Source of the DNA: Minisyncoccota bacterium
Lineage (GTDB): Bacteria; Patescibacteriota; Minisyncoccia; Phycocordibacterales; Phycocordibacteraceae
Length of the DNA stretch: 64,000 nt
Direction: 5' to 3'
Assembly (NCBI GenBank): GCA_041663025.1
Contig: JBAZRE010000002.1
Location: 27,703 to 91,702 of the forward strand
The notes below the pieces were generated by a model. The model was given only the letters and a program-made list of their open reading frames with translations, did no database searches and was not told the origin of the DNA. Shown piece by piece: positions 1 to 64,000 of this stretch; position 1 is the first letter of the stretch, and each line of letters begins with the position of its first letter. The translations under genes and the position numbers were made by a program.

Positions 1-183
1 TTATCTGAAATTTCAAAAGAAGAATCAAAACTGATTGAACATATTAACGAGAAATGGAGAGGGAAGAGAACTGCCGACATTGTCACATTTACGCATAAGC
101 AAATGCCGTACCTATTTGCAGAGGACAACGACATAGTCTCGTATGAGGTATTCGGACAGGAGAATCCTGATGATATTTATTAG
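1..183 (+). CDS. hypothetical protein, C-terminal fragment truncated by window edge
   Basis: Open frame runs from the window start to TAG at 181-183 (...KWRGKRTADIVTFTHKQMPYLFAEDNDIVSYEVFGQENPDDIY*). No family recognised. Confidence 0.3.
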   Translation, partial: LSEISKEESKLIEHINEKWRGKRTADIVTFTHKQMPYLFAEDNDIVSYEVFGQENPDDIY

Positions 184-185
184 CT

Positions 186-584
186 ATGAAGTACGAGGTC
201 AATTTCAGGCCTTATACTGAAAGGCATTTCATCCGGACTTTTGCGAAGAAATACAAAGGCGCGTGGGATAAAACGCTCAAATCACTTGTTGTGGAATTTA
301 CTTTTGCCGATGTCCTGTTTGAGAAAAGTATTGCAGAAACTATTTGCATCTCTGCCGATAACGACATACGGATTTGTAAGACGGAGTTTAAAATTCTTGG
401 TACCGAAGTGTCCCGGCATGCATCGGGTAATAGATGTATTATCGCCGTACAAAAAAGCACAGCGATTGTACAAGTACTTCTTGTTTACGCAAAAGGCGAT
501 ATTAGAGGATCAAACGAAACTGCTGGCTGGAAAACTGTCATAAAAGATAATTACTCTGAATACAGAGAACTTTTAAACCCGTAA
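186..584 (+). CDS. hypothetical protein (132 aa)
   Basis: ORF starts 2 nt after the preceding ORF, suggesting a co-transcribed pair. Its TAA stop lies inside palindromic element 579-617. Confidence 0.35.
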   Translation: MKYEVNFRPYTERHFIRTFAKKYKGAWDKTLKSLVVEFTFADVLFEKSIAETICISADNDIRICKTEFKILGTEVSRHASGNRCIIAVQKSTAIVQVLLVYAKGDIRGSNETAGWKTVIKDNYSEYRELLNP

Positions 585-617
585 GGTGACACCTCGCGGC
601 GAGGAGTCACCTTACGG
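579..617. repeat. palindromic element family 1 (CCGTAAGGTGAC..CTCGCGGCGAG..GTCACCTTACGG)
   Basis: Near-perfect 39-bp palindrome. Related copies at 1380, 1832, 11838, 31218, 34087, 54967 and 54991. Supplies the stop codon of ORF 186-584. Confidence 0.8.
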
Positions 618-645
618 GGTGCGGGTACGTGCGTGATGGTATAAT

Positions 646-1047
646 TTGCAAATGAACACATACGAAACGTACCAAACATTGATCAAGCCCGAATGGGCGC
701 CGCCGGCGTGGGTGTTTGGGCCCGTGTGGATGGTGCTGTATGCCATTATGGTTATCTCATTTGGCAAGGTGTTCTATCGGGCTTTCATCAAGAAGGATAT
801 GTCGTGGAGAATCGCTCTCCCGTTTGTTCTCAATCTCATTTTCAATTTCTCTTTTACCTACTTCCAATTCGGATTAAAAAATAACACCCTCGCCGCAATC
901 GATATCCTCCTCGTCTTAAGCACGCTCATCTGGGCGATGATTGCTATATATCCGCGGATGAGATGGGTCGCGCTCGCTAACATCCCGTATCTCGCATGGG
1001 TCAGCTTCGCGACGGCTCTCCAACTAACCATCACGTTTCTTAACTAA
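646..1047 (+). CDS. TspO/MBR-family tryptophan-rich membrane protein (short form)
   Basis: N-terminal KPEWAPPAWVFGPVWMVLY matches the TspO signature (kPsW.PP..vFgpvW..LY). Multi-TM, 133 aa. Confidence 0.5.
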   Translation: MQMNTYETYQTLIKPEWAPPAWVFGPVWMVLYAIMVISFGKVFYRAFIKKDMSWRIALPFVLNLIFNFSFTYFQFGLKNNTLAAIDILLVLSTLIWAMIAIYPRMRWVALANIPYLAWVSFATALQLTITFLN

Positions 1048-1055
1048 ATATAAGC

Positions 1056-1373
1056 ATGAGCAACAAATACATTGAATACCTGAAGAATAATCCGCAGGGG
1101 TACTGGTTCAAGCGCAAGCTCTATGGCTGGGGCTGGGTCCCAGTGCGATGGCAGGGTTGGGCGGTGGTCGCTGTTTCAATGCTTTATATTGTCTTGGTTT
1201 CTCTGGACTTCTCCGAACAGGCAGAACTCGCGAAGGCGCTCGGCGCAGATCCGACAAATGGGGACCTAATTTCTTTTTTCGCCAAGATTGCGCTCGCCGT
1301 CGTCGTGATAATCAGCTTCTGCTATTGGAAGGGTGAGAGCCCGCGCTGGCAGTGGGGCGTCCCTAAGGATTGA
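1056..1373 (+). CDS. hypothetical small membrane protein
   Basis: 105-aa ORF with two hydrophobic helices. Tightly spaced after the previous gene. Confidence 0.4.
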   Translation: MSNKYIEYLKNNPQGYWFKRKLYGWGWVPVRWQGWAVVAVSMLYIVLVSLDFSEQAELAKALGADPTNGDLISFFAKIALAVVVIISFCYWKGESPRWQWGVPKD

Positions 1374-1379
1374 AATTAA

Positions 1380-1431
1380 TCCGTAAGGTAAACCCGTAAG
1401 GAGACACCTCGCGGCGAGGAGTCACCTTACG
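1380..1431. repeat. palindromic element family 1, extended copy
   Basis: ccgtaaggtaaacccgtaaggagacacctcgcggcgaggagtcaccttacgg, located 3' of ORF 1056-1373. Confidence 0.8.
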
Positions 1432-1455
1432 GAATAAGCTTGATATAATAAGCTT

Positions 1456-1830
1456 ATGAACAACCGAAAAATTTGGGCGGTGTTGGCAGTAATTGTGGTC
1501 TTGGATGGATGTTGGTATCTCTGGGAACGCTCGCAAGAAGTGACGCCTGGTACTCTGATTGGTGGAGAGAGAAGCGAACAAGGATGCCTCGGCCTGGCCG
1601 GATACAGCTTCGACGAGACTGTAGGTGCTTGCACTCGCAGTTTTGAATTGACGCCGGATATCAGACGGGCGGCAGGGATCGCTGTGGCCTCAGTCGGCCG
1701 CGATTGTGCACTCACTGTCGTCTCATTCAGCTCATATGAAGAAGTTGGTGCATACGACATCACGCTCGAACGCGGAACGGAGCGCGCGCGGCAGACGGTC
1801 GTCATTCGCAATTGGCAGGTAACAAAATAA
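1456..1830 (+). CDS. hypothetical secreted/membrane-anchored protein
   Basis: N-terminal hydrophobic anchor (IWAVLAVIVVL), 124 aa. The overlapping antisense 215-aa ORF 1422-2069 was judged spurious. Confidence 0.4.
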   Translation: MNNRKIWAVLAVIVVLDGCWYLWERSQEVTPGTLIGGERSEQGCLGLAGYSFDETVGACTRSFELTPDIRRAAGIAVASVGRDCALTVVSFSSYEEVGAYDITLERGTERARQTVVIRNWQVTK

Positions 1831-1831
1831 A

Positions 1832-1894
1832 CCGTAAGGTGACACCTTACGGATCGTGAGTTACGCACCCGCCTCGGCTTGCCGAGGCGGGGGA
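1832..1894. terminator. family-1 short palindrome plus a second GC hairpin (cccgcctcggcttgccgaggcggg)
   Basis: Two consecutive stem-loops after ORF 1456-1830. Confidence 0.45.
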
Positions 1895-1934
1895 GCTGTA
1901 TCATTAAATCGTTAGCCGATAACAATAATTTTGT

Positions 1935-2204
1935 ATGGATCAACATATGAGCCCGAGCAAAACTGCCATCACCTTTGCGGTTTTGCTGGGCGGTTTTCAC
2001 CTGGTGTGGTCCGTCTTGGTCGCGCTCGGTTGGGCGCAGGCGATGATGGACTTCATCTTCTGGGCGCACATGTTTAGCCTGGCATTCGTTGTGAAGGCCT
2101 TTGACGCGACGGCAGCCTTAACGCTCGTGATTATCACCGCGATCATGGGATACATCTTCGGCTACTTCATGGCGATCATCTGGAATCGTCTCCACCGCGC
2201 GTAA
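1935..2204 (+). CDS. hypothetical small membrane protein
   Basis: 89 aa with 3 hydrophobic helices. Confidence 0.4.
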   Translation: MDQHMSPSKTAITFAVLLGGFHLVWSVLVALGWAQAMMDFIFWAHMFSLAFVVKAFDATAALTLVIITAIMGYIFGYFMAIIWNRLHRA

Positions 2205-2281
2205 TACACACGTTGGGAGAAACTGGACAGGTTCAACTTGTCCAGGTGGTAGAATTACGTCATTAACAATTAGTATTCATT

Positions 2282-2656
2282 ATGGATATATCATTGGTTG
2301 CTGCAAAGATTTTGGGAGTGTATCTCGTCGTCAGCGGTCTCTTTCTTATAATTCGTGGGAAGACAATTCCGCGTTTGCTCAAGGATTTCTTTGATCACCC
2401 AGCTGTCGTGTATCTTGCTGGTGTCATTCTCATCTTCTTGTCATCGCTCATGTTGATCCAAAACAACGTCTGGGATGGCACGTGGAAAACGGTCATCACT
2501 ATCTTCTCGTGGCTCGTCCTCTTGAAGGGTATCGCATACATTCTCGCTCCTGACTCGTTGCACAAGTTTGTAAACAAGAAATTGCTCAGTATGCCATTTA
2601 ACGTTTATGGAATTATCGCGGTTGCCGCAGGCATCTTCCTCTACACCATCGGTTAA
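2282..2656 (+). CDS. hypothetical polytopic membrane protein
   Basis: 124 aa with 4 predicted TM helices. Confidence 0.45.
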   Translation: MDISLVAAKILGVYLVVSGLFLIIRGKTIPRLLKDFFDHPAVVYLAGVILIFLSSLMLIQNNVWDGTWKTVITIFSWLVLLKGIAYILAPDSLHKFVNKKLLSMPFNVYGIIAVAAGIFLYTIG

Positions 2657-2691
2657 ATACCGGTTGAAGGCCCATCTGATATGATGGGGGA

Positions 2692-3609
2692 ATGAATAAG
2701 TACCTCGTCACGCTTGGAGCATTTGCGCTGGCTGTTGCCATCGCGCTTTGGGTGATCGGTATACGCAAAGCGCAGGCGCCTGGCTCGCAGGCCTGCACCA
2801 TGGAGGCGAAGATTTGTCCCGACGGCTCCGCCGTCGGGCGTACCGGGCCTAATTGTGAATTCACACCGTGCCCAGATGCCGCGGCCACCAGCACCCTCGC
2901 TATAGGTGAGAGCGCGACCATAAACGGCACTACCATCGGCGTTCTTGAGCTCGTCGAGGACAGTCGTTGCCCGGTAGATGTGCAGTGCATTCAGGCGGGT
3001 ACCGTGCGCGTACTCGCTTCTGTTGATGCGTATAACAAAGACTTCACTTTCACACTCAGTAAGTCACAAGTTGTTGGGAATGCGACTATCACGCTTGCCT
3101 CGGTGACTCCCGCACAAAAGTATGCAAAGCAGACTCTGAAGCCAAGTGACTACCGCTTCACCTTCACTGTCGTGCCGAAGGTGTCGACTACTCCTGATGG
3201 CGGGAAAGCCTGCACCATGGAGGCAAAACTCTGTCCTGATGGTTCGTATGTTGGTCGCACAGGTCCCAACTGCGAATTCACCCCGTGTCCGACAGAAAGC
3301 ACCTCCGGTGTGAACGGAACCATCTCGCTCGGGCCGACCTGCCCCGTGATGCGAGATCCTCCTGATCCGCAGTGCGCCGACAAGCCGTATGCGACAGCGA
3401 TAACGGTATATCGTGCCGGCTCAAATACCCCTTTCATGTTGGGGAATTCAGACGCGACTGGCGCATTCAAATTCTCACTCCCGCCTGGCTCATACACTCT
3501 GAAGGCAACAGGTGGCACGATGCTCCCGCGCTGTAACCCGGTAGATGTGACCGTCACGGCGAACACCTACGCAACTGCGAACATCTCGTGCGACACCGGT
3601 ATTCGTTAG
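2692..3609 (+). CDS. secreted Cys-rich repeat protein with C-terminal carboxypeptidase-regulatory-like domain
   Basis: Signal anchor. Carries two copies of the motif ACTMEAK(I/L)CPDGSxVGRTGPNCEFTPCP (nt ~2795-2880 and ~3215-3300). C-terminus (VYRAGSNTPF..GSYTLKATGG) resembles a CarboxypepD_reg-like fold. Confidence 0.5.
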   Translation: MNKYLVTLGAFALAVAIALWVIGIRKAQAPGSQACTMEAKICPDGSAVGRTGPNCEFTPCPDAAATSTLAIGESATINGTTIGVLELVEDSRCPVDVQCIQAGTVRVLASVDAYNKDFTFTLSKSQVVGNATITLASVTPAQKYAKQTLKPSDYRFTFTVVPKVSTTPDGGKACTMEAKLCPDGSYVGRTGPNCEFTPCPTESTSGVNGTISLGPTCPVMRDPPDPQCADKPYATAITVYRAGSNTPFMLGNSDATGAFKFSLPPGSYTLKATGGTMLPRCNPVDVTVTANTYATANISCDTGIR

Positions 3610-3620
3610 GAGTTGGAGTG

Positions 3621-4484
3621 TTACATCGCGAGAAACACTAAGCCGATCGCAATCAAGACAAAGGATGCAACTTTAATCCATAACTTTTTCTCTCGGAAAT
3701 AGACGTGTCCGGATATCATGCAAAAAAGGATATTGAACGCGCGTTTCCCGGCGGTGATAATCGATGCCGCGCTAAAGAGGTATGCAAAACTCATAACGAC
3801 ACTGCTCACGCCCATAAGGAATGATTGCGCGAAGAACACCGGACGCTCGAGAAGGCGCAGTGGATTTTCCTTTGTTTTAACGAGCGCCATAGTCAAAAAG
3901 AAAATAACAAGGACGAGGCTCACGATCGCTTGTTCCGCCGAGACCGAATTAAAGTGACTAATATCATATTTGAAAAGAGAAATCGTCACGACGGCGTTCA
4001 CCGCGATAAAGGTGACCAGCCAAGCGCCCTGCCGACGGATGCCATGGTTCATGAAGAGTAGGATGAGACTCACGATGATAAGCACCATGCCGGCTATTTG
4101 GGAGAGACTCACTGAATAGGCGAGAATGATGTCAGTAACAAGCAGGAGGGGGATAGTGATGACACGCAAGAATCCAAACGTGCTTCGATCGGCGCGCATT
4201 ACCGCATAGACCGCTACATATTCTTGAAGTATCTCGAGTCCGACACGCGGAAGAAATGTCGGTAATGAGGACATGCTGAAGATAAAACCATGGGGAAAAC
4301 CCGCAATAAGGAAATTTTTTGGAATAAGAAAGGCAAGTGTGAGGAAGAATAACGTCGCCCAAAGGGAATTGAAGAAGCCCAGAGAAAAGACACTCTCTTT
4401 TCCGCGTGCTATCTCCCACTTGCCGACTGACGCACTTGCTTCTTCAGCGGCTGATGCACCGGCGGTGAGTAATAAACCAAGCAT
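3621..4484 (-). CDS. polytopic membrane protein (possibly DMT/EamA-like)
   Basis: About 10 TM helices. The start was trimmed to ATG at 4484 from a longer ORF whose N-terminal extension is basic, non-membrane and likely spurious. Confidence 0.45.
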   Translation of the reverse strand: MLGLLLTAGASAAEEASASVGKWEIARGKESVFSLGFFNSLWATLFFLTLAFLIPKNFLIAGFPHGFIFSMSSLPTFLPRVGLEILQEYVAVYAVMRADRSTFGFLRVITIPLLLVTDIILAYSVSLSQIAGMVLIIVSLILLFMNHGIRRQGAWLVTFIAVNAVVTISLFKYDISHFNSVSAEQAIVSLVLVIFFLTMALVKTKENPLRLLERPVFFAQSFLMGVSSVVMSFAYLFSAASIITAGKRAFNILFCMISGHVYFREKKLWIKVASFVLIAIGLVFLAM

Positions 4485-4523
4485 CTTGGTATTATTGCAC
4501 ACCCAATCTGGTAAGATGCCTGA

Positions 4524-6206
4524 ATGACTCAAGGCGAAGCGCTGACGATATTGAAGACGGGTGCGAACGTGTTCCTCACCGGAGAACCGGGGAGTGGAAA
4601 GACGCACACGATAAATGAATTCATTGGGTGGCTGCGGAGTTCTGGCATCGAGCCCTCGGTCACTGCCGCGACTGGCATCGCGGCTACACATGTCGCCGGT
4701 ATGACACTCCACTCATGGAGTGGTATCGGCATCGCAGATCATCTCTCGCGAGCTGATGTAGATCGAATCGCGACCAAGGAGCACATCGCGAAGCGCATTA
4801 TGAAGGCAAAAGTGCTCATCATAGAAGAGATCTCAATGCTCTCTGCTGCGACGTTTGAGATGGCAGACAAGATTTGTCGCGAGGTGCGCCGCGTTGACGC
4901 GCCATTCGGCGGACTCACCGTGATCTTGGTGGGAGACTTTTTCCAGCTCCCGCCTGTGTCGCGCAATAAGAATGTCGAATTCGCGTATTCCTCAAAGCTT
5001 TGGCGCGACTTGAATCTGCTCACCTGCTATATCACCGAACAGTATCGGCAGGACGATAGTGAATTTCTCGGTGTGCTCTCCGCGATTCGCGCTGGCGAGG
5101 TTGAAGAGATGCATCACGAGCAACTCATGGCGCGTCATGTTGAAGCAGCGGATCTTCCACTAGACGCCCCCAAGCTTTTTTCACACAACGCCGATGTCGA
5201 TCGCATCAATGCCGGTGAGCTCGCGAAGCTCACGGGCAAATCAAGCAAATTCACAATGAGTTCAAAAGGGAAGGATTCGATGTTTGAGGGGTTGAAGCGT
5301 GGCTGCCTCTCGCCCGAAGTGCTTGAATTGAAGGAGGGCGCGGCAGTGATGTTCACCAAGAACTCGCCGCAAGGGAAGTTTGTGAACGGCACACTCGGTG
5401 TAGTTATCGACTGGGCATTTGATGGGGCACCGATCGTGAAGACGAAGGATGGATTGAAGATAACCACTGAGCCGATGGAGTGGCAGCTCGAGGAACAAGG
5501 CAAGGTCAAGGCCTCAGTCGCGCAGTATCCGCTCCGGCTTGCCTATGCGATGACGGTGCACAAGAGCCAGGGGATGAGTATGGACGCGGCGATCATGGAT
5601 CTCTCAAAGGCGTTTGAATATGGGCAGGGATACGTCGCTCTCTCTCGCGTGCGGCGACTCTCCGGCGTGTATCTTACGGGATTGAATCAGCGCGCGCTGG
5701 AGGTGCATCCGGAGATTTTAAAAAAAGATAGAGACTTCCGCGCCGCGTCAGACGCGGCGCGTGATGCATTCTCTGAAATGCCAGAAGCAGAAAAAATAAC
5801 GATGCAAAAAAAGTTTGTGAAGGCGATGGGTGGAGCCTTTATAGACCCAAGCATCAAATCTCAAATCCCAAATCCCAAACAAATAATAAATTCAAAAAAT
5901 AAAATAGGATTGCCGGGTAGGTTAGCAGAGACGCTTCAAGCCGCGCGAGATGCCAAGAGTTTGAAGCAGGTAGCGAAGGATCGCGGACTGACCGTGAGCA
6001 CTATCGTTAAACATCTAGAAGAGCTCTCCGAGATAGGGAAGTTGGTGCGCGGCGACTTCGCACATCTCGTGCCGATCGACATCGTTGACGAGGTTCACGA
6101 GGCGCTCGCAGAAAATAAAGATGGTCGCCTCTCACCAATTTTTCACGCCCTCGGCGGCCGCCACTCTTTTGAGGTCATCCGCCTCGTCCGACTTATGCAT
6201 AACTAA
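4524..6206 (+). CDS. RecD/Pif1-family ATP-dependent 5'-3' DNA helicase
   Basis: Walker A GEPGSGKTH, Walker B/motif II VLIIEEISM. The AYAMTVHKSQG motif is typical of RecD/Pif1 motif VI. Confidence 0.8.
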   Translation: MTQGEALTILKTGANVFLTGEPGSGKTHTINEFIGWLRSSGIEPSVTAATGIAATHVAGMTLHSWSGIGIADHLSRADVDRIATKEHIAKRIMKAKVLIIEEISMLSAATFEMADKICREVRRVDAPFGGLTVILVGDFFQLPPVSRNKNVEFAYSSKLWRDLNLLTCYITEQYRQDDSEFLGVLSAIRAGEVEEMHHEQLMARHVEAADLPLDAPKLFSHNADVDRINAGELAKLTGKSSKFTMSSKGKDSMFEGLKRGCLSPEVLELKEGAAVMFTKNSPQGKFVNGTLGVVIDWAFDGAPIVKTKDGLKITTEPMEWQLEEQGKVKASVAQYPLRLAYAMTVHKSQGMSMDAAIMDLSKAFEYGQGYVALSRVRRLSGVYLTGLNQRALEVHPEILKKDRDFRAASDAARDAFSEMPEAEKITMQKKFVKAMGGAFIDPSIKSQIPNPKQIINSKNKIGLPGRLAETLQAARDAKSLKQVAKDRGLTVSTIVKHLEELSEIGKLVRGDFAHLVPIDIVDEVHEALAENKDGRLSPIFHALGGRHSFEVIRLVRLMHN

Positions 6207-6231
6207 CATGTAGGACGTAGTACGTCCTACA
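6207..6231. terminator. palindrome family 3 (ATGTAGGACGT..ACGTCCTACAT) between convergent genes
   Basis: Perfect 11-bp arms between the recD-like gene (+) and the HAD gene (-). A second copy lies in-frame inside dnaX at 35947. Confidence 0.5.
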
Positions 6232-6277
6232 TAAAAATATGGCCTAAAACCTAGCTTTTTTGTGAATTCTGTGGATG

Positions 6278-7048
6278 TCAGACATCCGCAAGAAGTTCTT
6301 TTATGAGAGTGGCAGTTTCGGAGGGATCTTTAACACTTTTTGTTTCAGCAGAAGTTTTAAATACTGCTTCGTCGTTGCCGCCAGCAGTGAGCTCGTCGCC
6401 GACGTAGAGCGATTCGGATTCATCAATACCGAGACGCTTGCAGAGCTGGCGAACGCCGTAGGCTTTATCAATATCACGTTTGGTGACATCGATCGTCGTC
6501 GCACCGCCCATGCCAACTGAAAAGTTTGGCAGGCGCGCAGCGATCGCCGCTTGGAGCGCATGGCGCTTGGTGTGATCGGGATCCCACGCCTTCTTCTCAA
6601 CGATCGGTGCTTCTTGGCCGAGCGCTGACATCGTCACTTGTCCACCGCGATACTCGATGCGCTCGCCCCACGCCGGCTCAGCAAAATTGATAAGGCCGGT
6701 CTCCTCGGCCGCCGCGCGCATCGCCGCGGCGATAGTATCCGACTCTTTTTCTGAAAGGCGTTCTTCATAAATTTTATCCCAGCCGCCACTGTCTACTCGG
6801 AGAGAATGTGAAGGATGGAATTCGTAGAGTGCGGCACCGGATGTGGGGAGCAGATAGAGATTCGCGAGATTCGCATCGACGGGGAGCCTCGCGACGACCT
6901 GTTTTAGGAATTGTGAGAATGCACCGCCCGAGACGATTGCTACTTTTATGCGCTTCAACAGTTCACAAAGCCTCACTGCCATTTCTGGCGAAATGGGCTG
7001 CTTGCTCTCGGCTAGCGTGCCATCTAAATCGAAAATGATTAGCTTCAT
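6278..7048 (-). CDS. HAD-IIB hydrolase, phosphomannomutase-like
   Basis: MKLIIFDLDGTL motif I followed by an SGG motif. Length and fold resemble eukaryotic-type PMM/Cof-type HAD. Overlaps the upstream GH130 gene by 4 nt, suggesting an operon. Confidence 0.55.
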   Translation of the reverse strand: MKLIIFDLDGTLAESKQPISPEMAVRLCELLKRIKVAIVSGGAFSQFLKQVVARLPVDANLANLYLLPTSGAALYEFHPSHSLRVDSGGWDKIYEERLSEKESDTIAAAMRAAAEETGLINFAEPAWGERIEYRGGQVTMSALGQEAPIVEKKAWDPDHTKRHALQAAIAARLPNFSVGMGGATTIDVTKRDIDKAYGVRQLCKRLGIDESESLYVGDELTAGGNDEAVFKTSAETKSVKDPSETATLIKELLADV

Positions 7049-8973
7049 GTCAGCGCGTCGACAATATGCGCGAGCGAGGCGGTCGCGACACCGAGCACTT
7101 TATCTGCTGCGCCGTAGTAGAGGAAGATCGTGTCACCGCGCACGACCGCGCCGCAAGAGAAGACGACGCGTGCCACGGTACCCTCTTGTTCATATTTCTC
7201 AAGCGGCTCGAAGATCGGGTCGGCGGTGCGCGCAAGGACTGTTATGCCGTCGGTGTCGAGAAGTGCCGCGCCGAGGCGATATGTCGACTTGCGCGAGACG
7301 CCGTGATAGATCATTAGCCACTTGTCGCCTTGACCTGGCACACTGACTTTAATAGGTGGGACAGCACTCCCGACCTTCAATCCATCCCACATGCCGTGTC
7401 GTGGAGCTATAACCTCGATGCAGCGGCTCGCGCGCTTGCCTGAAGAGAGATCGGGCAAGAGATCAGCAACAATCCTGTTGTTGACACGGTGGTAGAGAAG
7501 ATAATTCTCACCGATTTTTTCTGGCAAGAGCGCGAGGTCCTTATCATCGACGCCGTCGGGCGTGAGAATGAATGGCACACTCCATTTCTCCCACTGCCGC
7601 GCGACGAAGTCGTCAACACTGATTGATGAGATTGCTCCCGCCGGCACCCGCACACCATCATAGGCGGTGTAGGTCATGTGGAGCGTGTTGTCGATGCGCA
7701 CGATGCGCGGATCCTCGCAGCCAGAATTGCCGGTTGGGCTGCTGTGCTTCATTTCAAAATCGGCACGAGGCACATAGATCGGCTCAGTTAAACGTTCGTC
7801 GATAGCACTACCATCTTTAGAGACTGCGAGCCCGACGGTAGAGGTGTTCGCCTTATCCATCGCGCGATAGAGGATATACGCCGAGCCGTCAATATCGATC
7901 GCAGCAGCGTTCATCACCTCACCGCTCTCGAACCCTTCGCCTTGGGGCGAGAGAATGGGATTGTTCGCAGAACGGATGAATGTGCGCGCGGGTCGCTCAG
8001 GGTCAAGCGCGCGCAAGAGATCAGCAAGCTTCACTCGCGCCTTGGCGCAGACGGTATCTGCTGCGCCATACCAGATCTCGAGAAGGCCGTCTGCATCAAC
8101 AGAAGTGCTGGTGGGGAACACGATGTCAGGGACGAAGCCGTATTCTTCATAAAATTCTTGTGGCACAAAGATAGGCTCAGTGCATGAGATACGCTTCTGT
8201 GGATTGTCGCGGCTCAGGAGTTCCGCCTCGAAGGAGAAAACACGCTTGTCGCCGGCGTGGTAGTCCTGAATATAAGAATAGATCAGTAACCAGCCGTGTT
8301 CGGTCAGGATCGGTGCTGCACCGACCTCAACATGGTCTTGGTCAGTCCAGCGCATCTCGGTGAGTGCATGATCGGAGAGGTGGTCGTGCCAGCGATGCCA
8401 ATATTCGTGGTCAAAGAATTCTTCAATCTTTTTTGCACGTGCGATCGCAATGGTCGGCCACGGATGATCATCTGTTCGCTCGGTGTGCGCGGTGAGCAGC
8501 AGCACAATATCGCCGTCAATGCGCTCGGGGAAGAGGGTCGCGGCCTTGGCATTAAAAGGCGTGATGAGATGTCGCTCGGTAAAATTATCTGGTGAGTCGC
8601 CGATCGCGAGGGCGACCTTAATATTGTCAGCGCCGAAGGGATAGCCGCCGAGCGCAGTGTAGAAACAGTACCACCTACCCTCAAAGAAGCTTACGCGCGG
8701 ATCCTCGCAGCCGAAGTGATCCCATTTTTCTTGTGGCGCGATCACCTGTTGCCTTGATGAGAAGTGGACGCCATCTTCGGCAAAGGCGGTGCCGATAGTA
8801 GAGAGATTCGGGTGCGTCCCTAGGGCATCTTGTGATCCGACTGCGCGATAGAAGAGGCGTACACCCTCTGGAGTACGCACAGCTGATGGATTAAAAGTGG
8901 CTATAGATTCCCAAGGTCGCTCGCGTTGCGGCGCGATTATGGGGTTATGTGGCTCTCGTCGGATGACAAACAT
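7045..8973 (-). CDS. tandem two-domain GH130-family glycoside phosphorylase (DUF377)
   Basis: Two repeats of a beta-propeller module. Each carries FNP(S/A), GCEDPR and YG(A/G)AD motifs. Confidence 0.7.
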   Translation of the reverse strand: MFVIRREPHNPIIAPQRERPWESIATFNPSAVRTPEGVRLFYRAVGSQDALGTHPNLSTIGTAFAEDGVHFSSRQQVIAPQEKWDHFGCEDPRVSFFEGRWYCFYTALGGYPFGADNIKVALAIGDSPDNFTERHLITPFNAKAATLFPERIDGDIVLLLTAHTERTDDHPWPTIAIARAKKIEEFFDHEYWHRWHDHLSDHALTEMRWTDQDHVEVGAAPILTEHGWLLIYSYIQDYHAGDKRVFSFEAELLSRDNPQKRISCTEPIFVPQEFYEEYGFVPDIVFPTSTSVDADGLLEIWYGAADTVCAKARVKLADLLRALDPERPARTFIRSANNPILSPQGEGFESGEVMNAAAIDIDGSAYILYRAMDKANTSTVGLAVSKDGSAIDERLTEPIYVPRADFEMKHSSPTGNSGCEDPRIVRIDNTLHMTYTAYDGVRVPAGAISSISVDDFVARQWEKWSVPFILTPDGVDDKDLALLPEKIGENYLLYHRVNNRIVADLLPDLSSGKRASRCIEVIAPRHGMWDGLKVGSAVPPIKVSVPGQGDKWLMIYHGVSRKSTYRLGAALLDTDGITVLARTADPIFEPLEKYEQEGTVARVVFSCGAVVRGDTIFLYYGAADKVLGVATASLAHIVDALT

Positions 8974-8977
8974 ATGA

Positions 8978-9595
8978 TTATTGTACCGCTTTCACCTTCT
9001 TCGGGAAGCCGATATACGCACGAATAACTTTTGCGCCATTCACTGCGAGTGCAATTGAGCGCATACATCCATCATCAATGTCGCCTGCCATAACACGCTT
9101 AAGTCGCCGCCTCCCGCGAGTGCCTGTGTTGCCCTTGAAAATGATAGGTAAGAGATATTTTTCTTTTTGTAACAAATCAACATTAGTTGCGAGCATGTTG
9201 GAGACAGCATATCGCGCACGCTTGGTGAGAGACCTTGAATATTTTCCTAAAGCATCACGCACCTTGTCCGCTGTCTCTTGAAGTGAGCCGTTCGTCCATG
9301 GGAGTGGTAATCCGCCAGCTCTCTCCCAGACTCCAACCTCGTTTGTTGCAACCTCTCCCAAATACCAGTCACTTGCATCATAAGCACGAAGCCGTGGTGC
9401 GTATTCGAGTCTTTTGCCAAGTTGGGAATCGGTCATCTGGAGACCTTTTTGTTTTGATTGTTGGAATTCCTTTAAGAATTCTTCTCGGGATATTTTGTTT
9501 AAATACCTCCGACCACTCTTTTGAATGCGTATGCCATTTGCGATAACAAAAGTGCGTTTTACCTCGCGAACATTAACTTTTTTTAGGATTTTCAT
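8978..9595 (-). CDS. hypothetical protein
   Basis: 205 aa with no recognised family. Embedded between the two GH130 genes on the same strand. Confidence 0.4.
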   Translation of the reverse strand: MKILKKVNVREVKRTFVIANGIRIQKSGRRYLNKISREEFLKEFQQSKQKGLQMTDSQLGKRLEYAPRLRAYDASDWYLGEVATNEVGVWERAGGLPLPWTNGSLQETADKVRDALGKYSRSLTKRARYAVSNMLATNVDLLQKEKYLLPIIFKGNTGTRGRRRLKRVMAGDIDDGCMRSIALAVNGAKVIRAYIGFPKKVKAVQ

Positions 9596-9596
9596 A

Positions 9597-10775
9597 TCAG
9601 GTTTCTTGTGCGGGGATTGTCGTGAGGGAAGTCTGATTTCCCTTTATAATTGCATCAAGGAAGTCGTCCAGTGGCGCGGTCGCGACGCAGACGACCTTGT
9701 CCGCACCTCCATAGTAGACAAAGAGAGTCCCTTCGCGCACGACAGCGCCGCAGGCATAGACGATGCCCGGCTTCCCGGCGTTCTCGTAGTGTTCATCTGG
9801 CTCGATAACGGGCGCAACAGCGCGATAAAGAATCTTGGTCGGGTCAACGAGATCAAGCAGCATTGCGCCGAGCTTGTAGCGACTCGGCTCGTGTGCGTCA
9901 TGTGCATGATAGAAGACGAGCCATCCCTTATCTGTGCGGAGGGGCGGCGGGCCAGCACTGCGCACGTGCGTGTGCCAGGCGACAAGCATGTCAGGTACTC
10001 TTTGCGGATCGGGACTCGTGAATTTCCTCAGGGTCAGGTCTGCGAGATCATCAATGAATTCTACACGCACATGATTTTCATCATCGCCGATAATACTATG
10101 CAGAATAGCGAATTGCCCCGCAATTTTTTCTGGGAACAACATCCAATTTTTTTCTCGGTCGCTGTGCGTGAGAACGATTGGTCCCTCCCACCGGTGAAAT
10201 TGTTTTGCGAGGAAATCTTCTTCACTCATTGAGATCACCCCAACGCGGAGCATCCAATTTTCAAACATATTGAAGGTGACATAGACGCACCCATCTATAA
10301 CGACCATACGCGGATCCTCACACCCGCCCCAGCTACCGCCCGAGGGATACATCACTGGAGAATAACGGCGGCGCGAGCCAGGCAGGCTCCCGCCAGGGTT
10401 GCGCGATGCATAGGCGGGATATGGCAGACGCTCGTCGAATGTGATGCCATCAGCGCTTGAAGCGTAGCCAATGCGCGAGACGCCGTCGGTGCCTACCGCG
10501 CGATAGAGAAGGTGTGTCCGGCCGCCGATGACGGCCGCCGCCGGATTCAATACCGCCTCCGCGGTCCACGGATGACTCCCCGGTTTGAGGATTGGATTAC
10601 GAGAAGATTTGCTGAGTAAAAGGCGACGGAGATGCAGAATCTCCACTAGTTTTTCTCGAATAGGTTTCGAGAAAGCAGCACCAAGAATCGCTCCGACAAC
10701 GAAGAAGGAAAAGAGCAAAGCGATCATGTTCACGATGAAGGGGAATGTCATAGAAAGCTCTGTTAACAATACCAT
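9597..10775 (-). CDS. membrane-anchored GH130-family glycoside phosphorylase
   Basis: N-terminal TM helix followed by a single GH130 module carrying GCEDPR and YGGADK motifs. Confidence 0.7.
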   Translation of the reverse strand: MVLLTELSMTFPFIVNMIALLFSFFVVGAILGAAFSKPIREKLVEILHLRRLLLSKSSRNPILKPGSHPWTAEAVLNPAAAVIGGRTHLLYRAVGTDGVSRIGYASSADGITFDERLPYPAYASRNPGGSLPGSRRRYSPVMYPSGGSWGGCEDPRMVVIDGCVYVTFNMFENWMLRVGVISMSEEDFLAKQFHRWEGPIVLTHSDREKNWMLFPEKIAGQFAILHSIIGDDENHVRVEFIDDLADLTLRKFTSPDPQRVPDMLVAWHTHVRSAGPPPLRTDKGWLVFYHAHDAHEPSRYKLGAMLLDLVDPTKILYRAVAPVIEPDEHYENAGKPGIVYACGAVVREGTLFVYYGGADKVVCVATAPLDDFLDAIIKGNQTSLTTIPAQET

Positions 10776-10810
10776 TCACGCGGTGCATCGAGACGTGCTA
10801 TAGTCGCAAT

Positions 10811-11185
10811 ATGTTGGTAAATATGTGCATCGCAAAGCTACATCGAGCAACGGTAACAGACGCCGATCTCAACTATGTCGGCTCAATCACGATAGACGAG
10901 GTACTGATCGAGGCTGCTGGGCTAGTGGCAGGGCAGATGGTGCAGGTCAACAATCTCTCGAATGCCGCCACCTGGCGCACCTACATTTTGAAGGGTGAGA
11001 AGGGGAAAGGGGATATAATTCTAAATGGTCCACCAGCGAGACTCTTCCAGAAGGGTGACAAAGTTGTCATTCTCAGTGAGGGATTGGTTGATTCTAAGGA
11101 CGCTGCGAAGACGAGCCCAACGGTCGTCTTTATGGATGAAAAAAATCAGATTACTGAAGTGAAAAAAGGCTGGAGACCAGAGTGA
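10811..11185 (+). CDS. panD: aspartate 1-decarboxylase (pyruvoyl-dependent)
   Basis: AKLHRATVTDADLNYVGSITID matches the PanD N-terminus, including the Gly-Ser self-cleavage site. Typical length. Confidence 0.85.
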   Translation: MLVNMCIAKLHRATVTDADLNYVGSITIDEVLIEAAGLVAGQMVQVNNLSNAATWRTYILKGEKGKGDIILNGPPARLFQKGDKVVILSEGLVDSKDAAKTSPTVVFMDEKNQITEVKKGWRPE

Positions 11186-11194
11186 TTTTGCCTA

Positions 11195-11223
11195 TTGACA
11201 TAAAATTGTCAATATGGTAGTAT
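11195..11223 (+). promoter_or_regulatory. sigma70-like promoter (TTGACA-17-TAGTAT) containing inverted repeat TTGACAtaaaatTGTCAA
   Basis: The -35 and -10 hexamers have ideal spacing. The palindrome overlapping the -35 is a candidate operator for the 3D-domain gene. Confidence 0.35.
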
Positions 11224-11267
11224 AGAAATAACGAGGTAGCTACTGGCTATTTCGGTAACCAAATTCA

Positions 11268-11840
11268 ATGCTAAACATCGGAGCCCTTATGGGGTTTTTC
11301 CTTTTGTCAGGAGCCACTATGGCAACCGCACCAGCGAGTGTCCCTGTTGCGCCTGCGTTACCGAGCTATCCAGTGACGCTTACCGCCTATAATGCTGTGC
11401 CAGAACAGACCGATGACAGCCCACTTGAGACGGCGTCTGGTGCGTACTCAAATCCAGAAATTATCGCGGCTCGCTCGCAAGATCTCGCGAAGGAGCTCCC
11501 CTTCGGCACCATCGTTGAGCTCGTGATTGAGGGACCAGTTCTATCAGGGAATTCGTGCGGCTACAACATCGTCAAACCGATCATCGGTTATCGCGTTATC
11601 GCTGACACGATGAACGCGCGCTACACAGATCGCATTGACGTGCTTTTTGATACCGATTCAAACTACACACTTGCTGATGGTAAGGTGAAGAATGCTGGCA
11701 TGATACTTGGTATCTGTAATGGCATTACCGCGCGTGTTGTTGGTTTCGTAAATCTAAACAAAACGAGTCGCATCCCAAAGACACAATCTGAGCTCGTCGC
11801 GCTCGTAAACGGTACGAGTAAGACTATTGCGCTCAAATAA
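11268..11840 (+). CDS. 3D-domain (RlpA/MltA-like DPBB) secreted protein
   Basis: Signal peptide. TAYNAVPEQTDDSPLETASG and DRIDVLFDTD match 3D-domain conserved Asp motifs. Confidence 0.6.
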   Translation: MLNIGALMGFFLLSGATMATAPASVPVAPALPSYPVTLTAYNAVPEQTDDSPLETASGAYSNPEIIAARSQDLAKELPFGTIVELVIEGPVLSGNSCGYNIVKPIIGYRVIADTMNARYTDRIDVLFDTDSNYTLADGKVKNAGMILGICNGITARVVGFVNLNKTSRIPKTQSELVALVNGTSKTIALK

Positions 11841-11873
11841 GGTGACTCCTCGCCGCGAGGTGTCTCCTTACGG
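11838..11873. repeat. palindromic element family 1 (reverse orientation)
   Basis: taaggtgactcctcgccgcgaggtgtctccttacgg is the reverse complement of the core at 1401-1427. Overlaps the stop of the 3D-domain gene. Confidence 0.75.
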
Positions 11874-11898
11874 ATTAAATGCGGTATGCTAGAGGCGT

Positions 11899-12552
11899 AT
11901 GAAGCGCCTCACTCTGAAAGAATCAGGACTCACTCCAAAAGAATACGAGAAGCTGAAGAGTCTCTCGACGCCGATTAAGATTCAAGATTTTCTTGATACG
12001 TTTCCTTTCAATTTTGAGAAGAAGGGCGATACACATATGTCGCCTCGCCGCGTTTTGAAGGAGAAGAAGGCGCACTGCATCGAGGGAGCGCTTCTTGCTG
12101 CTGCTGCATTATGGATACACGGCGAGCCGCCACTCATCATGAATCTCTCGCCGCGCTATGGGCGCGGAGATGTTGACCATGTTGTCGCACTCTACAAGCG
12201 TGGCGGATTCTGGGGCGCGATTAGCAAAACGAATCATGCGTGCCTACGCTTCCGTGATCCGATTTACCGCACGCCGCGCGAGGTCGCGCTCTCTTATTTT
12301 CATGAATGGTTTATCAACGCGACAAGAGAAAAAGTACTTGAGCAATATTCAAAACCGCTTGATTTGCGTCGTTTTAAAACAGAATGGATCACTGCAGAAA
12401 AAGATTGGTGGGAAATTGATGATGCCCTCGACGAATTGCCCTACTACGACCTAGTGCCAAAAGGGAATTGGCGCCTCGTCCGCCCCGCAGACTCCATGGA
12501 GCTCAAAGCAGGCTCTTTTATCGAGTGGCAGAAGTCTAATCCAAAGACTTAA
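11899..12552 (+). CDS. hypothetical protein (possible transglutaminase/papain-like fold)
   Basis: 217 aa with conserved Cys (KAHCIEGA), His (DHVV) and Asp. No confident family assignment. Confidence 0.4.
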   Translation: MKRLTLKESGLTPKEYEKLKSLSTPIKIQDFLDTFPFNFEKKGDTHMSPRRVLKEKKAHCIEGALLAAAALWIHGEPPLIMNLSPRYGRGDVDHVVALYKRGGFWGAISKTNHACLRFRDPIYRTPREVALSYFHEWFINATREKVLEQYSKPLDLRRFKTEWITAEKDWWEIDDALDELPYYDLVPKGNWRLVRPADSMELKAGSFIEWQKSNPKT

Positions 12553-12579
12553 TATCAAGGCCTCGCCTCGCTGAAAAGT

Positions 12580-12600
12580 GGCCAACACCAGGTGTTGGCC
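12580..12600. terminator. hairpin ggccaacacc-a-ggtgttggcc
   Basis: 10-bp perfect stem immediately 3' of gene 11899-12552. Confidence 0.4.
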
Positions 12601-12693
12601 AAAATATGGTTAACTTGACGAGATTGTAATTTGAGTGTATGTTCCTTATCGGATACAATAAAAAACAAAACAATTAAGAAAGGAGAAGGTGTC

Positions 12694-13056
12694 ATGACTG
12701 AAAAGATGGGTGTGTGTATGGCCATGGACTTGCCACTTGCAAGTCGCCGCACTCTGGCCGTCCGAGCGGTTAGAGAGATTAGGGAGCGGATTAGAAAAAT
12801 GACAGAAACTGAACTTGAAGAACGGCAACATGAATCAGAAAAGGATAAGGATATGCTGAAACAAATCCACAACGAAGAAGCGCGCCTTAAGGTGGAAGAA
12901 CTTCAGAAAAGACTGGAGAATGATGTGAACAAAGCGGCAGATGCCTTGTACAAAGCCTTTTGGGAAACTGGGATGTATACCATTTGTTCTTTGCTTGGGA
13001 AAGATGCGGTTGATTTCGCACTGGAAACAACAAAGAACGAAAGTCTCGGGAATTGA
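12694..13056 (+). CDS. hypothetical coiled-coil protein
   Basis: Strong SD (AAAGGAGAAGG) 8 nt upstream of ATG 12694. Charged, coiled-coil-rich 120-aa product. Confidence 0.45.
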   Translation: MTEKMGVCMAMDLPLASRRTLAVRAVREIRERIRKMTETELEERQHESEKDKDMLKQIHNEEARLKVEELQKRLENDVNKAADALYKAFWETGMYTICSLLGKDAVDFALETTKNESLGN

Positions 13057-13127
13057 TTTCCAATTTCTTTACAAAAGAATGCCGCCCACAAAAGGCGGCT
13101 TCTTCTTTTCTTTATGCGCGCATGCCC

Positions 13128-13156
13128 TTGACAATATTATACCAGCTGCTATATTA
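13128..13156 (+). promoter_or_regulatory. promoter TTGACA-16-TATATT overlapped by perfect palindrome GCTGCTAtatTAGCAGC
   Basis: The -35/-10 hexamers are read directly. The palindrome is centred on the -10, making it a candidate repressor operator. Confidence 0.4.
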
Positions 13157-13191
13157 GCAGCGGAGCAAATAAATAAAAAAGGGGGTGTACT

Positions 13192-14466
13192 TTGAAAAAA
13201 TCACAAAGGTTAAAAGCGTCAGGAGGTACGGATGTCTTCAATCGTTTGGATGAAGCATACGCATGCTGGGAGGAGGACATGTGGCGAGCGCGAATGAGGC
13301 GCCGGCTTCATCAGTTTGTAACCCCTGGGTACAACCCAAGTATTACTGAAGTCGGATTTCCAGTTGATGGTGCACATAAGACCAAACAGCTTCTCCTAGA
13401 GTCGGTCTCGAGGAACAATTTGGATTATTTGCTTCCCGCGTTCCGTTCGAAGATAACTTCAATAGGGTTGCCGAGCATTGAAAAAATCCAGCAGGTCAAA
13501 GACACGAGGATCATGGGACAAGGAAATGCGCGGTTTACCGAAGAAGAAGAGGCGGCTACGCTGTGGGAAGAATTTCACTTTCCATATTATCTTGGGAAAT
13601 GGAATGCGTCTTCGCGTCGGATTTATTACATTCCGACCGATCTGATGCTTTTGCTCGAAGTAACAAGGTTGAAGGGGTTGACGTTTCGTAACGCGCGACT
13701 ACCTTTTTCTTCGTTCGGTATTGCATTGGAGACGCCTCTCGTGAATGAAGACGACAAGGAATTGGATTTCTTCCTCATCGGAGATTGTTCGAAAGAAGTA
13801 TTCGCATTCTATGGGCTCGCGCGCTCTCTTTCGAAGGTGAAATTGGTTGATCGGACCCTGCGGGCGAAAATCAGCGAAGCTGCAGACAAAGGTAATATTC
13901 GTCGATTCGTGCATTTGGCCGAGAAAGAGATGGGTCGGTCTTTACAGATAGGGGAGCATTGGGATTCGTATGTCGATATCGGCATTGAAGAAGATGACAT
14001 GGACGAGGATCTGGAAGTTGCGATGGCTGAAATCACCAAAGCTCAAAAAGATTGCTGGTTGGTGAGATTCATCCGCATACTCTTCGGACTTTGTGCCTAT
14101 ATGAGCACTTTTACTGCTGATAACGGTTCGATTCCGGAAGTGGTGCAGAAGACTTCCTACACAAAAAAGGTGTATGCAGGAGCTAAAGATGGCCCGGCAC
14201 TCGTGACTTCAGCGGAAGTCTTAAAAGTCCAGAGCGTTATTCGACTCTCGACCGAAGAAAGGGAAATCATTCGTGATCAGCTTTCAGGCCGTGGTGGATG
14301 GGAGGTAAAAGCACATTTCAGAGAAGGGTATTGGCGGCGCCCTAAGGGTGAAGGCCATAATCCAGATGCATCAAAGACAGTCTGGGTACGACCGACATTA
14401 GTTCGACGCGATCGTCTTCCTGACAACACTCTGCCACTTGGTGCAGAAAAAGTTCTTTACGCGTAA
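13192..14466 (+). CDS. hypothetical protein (424 aa, no recognised domain), probable TTG start
   Basis: GGGGG SD 8 nt upstream of TTG. Long uninterrupted ORF followed by terminator 14476-14508. Confidence 0.5.
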   Translation: MKKSQRLKASGGTDVFNRLDEAYACWEEDMWRARMRRRLHQFVTPGYNPSITEVGFPVDGAHKTKQLLLESVSRNNLDYLLPAFRSKITSIGLPSIEKIQQVKDTRIMGQGNARFTEEEEAATLWEEFHFPYYLGKWNASSRRIYYIPTDLMLLLEVTRLKGLTFRNARLPFSSFGIALETPLVNEDDKELDFFLIGDCSKEVFAFYGLARSLSKVKLVDRTLRAKISEAADKGNIRRFVHLAEKEMGRSLQIGEHWDSYVDIGIEEDDMDEDLEVAMAEITKAQKDCWLVRFIRILFGLCAYMSTFTADNGSIPEVVQKTSYTKKVYAGAKDGPALVTSAEVLKVQSVIRLSTEEREIIRDQLSGRGGWEVKAHFREGYWRRPKGEGHNPDASKTVWVRPTLVRRDRLPDNTLPLGAEKVLYA

Positions 14467-14475
14467 TGTTTATTA

Positions 14476-14508
14476 AAAAGCCGTCGATTCGTTCGGCGGC
14501 TTTTTTGT
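14476..14508 (+). terminator. rho-independent terminator
   Basis: aaaaagccgtcgattcgttcggcggcttttttg, a GC stem followed by a T-run. Confidence 0.45.
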
Positions 14509-14914
14509 GCTAAACTGCACTGATATGAAAGGATACATCACACATATTGAACAAGAGACGAAAGAGAACACCGATTATCGGCGGGTGGTTTATACCGCCA
14601 AACACTGTCAGTTAGTGCTGATGAGCCTTAACGCGGGCGAAGAGATCGGCGAAGAGGTGCACACACTTGATCAGTTTTTCAGATTTGAAGAAGGGCAAGG
14701 CAAGGTGATTATTGACGGCGTCGAACATGATGTGAAAGATGGCGATGCAGTTATAGTGCCAGAGGGCGCACTCCATAATGTCATCAACACCGGCCCAGGC
14801 GCGCTCAAGCTCTACACGATCTACGCACCGCCCAATCATAAAGACGGCACGGTACAGTCCACCAAGGCAGACGAGTTTGAAGAACACTTCGACAGCGTAA
14901 CTACGGAGAGTTAA
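14507..14914 (+). CDS. cupin-domain protein
   Basis: Small cupin beta-barrel signature (EEIGEEVH..DQFFRFEEGQGKV..DGDAVIVPEGALHNV). Confidence 0.55.
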   Translation: MLNCTDMKGYITHIEQETKENTDYRRVVYTAKHCQLVLMSLNAGEEIGEEVHTLDQFFRFEEGQGKVIIDGVEHDVKDGDAVIVPEGALHNVINTGPGALKLYTIYAPPNHKDGTVQSTKADEFEEHFDSVTTES

Positions 14915-14924
14915 GCAAAGATAT

Positions 14925-15326
14925 ATGACAAAAAAGAAACCGGTATATCCGGAGGGTGTCGTAGTGAAAAAATCGAGCGCAGGTATGGGGCTTTTTGCGA
15001 CCAGACCCTACAAGAAGGGTGAGCGTGTCATAGAGTATGTTGGCCGCTTTCTCGCACCAGGAGAGGAATATTCCAGCCGAAGCAAATATCTTTTTGAAGT
15101 TACGAAGAAGAAAACGATTGATGGCACAATGCGCGAAAATATTGCGCGCTACATCAATCATTCGTGTAAGCCGAATTGTGATCCAGAGATCGAGCGCGGG
15201 CGCATTTTTATTGATGCGATTAAAAACATCAAAACGGGTGAGGAATTTACTTATAATTATGGCGAGGAATATATCGATGAGCACATCAAGCCCTACGGAT
15301 GCCGGTGTGTGAAGTGTAAAAAATAA
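14925..15326 (+). CDS. SET-domain protein (putative lysine methyltransferase), paralog 1
   Basis: GxG..(F/Y)INHSCxPNC and C-terminal ELTYDY/EEFTYNYG plus post-SET Cys cluster (GCRCVKC). Confidence 0.7.
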   Translation: MTKKKPVYPEGVVVKKSSAGMGLFATRPYKKGERVIEYVGRFLAPGEEYSSRSKYLFEVTKKKTIDGTMRENIARYINHSCKPNCDPEIERGRIFIDAIKNIKTGEEFTYNYGEEYIDEHIKPYGCRCVKCKK

Positions 15327-15370
15327 AAAACAAGGGGCACCCTCGTTACGAGGGTGCCCCTTGTTTTTGC
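15325..15370. terminator. bidirectional rho-independent terminator
   Basis: caaggggcaccctcg-ttac-gagggtgccccttg flanked by an A-run and a T-run, between convergent SET and csp genes. Confidence 0.65.
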
Positions 15371-15382
15371 TTGACCTAAGAG

Positions 15383-15592
15383 TTAGATCTTGCTAACGCC
15401 AACGGCGTTCGGACCCTTCGGGCTGTCTCCAACCTCGAAAGAAACCTTGTCTCCCTCCTGGAGCTCGTCGAACGAAATGTTCTTAAGCTCGTTGGAATGG
15501 AAGAAAAGATCCTTAGAACCATCCGGTGCACCGGCGACTTTGATGAAGCCGAAGCCCTTGTCGTTCTTCTTGATGACTGTTCCTTCTTGCAT
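15383..15592 (-). CDS. csp: cold-shock protein (CspA family)
   Basis: MQEGTVIKKNDKGFGFIK.. with RNP1/RNP2-like motifs. 69 aa. Confidence 0.85.
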   Translation of the reverse strand: MQEGTVIKKNDKGFGFIKVAGAPDGSKDLFFHSNELKNISFDELQEGDKVSFEVGDSPKGPNAVGVSKI

Positions 15593-15711
15593 ACGTGATA
15601 GATATTGTGTGTGACTAAGTTATCAAATCAGTAGCCGAAGTAGAAGCTCGATCCCACTTCTCTGGATCCAGCGCTGGTTGATTTCTATATGATACCATAC
15701 TTACTATAAAT

Positions 15712-16380
15712 ATGGAACTACCACAGCCAGAGGCGTTTACCTGCAAGTGCTTGTTTGGACGCGAGTGGATTCGCTCGTTTCTTGGGGCACTCCTGCTGCT
15801 TGGTCTTGCATTCGTGTGTCAACACGCTGCGACGGTCTATGCACTCTCGTACCTGCTGCGCCCGACCTCGACCTATGTTGGCGATCTTCTCCTCGATAAT
15901 CTACCTATTGTTAATTTGAACTTTATTGTCATAGAGATTGCGTTGTTTGCCATTGTCTTCGGTACATTGTTTGTAGTGTTCTTCCGTCCACGCTATATCC
16001 TCTTTTCTCTCAAGGCGCTCGCACTCTTCATCGCAATTCGAGCACTCTTTATGTCGCTCACCCACGTCGGTATCTATCCGGGTTATATTATGCCGGGCAC
16101 GGGAATTTTTGCCGATATTTACTCATACTTCAATATGCAAACCGGATTCTTTTTTTCTGGTCATACGGGAATGCCAATCCTCATGGCGCTCATATTCTGG
16201 AAAAGACTGTTTGAGCGCAACATGTTCTTGATATTAGCTTTCGTTTTCGCAGTTTCGGTACTCTTCGCGCATATTCACTACTCGATCGATGTGCTCGCGG
16301 CGCCCTTCATGGCGTATGTCATATTCAATATGTCTCGGTATCTCTTCAAACGGGATTATGAGCTTATCGACTCACATTAG
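15712..16380 (+). CDS. PAP2-superfamily membrane phosphatase-like protein
   Basis: Multi-TM. Carries PAP2 motifs SGH (FFSGHTG) and HxxxD (HIHYSID). Confidence 0.55.
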   Translation: MELPQPEAFTCKCLFGREWIRSFLGALLLLGLAFVCQHAATVYALSYLLRPTSTYVGDLLLDNLPIVNLNFIVIEIALFAIVFGTLFVVFFRPRYILFSLKALALFIAIRALFMSLTHVGIYPGYIMPGTGIFADIYSYFNMQTGFFFSGHTGMPILMALIFWKRLFERNMFLILAFVFAVSVLFAHIHYSIDVLAAPFMAYVIFNMSRYLFKRDYELIDSH

Positions 16381-16382
16381 TC

Positions 16383-17621
16383 ATGTTTAACAAACGAACC
16401 CTCCTTCGCTTCGCTTCGGCGGGGCGCACGTATCTCGACTGTGCATCGGGCATAAATGGCAATCCATCATCTCCTCACACTGAAGGACGTCGTGCAAAGC
16501 TGATACTAGAAGACGCTCGGGTGACCATCGCACGTCTTGTTGAGGTACAGCCAGACGACGTAATTTTCACCAGCGGCGCGACCGAGGCGAACGCGCTCGC
16601 GATTCTTGGCAATTTAGGACTTACGAAGTCCCCAATATCAGGGCCAGTAATGTCAGGACTTCGTAAGTCCAAAATTCATATGCTCTATCTGCCGAGCGCG
16701 CACGCTTCTGTTGTTGAGAATATGAAATTGCTCAGTGAACGCGGTGTCGAAATTGAGGCACTTCCGATCAGGGACGGATGTGTTGATTGTGAAAAGTTGA
16801 AAGAGTTGTTGCGGCCAGAAACAAAACTGGTCAGTATGGATGCCGTCTGTGGAGAGACGGGTGTTATTTGGAACACAAGGGAAGTTGCAGAAACATTGAA
16901 AAGAACGCACAACGGAGGAAGCAATTTCCTTGCTCCTTCGGGCCTCATAGGAATGAGTCAGCCAGTCGCAGAGGAAACCACTTCCTCCTCCGTGCTCCAC
17001 GTTGACGCAAGTCAAGCGCCGCTGACTGAAAAAATAACTCGTGCGCATTTCGGTGCTGACCTGCTCACGCTTGACGGATCAAAAGTTGGCGCACGCGGCA
17101 TCGGCACTTTGATTGCACATCGCACCATTCCGATTTCTCCACTTTACTTAGGTGGAGGCCAAGAGCGAGGGCTTCGCCCGGGAACTGAAGTACCCGAGCT
17201 CGCAGAGAAGTTCGCGGCCTGCCTCCGGCAGGCCGCGCTTAGCCGCGAAGCATTTCTTGCTGCTGCAAAGAGAGATAGGGCAGAACTCATCAAGAAAATC
17301 TCGAGCATCCAACATATGTGCATAAACGAAGGCAGTAATCAATCTCCAAATATTTTAAACATTTCTCTTATTGGCCGTGACACTGATTATCTGGTCGCAC
17401 TCCTTGATGAAGCGGGATTCGCCGTCTCTACACGAAGCGCATGCGAGACCGATTCGCAGACGGGTTCTCGTGCCGTCTTTGCCATCACGGGAGACCAAGA
17501 TCGTGCTCGCGCGACATTGCGTATTTCCTGGGGGCCGAGCACTCGCTCGCGCGAATTGGTCCATTTTGCCAAAGCACTCGTACAGGCAGTCGCGTTTATT
17601 GACAGCAGTGACCAACGGTAG
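16383..17621 (+). CDS. class-V aminotransferase / cysteine desulfurase-like (IscS/NifS family)
   Basis: FTSGATEANALAI and SMDAVCGETG, with a PLP-fold pattern. Start 3 nt after the previous stop. Confidence 0.65.
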   Translation: MFNKRTLLRFASAGRTYLDCASGINGNPSSPHTEGRRAKLILEDARVTIARLVEVQPDDVIFTSGATEANALAILGNLGLTKSPISGPVMSGLRKSKIHMLYLPSAHASVVENMKLLSERGVEIEALPIRDGCVDCEKLKELLRPETKLVSMDAVCGETGVIWNTREVAETLKRTHNGGSNFLAPSGLIGMSQPVAEETTSSSVLHVDASQAPLTEKITRAHFGADLLTLDGSKVGARGIGTLIAHRTIPISPLYLGGGQERGLRPGTEVPELAEKFAACLRQAALSREAFLAAAKRDRAELIKKISSIQHMCINEGSNQSPNILNISLIGRDTDYLVALLDEAGFAVSTRSACETDSQTGSRAVFAITGDQDRARATLRISWGPSTRSRELVHFAKALVQAVAFIDSSDQR

Positions 17622-17633
17622 CATTATAGTCTT

Positions 17634-18398
17634 ATGAATATAGAGGAACTATCTAAAGCGCAGCTCATATTGCTTACGATTTTGGTCAATTTCGTCACGG
17701 CGGTCGCGACGGCTATTTTGACTGTTTCGATGCTTGACCATGCGCCACCGTTCGTTACACAGACCGTAAACCGAGTGGTTGAACATACCATAGAAACGGT
17801 TGCTCAAGTAGCACCGTCAATTATTCAGGCTCCGGCTCCATCAAACCAAGATCTCGTGACGGCAGCAATCGGTGCGGATGCGGCTCGCGCCGTTGCCATT
17901 TATGATGGAGAGACTGGCACTTCAACACCGGCTATTGCAATCGGTACTTATCTCCCTAAGTCGCGCGCTATCGCGACTGCGACTCAGGACTCCCTTCCGA
18001 AAGAAGCACTTATCGAGTTCACGAACGGTGCATATATCGACGCATCTCTCGCACATCAAGGAAGTGGTATTGCTATATACGGATTCGCAGACGATGCGGT
18101 TTTACCAAAGGCCGTTTCGCCGATCTTGATTGCTGAAGGAGATTTGAAGCTTGGTGCGACCGTGCTCGCGCTCAGCGCTGATGGTTTTGCCGCTACGGGC
18201 ATCATCGCGCGTGTGAGTGCGAAGGGCATTTACACCACTCTGCCTGATATAGGTACTGGGAGTGCGGCGGTCGATCTTTCGGGCAACCTTGTCGGCATCG
18301 GAGTAGGTTCGACGCCAGGGCTCTTAATAAGTGCAAGTAAAATAACTGCGCTTCTCACTGCAACATCAACCACCGCAACTTCAACAATAGCTCGCTAA
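17634..18398 (+). CDS. membrane-anchored protein with trypsin-like (S1/HtrA-like) C-terminal segment
   Basis: N-terminal TM. C-terminal GSAAVDLSGNLVGIGVG resembles the GxSGGP..G.vvGI region of S1 proteases. Retention of the active site is uncertain. Confidence 0.35.
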   Translation: MNIEELSKAQLILLTILVNFVTAVATAILTVSMLDHAPPFVTQTVNRVVEHTIETVAQVAPSIIQAPAPSNQDLVTAAIGADAARAVAIYDGETGTSTPAIAIGTYLPKSRAIATATQDSLPKEALIEFTNGAYIDASLAHQGSGIAIYGFADDAVLPKAVSPILIAEGDLKLGATVLALSADGFAATGIIARVSAKGIYTTLPDIGTGSAAVDLSGNLVGIGVGSTPGLLISASKITALLTATSTTATSTIAR

Positions 18399-18404
18399 TC
18401 GGAT

Positions 18405-21110
18405 ATGCCTCCCTTTAATAATTTCACTACCAAGGCCAAAGAAGCGGTGCGCCGCGCGCACGAACTTGCCATCGAGCGTGGTCAGAATCATGTTTCGCCG
18501 CTCCATCTGCTCGCTGCTCTCGTGCTTCAAGAAGAGTCACTTGTTTTCTCAATGCTTGATCGCATGGAAGTCGACACCGTCATGCTTGCCGATTCTGTGC
18601 TTGAGCACTTAGAGGCGCCAGAGAGTTCCTCGGTTCTCTCTCCTGCATATCAGATTTATCTCACGCCTGATCTCGCACAGGCACTTGAGGCATCGGGGAA
18701 GATTGCGGCGCGTATGAACGATACGTTTGTCGGTACTGAGCACCTTTTCCTCGCTGTTATAGAGCATCCAGGTGGTGCTGCAGATATCCTCACGCGCTTC
18801 TCGATCAATCAGAATGCAGCACTCGCTATACTTAAAGAGTTAAAGAATTCAAAAGACGGTCAGATTGCAGAACCGAAACAATTCCGCGCACTCTCTAAGT
18901 ACGCACGCAACCTCACCAAGCTCGCTGCCGACAATAAACTCGATCCAGTTATTGGTCGCGACAATGAAATCAACCGCGTTATTCAGATCCTCGCGCGCCG
19001 CACCAAGAACAACCCAGTGCTTATCGGCGAAGCAGGAGTCGGGAAGACAGCGATTGCTGAAGGTCTCTCGGCACGCATGGCGACTGGCGACGTCCCTGAA
19101 TCACTCAAGGGCAAGGAGCTTCTCTCGCTCGATCTCGGGCTCATGATCGCGGGCACTAAGTATCGCGGCGAATTCGAAGAACGTATGAAAAATGTGATGA
19201 AGGAGGTGGAGCGAGCAGAAGGGAAGGTGATCCTCTTCGTTGACGAGCTCCACACCCTCGTTGGAGCGGGTGGAGCCGAGGGTTCACTCGATGCGTCGAA
19301 TATGCTCAAGCCCGCTCTCTCTCGCGGTGAAATTCGCGTTATCGGCGCGACAACGTTGAAAGAGTATCAAAAATATATAGAAAAAGATGCGGCACTCACG
19401 CGTCGCTTTCAGTCAGTGTTTGTATCGGAACCGACGGTGGAGGACGGCATTGCCATATTGCGCGGTTTGCGCGACAAATATGAACTCTTCCACGGCGTGC
19501 GCATCACCGACGGTGCTATTGTTGCTGCAGTTGAGCTCTCGTCGCGCTATATCAGTGACCGATTTTTACCGGACAAAGCCATCGATCTTATTGATGAGGC
19601 CGCGAGTGGCTTGCGCATCGCGCTTGAAAACAAACCGCCTCTGCTCGAAGAGACTGATCGCAGGATTCGTCGTTTGGAGATCGAAAAGCAGGCGTTACAG
19701 AAAGATTTGGATGCAACTGCATCCGCCGGGAGCGGATCCGCCTCTGGCGGAAAAGAGATTAAGGAACGCATCAAGGATATCGATAAAGAAGTAGCCGACT
19801 TGAAGGAGAAGACAAGCGAACTTGAGTTGAAGTGGAAAAACGAGAAGGACATATTGACTGGTATTCGCGCTGCCAAGACTGAGCTCGAGTCGCTCAAGAT
19901 TCAAGCAGATAATGCTGAAGCTGCTGCTGATCTCGGTACCGTTGCGGAAATTCGCTATGGCAAGATACCGCATATTCAAAAAGATTTGGAAATGAAATTG
20001 AAGCGATTGAAAACGCTTCAAAAGTCGCGTCGTGTGTTAAACGAAGAAGTGGCTGAGCAGGATATCGCCTCGGTTGTCTCGCGTTGGACCGGTATCCCTG
20101 TCGTGCGCATGCTTGAAGAGGAAGCCGCAAAGCTTGGCCGCATGGAGGATTCTCTCAAAGCGAGCATCATCGGCCAGGATATCGCTGTTAAGAAGGTCAC
20201 CGATGCTGTGAAGCGCTCGCGCGTGGGCATAAGCGATCCTAATCGCCCGATTGGCTCATTCCTCTTCTTGGGGCCCACTGGAGTGGGGAAGACCGAGCTC
20301 TCCAAGAAGCTCGCGGAATTTATGTTTAATGACACCGATGCGCTCGTGCGTATCGACATGAGCGAATTTATGGAGAAGCACTCGGTCGCAAAGCTGATCG
20401 GCGCGCCGCCGGGCTATGTCGGCTATGAAGAATCTGGCACGCTGACCGAGCGTATCCGTCATCGTCCATATGCGGTGGTACTCTTTGATGAAATCGAGAA
20501 GGCACACCCAGAAGTATTCAATATCCTTTTGCAGGTATTAGACTCTGGCCATCTCACTGATGGTAAGGGGCGCAAAGTTAATTTCAAAAACACGATTATC
20601 GTGTTGACCTCTAATATTGGCGGAGAGTTCATCGATCGACTCGCGCATATCGGTTTCGGCACTGCCGGCGCGACTGAGGCGACACAATATGAAGAAACGA
20701 AAATACGCGTGATGGACGCGCTCAAGGAGCACTTCCGCCCAGAGTTCTTAAACCGTCTTGATGACATCATCATCTTTGATGTTCTGACCAAGGAAGCTCT
20801 TGCGAAGATTGTCGACACGCAGGTTGAAGAGGTGAAGAAGCGACTCGCACAGAAGCGTATCGCGCTGGTGATCGAGCCTCCGGTGCACCTCTGGCTCGCA
20901 GACAAAGGGTACAATCCGCAATATGGCGCGCGTCCGCTCCGCCGCACGATCCAAGACAAGATACTCACGCCGCTCGCGACACTCATGGTTGATCAGGGCG
21001 TGACAGAGGGCGGTACGGTGACGGTCTCTCTCAAGAATGGCGAACCGCATTTTGAGGTGAAGAAGAAACGCGCGCCTTCGGCGCGCGCAAAAGCGGACGC
21101 GATTGCGTAA
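18405..21110 (+). CDS. clpB: ATP-dependent chaperone ClpB
   Basis: Clp N-domain, two AAA+ modules ([16 protein letters not shown]) and a long middle coiled-coil. 901 aa. Confidence 0.95.
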
Positions 21111-21137
21111 AAGTCCCGTATCTGCTAGATTTCTCAT

Positions 21138-21308
21138 ATGTCACAAGAACGTCTTATCCGGATGCAATCATCCGCCTCAAAACATATATTGATTGTCCAC
21201 AAAAACAAGAAGAAAGTGGAGCGCAAAATTGCATTGAAAAAATATGACCCAATTGCTCGGAAACGTGTAGCTTATAAAGAAATCAAGTGGAAAGGCAAGG
21301 GAGGATGA
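21138..21308 (+). CDS. rpmG: 50S ribosomal protein L33
   Basis: 56-aa ORF missed by the ORF track (<60 aa). SSASKH..KNKKK..KIALKKYDPIARKRVAYKEIK aligns with the L33 consensus ([32 protein letters not shown]). Confidence 0.7.
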   Translation: MSQERLIRMQSSASKHILIVHKNKKKVERKIALKKYDPIARKRVAYKEIKWKGKGG

Positions 21309-21314
21309 CAAATC

Positions 21315-21346
21315 AAAAACCGCCTCGTCAACGAGGCGGTTTTTGA
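21315..21346 (+). terminator. rho-independent terminator
   Basis: aaaaaccgcctcg-tcaa-cgaggcggttttt, downstream of clpB and rpmG. Confidence 0.65.
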
Positions 21347-21348
21347 TT

Positions 21349-21424
21349 TGGCGGGCCCACCAGGACTCGAACCTGGAGTCGCTCGGTTTGGAGCCGAGAA
21401 TTTTAGCCTTTAAACTATGGACCC
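21349..21424 (-). tRNA. tRNA-Trp (anticodon CCA)
   Basis: Manual cloverleaf. Acceptor GGGTCCA/TGGGCCC, anticodon stem CTCGG/CCGAG with loop CTCCAAA, T-loop GGTTCGAGTCC. CCA is encoded. Confidence 0.85.
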
Positions 21425-21433
21425 TTTCTCAAC

Positions 21434-22096
21434 TCACTTTATCACATTTTCTAGGAAAGCTCTCGCTACGGCGCAGACCTTCCGAGAGACATAAACATCG
21501 TAGTACATAACATGTATACAACCCGGGTATCCTTCTTTGGTGTTTTTCCCCGTATGAGGTTTCCAATATGTTTGTCGGAATTGGCTCTGCGGAATTTCAG
21601 TTATCACTGACCAAAACCGTTTTTGCACATTCTCATTGTGGTATTCGTGAAGATGCATTCTCACTCGAAACTTTCGTTCGTCGAGTTCAAATGCGGTACG
21701 CATAAGTTTCAAGAACGCTTGGACAAGGACCGGATCAGAATTAGTAAAAGTGAACGTCTTATCATTAAGAGTTTTTGCTCCTTCGCACCAGTAGAGGAGT
21801 GAGCAAGTCACGAGGGCTGTGTATTTATCGAAATTCATTTTCTCGATAATGTCTATGGATTCATTTCGAATACGAAGTAGATTTTGCTGCGTTTTTGCCA
21901 TCTTTGATTTTCTGGCTGCTTTTTGCCCCGCGGTCTGTAGGGAAGCGATTCTCTCTTGTGCCTTAGGAGGCAGATCAAGATCTTTTACCCAGAGCGAAAC
22001 GGAACTTTTGGCAACCCCAAGTCTCGCAACTATCTCGTTGAACGTCTTGCCTTGTCGGCGAAGTCGAATCGCCTGTTCCTTTTCTTTCAATTTCAT
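21434..22096 (-). CDS. HTH-domain protein (resolvase/sigma-r4-like N-terminal HTH); weak LAGLIDADG-like motif
   Basis: N-terminal FNEIVARLGVAKSSVSLWVK is an HTH. The LLYWCEGAK motif is loosely LAGLIDADG-like, at low confidence. Confidence 0.45.
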   Translation of the reverse strand: MKLKEKEQAIRLRRQGKTFNEIVARLGVAKSSVSLWVKDLDLPPKAQERIASLQTAGQKAARKSKMAKTQQNLLRIRNESIDIIEKMNFDKYTALVTCSLLYWCEGAKTLNDKTFTFTNSDPVLVQAFLKLMRTAFELDERKFRVRMHLHEYHNENVQKRFWSVITEIPQSQFRQTYWKPHTGKNTKEGYPGCIHVMYYDVYVSRKVCAVARAFLENVIK

Positions 22097-22182
22097 GTAC
22101 TCATTTTAACATGCACAAGACCGTCTCTTTGATATGTGTGGGGAAAGCCGCCCCAAGCTGCAGCGAGGGGCGGTATGATGTA

Positions 22183-23301
22183 GATATGCGTTCTCGCGCT
22201 CCTTTATTCGCATTCCTGTTGGTAGTGGTTTCTTTTGCATTGCCGCTCGCCGCGCATGCGGCGATACCGTTTTTTGGGCCGATTATCCCTCCACAAAGCG
22301 TAACTGGTGTAGCTGGTTCAGATGTTTGTGCTGCTGGGTGGGGGATGATCATTATTGTCATAAATAACATCATCAGCTTCCTCATCACGATTGCGATTGT
22401 ATTCGTCGCGCCGCTCACCATCGCCTACGCCGGTTTTCTCTATGTTGTGAATCCGATGAATCCGAGCGGCATTACGAAAGCGAAAGGTATTTTATGGAAT
22501 ACCGTCATCGGCATTGTTGTCGCCCTTGCCGGCTGGATGATTGTGGATGCTGTGATGGCAGTGCTTTATAACTCAACGGCTCCTGTTTCTGATGGCAGCA
22601 CTCTCGAAACATGGTCAAACATAATAAATTGGAATGGTAATCCATGTTTGATTCAAGCAGGGTCAATGAAGGATTTAAAGCAGGCGGTGCCTACAGCCGG
22701 TGTTACCGTGGTCACGCCACAAACTGGCACGACTATTTCGACAGTTGGTCCGAGCGGGCAATCAGTCACCGTTTCATTTGCGCCGACGCAATCTAATGCG
22801 AGTCTCCAAGCTGGTTATACCGCAGCGAGTGCGTATAGTGCACAGATAGCAAGCGCGTGCAGTGCGAGCACCATTCCAAACTGTACAACAGTCATCACTG
22901 CGCTCATCGCGGCGGAATCAGGAGGAAAGCCGACCACAGGATGTAATTCATCGGGATCGTGCGGCATCATGCAACTCACACAAGCGAATGGAGGAACGAG
23001 TTGCGCATCAACCAACACTGTGTGTATCAGTACGCAAATAACCAAAGGGGTCCAACTCTTTCAGAAGGGATACAATAAATTCCCGAATATCCCGAACGCA
23101 CTTGCAGCGTACAATAGTGGTGGCACTACGCAGGCAAGGCAGAGCGCAAGCGGATTGAACTCCGCCATGGTATCTAGCGTAAATTGCCAAGGCTATTACG
23201 CATGGCAATGCCCGATTAATCCAGGCGGTCTCGTAGAGACGCAAAACTATGTCGCAAATATTTGCAAAAACATTGCCTCGCACGGAGGTACGTGCAACTA
23301 G
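22183..23301 (+). CDS. secreted two-TM (TrbC/VirB2 pilin-like) domain fused to lytic transglycosylase (SLT) domain
   Basis: Signal peptide and two hydrophobic helices. C-terminal AAESGGKPT..GSCGIMQLT..AAYNSGG matches SLT motifs (ES, GLMQ, AYNAG). Confidence 0.55.
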   Translation, partial: DMRSRAPLFAFLLVVVSFALPLAAHAAIPFFGPIIPPQSVTGVAGSDVCAAGWGMIIIVINNIISFLITIAIVFVAPLTIAYAGFLYVVNPMNPSGITKAKGILWNTVIGIVVALAGWMIVDAVMAVLYNSTAPVSDGSTLETWSNIINWNGNPCLIQAGSMKDLKQAVPTAGVTVVTPQTGTTISTVGPSGQSVTVSFAPTQSNASLQAGYTAASAYSAQIASACSASTIPNCTTVITALIAAESGGKPTTGCNSSGSCGIMQLTQANGGTSCASTNTVCISTQITKGVQLFQKGYNKFPNIPNALAAYNSGGTTQARQSASGLNSAMVSSVNCQGYYAWQCPINPGGLVETQNYVANICKNIASHGGTCN

Positions 23302-24194
23302 TTTTCGTCGAGGAGCTTACGAAGCCACGCTTTTTGACGACGGGCATACTGCCAGAGTTTGGCGGAGAGTGTTTCGATAAGCAACTTAGGGGTCGGACCC
23401 CCAAGTGAGAGATCGGCTCCTGAGTTGAGAAATTCGCCAACGATTTTGTATTCAAGACCTAGTTCGTTGAGGCGAGTGTCGCCGACTTGCTCGCGCACAC
23501 GCCGGACTTCATCAATGAGTCCGCGCTCGAGTGCGTTCACGAGGCGTGCGTCAATCCGCGCGCGCAATTCTTCTTTCGGTAGGTCAATCACGATCCAATC
23601 TACAGACAACAAGGGTGCCCCTTGCAGCAAGGGGCACCCTTGTTTTGAATCGCGCGCGGGGACTGAGCCGAGAGAGTTGATGATCTCAAGAGCGCGGATA
23701 AGACGGCGGCGATTCTGCGGATCGAGCTCGGCGGCGCGGCGCGGATCCTGTTCTCTAATTCGCGCGAATAGTTCTTCAGTTGGGAGCTTTTCAAGTTCAT
23801 CACGCAATGCGGGATTTGCATCAGTGCCCATCGGGAGGCCGTGCAGAAGCGCGTCAAAGTAGAAGTGTGTTCCGCCCGCCAAAATGGGTAGTCTTCCACG
23901 TGCTGAAATATCTTTTATGAGCTTCGTGGCGTCCTCAACAAATTCTCCAGCGGAATACCTTTGGGCGGGCTCGCGAATATCAATCAGATGATGCGGTACT
24001 CCACGCATCTCTTCTTTGGTAATTTTCTCCGTGCCGATGTCTAAGCCGCGATATACTTGTCGCGAGTCAACCGAAATGATCTCTCCGTTTTGCTTCAAAG
24101 CTTCTTCGACCGCGCGCGCAGATTTACCCGAGGCAGTCGGCCCCGCGATGCATAAAATCTTTATTGGATGTGATAGTGACATTTTTGAATCCAT
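23298..24194 (-). CDS. miaA: tRNA dimethylallyltransferase
   Basis: P-loop GPTASGKS and DSRQVYRGLDIGTEK. The N-terminal extension in the ORF track overlaps tRNA-Leu, so the start was trimmed to MDSKMSL. Confidence 0.85.
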   Translation of the reverse strand: MDSKMSLSHPIKILCIAGPTASGKSARAVEEALKQNGEIISVDSRQVYRGLDIGTEKITKEEMRGVPHHLIDIREPAQRYSAGEFVEDATKLIKDISARGRLPILAGGTHFYFDALLHGLPMGTDANPALRDELEKLPTEELFARIREQDPRRAAELDPQNRRRLIRALEIINSLGSVPARDSKQGCPLLQGAPLLSVDWIVIDLPKEELRARIDARLVNALERGLIDEVRRVREQVGDTRLNELGLEYKIVGEFLNSGADLSLGGPTPKLLIETLSAKLWQYARRQKAWLRKLLDEN

Positions 24195-24214
24195 CGCGCC
24201 CCAGCACGAAAACG

Positions 24215-24299
24215 CTGGTGCTGAAGGTGGGAATCGAACCCACAACCCTTGCGGGACACGATTTTGAGTCGTGCGCGTATACCAATTCCGCCACTTCAG
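24215..24299 (-). tRNA. tRNA-Leu (anticodon CAA), type II with long variable arm
   Basis: Acceptor GCTGAAG/CTTCAGC, anticodon stem CACGA/TCGTG with loop CTCAAAA, variable arm CCCGCAAGGG, T-loop GGTTCGATTCC. CCA is encoded. Confidence 0.85.
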
Positions 24300-24415
24300 C
24301 GTTTTCATGCGGGGCACGTCTACCAATTTTTACCCCGTACCAAATGTCTTCATTTGGTGTGGGGCCGCCATCCCTACATGTGGATTGTAGGATACCATAT
24401 GTTAAAATTATTTAT

Positions 24416-25396
24416 ATGCATGAGGATACTGGTTACGTGCCGACCAAATATGACTCAGTTTTTTGGATTGATCTCGACCGCATTCAACCCAACCCTTATC
24501 AGCCGCGGCGAGATTTCAGCGAAGAAGGCCTCAGATCGCTCGCTGAGAGTATTCGCCAATATGGGGTGCTGCAGCCGCTCGTCGTGAGCCGCACTGACGT
24601 CGAGAAGCCCGAGGGCGGTCTCGAGAGTCTCTATGAGCTTATTGCAGGTGAGCGCCGTCTACGCGCCTCGAAGCTCGCCGGTCTCAGACAGGTGCCCGTG
24701 GTAATCCGCCATGGCGATACGAATCTCACCAAGCTTGAGCTCGCCATTATTGAGAACTTGCAGAGAGAAGATCTCAACGCGATTGATCGTGCGAAGGCTC
24801 TCAAGAAGCTCATTGATGAATTTGGTATCTCGCACGCCGAGACTGCGGCAAAGATCGGCAAGAGTCGTGAATATGTCTCAAACTCACTCCGCCTTCTTTC
24901 GTTGCCAGAGCACATGCAGAGCGCCATCGTGGGGAAGGAGATCAGCGAGGGACATGCGCGGGCGCTTCTTGGGCTTCATGATCGCCCTGAAGAGCTTGAG
25001 ACTACATTTAAGGAAATAATATTGAAGCGTTTACCGGTTCGTGCCGTTGAGCGTATTGTGCGCTCTATCGCGCAAGAGCGCGTTCGCAAGCACCATCGCA
25101 AGACGCCTGAGATGATTGAGCTCGAGAAATCACTTACCGAAACCTTAGGCACGCGCGTTATTATTGAAACGAATGCGGAAGGCGGCCGATTGCTTATCGA
25201 CTTCTTCTCGCCTGACGATCTCTCAGCTCTTGTGGCATCGATTGCGGCGAGCTCGGCCTCGTCATCAACAGCTGAATTGTCTTCGACAGAAGCAGGAGAA
25301 TTCCCCAACACTTCTCAAATTGATCTTATTGCTCCTGCGGCGCCTGAAGAGGCAGATGATGATGAACTATATTCCGTGACTAATTTTTCGGTTTAA
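24416..25396 (+). CDS. parB: ParB/Spo0J-family partition protein
   Basis: ParB N-terminal box (GERRLRASKLAGLRQVPVVIR) and an HTH. Acidic/Ser-rich C-terminal tail. No adjacent parA. Confidence 0.8.
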   Translation: MHEDTGYVPTKYDSVFWIDLDRIQPNPYQPRRDFSEEGLRSLAESIRQYGVLQPLVVSRTDVEKPEGGLESLYELIAGERRLRASKLAGLRQVPVVIRHGDTNLTKLELAIIENLQREDLNAIDRAKALKKLIDEFGISHAETAAKIGKSREYVSNSLRLLSLPEHMQSAIVGKEISEGHARALLGLHDRPEELETTFKEIILKRLPVRAVERIVRSIAQERVRKHHRKTPEMIELEKSLTETLGTRVIIETNAEGGRLLIDFFSPDDLSALVASIAASSASSSTAELSSTEAGEFPNTSQIDLIAPAAPEEADDDELYSVTNFSV

Positions 25397-26971
25397 AATA
25401 AATTTTCTTTTTCGACGAGCAGGCTTAGCCGGCTCGGTCATGCCAAGCGCATTTCGAATATGTCGGCGTGCGAGTGAGGTGCGTGCGATCTCAAGCCACT
25501 TGGATGATGGGTGTGCAGAATCGCGTCTGATGATCTCGACAACCGCACCATTATCAAGCTTCGTGTCGAATGAGACGAGCTTCTCATTCACCTTCGCCCC
25601 TTGGAGATGGTTCCCAAGATCGCTATGTATCGCGTAGGCGAAGTCAATCGGTGTTGATTCTGCGGGGAGGTCAATCACATCGCCATTCGGGGTAAATACG
25701 AATACACGATGGGAGAAGAAATCCTCCTTTAATCCCTCAACAAACTCTTCAGATCCCGCAACGTCACTATGAGCTTCAGCGAGCTCTGCGAGCCATGGCG
25801 GGACCTTCACTGCGCCGGTAACTTCACTCCTCTTTTCTGACACCTTCATTAGTGAAGGGATAAGCGAGCGAACCCATGGGAATGAGAGGGAAGAAAACAT
25901 ATTTTTCTGAACCACTTTATCGAGCTTCTCGACTCTTTTACCGAGCTGTTTGTAGGACATGTGCGAAGCAATACCGAACGATGCACGTCGATGCATCTCC
26001 TCGGTGCGAATCTGAATCTCGACAATACCTGCTTCAGGCGTCACGACGGTCGTATGGAGTGATTGATAGCCGTTCGGCTTCGGGAAGGCTATATAATCTT
26101 TAAATTCGCCCGGCAATGGTTTATAGAGTGCATGCACAATCCCGAGCGTCGCATAACAATCTTCAATCTTCGGTACGACAATGCGCAGAGCGGCAATATC
26201 GTGGATGAGACTAATGTCGTCATGTTTTCTTTTAAGTTTTTCATGTAGACTCCACAAGCCCTTCATACGAATATCGGTACGAAATATAGTTAGACCCTTT
26301 TTAGCCAATTCTTTTTTAAGTTCCTTTTGCACATCTGCAAGGCCGACCTCAGTCTCCTGCGTTTTCAACTTACGAACTTCTGCAGCATGCGATGCTGCGT
26401 CAGGATCTACATAAGGGAAGGCGAGATCCTCAAGGAGACTTTTCATTTTCCCCATCCCGAGACGATCGGCAATTGGGGCATAGATCTCAAGTGTCTCAAG
26501 CGCGATACGTCGACGCTTTGACTCAGGCACGTGCTGAAGTGTCTGCATGTTGTGTTTGCGATCGGCGAGCTTCACGATTAAAACTCGAATATCGCTTGCC
26601 GTTGCGACCAGTAAACGTCTGAGCGATTCGGCATGGCGTTCAGCGCCGCGATATTTATGTCTGCCAAGTTTAGTGACGCCATCGACTATGAACGATACTT
26701 CTTTGCCGAATTCTTTTTCAATCTCTTTCTGCTCGATGCAGCCATCTTCAACAGCATCGTGGAGAAGCCCTGCGGCGATTGTCGTCGCGTCCATGTCATA
26801 TTCCGCAAGTATCTTTGCGGTCGCTGCGGGGTGGATAAAATAGGGTTCGCCCGAATGGCGTTCGCGGCCCTCATGCGCCTTCTTCGACACCTCGTATGCC
26901 TTCTCGATAAGGGCGACATCCTCAGCTGATGGATTAGACATCTCGCCAATAATCTCCTTGACGGTGGTCAT
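25367..26971 (-). CDS. rel: RelA/SpoT-homolog (p)ppGpp synthetase/hydrolase, short form
   Basis: HD hydrolase domain (HDAVED), synthetase domain (RIVVPKIED..YQSLHTTV) and TGS domain. No ACT domain. Confidence 0.85.
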   Translation of the reverse strand: MTTVKEIIGEMSNPSAEDVALIEKAYEVSKKAHEGRERHSGEPYFIHPAATAKILAEYDMDATTIAAGLLHDAVEDGCIEQKEIEKEFGKEVSFIVDGVTKLGRHKYRGAERHAESLRRLLVATASDIRVLIVKLADRKHNMQTLQHVPESKRRRIALETLEIYAPIADRLGMGKMKSLLEDLAFPYVDPDAASHAAEVRKLKTQETEVGLADVQKELKKELAKKGLTIFRTDIRMKGLWSLHEKLKRKHDDISLIHDIAALRIVVPKIEDCYATLGIVHALYKPLPGEFKDYIAFPKPNGYQSLHTTVVTPEAGIVEIQIRTEEMHRRASFGIASHMSYKQLGKRVEKLDKVVQKNMFSSLSFPWVRSLIPSLMKVSEKRSEVTGAVKVPPWLAELAEAHSDVAGSEEFVEGLKEDFFSHRVFVFTPNGDVIDLPAESTPIDFAYAIHSDLGNHLQGAKVNEKLVSFDTKLDNGAVVEIIRRDSAHPSSKWLEIARTSLARRHIRNALGMTEPAKPARRKRKFILNRKISHGI

Positions 26972-27005
26972 GAGGAGTACTATACACCCATGTCTTGTGT
27001 CTTGC

Positions 27006-29495
27006 TTATTTTAGGTAATCGGCGGCTTCGGCGGGAGAGAGAGAATCAGGAGTGACAGAGTCTGGAAGGTAGATGCGACGGAGGCCTTTTTTTAAGAAGA
27101 GACCCTGTTTTGATTTATAGAGGACGAGTGATTTGCCGGTGCGCGGATGTTTGCCGATTTCTTTTACTATTTCAACACCCTTTGGAGGTTGCTTTGGTGT
27201 GGCGAGGAGAGTGAGTGCTTCATCAAGAGTGATGGTGTATGGATCGCCCACTTTGGGCTTAAGGGAGCGGAATTCGCCATCACTGCCGACATAGGGGCCG
27301 AAGCGTCCGGTCGAAGCGAACACCGCTTTACCGGTCGAAGGGTGCATCCCGAGCTCACGCGGGAGCGAGAGATACTTGAGTGCATCTGCAAGGGTCACGT
27401 CTGCAGGATTCGTACCCGCAGGGATACTCGCGCGCTTGGCGGCAACCTTTGGTCGCCCTCGGCCTTTCTTCGTTTTCGAGGGTTTTTTTGTTTCCGACTC
27501 CTCTTTCGTGCTTCGTGCTTCGTGTTTCGTGCTTTCATCTTGCAGTGCCATTTCCACATACGGTCCAAATCTTCCCGTCTTCACATAAATAGGTGCACCA
27601 GTCTCCGGGTGATTCCCAATTGGTTCATCACCGTGCATCTCAACACCTTCTTCATTTCGTGCACCGAGACAGTCGGGATAGCGTTTGCAGCTCATGAAGA
27701 CACCGCCGCGACCGAGCTTAAATTCCATCGGGCTCCCGCAGAGTGGGCAAGAGAATTCGCTCGAAGCATCGCCCAGCGACGTTGCCTTAGGCAATTTATC
27801 TTTTGCATGCACTGCTTTCTCAAATGGGCCATAGAAGGCCGAAAGGGTTTCGGTATAGCCGCGCTCACCACGCGCGATCTCGTCGAGTTCATTTTCCATC
27901 TCTGCAGTGAAGGTGTCGCTCACGTAGGTAGGGAAATGTTCTTCAAGCCAGCCAGAGACGACCATGCCAGTGGCGGTCGGCTTCAGTGCACGGGCGAGCT
28001 TCTCGACGTAACCACGATCTTGAATCGTCTTCATGATAGAAGCATAGGTCGATGGGCGGCCGATGCCACGCTTCTCTAATTCTTTAATCAACCCAGCTTC
28101 GGTATATCGATTGGGCGGCTCAGTTTGCTTTTCTTCTGATGAGAGCGAGAGGAGCGTGAGCGGGTCGCCCGTTGCGAGCTTCGGCAACTCGACATCTTCA
28201 CCGCGCGCTTTTGTATCAAGAGCCAGCCAACCAAGGAAGATGATGCGAGAACCGTTGGCGGTGAAGAGCGGAATACTTGCCTCGCCGGAGTGAGACGAAG
28301 GCGGGTCAGCCTTTGCAGAAATGTTCGTGCGCATCACGCGTGCGGGGGCCATCTGCGAAGCGAGAGAGCGAACACGGATGAGCTCATAGAGCTGTGTTTC
28401 GTCTGGCGTCGACCCCGCGCGTGCTTGAGAAGGGTCGGTGGGGCGGACTGCCTCATGTGCCTCTTGCGCATTTTTGCTTGTGGTTTTATAGACGCGCACC
28501 TGGAGATATTCTTTGCCAAATTGCTTTTCAACAACACTCGCCATCTTCGCAACCGCCTCCTTCGAGAGGTTTACCGAGTCGGTGCGCATATAGGTAATAT
28601 GGCCGGCTTCATAGAGCTTCTGCGCTGCACGCATCGTGCGCGAGGGCGCGAAGCCGAGACGGGTCGAAGCAGTCTGTTGGAGGGTCGAGGTGGTGAAGGG
28701 CGGACGAGGATTACGGTCCTCGGCTTTTTCAGTTACGCCGGCAACACTCCACGTAGCGCTTCTTCCATCTTTCACAATTCTTTCCGCCTCTTCTTTTGTT
28801 TTCGGCTGTTCGGTGCAAATGGTATTTAAGGTCGAACCTTGAGAATCGGATTTAAGGTTCGACCTTGTCTGAAAAAGCGCGTTAAGAACAAAATAGGTTA
28901 CGGGTATAAAAGCCTTAATCTCGCGCTCTCTCTCAGCGAGGATGCGCAGTGCCGGTGATTGCACACGACCAGCCGAGAGGCCGTAGCGTACTTTTTTCCA
29001 AATCAATCCCGAGAGATCGTAGCCGACAATACGGTCGAGCACACGCCGAGCCTCCTGCGCTTGTCGCAGATTCTGATCAATATCGCGCGGATGTGCGATA
29101 GCGTCCTTGATAGCGCTCTCGGTAATCTCGTGATACACGACTCTCTTGATTGGTTTCGTGCTTCGTTTTTCGTGCTTCGTTTTTCCCGAATCATCCTGGA
29201 TGATTTGGGCAATATGCCACGCGATCGCCTCGCCCTCACGGTCGGGGTCGGTTGCGAGATAGACCTCGTCTGCCTTTGCCGCTGCGCGCTTTATCTTCTC
29301 AATGATCTCGTGCTTATCAGCGGAGATAACGTAGCGCGGGATAAAGCCGCCCTCAATATCGACGGCGTCCTTGTTGCTCTTCGGCAAATCGCGCACATGA
29401 CCAACTGAAGCGAGAACGTCGTAGTTCTTGCCGAGATAGTGCCCTATAGTGCGCGCCTTGGTTGGCGATTCAACAATAAGTAATTTGGTGCTCAC
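27006..29495 (-). CDS. topA: DNA topoisomerase I
   Basis: TOPRIM (LLIVESPTKA), catalytic YMRTDS, zinc-ribbon repeats and a basic C-terminal tail. Contains the in-frame palindromic insert at 28828-28866. Confidence 0.95.
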   Translation of the reverse strand: MSTKLLIVESPTKARTIGHYLGKNYDVLASVGHVRDLPKSNKDAVDIEGGFIPRYVISADKHEIIEKIKRAAAKADEVYLATDPDREGEAIAWHIAQIIQDDSGKTKHEKRSTKPIKRVVYHEITESAIKDAIAHPRDIDQNLRQAQEARRVLDRIVGYDLSGLIWKKVRYGLSAGRVQSPALRILAEREREIKAFIPVTYFVLNALFQTRSNLKSDSQGSTLNTICTEQPKTKEEAERIVKDGRSATWSVAGVTEKAEDRNPRPPFTTSTLQQTASTRLGFAPSRTMRAAQKLYEAGHITYMRTDSVNLSKEAVAKMASVVEKQFGKEYLQVRVYKTTSKNAQEAHEAVRPTDPSQARAGSTPDETQLYELIRVRSLASQMAPARVMRTNISAKADPPSSHSGEASIPLFTANGSRIIFLGWLALDTKARGEDVELPKLATGDPLTLLSLSSEEKQTEPPNRYTEAGLIKELEKRGIGRPSTYASIMKTIQDRGYVEKLARALKPTATGMVVSGWLEEHFPTYVSDTFTAEMENELDEIARGERGYTETLSAFYGPFEKAVHAKDKLPKATSLGDASSEFSCPLCGSPMEFKLGRGGVFMSCKRYPDCLGARNEEGVEMHGDEPIGNHPETGAPIYVKTGRFGPYVEMALQDESTKHEARSTKEESETKKPSKTKKGRGRPKVAAKRASIPAGTNPADVTLADALKYLSLPRELGMHPSTGKAVFASTGRFGPYVGSDGEFRSLKPKVGDPYTITLDEALTLLATPKQPPKGVEIVKEIGKHPRTGKSLVLYKSKQGLFLKKGLRRIYLPDSVTPDSLSPAEAADYLK
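28828..28866. repeat. palindromic element family 2 (AAGGTCGAACCTT-gagaatcggattt-AAGGTTCGACCTT) inserted in-frame in topA
   Basis: Encodes the TopA segment RSNLKSDSQGSTL. Related copies at 33391-33430 (in ftsQ) and 34976-35015 (dus stop/intergenic). Confidence 0.8.
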
Positions 29496-29529
29496 GTTAT
29501 TAACTCATAACGCGTGTACCTATATATAG

Positions 29530-30300
29530 TCAAGCGACTTCGATACAAACGGGATGATGATCGGAGCCCATGCGGTCGGCAATAACTTCAATATGTTTGA
29601 TAGAGAATGAAGGGGAGACGAGGATATGATCAAGCTGGCTCTGCGCGAATGCGTGCGTGTTCTGCCCGCGGAGTGGATTGCTTAAGGCGTGCGCAGAAAA
29701 ACTCTCCTCAATGCGTGTCCTCTCACGATGATAGAAGAGCGCATCACTCAGAGATCCGCCCAGGAGCCAATTAAGAGGGGCTATAAAAGGCGATTCGATG
29801 ATGTTGAAATCACCACAGACAATGGTGGGTTGTGCAGAGTCCTTTTTCGTCATTGCCAGCTCAAATTCTTTCAGGCGCCACGTCGGCTGGGCGAGGATGA
29901 GATGGAGACATAATATGCGCAATAATTTTCCTCCCACACTAATGTCCGCGTATAAAGCACCGCGATTCTGGATCTTTGAGAACTTTTTATCCGGCATGAT
30001 GAGGACAAATAGCCGCGTGCGCAGAGGGAGATGATGCCAGTATTCTGGGAAGCGAATACCGCCCTGCGTCGTGATGGGGTGTCGCGAGAGAATGACGTTG
30101 AACATGGGAATTCTTGGTTCGGTAATCTTCTCGACGTCAATGCAATAGGCGATATGAAATGGGAGCGATTTTAATCGTGAGAGAAAATTTTCGGGCACCT
30201 CTTGCAAACAGAAAATATCAAAGTCAGCATCACGGATAAAAGAAAAAGCGCGATCGAGTTCGCGATTGCTGAACAGCATGTTCCAAGAATAAATAACCAT
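29530..30300 (-). CDS. endonuclease/exonuclease/phosphatase (EEP) family protein
   Basis: N-terminal CLQEV and C-terminal SDHHPV catalytic motifs. Confidence 0.7.
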   Translation of the reverse strand: MVIYSWNMLFSNRELDRAFSFIRDADFDIFCLQEVPENFLSRLKSLPFHIAYCIDVEKITEPRIPMFNVILSRHPITTQGGIRFPEYWHHLPLRTRLFVLIMPDKKFSKIQNRGALYADISVGGKLLRILCLHLILAQPTWRLKEFELAMTKKDSAQPTIVCGDFNIIESPFIAPLNWLLGGSLSDALFYHRERTRIEESFSAHALSNPLRGQNTHAFAQSQLDHILVSPSFSIKHIEVIADRMGSDHHPVCIEVA

Positions 30301-30326
30301 ATTTAAATGTTCAAATATTTAAAGAT

Positions 30327-31205
30327 TCACGTGCGGCGCCATGCACCGAATTCTTCACGCGCGAGGCCGCGCAGCTCAAGTGCGACGAGGGCAGTGAGAG
30401 TCTCACCAGCAGAAGCGAGGCTCCCGCGGAGAATCTCATCCCGCGTCTTCGGTTCGTCAATCATATTCCATACAACAAGCTCAGCATCTTCAAGGTCGCT
30501 CGGCGCTACGGTTGAGCTTGTTTCTCTGGGTGCGATATGAAGTGCTTCAAGAATGTGCAGCGGCTCACAGATGAGTGCTGCGCCGAGGCGGATGAAGAGG
30601 TGTGGGCCGAAGGCGTGTGGATCGCCGATGCGGTGGGGGATGCAGAGTAGGTCGCGGTTATACTCGCTCGCCAGCCGAGCCGTGATGAGCGTGCCCGACT
30701 TCGGTCCCGCTTCAATCATCAACACCGCATCAGAGAGCCCGACCATGAGCCGATTGCGTTCGGGGAAATAATAGATGCGCGAAGGTTGGTCAGGCGCGTA
30801 TTCAGAGAGGAAACCGCCGCCTGCTTTTAAAATTTCTTTTGCAAACGGGCGATTGCTTCTCGGATAGAGCACAGTATCGCCGAGACCGGAGCCGGGCACT
30901 ACGAGCGTGTGAAGACCGGCGGCCAAGGCCGCCTTGTGTGCGCAAGTGTCCATGCCGAGTGCGAGGCCGCTCACAATAGAGATAGGATACCCGGCGAGGC
31001 CGGCGATGAGTCGCTGGCATGCTTCTTCGCCATAGCGCGTCATCGCGCGGCTGCCGACGACCGTGAGCAACTTCGTTCCTTCTGGCGGCAAATTACCCCG
31101 CACCCACAGCCGCTTCGGCTGTTGCGGGATCTCCAAGAGTTGTCCCGGCCACTCACTCTTCTCTAATTCTCGTATCTCCATCTTTGCAGTATAACCGAGC
31201 CTCAA
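30327..31205 (-). CDS. dprA: DNA-processing protein DprA (Smf)
   Basis: Rossmann-like DprA core (VVGSR..SGLALGMD..HKAAL..GGFLSEY..ERNRL). Confidence 0.85.
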   Translation of the reverse strand: MRLGYTAKMEIRELEKSEWPGQLLEIPQQPKRLWVRGNLPPEGTKLLTVVGSRAMTRYGEEACQRLIAGLAGYPISIVSGLALGMDTCAHKAALAAGLHTLVVPGSGLGDTVLYPRSNRPFAKEILKAGGGFLSEYAPDQPSRIYYFPERNRLMVGLSDAVLMIEAGPKSGTLITARLASEYNRDLLCIPHRIGDPHAFGPHLFIRLGAALICEPLHILEALHIAPRETSSTVAPSDLEDAELVVWNMIDEPKTRDEILRGSLASAGETLTALVALELRGLAREEFGAWRRT

Positions 31206-31217
31206 AACATGCTATTA

Positions 31218-31238
31218 CCGTAAGGCGACGCCTTACGG
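31218..31238. repeat. palindromic element family 1, short variant (ccgtaaggcgacgccttacgg)
   Basis: Perfect palindrome followed by a T-run. Lies upstream of dprA and downstream of nothing on the + strand. Confidence 0.6.
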
Positions 31239-31329
31239 TTTTTCTCGTGTTATAATGTTAGTTGACAATCGGATATGTTTAGTATAAGTTGCAAGCAGAA
31301 GTTATTTCGAAAAAGAAAGGAGAACGCAC

Positions 31330-31656
31330 ATGCCCATAGAGCACCACGTTTTTCATGTCGACTGCAAAGGGAGGGGCTTTGACCTCAAAGAGGTTTTAGA
31401 GAAATCAATCAACGTCGAAGTATCTGTTCGCCGGAACGAAAACGGGAAGAGTATCTCTATGTCGGTCAAATGTCCTCATAATACTGGGGGTCATGGACAG
31501 AGGTGTAAGGCGTCGCATCCGGAGGTAGATAAAGTTGGGAAGGGTGTACTTTGTGCTTTTGCTGTTGATCTGCCCCATGCTTCGGATATGTACTCCCGCG
31601 TTCTGCATACCATGGAAGCCTTCCCAAGGATCTTGGATGCTCTCGGTTTTGGGTAA
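31330..31656 (+). CDS. hypothetical Cys/His-containing small protein
   Basis: Strong SD (AAAGGAGA) 8 nt before ATG. 108 aa. Carries Cys at DCKG, KCPH, QRCK and LCAF. Confidence 0.45.
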   Translation: MPIEHHVFHVDCKGRGFDLKEVLEKSINVEVSVRRNENGKSISMSVKCPHNTGGHGQRCKASHPEVDKVGKGVLCAFAVDLPHASDMYSRVLHTMEAFPRILDALGFG

Positions 31657-31675
31657 ACCCGCCCGCCGCAGAAAT

Positions 31676-31709
31676 CGCCCATTGGATTTCTCGGTGGGCG
31701 TTTCTGTTT
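31676..31709 (+). terminator. rho-independent terminator
   Basis: cgccca-ttggatttctcgg-tgggcg followed by tttctgttt. Confidence 0.5.
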
Positions 31710-31743
31710 GTATAGCCAAAACGGGTGATATACTGGAGCGCAT

Positions 31744-33012
31744 ATGTTGGACATACGCTTTATTCGGGAGAATGCCGATATTGTGAAGGCAGGGGCGGTG
31801 AAAAAACACATTGAGGTTGATATTGATCGCCTGCTCTCTGTTGATGACGAGCGCAAGAGATTGCGACAAGAGCTTGACGCGAAGCGCAATGAGCAGATTC
31901 GCCGCAGCAACGAGATGCCCCGCGTTAAGGACGAGGAGCGCGTGAAGCTGCTTGAGGCGATGAGGCATCTCAAAGATGGTATGACTGAGAGCGAAGAGAA
32001 GCTGAAGCAGGTCATGGATGAGTGGCAGAAGTTGATGCTCACCGTACCAAACATTCCTGACATGTCAGTGCCAGATGGCGAGAGCGATGCGGATAATAAG
32101 GAGGTGAAGAAATGGGGAACGCCTACAGAGTTTTCATTTAAGCCGAATAATCATGTTGACTTGATGACGGCGCTAGACATTGCTGACTTCGAACGTGGCT
32201 CAAAGGTGTCTGGATTCCGCGGCTACTTCTTGAAGGGCGATGGCGTGTTGCTCGCAAATGCGGTATGGCAACTGGCATTGAAGCATTTTTCTGCAAAAGG
32301 TCTCCTGCCGATGAGTGTGCCATCGCTTGTGCGCCGCGAATCGTTTATGGGCACGGGCTACTTGCCACAGGGCGAGGAGGACCTCTATAAGACACAAGAC
32401 GGCGAATATCTCGCCGGCACTGCCGAAGTTGCCACTATGGGTTATTACATGAACGAAGTGCTAGATGAGGGTAAGTTACCGGTACAATTCCTCTCATTCT
32501 CGCCCTGCTTCCGTCGCGAGGCAGGCGCACACGGAAAGGATGTCTGCGGTCTTATTCGCGTGCACGAATTCTTCAAATGGGAGCAGGTCATTCTCTGCAG
32601 GTCTGAACATGACGAATCAGTTCGCTTGCATGAATGGATTAATCGCAATACTGAAGAGTTTATCGAGCTCTTGAATATCCCCTATCACACCGTTACCAAT
32701 TGCGGCGGCGACCTCGGGCTTGGGCAGGTGAAGAAATATGATATTGAGCTTTGGGTCCCCGGCGAGGAGACGTATCGTGAGATAAGCTCGGCATCCTACT
32801 TCCACGACTTCCAGACGCGTCGGCTCAACATCCGCTATCGTGATGCAGAAGGGAACATGCGCTTCCCGCACTCCTTAAACTCCACTGCTATTCCGACACC
32901 GCGCATCCTGGTATCAATTGTTGAGAATTACCAACAAGAAGACGGTACGATTAAAGTGCCTGAGGCCCTGGTGCCCTATGTTGGGAAAACTATCATCGGC
33001 GGAACGCGGTAG
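31744..33012 (+). CDS. serS: seryl-tRNA synthetase
   Basis: N-terminal coiled-coil arm and class II motifs (FRRE, GLIRVHEF, CGGDLG..). 422 aa. Confidence 0.95.
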   Translation: MLDIRFIRENADIVKAGAVKKHIEVDIDRLLSVDDERKRLRQELDAKRNEQIRRSNEMPRVKDEERVKLLEAMRHLKDGMTESEEKLKQVMDEWQKLMLTVPNIPDMSVPDGESDADNKEVKKWGTPTEFSFKPNNHVDLMTALDIADFERGSKVSGFRGYFLKGDGVLLANAVWQLALKHFSAKGLLPMSVPSLVRRESFMGTGYLPQGEEDLYKTQDGEYLAGTAEVATMGYYMNEVLDEGKLPVQFLSFSPCFRREAGAHGKDVCGLIRVHEFFKWEQVILCRSEHDESVRLHEWINRNTEEFIELLNIPYHTVTNCGGDLGLGQVKKYDIELWVPGEETYREISSASYFHDFQTRRLNIRYRDAEGNMRFPHSLNSTAIPTPRILVSIVENYQQEDGTIKVPEALVPYVGKTIIGGTR

Positions 33013-33841
33013 TGACAGGTTGGCTGCGCGGCGGCGGCAGGGCCGCCGCCGCGGGCTCATCGCCTTTGGCGTTATTCTTTGCATCATATGTGGCGCGCTT
33101 ATTTGGGGACTTCAACAAAACACAGCGCGCATTGCGCGTGTGCAGATCTTTGGTGCAGATCAATCGTTGTCAGAGATTGCGCATACCGCGATGCAGGGGG
33201 AATATCTGGGAATCATTCCGCGTGACTCAATATTCTTTTTCCCAGAGGATCGTATTCGTGCAGACATTCTCGCAGCACACGCAGAGATTGCCGCAGTTTC
33301 AATATTCCGCAACGGCCTGACTGGTCTAACCATCAAAATAGATGATCGCATCCCCGTCGCACGGTGGTGTGGTCTCGCGCCTGACGCAACAAGGTTCGAC
33401 CTTAATGCAAGTTCCTCAAGGTCGAACCTTGTTACATCGAACTGCTACCTTTTTGATGTGAAGGGGTATATCTTCGCTGCTGCCGCAACAACCACACAAA
33501 CGATCAATTCCTTTGTTTTGTATGCGCCTCTTGCGAATGAGATTTTAGAACCACTACGTGCAACTATCGCGAATGCCGAAAAACTTCCCTCCGCTTTTGA
33601 CTTCGCACGCCAGCTCACAACCCTTGGTTCATCGGTCACGCGCATTATCCTACGCGATGGTGAGGTAGACACCTATCTCACAAGCGGCACGCGCATCACC
33701 TATCTTCTCGACGATGAACAGAATGCTTTTACCGCGCTGGTGTCTGCTCGTGCGAACATGAATCTCGCGGATGGCTCGGTTGAGTATGTTGATCTGCGTT
33801 TCGGCGGCAAGGTGTATCTGAAAAAGAAAGGTGATATTTAG
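32978..33841 (+). CDS. ftsQ: FtsQ/DivIB-like cell-division protein (POTRA domain)
   Basis: Basic N-terminus, single TM, POTRA-like VQIFGADQS..IKIDDRIPVARW. Start uncertain: ATG 32978 overlaps serS, and TTG 33017 is an alternative. Contains an in-frame palindromic insert. Confidence 0.55.
   Translation: MLGKLSSAERGSDRLAARRRQGRRRGLIAFGVILCIICGALIWGLQQNTARIARVQIFGADQSLSEIAHTAMQGEYLGIIPRDSIFFFPEDRIRADILAAHAEIAAVSIFRNGLTGLTIKIDDRIPVARWCGLAPDATRFDLNASSSRSNLVTSNCYLFDVKGYIFAAAATTTQTINSFVLYAPLANEILEPLRATIANAEKLPSAFDFARQLTTLGSSVTRIILRDGEVDTYLTSGTRITYLLDDEQNAFTALVSARANMNLADGSVEYVDLRFGGKVYLKKKGDI
33391..33430. repeat. palindromic element family 2 variant inserted in-frame in ftsQ-like gene
   Basis: aaggttcgacctt-aatgcaagttcctc-aaggtcgaacctt encodes TRFDLNASSSRSNLVT. 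Confidence 0.75.
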
Positions 33842-33883
33842 GGACATCGTAAGTCCCTCATGCAATTTGGACTTACGATGTCC
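33842..33883. terminator. palindrome family 4 hairpin (GGACATCGTAAGTCC..GGACTTACGATGTCC)
   Basis: 15-bp arms between the ftsQ-like gene and dus. A related copy lies inside dus at 34738-34779. Confidence 0.5.
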
Positions 33884-33891
33884 AAACATGG

Positions 33892-34983
33892 ATGGTATGG
33901 TACTTTGCATTTATGGATAACTTTTGGAATAACTTACCGAGGCCGTTTTTTGTCATGGCGCCCATGAAAGACGTCACTGACGTCGCCTTCCGTGCGCTTA
34001 TCGCCAAGCACTGCAAGCCCGACGTCTTCTGGACGGAGTTCGTCGCGGCAGACGGTCTTTATCACACCATCGAGAAGTACGAGAGACAAGGAGACTCCTC
34101 GCGCAAGGTGACTCCTCGCAGCGAGGTGTCTCCTTGTGGGAGCGCTAACGAGTTGAATCCGCTCCTGCGCGATCTCGCTTTTGACAAAGAAGCAGAACGG
34201 CCAATCGTCGCACAAATTTTTTCAAGCAAGCCAGAGATGATCGCGTATGCGACGAAGCTCGTTGCCGAACTCGGCTTTGATGGCGTTGATATCAACATGG
34301 GCTGCCCTGATCGCGCGATAGAGAAGCAGGGGTGCGGCTCGGCGATGATTAAGAATCCAGAACTCGCGCGCGAGATTATCCGCGCTGCAAAAAGTGCGTC
34401 CACACTGCCGGTATCAGTGAAGACGCGTGTTGGCTACAACAAAGAATCGCTCGACGAATGGTTGCCGGTCATTTTTGAAGAAGCGCCTGCGGCTATCACG
34501 ATTCACCTACGCACGCGCAAAGAGCTCTCACTAGTCCCGGCGAATTGGGAACTAATGAAAAAAGCAGTAGAGATTCGCAATCGCGTAAATCCCGATGTGC
34601 TGATCATAGGTAACGGTGATGTTGAGAGTGTTGAAGAAGGGAAGCATCTTGTCGCAGAGACCGGCTGCGATGGTATCATGATCGGCCGCGCGATGTTCGG
34701 CAACCCATGGATCTTCTCTGGTCTCTGGGATTCTCAGGGACATCGGATGTCCTCTTCTGAAATTGAACATCCGATGTCCAACCATGGGCTCCCCGAGAAA
34801 TTAGATGCTCTAATTGAGCTCGCCCACAACTTTGAAAAAATCTCCCCGCCCAAAAACTTCTCTATTCTTAAAAAACATATCAAAGCATTCGTCACCGGCT
34901 TCGCTGGAGCTGCCGACCTCCGCGCCAAATTAATGGAAGCCACCTCCGCCGCCGACCTTGAGCGTATCGCAAAACAAGGTTAA
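33892..34983 (+). CDS. dus: tRNA-dihydrouridine synthase
   Basis: TIM-barrel Dus motifs (MAPMKDVTD, DGVDINMGCP, KTRVG). Carries two in-frame palindromic inserts, and its TAA stop lies in a family-2 element. Confidence 0.85.
   Translation: MVWYFAFMDNFWNNLPRPFFVMAPMKDVTDVAFRALIAKHCKPDVFWTEFVAADGLYHTIEKYERQGDSSRKVTPRSEVSPCGSANELNPLLRDLAFDKEAERPIVAQIFSSKPEMIAYATKLVAELGFDGVDINMGCPDRAIEKQGCGSAMIKNPELAREIIRAAKSASTLPVSVKTRVGYNKESLDEWLPVIFEEAPAAITIHLRTRKELSLVPANWELMKKAVEIRNRVNPDVLIIGNGDVESVEEGKHLVAETGCDGIMIGRAMFGNPWIFSGLWDSQGHRMSSSEIEHPMSNHGLPEKLDALIELAHNFEKISPPKNFSILKKHIKAFVTGFAGAADLRAKLMEATSAADLERIAKQG
34087..34136. repeat. palindromic element family 1 variant inserted in-frame in dus
   Basis: ggagactcctcgcgcaaggtgactcctcgcagcgaggtgtctcc encodes GDSSRKVTPRSEVSPCG. 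Confidence 0.75.
34738..34779. repeat. palindromic element family 4 inserted in-frame in dus
   Basis: ggacatcggatgtcc-tcttctgaaatt-gaacatccgatgtcc encodes GHRMSSSEIEHPMS. Confidence 0.7.
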
Positions 34984-35015
34984 ACCTTGAGGATTCGGAT
35001 TTAAGGTTTAACCTT
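34976..35015. repeat. palindromic element family 2 variant spanning dus stop codon
   Basis: aaggttaaacctt-gaggattcggattt-aaggtttaacctt. A TCGAAC>TTAAAC variant creates the dus TAA stop. Confidence 0.75.
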
Positions 35016-35036
35016 GTTTTGCGTTATACTGCACCC

Positions 35037-36092
35037 ATGGCGCATCAGAGTTTATACCGGATACATAGACCGACAACATTTGCGGACGTGATAGGGCAAG
35101 AACATGTAACGAAGCCATTGGAGGAGGCAGTGAAGGCGAAGAAGATCGGCCATGCCTACCTCTTCGCCGGTACGCGAGGGTTGGGGAAGACTAGCGTAGC
35201 GCGCATCTTCGCTAGCGCGATCGGCTGCGGCGAGAATGATCTCTATGAAGTTGATGCCGCTAGTAATAATAGTGTTGAGGATATTCGAGCGCTCACCGAG
35301 GGCGTCTACACTTTACCTTTCCAATCTCCTTATAAAGTTTATATTCTCGACGAAGTGCACATGCTCTCAAAGAGCGCATGGAATGCTTTTCTTAAAACGC
35401 TTGAAGAGCCGCCAGCTCACGCAGTTTTTATTCTTGCCACTACTGAATTGGAGAAAGTCCCAGAGACCGTGCAGTCGCGCTGTCAGGTATTTGAATTTAA
35501 GAAGCCGACACGCGCCATCCTCGCTAAGATGACTGCGGCTGTGGCGAAAAAAGAGGGCTACACGCTCGCGCCTGATGCCGCCGACTTGATCTCGATGCTG
35601 GCCGATGGTTCATTCCGCGATGCTCTCTCGGTCTTGCAGAAAGTGCTGGGTTCATCAGCAGACAAAAAGTTATCGCGAGCAGAAGTAGAGCAGGCGACCG
35701 GCGCGCCGCGCCAAGAACAAGTGCATGCGCTCATAAACGCGCTCGCCGCGGGCGAGCGCGGGAAGGCTCTTGAAGCGATAGAGCAGGCAGCAAAAGCCGA
35801 TGCTGATATGAAGCTCTTCTTGCAGCTCGTGCTTGAAGCGCTTCGTGCAACCTTGCTCATCAAATTTGCACCCGACCTCCGCGCCTCACTCCAGAGCGAG
35901 CTCGGCGCGGACGAATTTGCCGCGCTTGAAAAATTCGCCCTATCAAATGTAGGACGTCCGACGTCCTACATTACGCATCAGACACTCCTGGCGTTTTTGA
36001 TCGCCGCCGATCGCATCCGCTATGCACCCATTCCCGTGCTGCCACTCGAATTGGCGATCTTGGAACTCTTTCCCGAAAACGCAACTAAGTGA
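35037..36092 (+). CDS. dnaX: DNA polymerase III subunit gamma/tau (short form)
   Basis: Clamp-loader AAA+ signature (GTRGLGKTS, DEVHMLS, SRC motif TVQSRCQVFEF). Contains an in-frame family-3 palindrome at 35947-35971 (encodes NVGRPTSYIT). Confidence 0.8.
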   Translation: MAHQSLYRIHRPTTFADVIGQEHVTKPLEEAVKAKKIGHAYLFAGTRGLGKTSVARIFASAIGCGENDLYEVDAASNNSVEDIRALTEGVYTLPFQSPYKVYILDEVHMLSKSAWNAFLKTLEEPPAHAVFILATTELEKVPETVQSRCQVFEFKKPTRAILAKMTAAVAKKEGYTLAPDAADLISMLADGSFRDALSVLQKVLGSSADKKLSRAEVEQATGAPRQEQVHALINALAAGERGKALEAIEQAAKADADMKLFLQLVLEALRATLLIKFAPDLRASLQSELGADEFAALEKFALSNVGRPTSYITHQTLLAFLIAADRIRYAPIPVLPLELAILELFPENATK

Positions 36093-37660
36093 TAATGTAT
36101 CTCTATTGGGAGATCGTCTAACGGTAGGACAGCGCCCTTTGAAGGCGTGAATCGGGGTTCGATTCCCTGTCTCCCAGCCCGAATAAAACTTGGGTCAGAT
36201 TCTGAAAAATTTTCCCGCGCGGCGCAGAGCGCCGCGTATGGTGGAGAAGGGATTTCTCGGACTTCTTTGTTATGCAAGTGCAGGTTCGAGCCGAAGAGTT
36301 TTTGGAGGGGGGATTTTTTGGAGGGGGTATCTTCTGATTTTGCTATTTCGTCCAGCATTGACGCCTCTTTTACCCATTCTCGCATCGGTTCGAGCCAGTG
36401 TCCGGCGTTCGCTTCAAGACGAGCCGTTTGCTCCTCGACCGACTTCTTCTCCAACACAAGAACGCGACGGCGCGCGAGGTAGTCCTCGCGCTCGATGTCT
36501 TGGGCGATATAGAGGTCGGTCAGGCGGTCGAGCTTGCGGGAAATGTCGTGGATTTTGTCCCGCAATTCTTGAACGAACGCCGCGGTCTGGAGAGACGAGG
36601 TATTTTCGTCTTCTGCTATCAACCTTTCAAATTCTGTCTGCCACGCCGAAGGCATCGCGTAGTTTCGGATTAACTCATCCAGTTGAGGTATTAGCGCTTC
36701 TTCTCGAACATACGGCTGGGAGCATGCACCTTTCTTTTTCGTACAGCGATAATAAACATAATGATGAGCGTTGCCGTTTTGCTGGTGCTTCGTCTTTTCT
36801 TCAGCCGTAATACCCATACCGCACTCGCCACAACGCAAAAGCCCACAGAGATCCTTTGGCTCGTTCTGGGCTTTCATCGGATGACCGCGTTCGACAATGA
36901 CTCGTTGCACTTTGTCGAATAGTCGCTTTTCAACGATGGGCGTATGTCGCCCTTCGCGTATTTCGCCGCCGTATGTAAAGAGGCCAACATAGAATGCATT
37001 GGTGAGAATGAACCTCACTCGGTCTTTGTGAAAATGGAGACCGCCAAAACTTCGCACTCCATTTTCATACATAAAATTAGAAATATCTTCAAGCCGCGAA
37101 TTACCTTTTGCATATAACTCGAACGCGGAGCGAATCACTTTTGACTTCTTGCGGTCAATAACAATAGTCTTCGCGCGTACATCATTCAAATAGCCGACAG
37201 GCGCAGTACTTGGGAATTCGCCACGCTTCACTTTGGCGCGCAAACCTCGCTTCACATTGGAACTCAAATCGCGAATAAACTGATTCGCCATGCCGAACTC
37301 TACCGACATCATCAACACATTGTCGCTCGGATAATGACTTCGGTCGTGCGTGCGAATATGCTGGATAATATTTTCTTGCAACAGCCAGCTTATCTGCCCG
37401 CCGTCCACCGGATTACGCGACAAGCGATCGAGCTTCCAACACACGATGCCCTGTGCCTCGCCCTTATGTATCCGCTTCAGCATTTCATTGAACACCGGAC
37501 GGCCGGGCATTTTCGCGCTCCGCTTCTCCACGAACTCCGCGACGACTTCTAACCTCTCGCTTTTGGCGAGCGCTCGTAATTCGGACAACTGCGCCTCAAT
37601 GGACAAAACTTGTTTGTCCTCAACATCGGTAGATTTTCGTGCGTAGAGAAAATAGCGCAT
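36020..37660 (-). CDS. large serine recombinase (resolvase catalytic domain + recombinase domain + zinc ribbon + coiled coil)
   Basis: N-terminal YARKSTDVEDKQVLSIEAQ with catalytic Ser, GIVCWKLDRLSRN, Cys cluster CGECG..C..C, and a long coiled-coil. The last roughly 100 codons read through repeat X and antisense tRNA-Gln, so the functional stop is uncertain. Confidence 0.75.
   Translation of the reverse strand: MRYFLYARKSTDVEDKQVLSIEAQLSELRALAKSERLEVVAEFVEKRSAKMPGRPVFNEMLKRIHKGEAQGIVCWKLDRLSRNPVDGGQISWLLQENIIQHIRTHDRSHYPSDNVLMMSVEFGMANQFIRDLSSNVKRGLRAKVKRGEFPSTAPVGYLNDVRAKTIVIDRKKSKVIRSAFELYAKGNSRLEDISNFMYENGVRSFGGLHFHKDRVRFILTNAFYVGLFTYGGEIREGRHTPIVEKRLFDKVQRVIVERGHPMKAQNEPKDLCGLLRCGECGMGITAEEKTKHQQNGNAHHYVYYRCTKKKGACSQPYVREEALIPQLDELIRNYAMPSAWQTEFERLIAEDENTSSLQTAAFVQELRDKIHDISRKLDRLTDLYIAQDIEREDYLARRRVLVLEKKSVEEQTARLEANAGHWLEPMREWVKEASMLDEIAKSEDTPSKKSPLQKLFGSNLHLHNKEVREIPSPPYAALCAARENFSESDPSFIRAGRQGIEPRFTPSKGAVLPLDDLPIEIHYHLVAFSGKSSKIANSSGSTGMGA
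36107..36177 (+). tRNA. tRNA-Gln (anticodon TTG)
   Basis: Acceptor TGGGAGA/TCTCCCA, D-arm GTCT/GGAC, anticodon stem GCGCC/GGCGT with loop CTTTGAA, T-loop GGTTCGATTCC. The 3' end abuts island repeat X. Confidence 0.8.
36178..36311. repeat. island repeat X (attL arm); identical in inverse orientation to 39303-39388, diverged further out
   Basis: 36178-36262 is the exact reverse complement of 39303-39388. Weaker similarity continues to about 36311 versus 39245. Confidence 0.8.
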
Positions 37661-37674
37661 AGGAGTATTATACA

Positions 37675-39159
37675 ATGACCATGAACATAGGACGGAACGA
37701 AAAATGCCCATGTGGAAGTGGTTTGAAATATAAAAAATGCCATATGGGAAAAGAACAAGATATGGGTAAAAATACCAAAAGATATCGTCATTTTTCGGGC
37801 GTTGTTTTCGATGGCTCTGGAGCCAATCTTTCGCTCTACGAAAAAAATATGACTTTGGTCGAAGCGATCATCGATATCTTTGGATTTACGGAAGGGCGAG
37901 ATTTAAGTGATATCAAGAGAACAGTCTCTCGCGAGCATGTAGCGGAATTGCATAAATTGGTGGCATGGCTTTGGCCACCTGATACGGACGTGACGAAATT
38001 TCTACCAGCCCCATCCAATAATTTGAGAGCACTCTATATGGGAAATATGCGGCCTCAAACAATTTTGAGAAGTGTCGGGAGATATTCGTTGTACTGCGAC
38101 GAAATACTGGTAATGGATCCTTTCATGAATCCATGGTTCATAGCACCTGACTACAATCCCATAATGCACCCAGAGGAGTACGTCTCTAATACATGGAAAT
38201 GGGTGTTATTTATTATCCAACTTGCACCATGGATATACGATAAACAGGTATTGTTGCTTCCAAACCCTCTCGACTTCGACTCGTCGTTGCGGAAAGAAAT
38301 GTGGGCTAGTGCGGAGAAACGATTAAATCCACAAAAGAACGATTTGCTGAAATTCCTCGAACAAGACGATTCCATGGGAGAAACTGCAAAAGAGGAATTT
38401 AAACGAACATGGATGTCTATTCCTGAATATGCACAACGAAAGAAAATAAAAGAGTTTGACAATAAAATGACGGAAGAAGAGGTCGATGGAATGATTAAGT
38501 ATATAGACAAAATGAAGGAAGAAGATCCTTACTTCGTGACAAATCCAAACGAAAAAGGAGGATTTGGTATCAGCACCCATACAATGGGCGGGAACTTGGA
38601 GCAGGGTTTATATATTTCTCAGCTAACCGGAGCTCATTTATACACAGATTTTGAATTTAGGTGGAGAGAGATTTTATCAGCTCAAACAGATACATCAGAA
38701 AAAAGCCCATGGAGTCCCATTGCGTATGGCTTCCAAAATCTCGATTTCAAATTTTTGGACGGCACAGATTTGAAATTCGTCCATAAAATAAAAGCAGACG
38801 GAAGATTGTCTAATTTGCGGAATTTCCTCCGAAAGACATGGAAAGAAGTATCAGCAGACGAGACACCAAATTATGAGAAGGCAAACAAACTTGCTTTGGA
38901 ATTTGCAGACGAACTGAAGGAACAGTATTCAAAAGCAGAGTCTGAATGGGAAGGTATAGACACAGATTTAACAAAATGGCTCTTGAGTAGAAGTGGGCTC
39001 GGGACCCTCGTTGCTACTGGAGGTGTAAATTGGACGATCCCCGCACTCGGCTTTGCAATGGAAGGCGTAAATCAGCTACTTACAGCACGGCATGAACGAA
39101 AGAATTTCAGGAAAAATGTACCACTTTCGGTCTTTGTTGATTTAAAAAAGAGAAAGTAA
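37675..39159 (+). CDS. SEC-C-motif protein of unknown function (494 aa)
   Basis: N-terminal CPCGSGLKYKKCH is a SEC-C zinc-binding motif. The rest has no recognised family. AT-rich gene, divergent from the recombinase with overlapping starts. Confidence 0.55.
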   Translation: MTMNIGRNEKCPCGSGLKYKKCHMGKEQDMGKNTKRYRHFSGVVFDGSGANLSLYEKNMTLVEAIIDIFGFTEGRDLSDIKRTVSREHVAELHKLVAWLWPPDTDVTKFLPAPSNNLRALYMGNMRPQTILRSVGRYSLYCDEILVMDPFMNPWFIAPDYNPIMHPEEYVSNTWKWVLFIIQLAPWIYDKQVLLLPNPLDFDSSLRKEMWASAEKRLNPQKNDLLKFLEQDDSMGETAKEEFKRTWMSIPEYAQRKKIKEFDNKMTEEEVDGMIKYIDKMKEEDPYFVTNPNEKGGFGISTHTMGGNLEQGLYISQLTGAHLYTDFEFRWREILSAQTDTSEKSPWSPIAYGFQNLDFKFLDGTDLKFVHKIKADGRLSNLRNFLRKTWKEVSADETPNYEKANKLALEFADELKEQYSKAESEWEGIDTDLTKWLLSRSGLGTLVATGGVNWTIPALGFAMEGVNQLLTARHERKNFRKNVPLSVFVDLKKRK

Positions 39160-39189
39160 AGGGAGCTTTGCTGATTAGAACTTTTCAGC

Positions 39190-39227
39190 GAAGGGGCTGG
39201 TGCGCGCACGGGTGGGAGGGGCAAGCA
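39190..39227. repeat. direct repeat DR1 (gaagggNctNNtgcgcgcacgggtgggagGGGCAAGCA)
   Basis: Matches 45423-45492 (DR2) apart from a 26-bp hairpin insertion in DR2. Confidence 0.6.
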
Positions 39228-39244
39228 CACTACGGGCGAGTTTG

Positions 39245-39554
39245 TGTTGTATTACCCCCTCCAAAAACTCTTCGGCTTCTGAATTTTGAACCTGCATTGC
39301 AAGTCAGAGAAATCCCTTCTCCACCATACGCGGCGCTCTGCGCCGCGCGGGAAAATTTTTCAGAATCTGACCCAAGTTTTATTCGGGCTACATTATACGA
39401 CCAAGTCCGAACTTTTTTCCAGCGCGCCCAATGATTACTCGCCCGCTCGCAGACTCGCGGGCTCGCCGCCGCGGACGGCGGCCCCTCGCTCCTGCCGCTC
39501 TCTATGCTTTGTTTTTTGGCGGGGGATGTCTTTGGAAAAGGAATGGAGCGGCAG
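39245..39554. repeat. internal inverted att-like block X'Y (reverse complement of Y'+X)
   Basis: 39245-39388 is the reverse complement of X, and 39387-39554 is the exact reverse complement of 45953-46120. The junction shares only AGC with both outer sites. Confidence 0.75.
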
Positions 39555-39611
39555 GGCGAGGGTCGATTTTGGGTAAATAGCCCTATTGCCCCTTATGTTA
39601 TTATTTCTTAT

Positions 39612-40451
39612 ATGCCCACGACGAACATAATTCGCGCTCTAGTAAACCTCGCGACAGCGAGAAATTTTGATCTCCCGGATGGTCCACAAGGGGCAAACCG
39701 AATTACAACCGTGGGTGCTCCGTTGGAATGCTTCATCAGAGATGCTTTTTGTAATTCCGCGCAAATTACGGATTTGCGCGAAAAAGAAACCGCCCATCGG
39801 GAGCATTTGTCATATCTCGGAAATTCAAAAAATCCGCCGGATTTTGTCATAAGAGCGGGCGATGCCGTAGAAGTTAAGAAAATCGAAAATCCGCTGTCAG
39901 GAATCGCGCTCAATAGTTCTTATCCTAAAGACCATATATACGTCGACGACCCGATGCTCTCCGCGGGATGCCGAGACTGTGAAGAAGGATGGCAACAGAA
40001 GGATTTAATTTATGCCATTGGAGTGGTTTCTGAAAATACAATCCAGTCCCTGCTATTCGTTTATGGAGATTGTTATGCAGCTAATCGCGAAGTATACGAA
40101 AGAATAAAGCAAAGAATTATCGCTGGGGTTGCACAATCGGAAGAAGTTGAATTCTCGGACACGAACGAACTTGCAAGGGTCAATCAAGTTGACCCGTTAG
40201 GCATTACTTATTTGCGAGTGCGAGGAATGTGGGGAATAGAAAATCCGCGCCGCGTTTTTGCTGACCTTAATTTCAATTCAAGAGAAGGTAGACCACTTGT
40301 TGCAACAATAATGCTCAGGTCAAAGTTTGAAAGTTTTCCTACCGAGGATAGGAATGCTCTAGCACAAGCTGCGGATAGGATTGAAGACATACAGATACGA
40401 AACCCTAACAACCCGGCACAGATGCTTGATGCAAAACTCATCGTCTTATGA
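39612..40451 (+). CDS. putative Type II restriction endonuclease (PD-(D/E)xK)
   Basis: NPPDFVIRAGDAVEVKK is a PD..x10..EVK catalytic motif. Overlaps the downstream C5-MTase by 4 nt. Start trimmed to ATG 39612. Confidence 0.55.
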   Translation: MPTTNIIRALVNLATARNFDLPDGPQGANRITTVGAPLECFIRDAFCNSAQITDLREKETAHREHLSYLGNSKNPPDFVIRAGDAVEVKKIENPLSGIALNSSYPKDHIYVDDPMLSAGCRDCEEGWQQKDLIYAIGVVSENTIQSLLFVYGDCYAANREVYERIKQRIIAGVAQSEEVEFSDTNELARVNQVDPLGITYLRVRGMWGIENPRRVFADLNFNSREGRPLVATIMLRSKFESFPTEDRNALAQAADRIEDIQIRNPNNPAQMLDAKLIVL

Positions 40452-41497
40452 AAATCATTTCTCTTTTTACTGGTGCTGGCGGACTTGATCTTGGGTTCAA
40501 GAAAGCTGGTTTTGACATTGTATGGGCAAATGAATACGACCCGGTAATTTGGGATACTTTTGAATCAAATTTCCCAGAGACGATACTAGATCGGAGAAGC
40601 ATAACTGACATACCTGCATCTGATGTTCCTGACGCATTTGGAATGATAGGCGGACCCCCGTGTCAGAGTTGGAGCGAAGCTGGAGCTGGTCGTGGAATTA
40701 ATGACAAGCGAGGTCAATTATTCTTTGAATACATCCGCCTCATTAAAGAAAAGCAACCGCTATTTTTTCTAGCCGAAAATGTTTCAGGCATTCTTTTTCC
40801 GCAACATGAAAAAGCATTTAGTACGATACTCAAGCAATTTAGCGATGTTGGCTACAATGTTAAATATCAACTATTGAATGCCAATGACTACGAGGTTCCT
40901 CAAGACCGCTTGCGCGTTATCGTAATCGGATATAGAAAAGACCTCGGTATTAGTTTTGAATTTCCAGAACCGCAACCCAAACGCCTTACTTTGCGCGATG
41001 CAATTTTTGATCTCCGCAACGCAAAACAAGCAAAAGAATTCAACAAGACAAACGGCGATGCACTTGAAATTCCAAATCACGAATATATGAATGGCGGTTT
41101 TTCAACGATTTATATGTCACGCAACCGAGTTCGTTCATGGGACGAACCGTCTTTCACTATTCAAGCCGGCGGTCGTCATGCTCCAATCCATCCGCAAGCG
41201 CCAAAAATGAAGTTCGTCTCGCAAAATGTGAGAATATTCGTTCCGGGTAAAGAAAAACTCTATCGCCGTTTATCAGTTCGCGAATGTGCACGGATACAAA
41301 CATTTCCTGACAACTTCATTTTCAAGTATAGAGATGTCGCAGACGGCTACAAGATGATAGGCAATGCAGTACCGGTCGAATTTGCTCATCACATTGGCAA
41401 AAAGATATATGCGGACCTTATTGCTGTAGGCAAGGTTCCTAGTCCTTACGACAAATTGTTCAAGGACAAGAAAACTCAAAATGTTCATCTACAATGA
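40448..41497 (+). CDS. dcm: DNA (cytosine-5)-methyltransferase
   Basis: Motif I FTGAGGLDLGF, motif IV GGPPCQSWS, motif VI ENV, and C-terminal GN(A/S)VPV-like motif. Confidence 0.9.
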   Translation: MKIISLFTGAGGLDLGFKKAGFDIVWANEYDPVIWDTFESNFPETILDRRSITDIPASDVPDAFGMIGGPPCQSWSEAGAGRGINDKRGQLFFEYIRLIKEKQPLFFLAENVSGILFPQHEKAFSTILKQFSDVGYNVKYQLLNANDYEVPQDRLRVIVIGYRKDLGISFEFPEPQPKRLTLRDAIFDLRNAKQAKEFNKTNGDALEIPNHEYMNGGFSTIYMSRNRVRSWDEPSFTIQAGGRHAPIHPQAPKMKFVSQNVRIFVPGKEKLYRRLSVRECARIQTFPDNFIFKYRDVADGYKMIGNAVPVEFAHHIGKKIYADLIAVGKVPSPYDKLFKDKKTQNVHLQ

Positions 41498-41527
41498 GAG
41501 AAAAACTAGTCTAATTAACTAGACCAT

Positions 41528-43162
41528 ATGTATATATCACACGCGAAAATTTCTAATTTCAGGGCTCTACAAGAGGTAGATGTTCCTCTTAATAAATGCT
41601 CGATTCTACTCGGAGAAAATGATGTGGGGAAAACATCTTTTCTCTTGGCACTTGACCGATTTTTTGCAAACAAGAAGATTTCAGACGAGGAAGATTTCTT
41701 TAATCGGGATACTTCGGCGGATATAACTTTAACGCTTACTTTCTCTGATTTACCTACAGACCCAACACTAGATTCAATTCAAAAAGCAGACGGGACGATT
41801 ACAGTTCGAAAAACCTTTTCATTTAATGAGACACCCGATACCAAAGCAATTATGGACGATTCTTCCACAAAGGCTGTGGACAAGTCGATTCTAAACGACT
41901 TACTATCAAGCGACGCGTTCCACTTCATTCCCGTGCGCAGAGATCTCAGTGTTCAATTTTCGATGACAAAAACTTCACTTCTAGGGAAAACTTTACGGGT
42001 ACGAATGCACGAAGCAATTAAAAATAATGACGCCGACCAATCTTTAGGGAAAGTTGAACAATTGCTTGTCGAAGCGATTAAGGGACCGCAGGAAGAATTA
42101 CAGGCTTTTTTAAGAGAGCAAATGCACAACGAAGACATGCGTCTCGTTTTCGACGCGCTAAATGTTGACCCAATAGAGGGGGTTTCGTTTAAAGTGAAAC
42201 TGGGCGATGACAAGATTGAAGATATTCTTGTGGAAAATCGCGGTGCCGGAACACAAAACAACCTAATAATCGCCTTATTCAGGCTCGTTGCTGGTCTTCA
42301 TGTTGAAGGAAAACTAATCTTTGCTATGGAAGAGCCAGAGAACAGTCTTCATCCTAAAGCACAAAGGCAACTATTTTCAGTACTCCAAGAAGTCAGCGAA
42401 AAATCTCAAGTCATTATTACTACTCACTCGCCAGTCTTTCTAGAAAGGAGCAGTTTTGAAAATAACATTATCCTTACCCGAACGGCAAAAGGAAATACTG
42501 TGGCTAAAGTATTTGACCATACACAACTAGAGGAGCTTAGAACAGATTTGGGTATCCGTCCTTCTGATGCTCTCCTTAAGGGTGGAGGTAATTGCGCAAT
42601 TCTTGTAGAAGGCAATACTGAGGAGGAGGCATATCCAATCTTTATGGAAATGCTTGGTCTAAGCGAATTCAAGCTGGGAATTGCGATAGTTAATATGCGC
42701 GGTAGCGATACTTCATTGGTTAGTAACACTGCTCGATTGCTAGGAGCATATGATATCCCGTGTGTGGTAGTACTAGATCAAGATGCCAAAGCAACTGCTG
42801 ATGATATCGTACGCGAAAGTAATGCTGGTCTTAAAAATGTTAAGAAAGTCTTTTGCTTAACCCAAGGAACAATGGAGGACTACTATCCTTTAGATATAGT
42901 GGCTGAAGTTATCAATCAAAGTTTTAATCCGACTCAGGCAGTAGTAGTTGCTGATTTTGATGATTCAAAACACGGTGCGGATAGGCTTAGTGACTTTAAG
43001 AAAGTTATGTACGAGAAAGGATTGGGTAAATCGCTAGGATACCTCAAAAGATTAATAGGTTCGAACGGTACTAAAATTATGAAAGAGAAAGGATTACCCG
43101 TGCCCGAAGAACTGGCGGGAGTGTTTGCAGAGGTAGTCAAGATTGTAAATGAAGGAGTTTAG
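41528..43162 (+). CDS. OLD-family / PARIS-like ATP-dependent nuclease (ABC-type ATPase + TOPRIM)
   Basis: Walker A GENDVGKTS, Walker B/D-loop VIITTHSP after EPENSLHP, C-terminal TOPRIM (ILVEGNTEE..VVVLDQDAKA). AT-rich. Confidence 0.7.
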   Translation: MYISHAKISNFRALQEVDVPLNKCSILLGENDVGKTSFLLALDRFFANKKISDEEDFFNRDTSADITLTLTFSDLPTDPTLDSIQKADGTITVRKTFSFNETPDTKAIMDDSSTKAVDKSILNDLLSSDAFHFIPVRRDLSVQFSMTKTSLLGKTLRVRMHEAIKNNDADQSLGKVEQLLVEAIKGPQEELQAFLREQMHNEDMRLVFDALNVDPIEGVSFKVKLGDDKIEDILVENRGAGTQNNLIIALFRLVAGLHVEGKLIFAMEEPENSLHPKAQRQLFSVLQEVSEKSQVIITTHSPVFLERSSFENNIILTRTAKGNTVAKVFDHTQLEELRTDLGIRPSDALLKGGGNCAILVEGNTEEEAYPIFMEMLGLSEFKLGIAIVNMRGSDTSLVSNTARLLGAYDIPCVVVLDQDAKATADDIVRESNAGLKNVKKVFCLTQGTMEDYYPLDIVAEVINQSFNPTQAVVVADFDDSKHGADRLSDFKKVMYEKGLGKSLGYLKRLIGSNGTKIMKEKGLPVPEELAGVFAEVVKIVNEGV

Positions 43163-43180
43163 TAAAGTGGTCAGCCCGAT

Positions 43181-43474
43181 ATGAACTACCCTATCTTCAT
43201 CATCGTCGCTCTAGCTGGAATCGCTCTCGGGATGTATCTCGCACGGCGAGGTAAGAGCGATTTAATTTCTGAACAAGAGAAACGGAAAACCGAGAATAAG
43301 AAAAAGATTCTTGAATTTGTGCAGGCAAACGGAAAAATACAGAACAACGATGTGGAAAAACTAGCCAGAGTATCCAACGCAACCGCCGAGCGGTATTTGG
43401 ACGAGCTAGAAAAGGAGGGGAAACTGGTACAGCACGGCGACATTGGTCAAGGCGTTTTCTATAGCGCAAAATAA
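43181..43474 (+). CDS. membrane-anchored DeoR-like winged-HTH protein
   Basis: N-terminal TM (IFIIVALAGIALGMYL). C-terminal DVEKLARVSNATAERYLDELEKEGKLV matches the DeoR/HTH_11 pattern (VS..TirRdL..Le..G.l). Confidence 0.5.
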   Translation: MNYPIFIIVALAGIALGMYLARRGKSDLISEQEKRKTENKKKILEFVQANGKIQNNDVEKLARVSNATAERYLDELEKEGKLVQHGDIGQGVFYSAK

Positions 43475-43502
43475 GCACATTTTTGACGAATAACTCAACG
43501 GG

Positions 43503-43838
43503 TTGAGTTATTCGTACAGCCAGTCATCAACCTGCTATGCTAGGGTAATGTATCCGAAACTGACATCAGAGGAATTTCAGGCCCTTCTACTGTATAAGAG
43601 GGATTTCTTAGATTTATACGACATCAAAACGATTCCCCTTTATAGGCAAGTAGCTACCGGCTTACATCACCTCGCTGTATCCAAATCGATTGGAGGATAT
43701 GTGAATTGGAGAACGCACGAATGGAACGAAGTGAAAAAGAATATACAAGAAGCGACAATTCACTATTTGAAGGCGTGTTTGTATGACCCGAAATATCTCT
43801 CCTTCTCGGCAACTCGCGAAGCTTTCGGGTTGAGTTAA
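43503..43838 (+). CDS. hypothetical protein (111 aa)
   Basis: ORF preceded by a palindromic terminator-like hairpin (gacgaataactcaac-ggg-ttgagttattcgtac). No family recognised. Confidence 0.35.
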   Translation: MSYSYSQSSTCYARVMYPKLTSEEFQALLLYKRDFLDLYDIKTIPLYRQVATGLHHLAVSKSIGGYVNWRTHEWNEVKKNIQEATIHYLKACLYDPKYLSFSATREAFGLS

Positions 43839-43841
43839 TCG

Positions 43842-44780
43842 CTAGGGCCAGCAAACATCAGGCGTTTCGCCTATGTCTGATTCAAGCTTCTGCCAGACCT
43901 CTGCCTTCGTGCCGAGTTGATCAATAAGCCCATTACGGAGCGCCATCGCGCCGAGCATCGTGGAGCCGTCTGCGAGCGCGGTCACTTTCGCGACCGAAAG
44001 ATTGCGATTCGTCGCCACGGCATTGATGAAATTCTGGTGGAGAATGTCGAGATCGCGCTGTATCAGTGAACGCTCGGTCGCGGTCAGTGGCTTGTCGGAG
44101 CTTCCCATATCTTTATACAGACCCGCTGTAAGTTGGTTGTAGGTCAGACCGTCTTTCAAGTTCTGTTTTGCATTATCAACATACGAGGTCGTAACCCCGA
44201 TGCCACCGACATCTGAATTTTCTGAAGCGATAATGGTGTCGGCCGCACTCGCGATCCAGTATGCGGCTGAATCGGCGCTCTCGCGCACCCATGCGATGGA
44301 GGGCTTACCGAAATTCTTCACCGCGCTGGCTATCTCGTCGGCGGCAACTGGAGAACCGCCGCCTGAATCGATTTCAAGAACGAGTGCTTTAATCTGCGAA
44401 TTGCTCGACGCCTCTTCAATCGCCCAAATGACATCTTCAGATGAAGTGATAGTGTCGCAGTAGTTCAGGCCATCGCTGGGCGGATTATTTTCAGCATCGG
44501 GTTTATACGTGGCGATGCAGTCCCGTATCTCGATACCAATCGCGTTACAATTTTCATCAATGCCTCCGGTGTCTGAAGATTCCGAATCATACGTACTGTC
44601 ATCTGAACCTGTGGGGATAGCGTAGATAATTAAAAATCCCGCGACTGTTGCAACAGTCATGAGTAAGAATATTGAAACAAGAAGACCGACACTCGTAAAT
44701 CGTGATTCAAGCCATGTGAATGGCCACACGAGACCAGAAAAGAATTCCTTTATCTTGGCATAGGCATTCTTGTCAATCAT
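43842..44780 (-). CDS. S49-family (SppA-like) serine peptidase, membrane-anchored
   Basis: N-terminal TM. DSGGGSPVAADE..SAADTIIASENSDVGGIGV resembles the SppA/ClpP-fold catalytic region. Confidence 0.55.
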   Translation of the reverse strand: MIDKNAYAKIKEFFSGLVWPFTWLESRFTSVGLLVSIFLLMTVATVAGFLIIYAIPTGSDDSTYDSESSDTGGIDENCNAIGIEIRDCIATYKPDAENNPPSDGLNYCDTITSSEDVIWAIEEASSNSQIKALVLEIDSGGGSPVAADEIASAVKNFGKPSIAWVRESADSAAYWIASAADTIIASENSDVGGIGVTTSYVDNAKQNLKDGLTYNQLTAGLYKDMGSSDKPLTATERSLIQRDLDILHQNFINAVATNRNLSVAKVTALADGSTMLGAMALRNGLIDQLGTKAEVWQKLESDIGETPDVCWP

Positions 44781-44821
44781 TGTTTCGAGTATAGCACTCG
44801 CGTTTAGGTTAGAATAAAAGC

Positions 44822-45331
44822 ATGCCTGAAGAAACTACACCTCAAGTCCCTGAACCTGCGACAGAGCCGACCGTGCCTCCACAGGAGACGCCGCCTGCTC
44901 AAGCGCCTGAAGCCGTCCCAAGCGAGCTGACAGTCGAAGTTTCTCCACCCGTAGAGGTCCAAACGGATCAGCCCCCAACCCAAACGGGTCAAATACCACC
45001 AAATGACCCGTTGCCTCCGGAAAGTGAACCGATTGAACCCGCCCCCGAGCCGCCGTCTGCGGCGGCTCCAGCACAAACCGGCATCCTGCACTCCGCTCGC
45101 GATCTCCTGAACAAAGCCCGCATCTCAATTCAAGACCGCAAGCGCAAGAAGCGAGATAAAATCATGGAAGCACTGACGAAGAAAACCAAAATCACCAACG
45201 ACGAAGTTGAAAAACTCCTGCATGTTTCGGATTCAACAGCGGAGCGGTATCTCTCGGTGCTTGTGAAAGAAGGAAAAATTAAACAAGACAGAAGAACCGG
45301 GGCGGGCGTAAGTTATTCAAGAGCGCCCTAA
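44822..45331 (+). CDS. Pro-rich protein with C-terminal DeoR-like winged HTH (paralog of 43181 C-terminus)
   Basis: C-terminus KITNDEVEKLLHVSDSTAERYLSVLVKEGKIKQ parallels 43181..43474. N-terminal 100 aa are PxxP-rich and low complexity. Confidence 0.5.
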   Translation: MPEETTPQVPEPATEPTVPPQETPPAQAPEAVPSELTVEVSPPVEVQTDQPPTQTGQIPPNDPLPPESEPIEPAPEPPSAAAPAQTGILHSARDLLNKARISIQDRKRKKRDKIMEALTKKTKITNDEVEKLLHVSDSTAERYLSVLVKEGKIKQDRRTGAGVSYSRAP

Positions 45332-45338
45332 AATTTTT

Positions 45339-45410
45339 GCCCTCGTAAGCTAACGGATAAACTGCCTCGATTCTAGCGAGGACTTGGGAGTTCGAATCTT
45401 CCCGAGGGCG
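45339..45410 (+). tRNA. tRNA-Arg (anticodon TCT)
   Basis: Acceptor GCCCTCG/CGAGGGC, anticodon stem CCTCG/CGAGG with loop ATTCTAG, T-loop GTTCGAATC. No encoded CCA. Lies inside the island. Confidence 0.8.
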
Positions 45411-45952
45411 CAGATATTTCTTGAAGGGAGTCTTCGCATGCGCGCACGGGTGGGAGAAGTCCGCGCGTAATCGCGCGGACTTGGGGCAAGCATTTGCATT
45501 TGCCTCGGGGCTGTTTCCGCTATGAGCGTCCATGGCGAAGGACGAGCGCCGACCCTCATCGAAGCATCAGGGTTTCGAAGCGGAAGCGACAAGATAAACA
45601 CAAAAATGAAAACGAGGAGAGGGGTTGTGCGATGGGCGGAATCCGAAGGAACGAGGATGAGCCCGAGCTGGGGAGAGGATTCCTTCCTCTCCCCAAACAA
45701 GAGCCGCCCCGAGCTCCGCTCAGCAGAGCGGAGTGCGAGGATAAGGCGGCACAAACGAATCTAGGCGCTCGTAGCCATAGCGGAAACAGCCCCGAGGCGG
45801 ATGCCGAGGGGTGGATTGCCTTTGCCAATGGACGACAACTACAGAGCGGAGAAAACAGCTCGAGACCACAGGAAATTTGCATTTGGGCTGAACGGCTCAT
45901 TTCTTCCCATGTGAGCCGTTAGGCGGGAAGAAGTGAGCCGTTCCCCGAGCCA
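45411..45952. other. about 540-bp GC-rich non-coding region with multiple inverted repeats (candidate structured RNA or cis-acting site)
   Basis: Only short, mutually overlapping Arg/Gly-rich ORFs. Inverted repeats include ctcggggctgtttccgctatg (45472) versus catagcggaaacagccccgag (45775), ggggagagg-attcctt-cctctcccc, and gcatttgcatttgcc versus ggaaatttgcatttggg. Confidence 0.45.
45423..45492. repeat. direct repeat DR2 with inserted hairpin (aagtccgcgcgtaatcgcgcggactt)
   Basis: Direct match to DR1 at 39190-39227, starting 13 bp after tRNA-Arg. Confidence 0.6.
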
Positions 45953-46120
45953 CTGCCGCTCCATTCCTTTTCCAAAGACATCCCCCGCCAAAAAACAAAG
46001 CATAGAGAGCGGCAGGAGCGAGGGGCCGCCGTCCGCGGCGGCGAGCCCGCGAGTCTGCGAGCGGGCGAGTAATCATTGGGCGCGCTGGAAAAAAGTTCGG
46101 ACTTGGTCGTATAATGTAGC
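45953..46120. repeat. island repeat Y' (attR arm), exact reverse complement of 39387-39554
   Basis: 168/168 identity. Followed immediately by the ASCH-gene leader (putative B' flank). Confidence 0.8.
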
Positions 46121-46129
46121 TAATTATTT

Positions 46130-46471
46130 ATGAAAAACTGGACGTTACGGTTTCGGGCGGTTGATAAAGATAATTTTGACGAAGTAAAGATTGGTATCAA
46201 ATCTATCGAAACGCGTGCCGCGACAATTAAATATCAGCCAATAAAAATTAGTGACACTCTCACCTTTGTTTGCGGGAAAGAAAAGTGTGTTAAGAAGATT
46301 AGTAAGAAATTTCATTGGCCAAGCATTGATGCGATGGTGAAGGGGGTTGATTTCAAAAAAATAATGCCCTCGGTCGATTCCGTAGAGGAAATGAAAAAGA
46401 TCTACGCCTCATATCCCGACTACGAAAAGAAAATCAAAGAACATGGATTATTTGGATTTGAGCTTGAATAG
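46130..46471 (+). CDS. ASCH/PUA-like domain protein
   Basis: About 110 aa. The KIGIKSIETRA..D motif resembles the ASCH GxKxxExR signature. Confidence 0.45.
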   Translation: MKNWTLRFRAVDKDNFDEVKIGIKSIETRAATIKYQPIKISDTLTFVCGKEKCVKKISKKFHWPSIDAMVKGVDFKKIMPSVDSVEEMKKIYASYPDYEKKIKEHGLFGFELE

Positions 46472-46660
46472 AGCAAGGTCAAAAATCGGGTATACTTCCT
46501 CTATGAAAAACCTCAAACTCGGCACCAACTTCTCTATCTTCATTATTTTCTTCGGCGTGGCGGCTCTGGATGCGCTGCAGACACAAAATTGGCTTCGGGT
46601 CGCATTTTGGGTGGGTATCGGCGCATACTTCTTCTGGGCAGATAAAAAGAAATCCTAATT

Positions 46661-47083
46661 ATGAAAATTGGCATTATCGGCAGCATGCAATATACCGAGC
46701 AGATGGTGAAGGCGCGTGATGATTTGCGGGCGCTCGGACATGACGCTTTTCTTACTGACCTGCACAAAACTCTTGTGGGCAAGAGCGATGAAGAAAAAGA
46801 GGTAATAAAAATAGAGCAAAAAAATAATCAAGACGCTATCCGAGAATTTTGGCACCAGATGCAAGGCGCAGATGCGGTGTTAGCGGTCAATCTCGATAAG
46901 CATGGTATCAAAAATTATATTGGTGGAAACACTCTTATGGAGATCGGATTCGCGCATGTGTTGAATCAGAAGATTTATCTCCTGAACCCGATTCCCTGCA
47001 TCTCGTTCTACAAGTCTGAAATAGAAGCAATGCGCCCTACTATCCTCAACGGTGACTTGTCTCTCATCAAGGTTAAACCTTGA
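46661..47083 (+). CDS. nucleoside 2-deoxyribosyltransferase-like protein
   Basis: MKIGIIGSM Rossmann start, GADAVLAV..GGNTLMEIGFA resembles the Nuc_deoxyrib_tr fold (sD.v.a...G.D.GT.fEiGyA). Confidence 0.5.
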   Translation: MKIGIIGSMQYTEQMVKARDDLRALGHDAFLTDLHKTLVGKSDEEKEVIKIEQKNNQDAIREFWHQMQGADAVLAVNLDKHGIKNYIGGNTLMEIGFAHVLNQKIYLLNPIPCISFYKSEIEAMRPTILNGDLSLIKVKP

Positions 47084-47285
47084 TATCTACTGCTCAATGA
47101 ATCGCGCGGAAGGCGCGGATGTGTCGTTGTCGCCGGAACTCCCACAGCTCTCTCTTGCGAGCAAAAAAGGCAAAGAGCCTCTCAATGGATTTTTTCATTC
47201 CCTAGATAGACGATGATGATAGCTGATTCTTACATATGATAAAAAACGGCCACGCACGTGACCGTTTTTTACTACGTGTTCGTTG

Positions 47286-48074
47286 CTAGATAGTAACCGT
47301 CTGGCCGAGGGCGCCAAGTAGATAGTTCGCGAGAAGTGCTGTGGCGCTTGAAGAATGTCCGATCCCGCCAAATGCAGCGGTAGCGTCTGTGCCGCAGAGT
47401 GACACGATCGCCTGCACACCGCCGGGATGATATGGAACATAGGCAGTAATGTTATACACATTGCTGCCAATAGTTAACCAACAACTATTCTGAGTGTTGT
47501 GCGTCGCGATAACGGCTGACGTTAAGGTGACCTGATTTGTTGTTGACAGTGGTGCGGTAGTAAACGATGTTTGGCTTGAGGTAGCCGAGCCGTTTGCAGC
47601 GCTTACCGATGCGACAACCACATAATACGTGGTGCTTGCGGTAAGACCGGTAAGGCCGATCGAATGGCTCTTCACTGGCGTTGCGCTGGTCACTGACGAA
47701 GCAGCGAGCAAGCTCAGTGGCGAGGTTGTGCCGAAGTACACCTTGCTTGAAGAGGTTACATTCGTCGTCCAGCTAACGAGAGCGCTTGAGGTGCTCACGT
47801 TGGTAATAGCGAGTCCTCGCAGAGCGAGAGTAGTGGCTGGAGTTGTCGTTGATGTTCGATGCTCACCTCTCCCCTCGTCATCGTCCTGATCGCCCTTTTC
47901 GCCGCGTTCTCTCACATGAGTATGCGCGAACGCGGACTTCCCGTGTATCTTCGGGTGACGGTCTCCATTTTTATTGTTCAAGTGTTCTCCACCATCCGCT
48001 AAAACGAATGCTGGAGAGAGGAGTAGTGCCGCAAAGAGGACGAGGCTGGATATTTTTTTGGTAAATGTTGTCAT
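47286..48074 (-). CDS. secreted protein with His/Asp-rich region, Ig/FN3-like beta domain and C-terminal cytochrome b5-like heme-binding domain
   Basis: Signal peptide. C-terminal CWLTIGSNVYNITAYVPYHPGG..GTDATAAFGGIGHS carries the b5 HPGG heme-ligand motif and a second His. Confidence 0.55.
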   Translation of the reverse strand: MTTFTKKISSLVLFAALLLSPAFVLADGGEHLNNKNGDRHPKIHGKSAFAHTHVRERGEKGDQDDDEGRGEHRTSTTTPATTLALRGLAITNVSTSSALVSWTTNVTSSSKVYFGTTSPLSLLAASSVTSATPVKSHSIGLTGLTASTTYYVVVASVSAANGSATSSQTSFTTAPLSTTNQVTLTSAVIATHNTQNSCWLTIGSNVYNITAYVPYHPGGVQAIVSLCGTDATAAFGGIGHSSSATALLANYLLGALGQTVTI

Positions 48075-48223
48075 AATGATTGTCGTATATTACGCGGTTA
48101 ATTTAGGCCTAAGGTTGCGCAGAGTGCGCCACTTCTTATATACTTGACCTCTCACTCATAAGGGAGACGGTAGTGCTCGGGTATCCTTACCGTAAGAATG
48201 TGTGCCATGATGCGTCTCAAGAT

Positions 48224-48760
48224 ATGGAACAAGATATTTCAAAAAACCAATTCATTCAGCTCTACACCAATGAATCTGATGCGATATACAGATTCTGCCT
48301 TTTGAGGACATCTGATAAGGATGTGGCGGTTGATCTGATGCAAGACACTTTTATGCGATTCTGGAATGTTCTTTCGCAGGGTGAGAAGAAAGTTGAGAAC
48401 AAACGAGCGTTTCTCTTCACCGTCGCGCGAAATAGTATCATTGATTGGTACCGGAAGAAGAAAACACTCTCGCTCGATGCGTTGGCAGAAGGGTCAGAAA
48501 CAGACGCCGAAACATTTATGCCAGTCGGTCAAAAGAAGGAGGACATAGAAATGACGCATGAGGCCAAATTTCTTCTGGAGAGAATAAGAGAACTCGATCC
48601 GCTCTACCAACAAGTCGTGTATCTCAGATTCGTCGAAGGTCTCGGGCCTAAAGATATCGCAGAAATTATCGGGGAGTCAGCGAACGTCGTGTCAGTGCGT
48701 ATCAATCGGGGATTACAGCAATTACGGAAAGTGGCGGGGTATGATGAAGAACAACCATAA
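48224..48760 (+). CDS. ECF-type RNA polymerase sigma-70 factor
   Basis: Region 2 (LMQDTFMRFW..RNSIIDWYRKK) and region 4 HTH (GPKDIAEIIGESANVVSVRINRGLQQLR). Confidence 0.8.
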   Translation: MEQDISKNQFIQLYTNESDAIYRFCLLRTSDKDVAVDLMQDTFMRFWNVLSQGEKKVENKRAFLFTVARNSIIDWYRKKKTLSLDALAEGSETDAETFMPVGQKKEDIEMTHEAKFLLERIRELDPLYQQVVYLRFVEGLGPKDIAEIIGESANVVSVRINRGLQQLRKVAGYDEEQP

Positions 48761-49544
48761 AAATATGAAAAATGATTTAAATAAAGGGGCGCAAGAAATA
48801 CGAGATATAAAACTTTCTCCAGAAGAGAAGAAGGTTGTTCTCTCGCGTTTGCTCGCGCATATGGATGAACATCCTGTTCGGTTTGTGGTGAGTCCGTATC
48901 AACACTTCTTTCATTCTCGTTTTGCCTATGCGCTTGCGGGAGCTCTCCTCATGTTCTCTGTAACCAGCGGTGGTGTCGCATTGGCCTCTGAAGGGGCGTT
49001 GCCAGGAGACCTGCTCTACCCGGTCAAGATCTATGTGACCGAGCCGGTGCGTGGAGCGTTAATAATCGGGACGGTGCAGAAGGCGCAATGGGTTGAAGAG
49101 AAGACTGTTCGTAGATTTGATGAGGCAGAATCTCTCGCGACACAAGGACGTTTGAGCACCACTACTATCCAAACCATCAAGGAGAATGTTGAGAAAAATA
49201 CAAATGAATTTCACGCCATCGTTCAGGCTTCTGAAGCACAGGCATCTTCAACGGAGATGGAGCGGGTGCATACTGATTTTGAAAAAGAGATAGAGTCTCG
49301 CGCGCAGATTTTGAATATCGCTACCAGCACACCTCGCGTTCGGTCGGAGGAGAGTACGCGAGAAAACGCTCGTACGGCGACAAGTACTTCGAGAGGCACG
49401 AGAGAAAGAGAAGAAGAGGATTCTGAAAATTCTAACGATCGGTATCAGGCTCTGCCGGCATCGGTTATACGAGCGACTGAGACACGACAAGCGACCAGTA
49501 CCAAGAGGGTGCGAGAGTCTGACTCAAGAGGAGAGAGAGATTAA
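48741..49544 (+). CDS. putative anti-sigma factor (DUF5667-like, single TM)
   Basis: Overlaps the sigma gene by 20 nt. One TM, and the extracytoplasmic LPGDLLYPVK motif is characteristic of DUF5667 proteins paired with ECF sigmas. Low-complexity acidic/Arg-rich tail. Confidence 0.5.
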   Translation: MMKNNHKNMKNDLNKGAQEIRDIKLSPEEKKVVLSRLLAHMDEHPVRFVVSPYQHFFHSRFAYALAGALLMFSVTSGGVALASEGALPGDLLYPVKIYVTEPVRGALIIGTVQKAQWVEEKTVRRFDEAESLATQGRLSTTTIQTIKENVEKNTNEFHAIVQASEAQASSTEMERVHTDFEKEIESRAQILNIATSTPRVRSEESTRENARTATSTSRGTREREEEDSENSNDRYQALPASVIRATETRQATSTKRVRESDSRGERD

Positions 49545-49545
49545 C

Positions 49546-50586
49546 TTACTTCCCACGACCAAAATATTTTTTGAGGAGCGCGACGTGCTCGGCGTAGGTG
49601 TTGGTGCAGTGGAACTGCCCCGCGTTGTCGTGGAAGTAGAAGAGACAGTCTGTATTTTTTGGATTGAGCGCTGCCAACACTGCGGCGACCGAAGGATTCG
49701 CGATTGGCGTCGGAGGCAGACCCTTATTTTTGTAAGTGTTGTAGGGTGACTTGCGGAAGGCGTCCGCTGGCACCACTCTCGGCCACCAACTGGTGACTGA
49801 CTTACTATTCGCTTTTGCGTATTGGAGTGTGGCGTCTATCTGGAGATTCATATTGATGAAAAGTCGATTCCAGATGATGCCCGATATGATGCGCATATCA
49901 TCGGGCCCACCTGCTTCGCGTTGAATAAGTGATGCAATAGTGAGTGCCTGATCGAGAGGCACGATCTCAGCTGTCGAGGTGCCGTAATGATCAAGAATCT
50001 CTTCAGAAAAACGTTTGTTCACGAGCATTTGTGCTTCTGTTGGCGTTGTCCCAACGTCAACAAGGTAAGTACCCGGTGAAAACGAACCTTCAGACAAAGG
50101 GAGTGTCGACGATGCTGCTGCGGTTGTGAAATTCTTTGCCTGAGTACTATTCCACGCAAGCGCTTTTGCAAATGTATTTGCCACCTGCTCCTTTCGCATT
50201 CCTGGAGTGATGATAACGACACGACCACCTGCAGCGGCGATATTCTGATACCACGATGCAGTAGTGAGAGTTGATGTAATCCACTCAAAAATACCCCACA
50301 ACACGTTTTGAGCATTTATCGCTGCTGCTTGAAATGGAGAAGTGGTACTCTCGAGGAAAGTATTTACCGTCGTATTCTCCACAATTATTTTATTCTGCGG
50401 ATCGACGGTAACGGGGAATTGTGTGGACATCGCAGAAAGTGCCTGCTGCTCTTCTTGCTGCAGATGCCACGCGACTATGCCGGGAAATGAGAAAATAATA
50501 CCCAGCGTGACAATCGAAAAAAGCACAGCGAGGCTGAGTATGCCAAACACACGTCTCATACCGCCCTTTCCATCCACTCCTCTCAT
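49546..50586 (-). CDS. mltG: endolytic murein transglycosylase MltG (YceG family)
   Basis: N-terminal TM plus the YceG core including LQIDATLQYA (compare LQSDPTVIY). Confidence 0.7.
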   Translation of the reverse strand: MRGVDGKGGMRRVFGILSLAVLFSIVTLGIIFSFPGIVAWHLQQEEQQALSAMSTQFPVTVDPQNKIIVENTTVNTFLESTTSPFQAAAINAQNVLWGIFEWITSTLTTASWYQNIAAAGGRVVIITPGMRKEQVANTFAKALAWNSTQAKNFTTAAASSTLPLSEGSFSPGTYLVDVGTTPTEAQMLVNKRFSEEILDHYGTSTAEIVPLDQALTIASLIQREAGGPDDMRIISGIIWNRLFINMNLQIDATLQYAKANSKSVTSWWPRVVPADAFRKSPYNTYKNKGLPPTPIANPSVAAVLAALNPKNTDCLFYFHDNAGQFHCTNTYAEHVALLKKYFGRGK

Positions 50587-50601
50587 TTCCTTACTATACC
50601 A

Positions 50602-52155
50602 CTACGCAAAGCCGGGGAAGTAGTCGGTCTTAATGTGGCGGCGGGAGATGCCCATAGCGCGAAGTGTCTTACGCGATGCCTCAACCATGACGGGCGGCCC
50701 TGAGATATAAAAGGTGCGCTCTATGTAGTCAGGAATTTGTTCAGCGATCAACTTTTCATCAATTCTTCCCGCATGAGCCCACGGGAGTGGTTTCGGCTCG
50801 CGAGTTAGTGCATATATCGTTTTCATACCAATTTTCTTCGCGGCTTCGTTGAAGGTCTCAATATAGGCGATTTCTGATGCGGTGCGGTTTGAGTAGAGGA
50901 GCATCACCTCGCGCGTATCATTGGTATCTATCAAATGGCGCACCATGCTGACAAAAGGCGTGATACCAATACCGCCAGCGACAAAGACGAGTTTCTTTTT
51001 TGGATTCTTCGGAAGGACGAAGTCTCCGGCGAGTTGTGAGACCGAGAGTGTATCGCCCGCGCCCATTGCAGCGAGCGCACGTTTAAAACTGCTCTCAGGC
51101 TCATAGAACTTCACGCCCAAACGCACGACTTTTTCAGCGGGCGATGAGGCGATCGTGAAGTAGCGGCGATTGCCGCGATCGTCGGAGAAGCGGTGTGGCA
51201 ATGTCCACTCCAGATACTGTCCTGGGCGGAAGTTGAAGAGCCAGTCGGGCTTGAATACAAATTCATAAAGGCCATCGGCGAGCTCTCTTTTATCAATGAG
51301 CTTTAAGGTGAAACGTCCTTCAGGGCTCACAAAATAGACAAAGAGATTGCCTACCAGAAGTGCGAGCTCTGGTGTGAAATAGAACGAGCCGAGGTGAATG
51401 TTGGGGGCAAAAAGGAATCCAACGATTGCGCCGTAGAAGATCCTCCCGAGACGCGTGGGTGACATGGTCAGCGGCTCGGTGAGCATCACCAGTGCGAGGA
51501 AGAAGAATGGCGAATGCAAGAACGTCTGTGTGATCGGCGTTAAATAATTGCTACTTGTCGATGTAGCGACAATAGTCGCGAGTGCCACAATCGAAAATGA
51601 CCATACCAGATCGAATCGCTGGATCTTACGAGCAATCAATAATCCGCCGATCACTACGAAGGCCATGAGTGGCAGATTCCCGCCGACCCACCACGTCGCT
51701 CCTTGGTTAAGCGCAAGTGCCGAGAACGCGATGCCAAACGCTGCCGGATTGAAAATATGTTTCTTATGGATAGCCAAGATAAACTTAGAGGCCATTGCCC
51801 ACGCCGATGCGAAAATAAGGAATCCTATGCCGGCATAATCGGTGTATGCGACAGGAGAGATGATGAGCGCGAGAATGAGTGCCGTGATATAAACCGATTC
51901 AACATTTGTCGCTGCGTTGAAGCTTTTTGCAAATACCGTATTGACGAGCCAACACACCGCGAGAATAAGGAGTGTCGAGAGGGCGAGATTAGCAGGATTG
52001 ATAGGGAGCCAACCAAGGGTGCCGAAGAGTGCTGCTAAGATAAACAATACGACGAGATAGTACAGCACGAGGCGATACATCGTGATCTTATTAAGGAAGT
52101 TGTCGATAAAGGCGGGCATACTATTAGTTTTTTGCCTGTGTGAGCGCCGATGCAA
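50602..52155 (-). CDS. polytopic membrane domain fused to FNR-type FAD/NAD(P)-binding oxidoreductase
   Basis: About 280-aa multi-TM N-terminus. C-terminus has FNR motifs (RRYFTIAS FAD-binding RxYS-like, GGIGITP NAD-binding, C-terminal YISGPP). Confidence 0.65.
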   Translation of the reverse strand: MHRRSHRQKTNSMPAFIDNFLNKITMYRLVLYYLVVLFILAALFGTLGWLPINPANLALSTLLILAVCWLVNTVFAKSFNAATNVESVYITALILALIISPVAYTDYAGIGFLIFASAWAMASKFILAIHKKHIFNPAAFGIAFSALALNQGATWWVGGNLPLMAFVVIGGLLIARKIQRFDLVWSFSIVALATIVATSTSSNYLTPITQTFLHSPFFFLALVMLTEPLTMSPTRLGRIFYGAIVGFLFAPNIHLGSFYFTPELALLVGNLFVYFVSPEGRFTLKLIDKRELADGLYEFVFKPDWLFNFRPGQYLEWTLPHRFSDDRGNRRYFTIASSPAEKVVRLGVKFYEPESSFKRALAAMGAGDTLSVSQLAGDFVLPKNPKKKLVFVAGGIGITPFVSMVRHLIDTNDTREVMLLYSNRTASEIAYIETFNEAAKKIGMKTIYALTREPKPLPWAHAGRIDEKLIAEQIPDYIERTFYISGPPVMVEASRKTLRAMGISRRHIKTDYFPGFA

Positions 52156-52648
52156 GAGATTGTTGGAATGCTTCGCTCGTAAAGGTTGCGCCAGACGCAG
52201 TATCTACTCGTGCATTTTGAGCAACGATGGCTTCTCGTATCAAGATCGGCATCGCATAATTATTTACGGCGACTGAGGTGCTTCGGTCACTCGGGTGCTG
52301 CAAGAATTTCACATCAGCGATCTTTCCGTTTTGGATAATCGCTTGGACCTGCACGGTGCCGTAGTAGGCGTCAGCAGGAGTGCCTACGTAGGTACCATCT
52401 CGGTAAAGGCCAAGTGGCTTTGGTGATTGGGTGGTAGTTGTTGCTGTTTGCGTCGGGACATTTTGTGCGGCAATGGGTTGCGTTGTATTTGAAGTAATCG
52501 GTGCTGTTACTACCACAGATTGTTGTTCACCGCCAAGAAACTGCCACAAGGTATAGGTGGCTGAGACAATACCAATCACAATCGCAAGGGGAAGCTTGCC
52601 GCTCGAGATTCGTTGAGGAGGCATATTGATAGTATATACGCAATACAC
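52124..52648 (-). CDS. FMN-binding-domain protein (flavinylation substrate)
   Basis: N-terminal anchor. FMN_bind domain with ApbE target motif DTASGAT. Overlaps the downstream FNR gene (operon). Confidence 0.65.
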   Translation of the reverse strand: MYCVYTINMPPQRISSGKLPLAIVIGIVSATYTLWQFLGGEQQSVVVTAPITSNTTQPIAAQNVPTQTATTTTQSPKPLGLYRDGTYVGTPADAYYGTVQVQAIIQNGKIADVKFLQHPSDRSTSVAVNNYAMPILIREAIVAQNARVDTASGATFTSEAFQQSLASALTQAKN

Positions 52649-52685
52649 ACGGGATTATTACGCCTAGGCTGATGTAAGAATCTAG

Positions 52686-53384
52686 ATGTATCTCCGTCTC
52701 CCCTCACATACCATGAAAAAGATGATTGCCGTGGCAGTATTTCTTGTATCCTCGACCGCATTTGTCTTTGCGCGACAGTCTGCGGTGGCGACAGCGGCGC
52801 AGAGTGTTCAAGATGTCCCTGAGAGTATGGCGAACATAAACGAGAATGATGCGACCACTTCAGACATGCTCGCCTCTCAGATACAAGCACTTGAGGCGAA
52901 TATCTCGCAAATAGAAAGTGCAAATATTGAAGCGGCATCTGTCTTGAGCCAAGTCGTGACAGCGGTATCGAAACCAAAACCGCAAGTTTCTCCGACAGTG
53001 CGGATTACACCAGTCGCAATGCCGACCTCTACACCTATCGTGACACGGGTGCCGACAACAACTCCTGCCGCGATCGTCGTCTACGGTCAATCGACCTATA
53101 ACAGCGGCAATGGTGTGCTCTTATATGCCAACGGGACTCCAGTTACCGCTCCGGATGGTGCGCGGCAAAGTTCAAATGGGTATTGGTATCTTGGTGGGCA
53201 GATCTATGCGATTGGTCCAGAAATCGGGATTCCATACACACCAGAGACAAACATCGTGTATGAGCAAGCCCCTATTATTACTCCTACTATCGTTGCTTCC
53301 GTGACGCCATCACCAGCACCAGTTCTCGTATCAACAAGCACTTCGCGTTCACGCACGCGTCACGAAGAGCGTGATGATGATTAA
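52686..53384 (+). CDS. secreted hypothetical protein (coiled-coil + Pro/Thr-rich)
   Basis: Signal peptide. Shares N-terminal coiled-coil architecture with the next gene. No recognised domain. Confidence 0.4.
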   Translation: MYLRLPSHTMKKMIAVAVFLVSSTAFVFARQSAVATAAQSVQDVPESMANINENDATTSDMLASQIQALEANISQIESANIEAASVLSQVVTAVSKPKPQVSPTVRITPVAMPTSTPIVTRVPTTTPAAIVVYGQSTYNSGNGVLLYANGTPVTAPDGARQSSNGYWYLGGQIYAIGPEIGIPYTPETNIVYEQAPIITPTIVASVTPSPAPVLVSTSTSRSRTRHEERDDD

Positions 53385-53386
53385 GT

Positions 53387-54199
53387 ATGAAGAAGATATT
53401 TTTACCAATTGTTTTTATCGGCGTTTCTTTTTTATATATGTTCTCGCGCAGTCCTGCGGCAGTGCTCGCGGGACTCTCCGATAGTTCCAACACAAGTGCA
53501 GGGACTGACATCACCATCCCCACCACGGTAAGCAGTACAACAACAAGTCTCGCGAGTAGCACTGAATCGCTTTCTGTGCAGCTAGCGATGCTTCAGGAGC
53601 GTCTTGCAAAACTGGAGAGTGCTAAAAAATCAGCACCGCAAACACGCATTGTTGTTATTCCAGCGGCGCCAGTTCCAGAATCATTCCCAGCGCCAGATTC
53701 CCCAGTTCAAGAGCCCGTTGTCTCGATACCGATGACCCTAGAACCAACACCGACACCAGCAGCACCCACTCTGGTTCCAGTGGTTGTTATTCCTCCGCCA
53801 CCATTCACCACACTTCCTCAGACTCCTCTTCCAGCGCCAATACTCCCGTCGACAACGCCTGCGCTAGCATCAACGCCAACACCTCCTCCCGCTCCCACAC
53901 CTCCGCCTGTGCCGGCCGGCCCTAAAGATGGCACCTATACGGGGAGTGTCGCTCAAGCTGGAAGTCGTGGCCCTGTCCAAGTACAGGTGGTGATTGCAGG
54001 AGGAAAAATCACCAACATCAGCTTCCTCTCTTCTCCAACCGCATCTCCGGTCTCAGTTTCTATCTTTGACACAGCGTCACCGACGCTCGTGCAAGAAGCT
54101 ATTGCAGCGCAGAGTGCGAACGTGACAACCGTTTCAGGAGCTACGCTTACCAGTAATGCATTTAAACAATCACTTGCGTCGGCGCTCGCGCAGGCGTGA
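53387..54199 (+). CDS. FMN-binding-domain protein with long Pro/Thr-rich linker
   Basis: Signal/anchor, coiled-coil, roughly 90-aa P/T-rich spacer, then FMN_bind domain with TTVSGAT flavinylation motif. Confidence 0.65.
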   Translation: MKKIFLPIVFIGVSFLYMFSRSPAAVLAGLSDSSNTSAGTDITIPTTVSSTTTSLASSTESLSVQLAMLQERLAKLESAKKSAPQTRIVVIPAAPVPESFPAPDSPVQEPVVSIPMTLEPTPTPAAPTLVPVVVIPPPPFTTLPQTPLPAPILPSTTPALASTPTPPPAPTPPPVPAGPKDGTYTGSVAQAGSRGPVQVQVVIAGGKITNISFLSSPTASPVSVSIFDTASPTLVQEAIAAQSANVTTVSGATLTSNAFKQSLASALAQA

Positions 54200-54214
54200 A
54201 GAGGGATGTAGCAT

Positions 54215-54997
54215 ATGATCATCATGAGGATCAGAGACGTGCGGCTTATCATGGGCATGCCCATAGAAATTGAGATTGTAGATGACAGCGCGAGAGACAC
54301 ACTCGAATCCGCCTTCGCATATCTCGTGTCTGTCGATGAACGTTTCAGTACGTATAAAGAAGACAGTGAAATTTCGCGTATCAATCGCAGTGAGATTGAA
54401 TCAGATGTCGTGAGTGTCGAGATGCGGGAAGTTTTTGCCATCGCTGAGAAGACAAGAATAGAAACAAACGGATACTTTAATATCAAAAAACCTGATAGCA
54501 CTATTGATCCTTCAGGTATTGTGAAGGGATGGGCGATACGCAATGCTGCCGCGCTTATCCGCGAAGCGGGATATGAGCATTATTTTGTGAATGCCGGTGG
54601 CGACATTGCGACGAGTGGTAAAAATATCGATGGAGGTGAGTGGAGTGTTGGTATCCGCAATCCCTTCAACAGTAATGAAATTGTGAAAGTGGTCTATCCA
54701 CACGGGAAGGGTATCGCAACCTCTGGTTCATATATCCGGGGGAATCATATCTACAATCCCCACAATACAAAAGAAGAGTTGCATGACATCGTGAGCATCA
54801 CGGTCATAGGCCCTGATGTTCTTGAAGCCGATCGTTTTGCGACTGCAGCGTTTGCAATGGGAAAGGGCGGCATCACTTTTATTGCACAACTATCGGGTTT
54901 TGAAGGCTACGCCATAAATGTGGACGGTATTGCTACGATGACGAGCGGCTTCGCCGAATATACAAATCCGCAAGGTGACACCTTACGGCAACCGTAA
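54215..54997 (+). CDS. apbE: FAD:protein FMN transferase (ApbE family)
   Basis: ApbE core motifs (SEISRIN, GIVKGWA, VNAGGDI, GIATSGSY). The last 9 codons and the TAA stop are encoded by a family-1 palindromic element. Confidence 0.8.
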   Translation: MIIMRIRDVRLIMGMPIEIEIVDDSARDTLESAFAYLVSVDERFSTYKEDSEISRINRSEIESDVVSVEMREVFAIAEKTRIETNGYFNIKKPDSTIDPSGIVKGWAIRNAAALIREAGYEHYFVNAGGDIATSGKNIDGGEWSVGIRNPFNSNEIVKVVYPHGKGIATSGSYIRGNHIYNPHNTKEELHDIVSITVIGPDVLEADRFATAAFAMGKGGITFIAQLSGFEGYAINVDGIATMTSGFAEYTNPQGDTLRQP

Positions 54998-55011
54998 GGT
55001 GTCACCTTGCG
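54967..55011. repeat. two tandem inverted family-1 short palindromes (ccgcaaggtgacaccttacgg caa ccgtaaggtgtcaccttgcgg)
   Basis: The first copy encodes the apbE C-terminus PQGDTLRQP. The TAA of ccgTAAgg is the stop codon. Confidence 0.75.
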
Positions 55012-55265
55012 GAGTGCGCAGGGAGCCAGTTCATCACTACCTTGCGGTGTTGATCGAGCGACCATGAGTCACTGTGCTTGAAAAGCGTTGCATGTCCCTT
55101 TCTAAACTCTCGTAAGAGCGGTAATGAAGCACGGGGAAATTCAAAAGGGAGACCCTCGTTATAGGACTTTAAAAAGGCGGGAAGTGAGAGGAGTTTCTCG
55201 CTCCGTTCTCGATCGAGGTCAGGTGATCTCATTACCCCTGATAATACCACGAACTTTATACTAAA

Positions 55266-55916
55266 TCAATTCGTCCGTTTAATTCTGGCAAAGATGACGT
55301 AAGAATATATAATGCTGATCAAAGTGGCGGCGATGATCGGAATGAGGATGAACCAAGTGGCAACTTTTGGCGATACGAAAATGCCCGCAAAGATGAAGAG
55401 TGCTGCGACTTCGAAGAGTGTGCCACCAAGCCTGTGCGTCTTGTCCCAAACGATGTCGTCCGAGATAGTCCATGGAGTACGGATGCCGATGAACCAATTG
55501 CGCTTCATATAGGGCATGAGCGCGCCAAGGATTAATATGAAGAGAGCAAGCGCCGGCAGAGTCATTGTGAGCATGTTGAATTGCCACCCCAGATTAGCTC
55601 CAAGCGAGAGCGCATATACATAGGCAAGAAAGGCGATAAGCAAAAAGAAGAAGAAGTCATAGACATAGCGGAAACTCTTAAATCCTGGTGCGATCGGGTC
55701 AATACGTGGTAGAAACGACCACAGGCCAGAGAATGCGAGCATCATAAGCGGCAAGAGGAATGTACCCCAGAATTTGCCCATCGTGCCGTTTGCCCGCCCT
55801 GCGGCGTCCCAATGAGAGATAAGTGTCGCTGACAAATTTGGGTAGACAATGACCCCAGTCGCAATACACGCGAGAATAATGATGAGCAGGAGAGTGCCGA
55901 CGAAGCGAGGGCTCAT
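55266..55916 (-). CDS. SdpI/YhfL-family (DUF1648) membrane protein
   Basis: Multi-TM with NWFIGIRTPWTISDDIVWDKTH matching the SdpI-family conserved loop. Confidence 0.6.
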   Translation of the reverse strand: MSPRFVGTLLLIIILACIATGVIVYPNLSATLISHWDAAGRANGTMGKFWGTFLLPLMMLAFSGLWSFLPRIDPIAPGFKSFRYVYDFFFFLLIAFLAYVYALSLGANLGWQFNMLTMTLPALALFILILGALMPYMKRNWFIGIRTPWTISDDIVWDKTHRLGGTLFEVAALFIFAGIFVSPKVATWFILIPIIAATLISIIYSYVIFARIKRTN

Positions 55917-55985
55917 GGGGGAAGTATACCAAATATCCGAGGTGTAAATACAAAAATCTCCGTCGGCTTGATAGCGCGACGGAGA

Positions 55986-56540
55986 TTATAACTTATTGAT
56001 TCGATTCAGTGCCTTTTTACTGGCGTTTAGGCACCGTTTCAAATCAGCCATATCTTTTTCACTCGCTCCACGTGCTTGTGAAAGTTCAATGACTTGGTGG
56101 AGGTGGTGGAGACAGTCTCCCAGGAAAGAGAGACGCAGAGTCTTTCTTAAATGGGCAAGGGTCTTCCGTGCGAGTGGTGTCAGTTTCAGTTTTTCTGCCT
56201 CATCGAGATCAAACCATCGAAGCTCGACAATTCCTTCTCGCACTAATGGCGTGGGCGGCTTATCTCCAAAGTAGTGTCCGATGGAGATGTCGAAAACATA
56301 CAGGGCGCCACTCTTCTGCCACTCATGGCAACTAAACAGCAACTGTTGGTCAAAAATTTCCTCAAGTTTGGATTCCTCCCACACCTCTCTCGTTACAGTT
56401 CGATGCCTCCCCCGGTCTTCTTTTTCCCGGTGGCCACCTAACAGCCACCACTGGCCGTCTTTGAGGGCCAAGAGGATTTGTTTCTTTGCGTTAAGCAAGG
56501 CCACCAACGCAATGGTGTGCAATGACATTTTTTTGTGCAT
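55986..56540 (-). CDS. NUDIX-family hydrolase-like protein
   Basis: LLGGHREKEDRGRHRTVTREVWEESKLE approximates the Nudix box GX5EX7REUXEEXGU with slightly atypical spacing. Confidence 0.45.
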   Translation of the reverse strand: MHKKMSLHTIALVALLNAKKQILLALKDGQWWLLGGHREKEDRGRHRTVTREVWEESKLEEIFDQQLLFSCHEWQKSGALYVFDISIGHYFGDKPPTPLVREGIVELRWFDLDEAEKLKLTPLARKTLAHLRKTLRLSFLGDCLHHLHQVIELSQARGASEKDMADLKRCLNASKKALNRINKL

Positions 56541-56693
56541 ACCTCACGCCCCCTTTCTTGTTATATTTGTTTTTTGTCAAAAAACTTGTTTACTCGATTC
56601 CATCGGGTATATAACCATTTTTAACACCCCGCGTCAACCGATCAAGGTGACCTTGTCTTCTCGCGGTTGAAGAGGATGTTCTATTCGTAACGG

Positions 56694-58154
56694 TTATGCA
56701 AATAGTAATCTGAATACCGTACCCTCATTTTCTTTTGATTCGAAAGAGATTCCAACATTAATTTTATCGGCTATCTTCTTTGTCATGTAGAGTCCCATGC
56801 CGCTACCATCCTTAATGAGAGACGTTACATTATCTCCTCTGAAATTACTTTTTAATATTTGAGATTGCTGCTTATCTGGTATTCCGTATCCAGAGTCTCT
56901 CACGATGATTGTCAGTGTTGGTTTCGCGATGGCCGTGATTTCAACATTACTGTTTGGCCGAGAATACTTGATGGCGTTGCTTAAGATATTTTCAAATACG
57001 ATACTCAGGAGTTGTTGATCAGATTTGATACAGGGAAGGATCATCCCCTCGACCCTGTTGGTGATCGAGACGTTTCTTTCTTTTGCAATTCGTTCGAGCT
57101 CCGTGATTGTCTCTTGGATGAGTACCGTGGGGTCAACACTCTCTTCTTTCACCTCCGCGATCCCGAGCTCAATTTTGGTCACGTTCAGAAGCGTGTCAAT
57201 GATTTTTTTCATCCGGAAGACCGCATGGCTGATGTCATCGGTATAGCGATGATACAGGGGAAAACTGGTTGAAAAAGATACATCAGTCTTCATCATGTCG
57301 GCGGAGAGAAGAATAACTGAGAGAGGGTTCTTGAGTTGATGTGAAGCGAGAGATAAGAATTCACTTTTTGCGATATTGAGATCGTTCAGATTTTTGAACA
57401 TAAGACGGTACGGCTCCATCATGTTGATTTCGATCAGGCCGGCATAGAGAAAGAAGAAGGTGATGATTTTGAATATGTGCCCGAGTAGATTGAACTCATC
57501 GGTTACGGCGAAGTAGAGCGTGAACATGAATTCAGAGATTATCGCTGATACGATAGCGAAGACGATATAGCGATATACCTCTCGATCAAGCCGATCCCTC
57601 TTCGTATAGAAGCCATAGAGTGCTCCACCCATCATGAGAATGATGACATATTCGCTGTAGATCTTAAACGACGTGAGCCCGCGACCTTCAATATAGGCAT
57701 CGGGGAAGAGGTGAAAAGTGAAGAAGAGGAGGAGGATAGCCGCGAGGATACCGATCATTCCGTAGAGGATGAACTCTTTCTTTTTTATTTTGTCAGCAAC
57801 AAAAGGGGCAGCGAGGAGTGCAATGCTGAAAAAGTAGCGACCAATAAGCCAGAGCTGCGTCGGCATATTGGCGGTTATGTTCTCAAATATAAAAACTCCT
57901 TTGAATGCGAATGTGTGAAGTGAATCGATGACCGCTAGAGGGAGCATCGCCATCGCGACAAAGAATAGGGTTTTGTTGTCGAGATAGTTTCGCGAATTCC
58001 ACGCCACGATGAAGATGGTAAAGGCGACCACGATGCTCAAGAGCTCGGCGAAGCTGTGGAAGAGGAGGTAATTATATAAATGGAGAGAATAGACCAGCGC
58101 TAGGATCAACAGCAACTGTAGATAGGTGCCATACGTTTTGAGGAAGCGGAACAT
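56694..58154 (-). CDS. sensor histidine kinase with large polytopic membrane sensor domain
   Basis: About 7 TM helices, then HisKA (LASHQLKNPLS) and HATPase_c (NAIKYS, DSGYGIP, GSGMGL). No adjacent response regulator. Confidence 0.8.
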   Translation of the reverse strand: MFRFLKTYGTYLQLLLILALVYSLHLYNYLLFHSFAELLSIVVAFTIFIVAWNSRNYLDNKTLFFVAMAMLPLAVIDSLHTFAFKGVFIFENITANMPTQLWLIGRYFFSIALLAAPFVADKIKKKEFILYGMIGILAAILLLFFTFHLFPDAYIEGRGLTSFKIYSEYVIILMMGGALYGFYTKRDRLDREVYRYIVFAIVSAIISEFMFTLYFAVTDEFNLLGHIFKIITFFFLYAGLIEINMMEPYRLMFKNLNDLNIAKSEFLSLASHQLKNPLSVILLSADMMKTDVSFSTSFPLYHRYTDDISHAVFRMKKIIDTLLNVTKIELGIAEVKEESVDPTVLIQETITELERIAKERNVSITNRVEGMILPCIKSDQQLLSIVFENILSNAIKYSRPNSNVEITAIAKPTLTIIVRDSGYGIPDKQQSQILKSNFRGDNVTSLIKDGSGMGLYMTKKIADKINVGISFESKENEGTVFRLLFA

Positions 58155-58334
58155 GGCTCTTCTCCATAGTCTATGCCGAATATCTCTTTCTGCAACCAGC
58201 TCTCAAAAGAGTCTGTGAGCCCTGAGGTGCTCGACATATTTTTCTCAGCGCACAACAACATAGAGCCGGTCATCGTTGGTTGGATCTTGCAAAGGTTTGC
58301 GAATCCACTAAATACTTCGTCAAACTTTACTCAA

Positions 58335-59840
58335 TCATCTCATGTACGCCATCAGCATTCCGATAATGCCGACCAAGACAAGATATGTTATGCAAGGGAT
58401 AAAGACTCCCTTCAGGATCTGCCGTTCCTGATCCTTTACTCCAACAACCGCCTCGGCCGCAAGCATGTCGGCCAATGCTATCATGTTGCCAGCTGCCGCG
58501 CCTACGACTCCTAATGACAAGATGATGCTGACGTTAAAACCAAGAGCTTGTCCTGCGGTATTGAAGAAATTCCCGAACATAATATTTGAAATTGTAGCGC
58601 TGCCGGTTATGAAGCTGCCAAAAGCTCCGACAAACGGTGCAAAGAAAGGCAACCAGCTCGTTTCAAAAACTTTTGCGACGAGCGTAATGGCCGCCGGCAA
58701 GCCAGAATAATTCTGGCCCGAATTGATCATTATTTGAACGAGTGACGACATAAAAACAATTATAAAAAACGGACTTAACGTTCCCCAGAACGCACTGGTG
58801 ACTGAAGATGAAAAAATCCTTTTTCCACTTTTCCATATAAAAATGGCCACTAATCCAGCAATCATAAAGGCGAAGCCGGGATTAAACAGATTGAAAGTTT
58901 GAGCTGTTATGAATGTGAAAGGAATGTTGACGCCGCTCAACATAAGTTTGCCGACGATCAGAAACAAAACCAAAAGGCCGTAGGGCAAAAAAGCTCTGAA
59001 GGCAGACATGGTTTGAGTCAAGGACTGTTTTCCTTCTAGAGATAAGACGTTCTTGGGTGTGAAGATTCTCAATTTGGTTGAGGCCATAACCAGAAGCAAC
59101 CCGACGATTGAACCGATGATCGAAGGGAGTTCTTGTCCAAAAAACGTCGCGATCAACAATGATGGAATGACGAATGCGATGCCAGACCAGATCGCAAACG
59201 GCAACCCGTCAAAAAATTCTTCCCTTCTGTTTTTGCGACTGGACGTGATTACCCAAAGCATAAAAACAGGCACGATAAAGCCGATGCAGTTTATAAGTGC
59301 CGAGAGATAGGGGACCATAGAAACGTCTAGTCCAGCAAAACCTGTTCGAATCGGCGTCCCGGCAGCTCCGAAAACTACTGAGGCGCTATTGCCTAAGAGC
59401 GCGACTACCAAGGCGCTGATGACCGGCAAGCCTAGGCCTATGAGGAGCGGGGCAACAACGGCCACAGGAGTTCCGAACCCAGCCGTTCCTTCTATGAAAT
59501 TTTCAAAAAACCAGGCCAATATGATTATTTGTACCCGGTAATCTTTTGAGAAGTGCTCCAGATAATACGAGATATTTTTTATTACTCCCAATCCCTGCAT
59601 TATCTTCAAGAAGAAAATTGCCCCAAAAATAATAATGAAAATATCAAAGGCAACAAAAAATCCCTTGGCATAAGAAACTAAAAGCAAATTCTGAAATATT
59701 CTCCAATACCACACTGCCAGAAACGTACCGACAACGAATGTGACGGCAGAAGCTCGCAGAAGAGATGTCTTGACCCAAAGGAGTAGAACAACAAAAATCA
59801 GAAATGGTAGTATCGACAGCGCAATCGGCAGATAAGACAT
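58335..59840 (-). CDS. lctP: L-lactate permease (LctP family)
   Basis: 501 aa with about 14 TM helices. FFENFIEGTAGFGTPVA and GNSASVVFGAAGTP match LctP conserved segments. Confidence 0.8.
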   Translation of the reverse strand: MSYLPIALSILPFLIFVVLLLWVKTSLLRASAVTFVVGTFLAVWYWRIFQNLLLVSYAKGFFVAFDIFIIIFGAIFFLKIMQGLGVIKNISYYLEHFSKDYRVQIIILAWFFENFIEGTAGFGTPVAVVAPLLIGLGLPVISALVVALLGNSASVVFGAAGTPIRTGFAGLDVSMVPYLSALINCIGFIVPVFMLWVITSSRKNRREEFFDGLPFAIWSGIAFVIPSLLIATFFGQELPSIIGSIVGLLLVMASTKLRIFTPKNVLSLEGKQSLTQTMSAFRAFLPYGLLVLFLIVGKLMLSGVNIPFTFITAQTFNLFNPGFAFMIAGLVAIFIWKSGKRIFSSSVTSAFWGTLSPFFIIVFMSSLVQIMINSGQNYSGLPAAITLVAKVFETSWLPFFAPFVGAFGSFITGSATISNIMFGNFFNTAGQALGFNVSIILSLGVVGAAAGNMIALADMLAAEAVVGVKDQERQILKGVFIPCITYLVLVGIIGMLMAYMR

Positions 59841-59865
59841 TTTCTCTATAATAACCTATTCAAAT

Positions 59866-60288
59866 TCACTTATTCTGAAACGGTTGGCATTTCTGGCAGA
59901 GACAACCCTTCGGCTTGAGGTGCATATCGAAGTACTCGGTGTCATAGTCGTAGGTGAGTTCTTCACTTGCCTTGATGTTTTTCTTGGCGAAGACATAAAT
60001 TCTGCGATTTCGTATATCTATCTCACAGTTCGGCGCACAGGAGTGGTTGATAAAACGCGCTTTGTTTTCTTTAATGTTTCCGTTAATCATCGTACTGTCG
60101 CTCGTCCAGAAAAGGTATTTACCTCGATTCGCTTTTTGTTCAGCCGGAGTAGCCGGCCGCCCTGTATATTCAATAATGCATGCGCCTCTCGGTATAGCTT
60201 CTTCAGCGAACATGCCAAGGCCAGTGCGCGAACGCCCGACGCGAAGCGCATATGTTCCCGGTACAAACCTTCTACGAATCTTTTTCAT
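59866..60288 (-). CDS. SET-domain protein, paralog 2
   Basis: RFINHSCAPNC, ELTYDYD, post-SET CLCQKC. About 45% identical to the 14925-15326 product by eye. Confidence 0.7.
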   Translation of the reverse strand: MKKIRRRFVPGTYALRVGRSRTGLGMFAEEAIPRGACIIEYTGRPATPAEQKANRGKYLFWTSDSTMINGNIKENKARFINHSCAPNCEIDIRNRRIYVFAKKNIKASEELTYDYDTEYFDMHLKPKGCLCQKCQPFQNK

Positions 60289-60971
60289 CTCGCTTCCTAC
60301 AATACCATTGAAAATTTACTCCGCTGGGTAGGGGATGTTCGAACCTGTGGGATATAGGGAAAGAGAAATTCGTGTGTCGACCTCAGATTTAAGGAGTAGG
60401 TGTGGGGCTTGTTACGGGATTTTGTGGAAGCGTTACGTTGATATTGGTTCCACCGCTCGTAGCAGGTGCTGTACCGCGGTAATGCAGCCAGAAGTATGCC
60501 CCGACGCCAATGACTGCAAGAAGTATGAGGACTGCGACCGCCCAGCCGGCACCACTGTCTCCACCGTCTGTATTTGAAGGAGTATTAATTACGGTCGTCA
60601 TAATGTGATAGTTGTTAAGATAATAATATTAAAGTAGCTCTATAGCTCTAAGATTAGAGCCGTTTCTGCGAGAAAGGCATTACAAAACGAAGAGAGCTGT
60701 AATAATTTCTTTTTGCATCCGGCAAGTTATTAGTGAGAACGGCTCGGGGAATGAATTGAATTATTCATTTATATTTCTACTATGGACGACCAACACATTA
60801 AGGACGCACAGGCAGACACTGCAGATGAGAAGGCTAAGGAAGCGGAAAAAATAGCAGGAGAAGCTCACGAGTCTGCTGCAGACGCGCATAAAGTTGCGGC
60901 AGATGCTCACGAAGCGAGAGCTGAAGCAGAGAAAACAGAGGAAGAAGAGGAGAAAAACGCCAGTTGAGAAA

Positions 60972-61008
60972 TAAAAACACCTCTCCTTGTGAGAGGTGTT
61001 TTTATTTC
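60972..61008 (+). terminator. rho-independent terminator
   Basis: acacctctc-cttgt-gagaggtgt followed by tttttatttc, after the 61-aa acidic ORF 60782-60967. Confidence 0.55.
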
Positions 61009-61113
61009 TGCTCCGCCTCGCGGACAAGTTCAGAACAGTAAATTTGGTACATGTTGAGAGGGAAGTGAGTCAATTGAGCTGTGATAGAGGATGTTAGAAC
61101 TTGGTACGACGAG

Positions 61114-62991
61114 CTACTTCGTTGTCAAGAAATTATACCAAGGAAGTTGTTCCGACAATGTATCGCCATTCTCGGCGTCTGCGGTTACGGTCTTTTGGCT
61201 ATTAAACGGAATAAACCCGAACAGTTTTCGGCGTTCATCAATCCTCATAGTATAGACCGCTTTCGCATCTTCCTCTTTTAATTCAATTGTTGTCGGTTCA
61301 AGACCAAGTTTTTCTGTTACCTCGCTTGCTGACATTTTCACATCCACACCGCCTACGCTCAATACATTTTCTTTAATCATAACTTCATCCGTGTTCACTT
61401 CCAATCCTTTATCTCGAATAAGAACTTGGTCTGCAGTTGGTTCAATACTCACTGGTCTGTCTCCAATGTTGGCAAGCATTTTTTTCTCCGTAGTTTTTAC
61501 AGATATATCATCGGCTTTAATTTCTCCACGACTTACTTTTACTTCTTTTACTAGAGTATTAAGCTCACTCACTTCCAGCTCATTTCTGCTTTTGATGAGG
61601 TTAGAAATAAGCCCATCTATTTCGTCCCGTAATGCTTTAAGTTCTTGTATTTGTTTTTCTTCTCCTTTTGCAGAAACAGCCTTTTCCAGTCTGGCTTTAT
61701 AGTACGTGCCGATCTCTTGTCCTGATTCAATAACCACTGGTCGTACAGTTTCTGTGATAAATGCTGACCCCGTTGTCGCGGTGGCTCTCGTTATGACGGG
61801 TGTCTTTTCCTGACTGCCACACTGAGCCCTTACTTTTTCAATACCAAATGAAAGTTCTTGAAGGATTTTTCCAATTTCTTCTCGCGAAAATCCACTTTTC
61901 TTTAGTTCATCATCGCTTAAGTCTCTAAGTTTTTTATAGTAGACAATTTTATTTTCCCACTGAGTGACTTCATTACAACGATTCATTGCTACGGCAACTG
62001 GTTTATTTTCTGTTAATAATTGCTGGACTGTTGATGCCGGTTGTATTATTTTTGAGGTTTGTTGCAGGGGTGTATTAATACATTTTTGTTGTTGTGTTGA
62101 AATCTGCTGTTTTAATTCGATTATTTGTTTGGTTATTTCTTCAACTCTTGTTTTATCAGATTCTGATTTTTGTAACTCAATAATAAGTTGATTATATTTC
62201 TGCATTAAACTATCGTTGATATAACATACGGGAGTTGTCCTCGGTATTTCTACTGGTTTTACTGTTGTGGCAACAGGTTTGCTTTCTGTTTCTTTGGGTG
62301 GGGCCCCTACTTGCCAAGCCCTTTGTGGATCCGTGGAGCAGGCTTTCTTTACCTCTGTCATATATTTTTCTTGGTTTTTCAGGGTCTGAGTTAGACTTTC
62401 TATTTTCCCCTCGCTAGATAGCGCTTCTTGTTTTTGTAGTTCAAGAACAGTCTCATTATAATTTTGAGTTAAACGGTCGATGGTTGTGCAGACAGATACC
62501 CATTCTTGTTCCACTATCGGTACTGATGATGGTCCAAGAGGCGTATATCTATTTCCTCCTTCAGTGGTCTCTTTGTAATAATAAATGGGAGTCGGTACTG
62601 GTGTTGAAGCAGTACCTGATACTCCTACGTTTGAGCAATGATTTGCGCATGCTTCTTTTGCATACTGATTCCATAAATCAGCAGGTTTGCACGAAGACTC
62701 TGATGCTCCTAAATTAGTTTCATAACCGTCGTAGCATTGAGCATAAACATTTTTATATACGCCAAGGCCACATTCGTTAGAGACCGAAAAAGAATTCACT
62801 CCGCATTTTATGTTTGGCGAGGTGGCGGCGACGGTTGTTTGTGTAGAAGTAACACCAGGCGTTGTTGATTTTTCGGATGTTGCTGTTGTGGCTGACTGAA
62901 TTGATGTGGCCTGAATTTCTGAAGTTTGCGCTAGCCCGATAACAGGAAATATCATTAAACCAGCAACAGATAAAATTCTTAATATTTTCAT
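61114..62991 (-). CDS. large secreted Thr/Ser-rich coiled-coil protein with Cys-containing repeats
   Basis: Signal peptide. Repeated modules (..LTQNYNETVLELQKQEA.. / ..LMQKYNQLIIELQKSES..). No recognised family. Confidence 0.5.
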   Translation of the reverse strand: MKILRILSVAGLMIFPVIGLAQTSEIQATSIQSATTATSEKSTTPGVTSTQTTVAATSPNIKCGVNSFSVSNECGLGVYKNVYAQCYDGYETNLGASESSCKPADLWNQYAKEACANHCSNVGVSGTASTPVPTPIYYYKETTEGGNRYTPLGPSSVPIVEQEWVSVCTTIDRLTQNYNETVLELQKQEALSSEGKIESLTQTLKNQEKYMTEVKKACSTDPQRAWQVGAPPKETESKPVATTVKPVEIPRTTPVCYINDSLMQKYNQLIIELQKSESDKTRVEEITKQIIELKQQISTQQQKCINTPLQQTSKIIQPASTVQQLLTENKPVAVAMNRCNEVTQWENKIVYYKKLRDLSDDELKKSGFSREEIGKILQELSFGIEKVRAQCGSQEKTPVITRATATTGSAFITETVRPVVIESGQEIGTYYKARLEKAVSAKGEEKQIQELKALRDEIDGLISNLIKSRNELEVSELNTLVKEVKVSRGEIKADDISVKTTEKKMLANIGDRPVSIEPTADQVLIRDKGLEVNTDEVMIKENVLSVGGVDVKMSASEVTEKLGLEPTTIELKEEDAKAVYTMRIDERRKLFGFIPFNSQKTVTADAENGDTLSEQLPWYNFLTTK

Positions 62992-63276
62992 AACACCATT
63001 ATATCAAATATATCAAACACAATTGGGCTCCGTTGAGTAGAGGGCGTTCAAACCTGTTTTAATCAGAATTTTTCTTCTTTTTCTTTATTATACCTACAAT
63101 ACCCGTAATAATTATCAGTAAACCTAATAACTGTCCTCCGGGACTATCATCAATTTCGCCATAGACAAACAGAAACATCCCGAACAGTATTGCGACAATG
63201 AAACACAGCATTTTAATTCTGTCCATATAAAAATTCTAACACAAATATATATATAGGACTTGTTAACAGAAATTTG

Positions 63277-63348
63277 CTCCGGAGACAGGGATCGAACCTG
63301 TGACCTTACGATTAACAGTCGTTTGCTCTACCGCTGAGCTACTCCGGA
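63277..63348 (-). tRNA. tRNA-Asn (anticodon GTT)
   Basis: Acceptor TCCGGAG/CTCCGGA, D-arm GCTC-AGCGGTA-GAGC, anticodon loop CTGTTAA, T-loop GGTTCGATCCC. CCA is not encoded. Confidence 0.85.
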
Positions 63349-63397
63349 ATACAACTATTCTAGCTTAAAAAGCATTTACCGCAATGGTAGGATAGAG

Positions 63398-63613
63398 ATG
63401 ATGTATATCAAAGTATTTGTCACGCCGAGCGCGAAGAAGGAGAAAATAGAGGAAAAAGGCGAAACATTGGCGATTTCTGTGAGAGAACCAGCGACAGGGA
63501 ATCGCGCCAATCTGCGGGTGCGCGAGATTATTGCTGAGAGGATGGGGAGGCCGCTCGGGCAAGTGCGCATCCTGACAGGACACCGTTCCCGAGTTAAGAT
63601 GATAAGTGTTTAG
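63398..63613 (+). CDS. DUF167/YggU-family protein
   Basis: 71 aa. KVFVTPSAKKEKI..LAISVREPATGNRANLRVREIIAERMG matches the YggU pattern (v.v.P.A..i...l.v.v.a.P..GkAN). Confidence 0.55.
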   Translation: MMYIKVFVTPSAKKEKIEEKGETLAISVREPATGNRANLRVREIIAERMGRPLGQVRILTGHRSRVKMISV

Positions 63614-63630
63614 CAGCTAACTTCTCACAT

Positions 63631-63993
63631 ATGAATATCACGATCAATGCGGCTAAGTTCAGACTTACTCCAGAGAACGAAGCGCTTATTGAAGAAAAGT
63701 TAGCGGCGCCGCTCCGCCTTCTTGGAGAGGCGAGTGAGACAGCGTTGTTAGAAATAGAAATAGAACAAGCACCGCCAGAAGGGCGTTCATCAGAGCCGTG
63801 TCGGCTTGTCGCGCGACTTATAGTGAATGATCAAGTATTTCATGCCGAAGCGGTGAAGCCGACGCCAGAAAGCGCAGCAGACAGGGTGCGAAGCACTCTT
63901 GAGGCAGAAATACGTCGCTCGCGCGGGCGCGCGCACAAACTCTTCAAACGTGGCGGAGCAGCGATAAAGAGAATGTTGCGTTTCGGGAATTAG
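63631..63993 (+). CDS. hpf: ribosome hibernation-promoting factor-like (HPF/RaiA family)
   Basis: 120 aa with N-terminal MNITINAAKFRLTPENEALIEEKL matching the HPF N-terminus (M.i.i.g..ieit.alr.yveekl). Confidence 0.5.
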   Translation: MNITINAAKFRLTPENEALIEEKLAAPLRLLGEASETALLEIEIEQAPPEGRSSEPCRLVARLIVNDQVFHAEAVKPTPESAADRVRSTLEAEIRRSRGRAHKLFKRGGAAIKRMLRFGN

Positions 63994-64000
63994 TTTTGTG

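Follow-up and report, generated by a model that had tools for sequence, protein, structure and literature searches.

Genomes of the CPR/Patescibacteria are regarded as streamlined and repeat-poor. The closest described counterparts of the elements reported here are the RAYT-mobilized REP/BIME/REPIN repeats of Proteobacteria, which, at about 14–40 nt, are likewise short imperfect palindromes with many copies and a family consensus, are likewise placed just after stop codons and, like our elements, are long-lived and vertically inherited. One end of a REP bears a conserved tetranucleotide, GTAG or CGTC (Di Nocera 2013, PMC3733652), REPs at most 15 nt from a stop affect translation (PMC12306157), and REPINs are inverted-unit doublets with a spacer (PMC3337134), an arrangement echoed here by family-2 and family-4 compounds with 12–24-nt spacers. 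A second parallel is offered by the Rickettsia palindromic elements (RPE), in-frame palindromic repeats in unrelated housekeeping genes that, as here, add peptides seemingly tolerated by the fold, and a third by small, non-autonomous MITEs (ERIC, BOX, Correia and SPRITE), which also form in-frame ORF fusions and are in some cases terminator-like (both PMC10969869).

Here we describe very short palindromic repeats, of no fewer than five families, in a 64,000-nt stretch of DNA (the window) from the tiny, approximately 92% coding genome of an uncultured member of Candidatus Paceibacterota (CPR). Units measure 13–15 nt and frequently pair up to form compound hairpins of roughly 35–60 nt, or 39–62 nt within the window, where elements span 20–62 nt overall. 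Families 1–5 are enriched 13-fold to more than 100-fold over shuffled sequence. The family-1 core CCGTAAGG occurs 12 times against 0.97 expected (0 of 100 shuffles reach 12), every copy lying inside a palindromic element, one of them (1381) as a partial extra arm; AGGNGNCNCCT occurs 13 times (0.5 expected), AAGGT-N3-4-ACCTT 10 times (0.06 expected) and GGACNT-N3-ANGTCC 7 times (0 expected). Perfect palindromes number 18 for stems of at least 10 (0.4 expected) and 9 for stems of at least 12 (0 expected), and all elements fold stably (dG −8.5 to −43.8 kcal/mol, z −4 to −10). The window holds 18 element loci, 8 of them intragenic and in frame and 9 no more than 8 nt from a stop codon; five of the stop-proximal hairpins contain the stops of six genes, to which they donate stop and tail. 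The 10 kb of this genome upstream of the window contain four further family-1 loci: three follow stops at a distance of about 1–20 nt, and the remaining one falls inside the final 9 codons of a gene (...FRKVSPYDK*). In all, there are 11 family-1 loci in approximately 74 kb. We consider these repeats to be, probably, actively maintained dispersed palindromes of a REP/REPIN-like and RPE-like kind.

Elements at gene ends

The genes and elements concerned are as follows.

186..584, plus strand: conserved toxin-like gene, partner of an HTH+SocA_Panacea antitoxin, with an NP tail extension and an element-borne stop
578..618, unstranded: family-1 compound hairpin CCCGTAAGGTGACACCTCGC-G-GCGAGGAGTCACCTTACGGG, holding TAA 582–584; dG −33.2
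1376..1437, unstranded: family-1 compound hairpin plus partial 5′ arm (CCGTAAGGT at 1381), 7 nt past the stop of ORF 1056–1373
1832..1852, unstranded: family-1 simple palindrome CCGTAAGGTGACACCTTACGG, 1 nt past the TAA of ORF 1456–1830
6208..6232, unstranded: family-5 palindrome ATGTAGGACGT-AGT-ACGTCCTACAT, 1 nt past the Pif1 stop
11838..11873, unstranded: family-1 compound hairpin TAAGGTGACTCCTCGCCGCGAGGTGTCTCCTTACGG, opening with TAA, the stop of ORF 11268–11840
15326..15368, unstranded: family-3 hairpin (CAAGGGGCACCCTCG...) with A5/T5 flanks, terminator-like on both strands, overlapping the SET-gene stop by 1 nt
31217..31239, unstranded: family-1 variant ACCGTAAGGCGACGCCTTACGGT followed by TTTTT, in the 538-nt dprA–serS spacer
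33842..33883, unstranded: family-4 compound hairpin directly after the TAG of gene 32978–33841; 40/43 identical to its L081 ortholog
33955..34983, plus strand: dus (tRNA-dihydrouridine synthase), with an internal family-1 element, an internal family-4 compound and a family-2 element at its stop
34965..35026, unstranded: family-2 compound hairpin between dus and dnaX, holding the dus stop TAA 34981–34983; dG −36.5
47066..47084, unstranded: family-2 single unit ATCAAGGTTAAACCTTGAT, encoding IKVKP and the TGA (47081–47083) of ORF 46661–47083
54224..54997 (ORF 54215–54997), plus strand: apbE (FAD:protein FMN transferase), with a tail about 8–9 residues longer than in 119/119 homologs
54967..55013, unstranded: family-1 double element, a 47-nt perfect 22+22 palindrome; dG −43.8
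55002..55232, minus strand: small conserved gene, 82% identical to an L084 gene

The original prediction held that such elements supply stop codons and C-terminal residues. In the toxin-like gene CCGTAAGG starts at 579, so that its TAA at 582–584 does end ORF 186–584. Some 110 of 119 homologs end ...EYRxLL*, the window version reads ...EYRELLNP*, and the closest relatives (L167 and L168, 88–89% identity) stop directly after LL and carry no element. The 578–618 sequence is identical in the independent assemblies L165 and L166 (99.98% identical to each other) and is thus not an assembly artefact.

The same reading applies to apbE, where CCGTAAGG starts at 54992 and therefore closes the gene at TAA 54995–54997, as proposed. 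Its last nine residues, PQGDTLRQP, had been assigned entirely to one family-1 copy followed by an inverted second. Tail and TAA do derive from the family-1 double element and are split over both copies and the spacer: given the codon layout (CCG CAA GGT GAC ACC TTA CGG / CAA / CCG TAA), the first 21-nt copy encodes seven residues and the 3-nt spacer one, while the inverted second copy supplies the ninth residue and the stop. None of 119 ApbE homologs has the PQGDTLRQP tail, all ending ...YT plus 0–3 residues, and the apbE ortholog DNA examined (52–77% identity) contains no element.

On its other strand the apbE palindrome encodes SAR and the TGA (55002–55004) of the convergent small gene, whose final codons, TCC GCA AGG TGA, are the outer arm; this second stop had not figured in the original prediction. 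A single 47-nt palindrome bearing the stops of two convergent genes offers a compact natural test case for the coupling of hairpins, translation termination and transcription termination.

The third predicted stop, that of dus, lies inside AAGGTTAAACCTT of a family-2 variant, in agreement with the ORF list. L081, L084 and L089 carry the orthologous 3′ hairpin, which there specifies NKVRP* with TGA or KQGSTL* with TAA; dus of L083 has no 3′ element and retains RENPV*, a tail type common to many distant orthologs. The window copy differs by 1 nt in frame from L081 and L084 and shares the frame of L089, and within the hairpin CG>AA is matched by CG>TT. The dus copy is thus old and was remodelled in place.

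Comparison of 3′ ends with orthologs for ORF 186–584, apbE and dus thus supports donated stops and tails, and no ortholog with the same C-terminus but no element was seen for these three proteins. Relatives with empty sites were found for the toxin gene, apbE, dus, topA, the hypothetical gene 32978–33841 and dnaX. The proposal that the repeats are actively reshaping gene ends stands for the lineage-specific copies in the toxin gene, apbE, topA and the hypothetical gene, but not for the old dus copy. Among the intergenic hairpins attributed to the same families, those at 1832 and 31218 are family 1, while those at 6207 and 33842 belong to other families of the GGAC...GTCC type. The 538-nt spacer around the 31217–31239 copy is missing in relatives. 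The stops of the ORFs ending at 11840 and 47083 also lie inside elements, which had gone unremarked before.

Elements inside genes and their conservation

Genes also harbour elements internally and in frame, at eight loci, with dus (twice), topA, dnaX, miaA, a NifS-like gene and a hypothetical gene as named hosts; these, too, are additional to the original prediction.

16611..16676, plus strand: family-4 compound (GGACTTACGAAGTCC-24 nt-GGACTTCGTAAGTCC), in frame in the NifS-like gene
23608..23644, minus strand: family-3 palindrome, in frame in miaA, encoding KQGCPLLQGAPLL
28828..28866, minus strand: family-2 compound (AAGGTCGAACCTT-13 nt-AAGGTTCGACCTT), in frame in topA, encoding RSNLKSDSQGSTL
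33383..33438, plus strand: family-2 compound, in frame in hypothetical gene 32978–33841, encoding ATRFDLNASSSRSNLV
34086..34137, plus strand: family-1 element with three arms, in frame in dus, encoding QGDSSRKVTPRSEVSPC; same site in L081, L083 and L084
34738..34779, plus strand: family-4 compound, in frame in dus (‘site 2’); kept in L081, L083, L084 and L086
35946..35972, plus strand: family-5 palindrome, in frame in dnaX, encoding NVGRPTSYI

Set against element-free orthologs or homologs, the copies in dus (both sites), topA, the hypothetical gene, the NifS-like gene and dnaX appear as in-frame peptide inserts. Both dus inserts (residues 50–64 and 245–276) are modelled by AF2 as coil with pLDDT below 50, in a model of modest overall confidence (pLDDT 71.5; 30 input sequences). 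The same protein loops hold different families in different lineages: L085 and L087 have a family-2 compound in dus in place of the family-4 element at site 2. The topA element is absent from L083, and the palindrome that L081 has there is a different one. The hypothetical-gene element is missing from L081 and L083 and present as a single unit in L084.

Copies at unlinked loci are nearly identical (578–618 and 1393–1432 at 39/40 positions, 11839–11873 and the dus-internal copy at 32/33), and two family-2 copies, the one in topA and the one at the 3′ end of dus, have the same non-palindromic spacer, GAGRAT(T)CGGATTT, which recurs in copies of L081, L084, L085 and L087. Orthologous elements are 81–98% identical against 40–51% at fourfold-degenerate sites of the flanking dus and dnaX, a conservation far above that of synonymous sites. 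Pairing is preserved by compensatory change: the dnaX hairpin, which more distant DnaX sequences lack, is perfect in five relatives, with 71/71 cells paired and 5/12 pairs changed on both sides. Template switching is documented as a mutational mechanism and could, instead of selection, have produced this covariation (PMC8794818).

Origin and possible roles

With stop triplets in two of three frames of the consensus arms (CCG-TAA-GG and AAGG-TGA-C in family 1; CCT-TGA and the variant GGT-TAA-ACC in family 2), a copy landing on, or drifting over, an ORF end closes that ORF within a few codons and replaces its native tail. Intragenic copies survive only in open frames or as CAAGG rather than TAAGG variants. 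The repeats would spread or be homogenized through copying, be it by a hairpin-specific enzyme acting in trans or by template switching, and the hairpins may act at the RNA level as 3′-end, processing or termination structures, working in both directions between convergent genes. No PF01797-type match to a transposase/RAYT was found among the approximately 60 window ORFs or the called genes of L165, L081, L083 and L084, and no target-site duplications are visible between filled and empty sites, whose flanks are too diverged to judge.

A possible but less favoured reading is that the hairpins are sequence-specific functional cis-elements, selected clade-wide in Paceibacterota even inside housekeeping ORFs. 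They might be recognized, for example, by a factor that processes RNA or ends transcription, or else by a domesticated enzyme that binds hairpins. In that case the structure of the nucleic acid would determine the protein sequence of loops and tails, not the reverse, and one palindrome would end two convergent genes both translationally and transcriptionally.

We think it unlikely that the repeats are neutral by-products of template switching during replication (quasi-palindrome mutation), devoid of mobility and function, in which the mutation process itself would create each hairpin and keep its pairing perfect. The perfect palindromes, the multi-base ‘compensatory’ changes, the documented mechanism (PMC8794818) and the duplicated arms in dus (window and L083), at 1381 and at L165:7440 all favour it, as does the NifS-like gene, where the element forms an 11-residue insert relative to solved homologs, the second arm aligning with native residues and the first arm plus spacer making up the insert. 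It does not, however, account for the same 13–40-nt sequences, loops and spacers included, at many unlinked loci in several genomes, nor for ortholog identity that extends to unpaired spacers.

Slightly less likely still are ordinary intrinsic terminators evolved in place, their likeness reflecting common stem preferences and their overlap with stops only genome compactness, to which the high coding density lends some weight. A terminator scan flagged several hairpins that carry T-runs (15326–15368 on both strands, 31217–31239 on the plus strand, and 1832, 6208 and 54967–55013 on the minus strand), and L084 has a plain terminator after its ortholog of the small gene 55002–55232; the copies at 578, 1393, 11839, 34965, 47066 and 33842 drew no flag. 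The terminator-like character originally ascribed to the hairpins thus applies to some copies and not to most family-1 hairpins, which lack a U-tract. Several convergent gene pairs, moreover, are without any hairpin, so that a role as terminators in general is unproven. Nor would terminators explain 33–40-nt near-identity at unlinked loci with non-palindromic spacers in common, eight loci inside ORFs, or different families in the same protein loops across lineages.

Uptake signals (DUS/USS) in Neisseria and Haemophilus form inverted pairs at gene ends and occupy permissive coding positions. That our elements are such signals, accumulated by uptake bias in a naturally competent CPR bacterium, seems highly improbable: the motifs are short, over-represented and lineage-specific, with terminator-like inverted pairs and intra-ORF copies, and dprA is present, but CCGTAAGG has no free single-orientation copies apart from partial arms, and at least five unrelated families do not make one signal. 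Coincidence or assembly artefact, which only the small number of genes involved would favour, can be dismissed on the shuffle statistics, the identical sequence in independent assemblies and the orthologous copies in other metagenomes.

Comparison with known systems

As far as our literature searches show, a REP/RPE-like phenomenon is new for this lineage, in which tiny palindromes sit at gene ends and in apparently permissive protein loops and have changed C-termini. If general, it would cause annotation errors, with stops wrongly assigned and housekeeping proteins given spurious ‘insertions’, act as a driver of protein-tail and loop evolution, and provide a tractable case for asking whether REP-like persistence reflects function, a dedicated copy enzyme or template-switch self-correction.

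Rho-independent terminators resemble these elements as stable, GC-containing gene-end hairpins, and some copies here are flanked on either side by A/T tracts; in contrast, U-tracts are missing from most family-1 and family-2 copies, which form repeated sequence families and are found within genes as well. DUS/USS consist of one motif in mostly single, non-palindromic copies, whereas the elements here are palindromic and of several families. Compared with MITEs they are about ten-fold smaller, with nothing internal beyond the hairpin, no related IS detected and no target-site duplications seen; in place of MITE-type terminal inverted repeats, the whole element is the inverted repeat. REPs, of proteobacterial rather than CPR hosts, have larger units, ‘seldom overlap protein-coding regions’ (here 8/18 loci lie inside ORFs and five hairpins hold stop codons) and usually flank a cognate RAYT (Y1 transposase), of which none was seen in the DNA examined. 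Families 1–4 start with CCGTAAGG, ACAAGG or TAGGGAC, and the REP-type GTAG occurs only in family 5 (ATGTAGGACGT). The RPE, known only from Rickettsia as families RPE-1 to RPE-10, are approximately 100–150 bp long, against 20–62 nt in Paceibacterota, and their sequences bear no evident resemblance to ours, as judged without direct comparison; beyond what RPE do, the elements described here also supply stop codons and form perfect hairpins kept by compensatory changes.

Five families of short palindromes

The window, about 92% of which is coding on a gene map built from Pfam hits and the gene calls of locus L165, carries short palindromes that we sorted into five families (F1–F5), occurring as single units or as compounds, in which inverted units pair into one longer hairpin.

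Palindromic elements by family (window positions)
F1, CCGTAAGG-TGAC-ACCTT..., simple or compound: 578–618, 1376–1437, 1832–1852, 11838–11873, 31217–31239, 34086–34137, 54967–55013
F2, CAAGGTTCGACCTTG, compound spacer of 13–14 nt: 28828–28866, 33383–33438, 34965–35026, 47066–47084
F3, CAAGGGGCACCCT: 15326–15368, 23608–23644
F4, doublets of GGACTTCGTAAGTCC: 16611–16676, 33842–33883, 34738–34779
F5, TGTAGGACGT...: 6208–6232, 35946–35972

Four additional F1 loci lie in the 10 kb upstream in the same genome. Within the window, CCGTAAGG was observed 12 times against 0.97 expected, the F1 core AGGNGNCNCCT 13 times against 0.5, the F2 core AAGGT-N3-4-ACCTT 10 times against 0.06, GGACNT-N3-ANGTCC 7 times against 0 and perfect palindromes (stem ≥10) 18 times against 0.4; neither this excess nor the placement of stop codons is due to chance. 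Every element folds stably (dG −8.5 to −43.8 kcal/mol). The near-identity of separate copies (39/40 between 578–618 and 1393–1432; 32/33 between 11839–11873 and a dus-internal copy), together with a non-palindromic F2 spacer, GAGRAT(T)CGGATTT, common to topA, the dus 3′ end and the related loci L081, L084, L085 and L087, rules out a convergent origin.

Elements frequently repeat one of their arms directly, in part or in full (window 1381–1389 and 34086–34103, L165 7440–7455, L083 10117–10176), and dus of L083 contains a 30-nt tandem duplication; both suggest slippage or template switching at hairpins. Template-switch mutation (PMC8794818) could account for perfect stems, for duplicated arms and for ‘compensation’ in a single step, and may well contribute, but it does not account for shared families and conserved spacers. 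A role as uptake sequences is unlikely, since every motif copy lies within a palindromic element and several families are present.

GC-rich CGCG...CGCG palindromes form a separate class within coding regions (5739, 17213, 21069, 33027, 35738, 36218, 39329 and 39758), whose dnaX copy (35738–35760) encodes ALAAGERG and is kept in L083 and L090. The dprA–serS spacer (31206–31743) measures 538 nt in the window versus 22 nt in L081 and L083. Besides an orphan ORF (31330–31656), for which the homolog search returned none, the window spacer contains two terminator-like hairpins, the F1-like one at 31217 and another at 31676–31700.

Stop codons and protein tails within the elements

The sites named in the original prediction were confirmed by direct reading, with all coordinates correct for ORF 186–584, apbE and dus: CCGTAAGG at 579 and at 54992 places TAA at the ends of ORF 186–584 (582–584) and apbE (54995–54997), and the dus TAA (34981–34983) lies within AAGGTTAAACCTT. 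Ortholog comparison of the three genes supported the interpretation that palindromic elements donate stop codons and C-terminal residues, and further genes extended it.

The conserved ORF 186–584 is a genuine gene that lies downstream of its partner, an HTH_3 + SocA_Panacea antitoxin (L165 9324–9998), and probably encodes the toxin of a Panacea-type toxin–antitoxin pair. Although no Pfam family covers it, the search returned 683 homologs at E ≤ 0.001, the top matches being Patescibacteria. About 110 of 119 homologs end in ...EYRxLL-stop and the window protein in ...EYRELLNP-stop; its nearest relatives (88–89% identity) stop immediately past LL and carry no element.

The apbE tail (codons CCG CAA GGT GAC ACC TTA CGG-CAA-CCG TAA, peptide ...EYTNPQGDTLRQP) sits in a perfect 22+22 palindrome at 54967–55013. 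All 119 ApbE homologs end in ...SGFxxYT plus 0–3 residues, QGDTLR occurs in none of the 119, and the element was not found in apbE ortholog DNA of 52–77% identity. Convergent with apbE is a small conserved gene (minus strand, 55002–55232; 82% identical to one of the genes called in L084), whose end, TCC GCA AGG TGA (tail ...NWLPAHSAR), is the outer arm of the same palindrome, so that both stops, 4 nt apart, fall inside a single 47-nt palindrome. Its L084 ortholog has a different end, ...PSRCKVL-stop, with an ordinary terminator behind it.

At the dus 3′ end, the hairpin is read AAA CAA GGT TAA (KQG-stop; tail ...IAKQG) in the window, AAC AAG GTT CGA CCT TGA (NKVRP-stop) in the equivalent compound of L081 and L084 (81–84% amino-acid identity) and AAA CAA GGT TCG ACC TTG TAA (KQGSTL-stop) in L089, supplying the stop wherever it is present. 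The L083 protein lacks it and ends in RENPV-stop, a tail type frequent among distant orthologs. The element is therefore old at the site. In the window hairpin, CG>AA on one arm is paired with CG>TT on the other.

Element-borne stops new beyond the original prediction are that of the small gene and those of two further ORFs. ORF 11268–11840 ends at the TAA of TAAGGTGAC, and ORF 46661–47083 ends AAG GTT AAA CCT TGA (KVKP-stop), where its 943 homologs typically end ...GDLSKVV-stop or ...GDLSLLK-stop, about 3 residues shorter. The F1 frames behave consistently: one reads P-Q/stop-G-D-T-L-R, the second R-K-V-T-P, and the third gives TGA. Copies within ORFs have CAAGG replacing TAAGG or use the open frame, and an upstream gene (L165 3039–3425) reads its copy in the open third frame (...FRKVSPYDK-stop).

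The claim that the hairpins are also terminator-like structures held for some copies, which fit the terminator pattern, and not for others; given in addition several convergent gene pairs without any hairpin, a general terminator role is unproven. Terminators evolved in place fail to explain the elements, as they account neither for the shared sequences nor for the intragenic copies. The F1 stems (AAGGAG/CTCCTT) look like Shine–Dalgarno/anti-SD pairing, a reading set aside because the hairpins lie 23–60 nt from the next start codons.

In-frame copies and their conservation

Elements lie in frame inside genes at eight loci in the window. The Dus loop past ...ADGLYHT.E reads IQKMPDAE in most orthologs; the window, L081, L083, L084 and no fewer than five other orthologs in the database instead carry an F1 insert there, QGDSSR..EVSPC, and still others have different inserts. 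In a second Dus loop, L085 and L087 have an F2 compound, placed in one or the other orientation, where the window, L081, L083, L084 and L086 have an F4 doublet. In the AlphaFold Dus model, whose quality is modest, both inserts coincide with the only long internal segments of pLDDT <50, which are modelled as coil, consistent with permissive loops.

TopA contains a 13-residue F2 insert in the window, lacks it in L083 and has another palindrome at the identical point in L081. The hypothetical gene at 32978–33841, which has no element in L081 or L083, carries a single unit in L084 and an F2 compound in the window. Set against solved homologs, the NifS-like protein is longer by an insert of 11 residues. 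The MiaA element was dropped as an insertion, differing by only +3 residues from solved structures. TopA also shows a window-specific 11-residue insert, DDSGKTKHEKR (29160–29200, residues ~100–111), missing in L081 and L083 and not obviously palindromic.

Six related genomes have a copy of the 27-nt dnaX palindrome, and more distant DnaX proteins lack it and are 6–7 residues shorter. Pairing is retained in 71 of 71 cells, with both sides changed in 5 of 12 pairs, and the peptide varies accordingly (NVGRPTSYI, NVGHPMSHI, DVGFTKSNI). A programmed frameshift signal was rejected here, as a slippery sequence is absent upstream and a matching stem is also intergenic at 6208.

Compared with L081, L083 and L084, the orthologous elements of the window are 81–98% identical, unpaired spacers and one intergenic copy included, whereas fourfold-degenerate third positions in dus and dnaX reach only 40–51%, a difference that implies nucleotide-level constraint or homogenisation by a copy process. 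On these sequence identities, the elements are not decaying junk.

Genome setting and relation to known repeats

Database entries identical (100%) to the window ApbE, Dus and ORF 186–584 proteins are labelled Candidatus Paceibacterota, which places the window in an uncultured member of this CPR/Patescibacteria group; exact-protein look-ups with the window ApbE and P0001 gave no record. L165, from an independent metagenome assembly, matches the window at 99.98% identity across 10.4 kb, and an artefact is excluded because independent assemblies carry the elements. Among the matches listed, best identities were 74% in the contig search with ApbE, where motifs are rare across 875 kb usable as a negative control only, and 68% in the metagenome contig search with Dus.

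Inverted repeats of 89 nt (36176–36264 and 39301–39389; 99% complementary), the left arm starting within the 3′ end of tRNA-Gln (36106–36180), enclose a large serine recombinase (~36200–37711, minus strand) and a SEC-C-motif protein (37675–39159); the arrangement resembles a module that is integrated or can invert. Immediately past it lies a low-GC (0.42–0.47) defence island (39504–43162) with an NgoPII-type restriction enzyme, a C5 methylase and an OLD-family (AAA_15 + TOPRIM) nuclease; L083 has another serine-recombinase island in the corresponding position past dnaX. The elements were rejected as NgoPII (GGCC) sites, their sequences not matching. Two GH130 (mannoside phosphorylase) genes (7045–8973 and 9597–10775), on either side of a small unknown ORF, are unusual carbohydrate-metabolism content in a CPR genome.

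No Rfam family matches the elements: the gathering-threshold scan returned tRNAs only, and E-value scans across the elements yielded nothing beyond sub-threshold matches to miRNA-precursor models, which represent generic hairpins. Viral contigs gave no exact F1 or F2 consensus match, and in full-text literature searches no such repeats were described for Patescibacteria. We infer a transposition or copy mechanism and an RNA-level function. In-frame fusions by MITEs and RPEs (PMC10969869) and REP effects close to stop codons (PMC12306157) are already established. Unlike REPs, the window elements are not confined to extragenic positions and, apart from F5, lack the GTAG/CGTC tag, and no RAYT gene was found among the window ORFs scanned or the called genes of L165, L081, L083 and L084; they differ from RPEs in size and host and bear no evident sequence resemblance to them, and target-site duplications, a MITE hallmark, were not seen. 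They fit best as a lineage-wide set of REP/REPIN-like palindromes that, as RPEs do, tolerate coding positions: REP/RPE-like repeats, here in a CPR lineage, unusual in being so small, coding-embedded and conserved.

Follow-up and report, generated by a model that had tools for sequence, protein, structure and literature searches.

Introduction

Short GC-rich palindromes of the REP and REPIN type, which occur as monomers and as spaced inverted dimers, are known together with RAYT (TnpA-REP) transposases from E. coli, Pseudomonas and Stenotrophomonas (PMC3116915, PMC3337134, PMC3479197, PMC6006769). A genome with such a system carries several families, with many copies at the 3′ ends of genes and no target-site duplications. 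The Y1_Tnp gene lies between its own hairpins (the REPtron), and paralogs have different hairpins. In-frame REPs have been published for phyla other than the one studied here (PMC3733652), as intragenic GTAG- or CGTC-tagged elements in Opitutus terrae, Thauera and Rickettsia conorii (RPE-4 and RPE-6; Di Nocera et al. 2013, PMC3733652). As monomers and dimers these add roughly 10–30 residues to known proteins, frequently in replication, repair and tRNA-related genes, some of which are hit twice. The RPE-1 type of Rickettsia and the Wolbachia repeats (Ogata et al., cited in PMC3733652) are also in-frame palindromes in housekeeping genes of small, host-dependent genomes; they lie in surface-exposed regions and are patchy among orthologs.

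Here we describe palindromes in a 64-kb window, the whole stretch of DNA that was analyzed and nearly all of its 64.9-kb contig. They share the features listed above, of which those of the Y1_Tnp genes are seen in related contigs. The host is a Paceibacterota/Kaiserbacteria-like, ultra-small groundwater bacterium of the Candidate Phyla Radiation (CPR). It is likely that the palindromes are non-autonomous mobile hairpins of the REP/REPIN type, in families cognate to RayT-like Y1 (HUH) genes of related Patescibacteria. A sequence-only reading of the window had likened them to Rickettsia RPEs. The analogy is sound, as both are in-frame palindromic repeats in housekeeping genes, but membership is not, since neither sequence nor size is shared. 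With intragenic REPs, too, the likeness is one of analogy and not of sequence homology. RPE-1-type elements are about 100–150 bp long, against 27–56 nt here; RPE-1 has no established transposase partner, whereas a RayT-like one is indicated here. In-frame REP/REPIN elements are apparently undescribed for CPR bacteria, as that reading had supposed: the RAYT surveys in the literature examined do not mention CPR or Patescibacteria.

Results and Discussion

Hairpin repeats in the window

The window contains 29 perfect hairpins (stem ≥10, loop ≤30), compared with 1.75 ± 1.2 expected from 100 dinucleotide-preserving shuffles, whose highest count was 5. When stems of ≥12 are required, 16 remain, against 0.12 expected from such shuffles. 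Ten of the 29 lie between 28.8 and 36.0 kb. Folded as single-stranded DNA, seven elements of this interval (all except 31217–31239) each beat 200 of 200 shuffles, with z scores of −5 to −11. The elements of the interval, all located as the sequence-only reading had them, are listed here with their folding scores.

28828 to 28866, minus strand: F2 REPIN-type dimer in topA, in frame; AAGGTCGAACCTT - 13-nt spacer - AAGGTTCGACCTT; −12.9 kcal/mol, z −6.2
31217 to 31239, no strand assigned: F1-like hairpin monomer, intergenic; ACCGTAAGGCG a CGCCTTACGGT
33388 to 33433, plus strand: F2 REPIN-type dimer in the FtsQ-like ORF, in frame; AACAAGGTTCGACCTT - 14 nt - AAGGTCGAACCTTGTT; z −8.3
33842 to 33883, no strand assigned: F4 (GGAC-core) REPIN-type dimer, intergenic; GGACATCGTAAGTCC - 12 nt - GGACTTACGATGTCC; −16.2 kcal/mol, z −9.1
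34086 to 34137, plus strand: F1-type composite hairpin at dus site 1, in frame, left arm partly duplicated; z −6.3
34738 to 34779, plus strand: F4 REPIN-type dimer at dus site 2, in frame; GGACATCGGATGT - 16 nt - ACATCCGATGTCC; z −5.1
34968 to 35023, no strand assigned: F2 REPIN-type dimer (TAA/TTA variant) in the dus-dnaX spacer, 21-bp stem; −23 kcal/mol, z −10.8
35946 to 35972, plus strand: F3 hairpin monomer in dnaX, in frame; AAT GTAG GACGTC C GACGTC CTAC ATT; z −6.5

The basic unit is a near-perfect palindrome of 13–27 nt, which either stands alone as a monomer or is paired with a second, inverted unit across a 10–24-nt spacer. The arms of most dimers are near-palindromes in their own right, making these dimers palindromes of palindromes. 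The units of the dimers (13–15 nt) are shorter than classical REPs, which are also imperfect. The 5′ GTAG/CGTC guide tetranucleotide, conserved in classical REPs, is no general feature of these elements: it is carried by the dnaX and 6208 copies and missing from the other families.

At least four unrelated sequence families occur together in the window. The four families of the sequence-only reading stand, except that the dus site-1 element belongs to its first family (AAGGTGAC..CCTCGC) and that its third and fourth share a GGAC-N7-GTCC core. Family copies also occur outside the interval, at 578, 1380, 1832, 6208, 16617, 47066 and 54967; those with further annotation are listed below together with a candidate in miaA.

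578 to 618, 1380 to 1441 and 1832 to 1852: further F1 copies
6208 to 6232: second F3 copy, just after the stop codon of a PIF1-helicase gene
16617 to 16670, plus strand: GGACTT-family REPIN-type dimer, in frame; GGACTTACGAAGTCC - 24 nt - GGACTTCGTAAGTCC
23608 to 23644, minus strand: perfect 18-bp hairpin inside miaA, candidate; AACAAGGGTGCCCCTTGC a GCAAGGGGCACCCTTGTT
54967 to 55013, no strand assigned: F1 dimer overlapping the 3′ end of apbE (54215–54997); TCCGCAAGGTGACACCTTACGG caa CCGTAAGGTGTCACCTTGCGGA

The F1 copies at 578, 1380, 1832 and 54967 have a CCGTAAGG core in common with the 31217–31239 hairpin, which lies in the divergent spacer between dprA (minus strand) and ORF 31330–31656 (plus strand). 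The miaA hairpin (IPP transferase ORF 23298–24326) shares the core CAAGGGGCACCC with a hairpin at 15326–15368, 3′ of a SET-domain gene. The hairpins at 15326, 21309 and 60967 resemble bidirectional terminators, with A/T runs alongside. A search of Rfam returned no known structured-RNA family.

In-frame insertions and their orthologs

Five in-frame copies lie in topA, the FtsQ-like gene, dus (twice) and dnaX, each where the sequence-only reading had placed it, and Pfam matches confirm the identities of topA, dus and dnaX. The FtsQ-like gene is named tentatively from conserved synteny and a sub-threshold FtsQ_DivIB_C match (E = 0.026), which begins just past the insert. At least one further in-frame copy is found at 16617–16670, where it encodes GLTKS..GLRKS in a class-V aminotransferase gene (cysteine-desulfurase-like, 16383–17621). 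Where in frame, the elements add 8–17 residues. The segments are RSNLKSDSQGSTL in TopA (aa 211–223; gene 27006–29495, minus strand), TRFDLNASSSRSNLVT in the FtsQ-like protein (aa 158–173; ORF 32918–33841), ..QGDSSRKVTPRSEVSPCG.. from the insert GDSSRKVTPRSEVSPCG at dus site 1 (aa 67–83; ORF 33892–34983), GHRMSSSEIEHPMS at dus site 2 (aa 283–296) and NVGRPTSYI(T) in DnaX (aa 310–319; gene 35019–36092).

Each of the five segments is absent in the majority of 60–80 syntenic orthologs and their sites are hypervariable, identifying them as lineage-specific insertions, as had been proposed; distant relatives were not found to encode the same peptides from non-palindromic DNA. The topA insert is present in L003, L004, L010 and L017, shortened in L005, and missing from the sister genome L001 and most other orthologs. 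Most orthologs likewise lack the FtsQ-like insert, which recurs in L007, L010 and L022, as a covarying variant in L004 (GAAGTCTGACTTC..GAAGTCAGACTTC) and as a monomer in L003. Orthologs of the dnaX hairpin occur in L001, L002, L017 and L024 and are missing from most others; in these orthologous hairpins 4 of 13 pairs carry compensatory changes, and 92% of cells are paired.

The two dus sites show that one loop can hold different elements. The site-1 insert has related copies in L001, where 30 nt are duplicated in tandem, and in L015, where the hairpin is simple. It is missing from about 70 orthologs, and in other genomes unrelated insertions fill the same loop. Site 2 carries the F4 family again in L001 and L002, with covarying arms; L003, L015 and L026 have the GGACTT family there, and L004, L005 and L007 the AAGGT family. 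We know of no description of such family turnover at one loop among close relatives for GTAG- or CGTC-tagged REPs. The distribution of filled and empty alleles contradicts the species tree, L001 being empty and the window, L003 and L004 filled; this requires recombination or repeated gain and loss. Filled site-2 alleles share flanking residues across clades (e.g., ..EHGL..).

Structural comparison places the inserts in variable, low-confidence loops and linkers, the location anticipated by the sequence-only reading. Both dus inserts have pLDDT <50, that at site 1 in an AF2 model as coil between structured elements and that at site 2 as the linker from the TIM barrel to the C-terminal helical domain. 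The topA insert falls in an unaligned gap between two blocks conserved in the comparison with PDB entry 6pcm. The elements are insertions in loops and linkers, belonging to families that span many genes and genomes, and their arms remain complementary while spacers and flanks drift.

Many copies of the window lie at the 3′ ends of genes (33842, 34968, 54967, 578 and 6208), a placement familiar from classical REPs, and in some cases overlap stop codons. The dus stop codon (34981–34983) is the central triplet of the left unit of the 34968–35023 dimer, whose spacer GAGGATTCGGATTT matches those of the topA copy (GAGAATCGGATTT) and of the L004 and L007 dus copies. The 33842–33883 dimer, in the spacer that precedes dus, immediately follows the stop codon of the FtsQ-like ORF.

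The AAGGT family in groundwater metagenomes

Ten F2 units (AAGGT-N3-ACCTT) are present in the 64 kb. A scan of groundwater metagenomes for AAGGT-YSR-ACCTT dimers gave at least 134 copies at no fewer than 121 loci. Among the matches listed, central triplets are exactly complementary in 122 of 134 copies, compared with 1/8 by chance, and stem extensions of ≥5 bp are found in 17%, some subfamily-specific and some in a single copy. About two-thirds of the listed copies (90/134) lie inside ORFs of ≥100 aa rather than between genes, in contrast to classical REPs and to the GTAG- and CGTC-tagged REPs, of which intragenic copies are a minority. Host ORFs of the listed copies number 82, matching 124 Pfam families, and include TsaD, EF-G, TopA, GatB, LigA, transketolase, PheT and Dus. 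The intragenic copies among the matches listed occur in each of the three reading frames (51/25/14). It is the DNA rather than the peptide that is conserved. As the sequence-only reading would require, the motifs recur in many unrelated genes, not only within the window but also in related genomes and metagenomes. Target-site duplications were sought at 121 listed copies and none was found.

Association with RayT-like transposase genes

Related contigs carry Y1_Tnp (PF01797) genes above the Pfam threshold, physically associated with the elements. Their best NCBIfam match is REP_Tyr_transpos, and homologs bear the source names "REP element-mobilizing transposase RayT" or "transposase" (Patescibacteria, Moranbacteria or Parcubacteria). 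The proteins differ from classical RAYTs in length (about 220 aa) and in score (43–58 bits, below the NCBIfam RayT equivalog cut-off of 80). Y1 genes were found in 8 of 120 element-selected metagenome loci (nine copies in about 0.77 Mb, two in L182) and in 1 of 80 dus-selected loci (1.26 Mb); a search of the 64-kb window found none.

In six loci (L173, L136, L089, L202, L205 and L207) the same hairpin stands on both sides of the Y1 gene. The hairpin of L207 and L182a, TTCCGAAGGT(cga/tcg)ACCTTCGGAA, contains exactly the F2 unit of the window, and the paralogous Y1 genes L182a and L182b have different cognate hairpins. The transposase gene of L107 has a hairpin that matches, with one mismatch, a dimer located 6 kb from it on that contig, inside a 455-aa ORF. 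Unlike classical RAYT genes, the CPR Y1 genes also hold their own hairpin in frame, at a point about 12 codons 5′ of the HUH motif. Flanking hairpins were missing at the five loci examined of the L027-type Y1 subfamily, found in Kaiserbacteria-type genomes. The observed link covers the AAGGT family, together with some families that the window lacks; the GGAC, GTAG and CCGTAAGG families of the window fall outside it.

Origin of the elements

Intrastrand template switching (quasi-palindrome correction) could make and keep perfect hairpins in loop-coding DNA with no dedicated transposase. It would account for perfectly complementary arms whose spacers drift, for orthologous copies that change both arms together, for stem extensions unique to one copy, for nested palindromes, for the partly tandem-duplicated arms at dus site 1 of the window and L001, and for the missing target-site duplications. 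It leaves unexplained how the same 13-nt arm came to lie at >130 places in 82 unrelated host ORFs of many genomes, why the topA, dus-dnaX and L004 and L007 dus copies share spacers, and why the same arms flank RayT-like genes. As the sole origin it is therefore unlikely, yet it could well be an additional process that keeps arms matched.

We regard as similarly improbable that the hairpins are selected host cis-elements (terminators, mRNA stabilizers, supercoiling or protein-binding sites, or translation-pausing structures) that spread through function rather than selfish mobility. Classical REPs do have such roles (PMC3733652), arm complementarity is conserved, and the copies at gene 3′ ends or on stop codons and the terminator-like hairpins with A/T runs would fit. 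However, copies in essential genes are patchy among close relatives and different families occupy one site, which argues against a required function there. Within genes, the copies follow no regular placement with respect to gene features, their hosts are spread over 124 Pfam families, and the Rfam result gives this explanation no known RNA family.

Motifs resembling DNA-uptake sequences, spread by preferential uptake and recombination in naturally competent, nucleotide-scavenging bacteria, are a much more doubtful source. In other bacteria, uptake sequences lie in coding DNA and also form inverted pairs; the window includes dprA, and the off-tree filled alleles with flanking residues shared across clades suggest allele exchange by recombination. 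Such motifs would not be expected as at least four unrelated families in 64 kb or at the low density of the AAGGT units; the elements are insertions of 24–50 nt, not motif-creating substitutions, and an association with RayT-like genes is not predicted. Least probable of all are classical MITEs, deletion derivatives of DDE-transposase insertion sequences mobilized via terminal inverted repeats: although the elements are short, non-coding, numerous and built of inverted repeats, at 27–56 nt they fall far below the length of MITEs, inverted repeats make up the whole element rather than its ends, and only a Y1/HUH-type transposase was found associated; with no target-site duplications, the earlier description "MITE-like" is unsupported in this sense.

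Mobile REP/REPIN-type hairpins remain the best explanation. To our knowledge, movement of a REPIN of this kind has yet to be demonstrated. A RayT-like transposase would, judging by its homology to the TnpA(REP) and IS200/IS605 enzymes, recognize the folded hairpin in single-stranded DNA, then cut and rejoin DNA without target duplication. We infer that such an enzyme mobilizes the elements, that this genome encodes it, and that the segments are translated. In yeast mitochondria, mobile GC-rich palindromic "byp" elements, said to have been described by Lang and colleagues in 2014, also occupy essential protein-coding genes and are reportedly skipped by translational bypassing. Such bypassed elements disrupt the frame, whereas every intragenic copy here keeps an open frame, which would make plain read-through translation simpler than bypassing. 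Genomes of this kind are about 90% coding, so that genes receive most insertions. Surviving copies keep the frame, lack an in-frame stop codon and sit in a permissive loop or linker; they would simply be translated as 8–17 extra residues, and permissive loops are refilled or swapped between families.

Hairpin Elements in the Window and Their Host Genes

The window contains 29 perfect hairpins (stem of at least 10, loop of at most 30), against 1.75 ± 1.2 in dinucleotide-preserving shuffles of the same sequence, and 16 with stems of at least 12, against 0.12 expected from these shuffles. Every palindrome reported in an earlier, sequence-only reading was found at its position. Folded as single-stranded DNA, seven of seven region elements (the set leaves out 31217–31239) are more stable than all 200 shuffles, with z scores of −5 to −11. 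An Rfam scan of the window returned only tRNAs, with no known RNA family over the hairpins.

Pfam matches confirm topA, an exo/endonuclease-phosphatase gene, dprA, serS, dus, and dnaX. Among the host genes named in the sequence-only reading, the identities of topA, dus, and dnaX are thereby secured; the ftsQ-like ORF, located between serS and dus, matches FtsQ_DivIB_C only below threshold (E = 0.026). The reading had predicted that the motifs would recur, and family members indeed lie elsewhere in the window, beyond the interval it cited, and at no fewer than 121 metagenome loci.

Host genes, and elements outside the interval of the earlier reading
27006–29495, − strand: topA (Pfam)
33892–34983: dus (Pfam)
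35019–36092: dnaX (Pfam)
16617–16670: dimer, in frame in a class-V aminotransferase gene, outside the interval
23608–23644: hairpin in miaA, outside the interval

The closest genome relatives of the window are Paceibacterota/Kaiserbacteria MAGs, and the topA-exo-dprA / serS-ftsQ-like-dus-dnaX block is syntenic in approximately 70 of the 80 loci fetched. Elements starting at 28828, 33388, 33842, 34738, 34968, 16617, and 54967 display a REPIN architecture of inverted units with a short spacer, and the arms of the dimers are mostly near-palindromes themselves (AAGGT-NNN-ACCTT, GGAC-N7-GTCC). Given their similar spacers, the topA (GAGAATCGGATTT) and dus-dnaX intergenic (GAGGATTCGGATTT) elements are copies of one element. 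Six family elements in the window are intragenic, in addition to the miaA hairpin. Stop codons adjoin or fall within several copies; in the element at 34968–35023, the dus stop codon forms the left unit's central triplet.

Hairpins with the CCGTAAGG core (F1 family) also cluster at 1376–1441 and 1832–1891, in and beside an ORF (1422–2069, − strand) that lacks a Pfam match and is perhaps not a genuine gene. The longest miaA ORF (23298–24326), in which the Pfam match starts at residue 90, is overlapped in its 5′ part by tRNA-Leu (24216–24300), which places the true miaA start downstream. A large serine recombinase ORF (36020–37711, − strand; Resolvase, Recombinase, Zn-ribbon) lies beside tRNA-Gln (36106–36180, + strand), which its tail overlaps; the site may mark the boundary of an integrated element.

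The AAGGT Family in Metagenomes

Metagenome contigs scanned with AAGGTYSRACCTT-N10-16-AAGGTYSRACCTT yielded at least 120 loci. A separate scan of viral contigs added one, giving 121 analyzed loci with at least 134 copies. In 122 of the 134 copies listed, the central triplet of one arm exactly complements that of the other (expected, 1/8), and each triplet variant among these copies is found in both orders. Stem extensions of at least 5 bp occur in 17% of copies listed, some confined to a subfamily and others unique to one copy, and spacers are nearly all distinct between the copies listed. Joint change of the arms is seen in the dus element of L002 and the ftsQ-like element of L004 (L numbers denote compared loci, whether syntenic, element-selected from metagenomes, or carrying RayT-like genes). 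Across five dnaX hairpins, both sides have changed at 4 of 13 pairs, and 92% of cells are paired, compared with 25–51% when the partner is slid.

All three reading frames of the arms are used (51/25/14 among copies listed). Core lengths leave a remainder of 1, 0, or 2 on division by three in 43, 36, and 11 of the copies listed, respectively, without any length periodicity of 3; as core lengths are not multiples of three, the true insert boundaries vary. The conserved entity is the DNA. Direct repeats of at least 3 nt flank 3 of the 121 copies listed, and no target-site duplications were found at these 121. The copies listed likewise have no conserved insertion target beyond a weak C at −1 and G at +1 (approximately 55%).

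ORFs of at least 100 aa hold 90 of the 134 copies listed, some proteins having two or three, although, per base, intergenic DNA carries several-fold more copies than intragenic DNA. The host ORFs of the matches listed number 82 and span 124 Pfam families, among them TsaD, translation GTPases, TopA, aminotransferase V, GatB, NAD-ligase, transketolase, PheT, and Dus. The viral contig (L201, IMGVR_UViG_3300039239_000044) carries three overlapping tandem AAGGT-N3-ACCTT units at 11324–11405 in a 269-aa ORF. It is the single match among viral contigs, which rules out a phage-borne phenomenon.

Insertion and Turnover Among Orthologs

Orthologs were extracted from the syntenic loci and aligned. All five in-frame segments are missing from most orthologs and lie at sites of variable length within the clade, in agreement with the proposal of the sequence-only reading that they are lineage-specific insertions. 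Their presence among relatives is patchy, and other hairpin families occupy the same loops in other genomes.

Occupancy of the insertion sites in the window and compared loci
topA, window element: window, L003, L004, L010, L017; shortened in L005; none in L001
topA loop, unrelated palindromes (at least three): L002, L075, L080
ftsQ-like element: window, L007, L010, L022
dus site 2, GGACATC family: window, L001, L002
dus site 2, GGACTT family (that of the window aminotransferase-gene element): L003, L015, L026
dus site 2, AAGGT dimers: L004, L005, L007
dnaX hairpin: window, L001, L002, L017, L024

L001, which lacks the topA element, is the sister of the window in a concatenated-protein tree, and the very close relatives L003 and L004 carry different hairpin families at dus site 2. 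The L007 copy at this site has the variant and spacer of the intergenic dus-dnaX copy of the window. Filled and empty alleles are at odds with the species tree, a conflict suggestive of either recombinational exchange of alleles or recurrent gain and loss.

Three further features were observed at these loci. The palindrome in the topA loop of L002 is a 53-nt “palindrome of palindromes” (CACTTGGGGGTCCAACCCCCAAGTG CAG CACTTGGGGGTTGGACCCCCAAGTCG), of a family unrelated to the window element in the same loop. At dus site 1, arms of the F1 hairpin are tandemly duplicated (two copies of the 30-nt unit ATGCAAGGTGACACCTCTCTCCGCGAGGAG in L001, partial at 34086–34137 in the window), and hairpins therefore also grow by local duplication. 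The topA Toprim domain contains a 14-nt direct tandem repeat (GTGCTTCGTTTTTC twice, 29159–29186) and, in comparison with PDB entry 6pcm, an 11-residue insertion (..DDSGKTKHEKRST..) at the same place; this insertion differs in kind from the hairpin insertions.

Position of the Inserts in Proteins

In an AlphaFold2 model of Dus (70 homologs, mean pLDDT 71), both inserts are non-regular segments with pLDDT below 50. The first is located early in the barrel, and the second within the linker that joins the last strand of the barrel to the C-terminal helical domain. Alignment to PDB entry 6pcm places the topA insert in a gap between two conserved blocks. These positions bear out the earlier suggestion that the segments occupy loops. 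In the FtsQ-like protein, the weak match to the FtsQ C-terminal domain begins directly after the insert. The Dus Pfam match starts only at residue 98, and that of the aminotransferase is in two pieces. Examples of peptide stretches encoded across hairpin inserts are ..FQTRSNLKSDSQGSTLNTIC.. and ..SQGHRMSSSEIEHPMSNHG..; we infer that the hairpin segments are translated.

RayT-Like Y1 Transposase Genes

Queries for tblastn were E. coli RayT, IS200, and IS608 TnpA sequences, and gave only weak matches (E 0.015–1.2). The ORFs reached in this way match Pfam Y1_Tnp above threshold, and their top NCBIfam match is REP_Tyr_transpos, under its cut-off. Y1_Tnp genes are present at 8 of 120 element-selected metagenome loci (nine gene copies, two in L182) versus 1 of 80 dus-selected loci; none was found within the 64-kb window. 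Seven loci (L173, L136, L089, L182, L202, L205, and L207) show a REPtron arrangement, with hairpins flanking the Y1 gene.

Y1 genes, their hairpins, and the in-frame hairpin copies inside them
L173: ..GACGAAGGTTgAACCTTCGTC.. on both flanks; internal copy 875–914
L182: two paralogs, each with a separate hairpin family; internal copies 4036–4087 and 2570–2613
L136: flanking hairpin TCTATCGAGGTTcAACCTCGATAGA; internal copy 2370–2396
L089: flanking hairpin CACGAGGCGaCGCCTCGTG
L107: internal copy 13408–13445
L202 (fetched independently; source name Moranbacteria): internal copy 1706–1726
L205 (fetched independently; Parcubacteria group): internal copy 1695–1719
L207 (fetched independently; Patescibacteria group): internal copy 1699–1721

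The hairpin shared by L207 and one L182 paralog (L182a), TTCCGAAGGT(cga/tcg)ACCTTCGGAA, includes the exact unit of the window topA and ftsQ-like genes (F2 family). In L107, the hairpin of the gene differs by one mismatch from a dimer in a 455-aa ORF 6 kb away. We infer that the hairpins are mobilized. The RayT-like family comprises at least 3013 proteins at E ≤ 1e-10, and source names of homologs are “REP element-mobilizing transposase RayT” or “transposase,” from Patescibacteria lineages. No transposase partner of the GGAC, GTAG, or CCGTAAGG families was found in the loci examined.

A second, highly conserved Y1_Tnp subfamily (67–85% identity, at least 7938 proteins) is found in Kaiserbacteria, Paceibacterota, Nomurabacteria, and Falkowbacteria. 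None of the five loci examined (L027, 6507–7181; L208, L210, L211, and L212) has flanking hairpins, so that only an indirect transposase link exists for the lineage of the window. This Kaiserbacteria-type protein may be a domesticated enzyme.

The RayT-like genes hold an in-frame copy of their own flanking hairpin at a fixed site, approximately 12 codons before the HUH motif. In 120 RayT-like homologs, the internal segment is constant in length and follows the pattern [KR][AV]Q[PL]SEF..L[NS]L. Its flanking tetrapeptides, KVQP/RLNL and KAQL/KLSL, are reverse-complement codon partners. We know of no described REPtron with such an internal in-frame copy, and it may be the most novel observation of this study. 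Our tentative proposal is that the REPIN-RayT systems of Patescibacteria are unusual in architecture and role: a built-in “master copy” would co-evolve with the enzyme, dispersed copies would keep supplying a large share of the lineage-specific loop insertions in CPR housekeeping proteins, and families would swap over short evolutionary times at permissive hot-spot loops.

Comparison with Known Systems

REPs, REPINs, and RAYTs are already well described (PMC3116915, PMC3337134, PMC3479197, PMC6006769), and in-frame REPs are known within proteins of Opitutus, Thauera, and Rickettsia (RPE-4/6), often in replication or repair genes (PMC3733652). The window elements fit with in-frame REPs of this kind, from which they differ in their host phylum, very short and symmetric units, large intragenic share, and family turnover at hot-spot loops. 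In common with REP/REPIN-RAYT systems, they have a many-times repeated unit that forms a stem-loop in single-stranded DNA, its families recurring in the window and at least 121 metagenome loci; they form dimers of inverted units with a short spacer, in window and metagenomes alike; and the 121 metagenome copies listed lack target-site duplications, consistent with single-strand “peel and paste” chemistry. However, REP/REPIN elements are mainly extragenic, in contrast to the AAGGT family, with two-thirds of listed copies (90/134) in ORFs of at least 100 aa. REP hairpins have a conserved guide tetranucleotide, GTAG or CGTC, at their 5′ foot. Both motifs are present in the dnaX and 6208 copies, and the flanking hairpins of L173, L107, and L202 read ..CGTCA; the guide is absent from AAGGT dimers and from the L205 and L207 hairpins.

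The resemblance to Rickettsia palindromic elements claimed in the sequence-only reading holds for function, namely for insertions that keep the frame of housekeeping genes, fall at surface or variable regions, and are missing from orthologs. It does not extend to membership of an RPE family, from which length (27–56 nt) and a Patescibacteria host set the elements apart. RPE-1-type elements are approximately 100–150 bp. The same reading called the insertions MITE-like. Derivation from a DDE transposon is not supported, as target-site duplications are absent from the 121 copies listed and the inverted repeats make up the entire element. DNA-uptake sequences, translational bypass, and assembly artefact were also weighed and not retained; the elements are found again in independent assemblies from NCBI, JGI, and ENA.

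Literature searches found no paper linking CPR bacteria to REP, RAYT, or in-frame palindromes, and two RAYT surveys do not mention these bacteria. The expectation that in-frame palindromes were undescribed for such genomes agrees with these searches.

Biological Significance

Few known genomes are as small or as gene-dense as those of CPR/Patescibacteria, which are usually pictured as streamlined and repeat-poor. These genomes host several families of mobile hairpins, whose surviving copies are mostly within essential proteins such as TopA, DnaX, Dus, TsaD, EF-G, LigA, and GatB. Hairpin insertion offers a specific mechanism behind some of the unexplained insertions that hamper alignment and modeling of CPR proteins. 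Annotation is affected as well, with gene callers and HMMs splitting or shortening hairpin-bearing genes, and the hairpins could be used as fine-scale strain markers. The findings extend REPIN-RayT systems to a new superphylum, and offer a natural experiment on the tolerance of essential enzymes to random peptide insertion.

Follow-up and report, generated by a model that had tools for sequence, protein, structure and literature searches.

A probable bipartite mobile island with an inverted internal attP at tRNA-Gln in a Minisyncoccota bacterium

Prophages and islands moved by large serine recombinases, such as SPbeta SprA, the Listeria A118/LI integrase, Bxb1 and phiC31, have a short shared core, no flanking direct repeats and a recombinase gene beside attP, and the motifs of their P-type and B-type half-sites are spaced differently. 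The tRNA islands, including the tycheposons, are small islands with cargo or defence genes at tRNA genes of streamlined genomes, in which the tRNA is kept functional; tycheposons mostly carry tyrosine integrases, and a few encode large serine recombinases (bioRxiv 10.1101/2020.12.28.424599). The locus described here agrees with the former in enzyme class and domain order as well as in core, repeats, gene position and half-site spacing, and with the latter in size, cargo, tRNA target and preserved tRNA. In contrast to the tRNA islands, it has neither a tyrosine integrase nor a direct repeat of the tRNA 3′ end, and just 3–8 nt are common to the junctions of the elements of its family.

The window, i.e., the whole stretch of 64,000 nt that was analysed (GCA_041663025.1, JBAZRE010000002.1:27703-91702), contains the following target, recombinase and attachment features:

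36106–36180, plus strand: tRNA-Gln(ttg), the target (ARAGORN; Rfam tRNA, 60.6 bits)
36020–37660, minus strand: large serine recombinase, Rec (Pfam Resolvase, Recombinase and Zn_ribbon_recom; PDB SprA and A118)
36176–36178, plus strand: attL core AGC at tRNA positions of about 72–74, common to the three junctions; tRNA-Gln/AGC/X reads ...tctccc AGC ccgaataaaac
36176–36311, plus strand: outer X arm, P′ side; 36176–36264 is an inverted copy of 39301–39389 (89 nt, 99% identity; repeat search), followed by diverged homology
36214–36228, minus strand: GC-rich palindrome and T-run inside X, terminator-like in the recombinase-sense direction
39255–39389, minus strand: X′ arm of the inner inverted site; it is a pseudo-copy of the 3′ end of the recombinase gene
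39387–39389, minus strand: core of the inner inverted attP (GCT on the plus strand); Y′/AGC/X reads ...tataatgt AGC ccgaataaaac
39387–39554, minus strand: inner inverted Y′ arm, P side, 168 nt at 100% identity to the outer copy (repeat search)
39392–39421, minus strand: promoter-like TGGAAA-18-TATAAT of the inner Y′, running over the core into segment a in the direction of the recombinase
45953–46120, plus strand: outer Y′ arm, P side of attR (inverted-repeat search)
46086–46115, plus strand: promoter-like TGGAAA-18-TATAAT of the outer Y′, directed across attR into the host-side ORF
46118–46120, plus strand: attR core AGC; Y′/AGC/host reads ...tataatgt AGC taattattt

All three junctions were read directly, and by reading and alignment AGC is the only sequence common to them. 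The first-pass annotation had described tRNA next to X, Y′ next to host DNA and an internal inverted Y′X that share only AGC, which repeat search and direct reading bore out, and had interpreted the sites as attL, attR and an intact inverted attP of a serine recombinase, an interpretation supported by the core alone being common. Two of its boundaries were moved: X, placed at 36178, begins at 36176/36179, the core being 36176–36178, and the internal block given as 39245–39554 is 39255–39554. An extra 23-nt block (36289–36311 and 39255–39277) brings the X-like homology, indels included, to about 136 nt. Probes of 30 nt from the X and Y′ arms matched the att positions only in the 64-kb window (chance expectation 0), which excludes the scenario of dispersed repeats envisaged earlier as a refutation; a REP/MITE-like family was likewise rejected, as no copies of X or Y′ occur at unrelated loci of the window. 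The outer X arm encodes, on the minus strand, the C-terminus of the recombinase (translation), and its palindrome encodes the peptide PYAALxAAR, which is conserved in the family consensus; the palindrome is also the fusion point in a decayed element (L112).

The recombinase ORF is open from 37711, with a likely start at M18 (37660), and has no stop before attL, reading through X, the core and the antisense tRNA. Its domains (PF00239, PF07508, PF13408) all score above the Pfam cut-offs, and its closest solved relatives in PDB are SPbeta SprA (SprA/YokA) and the A118 integrase. The large serine recombinase reported earlier beside attL is thus genuine, but its ORF runs across attL instead of merely adjoining it. 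A classical tyrosine-integrase tRNA island was considered and rejected: Pfam searches found no tyrosine recombinase in the island, the repeat search found no direct repeats of 20 nt or more there, and 3 nt are common to the junctions. A recombination directionality factor was not recognisable by domain annotation in the island or in the cargo of relatives, such factors being very diverse; the wHTH proteins of the backbone are candidates. The remaining genes are:

37675–39159, plus strand: SEC-C-motif protein, 494 aa, cargo of segment a, divergent from the recombinase (GC 0.40, low)
39504–41497, plus strand: NgoPII-type restriction enzyme and C5 cytosine methyltransferase, variable cargo (Pfam; PADLOC)
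41528–43162, plus strand: OLD/GajA-like ATPase-TOPRIM nuclease, variable cargo (Pfam; PADLOC)
43181–43474, plus strand: backbone wHTH protein, HTH_24/DUF977-like, kept in the b segments of relatives
43842–44780, minus strand: S49-family peptidase, cargo (Pfam)
44822–45331, plus strand: second wHTH protein, 169 aa, of backbone type (Pfam and comparison with relatives)
45339–45411, plus strand: element-borne tRNA-Arg(tct) (ARAGORN, Rfam), also present in relative L123
46130–46471, plus strand: first ORF of the right flank, 113 aa, with homologues inside b of L011 and L139

We define segment a as x, rec (with or without defence cargo) and x′, and segment b as y′, the wHTH backbone with cargo, and y. 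Relatives carry defence genes where the SEC-C-motif protein sits, and the restriction-modification cargo is missing in three of them (L160, L123, L163). Segment b belongs to the element, since its wHTH backbone and end regions are conserved among relatives while the restriction-modification and OLD cargo is swapped. Replication genes are represented by a single Replic_Relax among 74 b proteins. The ORF following attR had been called an ASCH gene, a name that finds no match for the 113-aa product in Pfam. Old island DNA may also make up the right flank, which leaves the ancestral attB sequence uncertain.

In attL, the T-arm and acceptor 3′ strand of tRNA-Gln make up the B-type left half-site, with GTTCGA 19 nt from the junction. 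A T-loop-like GGTTC motif at the y end lies 4 nt farther from the core (GTTC at 23 nt versus 19 nt in the tRNA), and this shift is exactly +4 in 37 of 46 loci. Following the published integrase model, the +4 shift is read here as the difference between P-type and B-type half-site spacing. As a pattern of sequence, the two half-site types thus appear to share a motif at differing distance from the centre. We conclude that 36176–46120 is probably one integrated copy of a bipartite mobile island, inserted by Rec at the extreme 3′ end of tRNA-Gln. Rec would exchange strands in the AGC core between attP (Y′/AGC/X) and attB (tRNA/AGC/host), and the products would be attL (tRNA/X) and attR (Y′/host) with an intact tRNA. 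The universal tRNA T-arm would be read by Rec as a B-type half-site and mimicked by the Y′ end, where GGTTC lies 4 nt outward, as expected of a P-type half-site; no conservation is seen in the half-site on the host side.

Homologues of the recombinase comprise more than 7000 proteins, and species-representative genomes, nearly without exception Patescibacteria, contribute at least 593 loci. The 3′ end of the gene overlaps an antisense tRNA in approximately 55 of 80 loci, involving at least 12 tRNA types, and the family protein consensus extends into the T-arm antisense (G.EP). About 60 of 80 loci have an inverted x copy; among the 32 that are well flanked (at least 8 kb), the number is 29. At least 12 diverged elements, sitting on different tRNAs, have the full set, tRNA/x..x′/y′..y/host with cores of 3–8 nt, some of them on contigs of complete-chromosome assemblies, and the two inverted y termini were found 2.8–7.3 kb apart on five further metagenome contigs. 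A one-off composite or a tangled assembly, both entertained in the first-pass annotation, are contradicted by this recurrence. The comparison showed that the inverted inner attP and the two-module build are a hallmark of nearly all members, neither accident nor artefact, and the island belongs to a very large family of mobile defence islands of these ultra-small bacteria that has apparently not been described.

Within an element, the copies are about 100% identical over approximately 100 nt (x) and 130–160 nt (y) from the core. The y arms are 99–100% identical within elements versus 64–88% between relatives, and about 74% in the rec-less remnant L112; the two copies evolve in concert. Arms of 100–360 nt at about 100% identity are more than regulation alone needs, a counterpoint to a regulatory role of the inner copy.

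Concerning what the inner copy does, our leading guess is that it serves as a promoter/operator copy for the recombinase, i.e., that it acts mainly in cis as an intact Rec-binding attP over an outward promoter pointing to rec; we propose this tentatively, at well below even odds. It would keep rec under the autoregulated control of the element once integration splits the primary attP. The two best promoter-like matches of the island are the two Y′ termini (10 of 12 positions), in a scan that was not enriched over the whole region (13 matches versus 13.6 expected from shuffles). The outward promoter-like element of the y end is conserved family-wide, and a −10-like box was present in 28 of 37 y flanks versus none of 36 tRNA flanks. 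In minimal elements, the inner copy lies 124–273 nt upstream of rec and is always directed toward it; in cargo-bearing elements, it lies up to 9 kb from rec, with the cargo genes facing it.

Rare variants show that the inner site can also recombine. It is conceivable, though doubtful, that the inner copy is a second working attP for cassette exchange or for capture and rearrangement of DNA at a second tRNA site, which would give the element two recombination-competent sites. The inner core matches the tRNA-specific core in 12 of 12 elements, and several loci look like products of such events: in L069, rec lies between two inverted tRNA-like 3′ ends (t1/x..x′/t2′), in L084 y/core and core/x are separated by 165 nt of inserted DNA, at the end of which lies a 16-nt tRNA fragment, and L086, L103 and L133 show chains or hybrid y/x junctions. 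However, these variants make up less than 10% of the loci, equal use of both sites predicts orientations of about 50:50, contrary to the data, and an exposed attP risks chromosomal rearrangements.

A flip of segment a, whether Rec recombined attL with the inner site or homologous recombination brought it about, would toggle rec between the element's promoter and read-through from the tRNA, with assemblies mostly catching the stable state; we regard such a switch as unlikely. A recombinase 3′ end joined to y, giving a y-antisense C-terminal tail, was found in 7 of 112 homologue clusters (about 6%). L030 and L180 match the isomer with inverted a exactly: downstream of rec come x′/y′ and then b genes in the direction of rec. 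L155 and L131 have the same junction. Such junctions are compatible with a circle, an inversion or a mis-join, and the minority contigs have only 2–4× coverage; as x (about 100 nt) exceeds common k-mer sizes, mis-joins through it give the same sequence. Against the switch, the recombinase 3′ end abuts the tRNA in approximately 50 of 54 loci, and all 8 related pairs compared have a colinear segment b. This near-fixed orientation argues against free flip-flop, and hence against the freely invertible segment suggested at first, while a rare inverted state of a, at about 6%, may exist. The duplication of y and the never-flipping b would also be left unexplained.

Alternatively, the inner copy might be a functionless relic, an ancestral inverted duplication of att homogenised by ordinary gene conversion. 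As a relic would have it, identity falls away from the core, and beyond the perfect x tract an older, diverged homology persists. We consider this quite improbable, as the copy is kept in the well-flanked loci noted above across recombinases only 55–85% identical, the arms are 99–100% identical though 12–36% diverged between relatives, and the copies decay after loss of rec (L112). Conversion between inverted repeats should, moreover, yield inversions, which are rare or absent.

A more radical proposal, and a long shot, is that the inner attP acts as a single-strand splint which pairs both element ends and rebuilds an attP circle without an excision enzyme. A strand of the island would enter a naturally competent Patescibacteria cell, or be exposed at a replication fork; x would pair with x′ and y with y′, so that the uninterrupted inner copy aligns both element ends next to each other. 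Once flaps were trimmed, gaps filled and the strand ligated, the product would be a precisely excised circle with attP rebuilt, which the unidirectional recombinase would insert at a tRNA. If true, this would account for an inverted copy spanning both arms, for the length of the arms and their renewal to about 100% identity, graded from the core outward, for the unchanging orientation and for the lack of a visible directionality factor. In a less radical, related reading, the inner attP may be a DNA-encoded accessory site that unlocks attL × attR recombination.

Two adjacent elements, a recombinase transposon with inverted X ends and a CIME-like passenger with inverted Y′ ends, are very unlikely. 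Each segment is indeed bounded by its own inverted repeats, and the rec-less L112/L132 retains y′..y beside the tRNA. Yet the modules abut at the same 3–8 nt core in every complete example, x, y and core co-vary with the element, and about 48 of 54 loci have the y terminus on the outer side of the inner x copy. Accretion gives direct repeats, whereas this island and all its relatives have the internal site in inverted orientation, and L112 is a decay product of a bipartite element, since it keeps a collapsed x-x′ scar. The 45-bp DR1/DR2 pair, at which a passenger was thought to have been captured, is absent, an exact 18-mer at 39201 and 45439 being the only notable direct repeat; together with the inverted orientation of the internal site, this speaks against the two-element or CIME reading given initially.

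An assembly artefact, with integrated and excised forms tangled or separate contigs joined, is extremely improbable: no single public contig spans the island, NCBI contig JBAYFT010000002.1 ending at window position 39509 inside the inner Y′ and ENA k141 contigs exactly 141 nt into repeats including Y′, but the diverged inner X part (39255–39300) is no collapsed repeat, the inner x′/y′ (NCBI contig) and y′-b-y (an ENA contig) are each contiguous, and the layout recurs in dozens of unrelated assemblies, including contigs of 0.2–0.9 Mb and complete chromosomes. Each local junction is matched by an independent public contig at 100% identity; public k-mer contigs break in the repeats, and linkage and orientation of a and b therefore lack independent k-mer-contig confirmation here. 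A wrap-around idea was tested against the public contigs and ruled out. Neither a circular excised contig nor, in a weak search, an empty attB (tRNA-Gln/host) was recovered among them, and it is from comparative anatomy alone that the element appears to be mobile.

Outside its nearest relatives, the bipartite island resembles several systems in part. For KplE1 IntS, the int promoter overlaps the att region and the integrase is autoregulated (PMC2951348). By analogy, autorepression of rec through a promoter embedded in the attachment region is conceivable, though KplE1 has a tyrosine integrase and uses its natural attL, where a dedicated inverted duplicate of attP would serve here. In CTXphi attP(+) and integron attC, inverted copies on one strand can pair and rebuild a site, a likeness that goes no further than analogy; those systems use tyrosine recombinases and short hairpins, whereas the present arms are kilobases apart and the enzyme normally requires a duplex. 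The inferred excised circle would resemble the yeast 2-micron plasmid, with FLP/FRT in two inverted repeats and two unique segments, in that its own two inverted repeats, both with the recombinase target, would part a segment bearing the recombinase from a second one, but the island is integrated, has no replication genes of its own and shows no isomers at comparable frequency. With the serine invertases Hin, Gin, Cin and Pin it shares a recombinase gene between site-bearing inverted repeats and possibly a minority inverted state; it differs in its large serine recombinase, repeats of 100–360 nt, probable mobility, and a second inverted-repeat-flanked module, b, never seen flipped. An internal inverted attP has not been described for classical tRNA islands or tycheposons. 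Compared with other prophages and islands of large serine recombinases, the family lacks a recognisable directionality factor, its host-side half-site is unconserved and its recombinase ORF crosses the att site; it targets the extreme 3′ end of tRNA genes of many specificities via the universal T-arm, and besides the split attP it has an intact, inverted one that is kept identical to it.

The att-like inverted repeats at tRNA-Gln are real and far beyond chance. In the island (36176-46120), segment a is enclosed by an outer and an inner copy of the P'-side arm X, and segment b by an inner and an outer copy of the P-side arm Y', according to the following features:

36106-36180: tRNA-Gln(ttg), Rfam score 60.6 bits
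36176-36264 and 39301-39389: arm X, inverted pair of 89 nt, 99% identity (repeat search)
out to 36311 and 39255: extra 23-nt inverted block extending the X-like homology
39387-39554 and 45953-46120: arm Y', inverted pair of 168 nt, 100% identity (repeat search)

Direct reading and a three-site alignment firmly establish the att-site logic: attL (tRNA|X) reads ...tctccc-AGC-ccgaataaaac, the inner site between a and b reads ...tataatgt-AGC-ccgaataaaac on the minus strand, and attR (Y'|host) reads ...tataatgt-AGC-taattattt. This upholds the first-pass annotation in its claim that the three junctions share AGC alone, and the layout it proposed stands; its exact coordinates do not, as the cores lie at 36176-36178, 39387-39389 and 46118-46120, and the internal block begins only at 39255. 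Neither were its 45-bp repeats DR1/DR2 found, an exact 18-nt direct repeat alone being present (TGCGCGCACGGGTGGGAG; 39201-39218 and 45439-45456; 0.04 matches expected), nor does the supposed ASCH gene right of attR have an ASCH match. A dispersed repeat family, the alternative raised there, is contradicted by 30-nt probes from X and Y', which gave no further match in 64 kb (expectation 0). An empty attB would be expected to read tRNA-Gln|AGC|TAATTATTT. Neither an empty site, for which the search was weak, nor an excised circle was found, and no circular contigs were recovered among homologues with y-type tails.

The two copies of the 18-nt repeat lie just inside the inner X arm and directly past a tRNA-Arg borne by the element; the related locus L131 has a similar motif upstream of y, the P-side arm. 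The repeat is a candidate regulator-binding site. A 29-nt inverted repeat (93%; 45496-45524 and 45776-45804) lies in conserved non-coding DNA between tRNA-Arg and the outer Y'. Outside the island, dus and dnaX are separated by a near-perfect hairpin of 24 nt (34965-35026; TATCGCAAAACAAGGTTAAACCTT / AAGGTTTAACCTTGTTTTGCGTTA), which has a related copy at 47068-47097 and probably represents either a terminator or a small repeat. An Rfam scan of the island returned two tRNAs and no other family, and at 46-58 kb neither further remnants of att sites nor inverted repeats turned up. The first gene right of attR (46130-46471) has homologues within b of relatives (L011, 5997-6337; L139, 5077-5417), and the host flank of a close relative (L160, 286-536) matches 55020-55270 of the window, 9 kb farther right. 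The stretch 46.1-55 kb is thus possibly DNA of an older island, in place of the original neighbour of tRNA-Gln.

The large serine recombinase (Rec) reported beside attL was confirmed as a minus-strand ORF in segment a with Resolvase, Recombinase and Zn_ribbon_recom domains, which establishes the enzyme class; the nearest solved structures are SPbeta SprA/YokA and the A118 integrase. The ORF is stop-free up to attL and reads on across X, the core and the antisense strand of the tRNA (36020-36178). Its C-terminal tail depends on the junction, being the tRNA-antisense ...AGRQGIEPRF... here versus ...SFIRATLYDQVRTFFQRAQ or ...ATLYDQVRTFFQRAQ, each followed by a stop, in the attP form. Since the inner X copy is readable as the Rec C-terminus (...VREIPSPPYAALCAARENFSESDPSFIR) and diverges beyond, it is a true paralogous copy and no collapsed repeat. 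X also holds a GC-rich palindrome with a T-run, which is terminator-like in the outward direction and encodes a conserved PYAALRAAR peptide. As this hairpin sits within the final 40 codons of rec and no stop precedes the att core, transcripts ending at the hairpin would be non-stop mRNAs.

Segment a also carries a low-GC gene with a SEC-C motif, divergent from rec; we considered its product as a degenerate second recombinase and rejected this, as no similarity was detected. Segment b contains, in order, an NgoPII-type restriction-modification pair, an OLD/GajA-like nuclease, two wHTH genes, an S49 peptidase and tRNA-Arg(tct) (45339-45411). Four close relatives (L160, L123, L163 and L139) keep the wHTH gene as well as that end of b which is proximal to tRNA-Arg, but have other genes in place of restriction-modification and OLD. 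The tRNA-Arg itself is kept in L123 and missing from b of 12 other subfamilies. Left of the window start, the ENA assembly (L007) carries EcoRI-type methylase, GmrSD/HNH, DpnI, HTH-SocA/Panacea and AcrVA2-like genes; window positions 1-13600 together with this upstream part look like another defence or mobile region of the same genome.

The suggestion that a tangled assembly created the inner copy is not supported, because the local junctions are independently covered and the layout recurs in relatives. The NCBI contig JBAYFT010000002.1 (GCA_041667065.1; 64,857 nt) is 100% identical to window 27675-39509 and stops at 39509|39510, 123 nt into the inner Y', where the window runs on seamlessly, and public records have the restriction-enzyme gene of b solely in 5-10 kb contigs; the window therefore comes from, or was joined by, another assembly or scaffolding step. 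In an independent MEGAHIT assembly, ENA contigs span 39414-46093 (b with inverted Y' ends of exactly 141 nt) and also run from 45980 rightward. That the window arose by rotation of the 64,857-nt contig and was joined artificially at 39509|39510 is excluded, since ENA contigs take the window ends into different genes and an independent contig runs seamlessly through 39414-46093. While k-mer contigs cannot show how a and b are oriented across the repeats, comparative data settle this point indirectly. Illumina adapter sequence (e.g., AGATCGGAAGAGCACACGTCTGAACTCCAGTCAC...) is left at the ends of two ENA contigs (L002, 1-59; L180, 1-70).

More than 7000 homologues of Rec were found (E<1e-20), and their consensus past the core, SFIxA...GxEP, corresponds to a tRNA T-arm translated in antisense. 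At least 593 loci in species-representative genomes, essentially all Patescibacteria, carry the gene; the following locus statistics are drawn from the best 80 of these. An antisense tRNA overlaps the 3' end of rec in about 55 of them, and most ARAGORN-negative loci have a tRNA-like 3' end at the junction. Targeting of tRNA genes is thus a clear property of the whole family, and the types include Gln, Asn, Glu, Leu, Thr, Val, Ser, Arg, Ile, Tyr, Ala and Gly. Some ARAGORN-negative targets appear to contain introns (L069, 9444-9700; L031, L033, L034, L035 and L043); the ARAGORN intron search gave a tRNA with a 181-nt intron and, elsewhere, tRNA-Asn-like 3' halves alone. This agrees with the group I introns that were reported from tRNA genes of Patescibacteria in 2026 (PMC13011429).

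An inverted copy of the final 110-170 nt of rec lies upstream of the gene, at a distance of 124 nt to 9 kb, in about 60 of the best 80 loci, and in 29 of the 32 with at least 8 kb of upstream flank; the copied stretch reaches precisely to the tRNA junction. Another inverted pair (148-364 nt, 95-100%) adjoins the inner copy in 12 loci, overlapping it by only 3-8 nt and repeating the arrangement tRNA|core|x, inverted y|core|x and y|core|host (x being the P'-side arm), and the core differs by element (e.g., GAGC, CAC, CTC, TCAC or TACCAA). When metagenomes were scanned with the y terminus typical of the window's subfamily, 91 matches were obtained, about 26 of them with the standard inner junction, and on five contigs two inverted y copies lie 2.8-7.3 kb apart. 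Taken together, an internal inverted attP is the norm for the family, and its bipartite layout with two inverted repeats is clearly conserved. Some of the loci surveyed lie on contigs of 0.2-0.9 Mb or in records whose titles say complete chromosome; several of the contigs seem, judged from their naming, to be long-read assemblies. Accessory genes in a are nearly always divergent from the recombinase and mostly defensive (type I/II/III restriction-modification, AAA_15/OLD, GmrSD, ThsB-TIR, HEPN-Abi, DUF3800). The b segments share a recurring wHTH backbone gene beside variable cargo; their proteins include next to no replication machinery, and no directionality factor could be recognised among them.

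The y terminus follows the consensus (A)AATAGGTTCgAGC-N8-10-TAtAgA|core in about 50 loci. The distance to the junction is 23 nt for the GTTC of y and 19 nt for the GTTCGA of the tRNA T-loop, in the window too, and the offset is exactly +4 in 37 of 46 loci. In the model of Rutherford and Van Duyne, the zinc-ribbon motif of a P-type half-site reportedly lies a few bp farther out than that of a B-type half-site, which the observed offset fits. The motif at the x terminus is weaker (..AAtAAAACT..) and doubles as code for ...SFI, and the host-side half-site has no conservation. One recognisable half-site, universal to tRNAs, would account for the broad target range. The Rec family would appear to read the universal T-arm and to need almost nothing at the opposite half; integration would proceed by attP x attB strand exchange inside the core, with the tRNA T-arm as the element recognised by Rec.

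Within an element, the copies are about 100% identical over the first ~100 nt of x and 130-160 nt of y, with background values beyond. As y arms are 99-100% identical within an element versus 64-88% between related elements, the copies clearly evolve in concert. Orientation is biased as well: the 3' end of rec adjoins the tRNA in about 50 of 54 loci and b is colinear in all eight comparisons of related elements, so the a/b orientation is nearly fixed. These counts argue against the proposal of a freely invertible segment and lead us to reject equal use of two attPs. A y-antisense C-terminal tail occurs in 7 of 112 homologue clusters. In L112 (7329-7524) and L132, both of them metagenome contigs without the recombinase, fusion of x with x' at the GC palindrome has shrunk a to ~95 nt; y'-b-y remains beside tRNA-Gln, its two y copies ~74% identical.

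Five roles were considered for the inner attP, and each leaves some features unexplained. We tentatively favour a cis-regulatory copy, in which a promoter and a predicted Rec operator would outlast integration. Both Y' termini (TGGAAA-18-TATAAT) are the top two promoter-like matches in the 10.5-kb region, directed toward the core, and a family-wide TTGCTA/TGGAAA - 17/18 - TAnAAT stops 2-7 nt short of it; the -10-like box is plainly a feature of y flanks (28/37) versus tRNA flanks (0/36). The predicted promoter of the outer copy faces host DNA and that of the inner copy faces a, always toward rec, whose start codon in minimal elements lies just 124-273 nt downstream of the inner copy. A small antisense RNA from the inner copy would fold only mildly better than shuffles (z = -2.2), with no clear terminator in that direction. 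All statements on promoters, binding and directionality are in silico, and that long arms stay identical without inversions is awkward for a regulatory copy.

A second working att site is unlikely in view of the orientation counts, although rare variants suggest that the inner site is able to recombine: rec between two inverted tRNA-like ends (t1|x rec x'|t2'; L069, 9444-11700), a 165-nt insert with a 16-nt tRNA fragment within the inner site (L084, 7540-8070), a chain in which segments flanked by x alternate with segments flanked by y, the latter of two different types (L086, 9437-12758), and hybrids joining y of one subfamily to x of another (L103/L133). For a switch inverting the recombinase cassette, which we consider distinctly unlikely, downstream genes in L030 and L180 have the direction that inversion of a alone, or else a mis-join through x, would give them. 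A neutral relic homogenised through gene conversion seems improbable; long identical arms without inversions are as awkward for it as for regulation. A single-strand splint permitting circularisation without enzyme is very improbable.

If upheld, these results give a major bacterial group of tiny genomes its own dominant family of site-specific islands, ferrying restriction-modification, OLD/Gabija-like, Thoeris-TIR, GmrSD and Abi genes among tRNA genes. The island repeats also explain many Patescibacteria contigs that end at tRNA-proximal recombinase genes. Recognition of the T-arm suggests easily retargeted enzymes, of interest to genome engineering, and solving the role of the inner attP, regulatory or otherwise, could reveal a new control of recombinase expression or directionality, or a new transfer route. 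In full-text searches of the literature on serine recombinases in Patescibacteria/CPR, at tRNAs or with an inverted attP, neither the family nor its layout was found described. To our knowledge, textbook serine-integrase biology offers nothing comparable to a second attP that is inverted, conserved and actively homogenised, and reading the T-arm with a nearly free opposite half is unusual among serine integrases. The recombinase that phage phiRSM uses at a tRNA gene is a small serine recombinase. Among tycheposons, a few elements with a serine recombinase sit at tRNAs (bioRxiv 10.1101/2020.12.28.424599).
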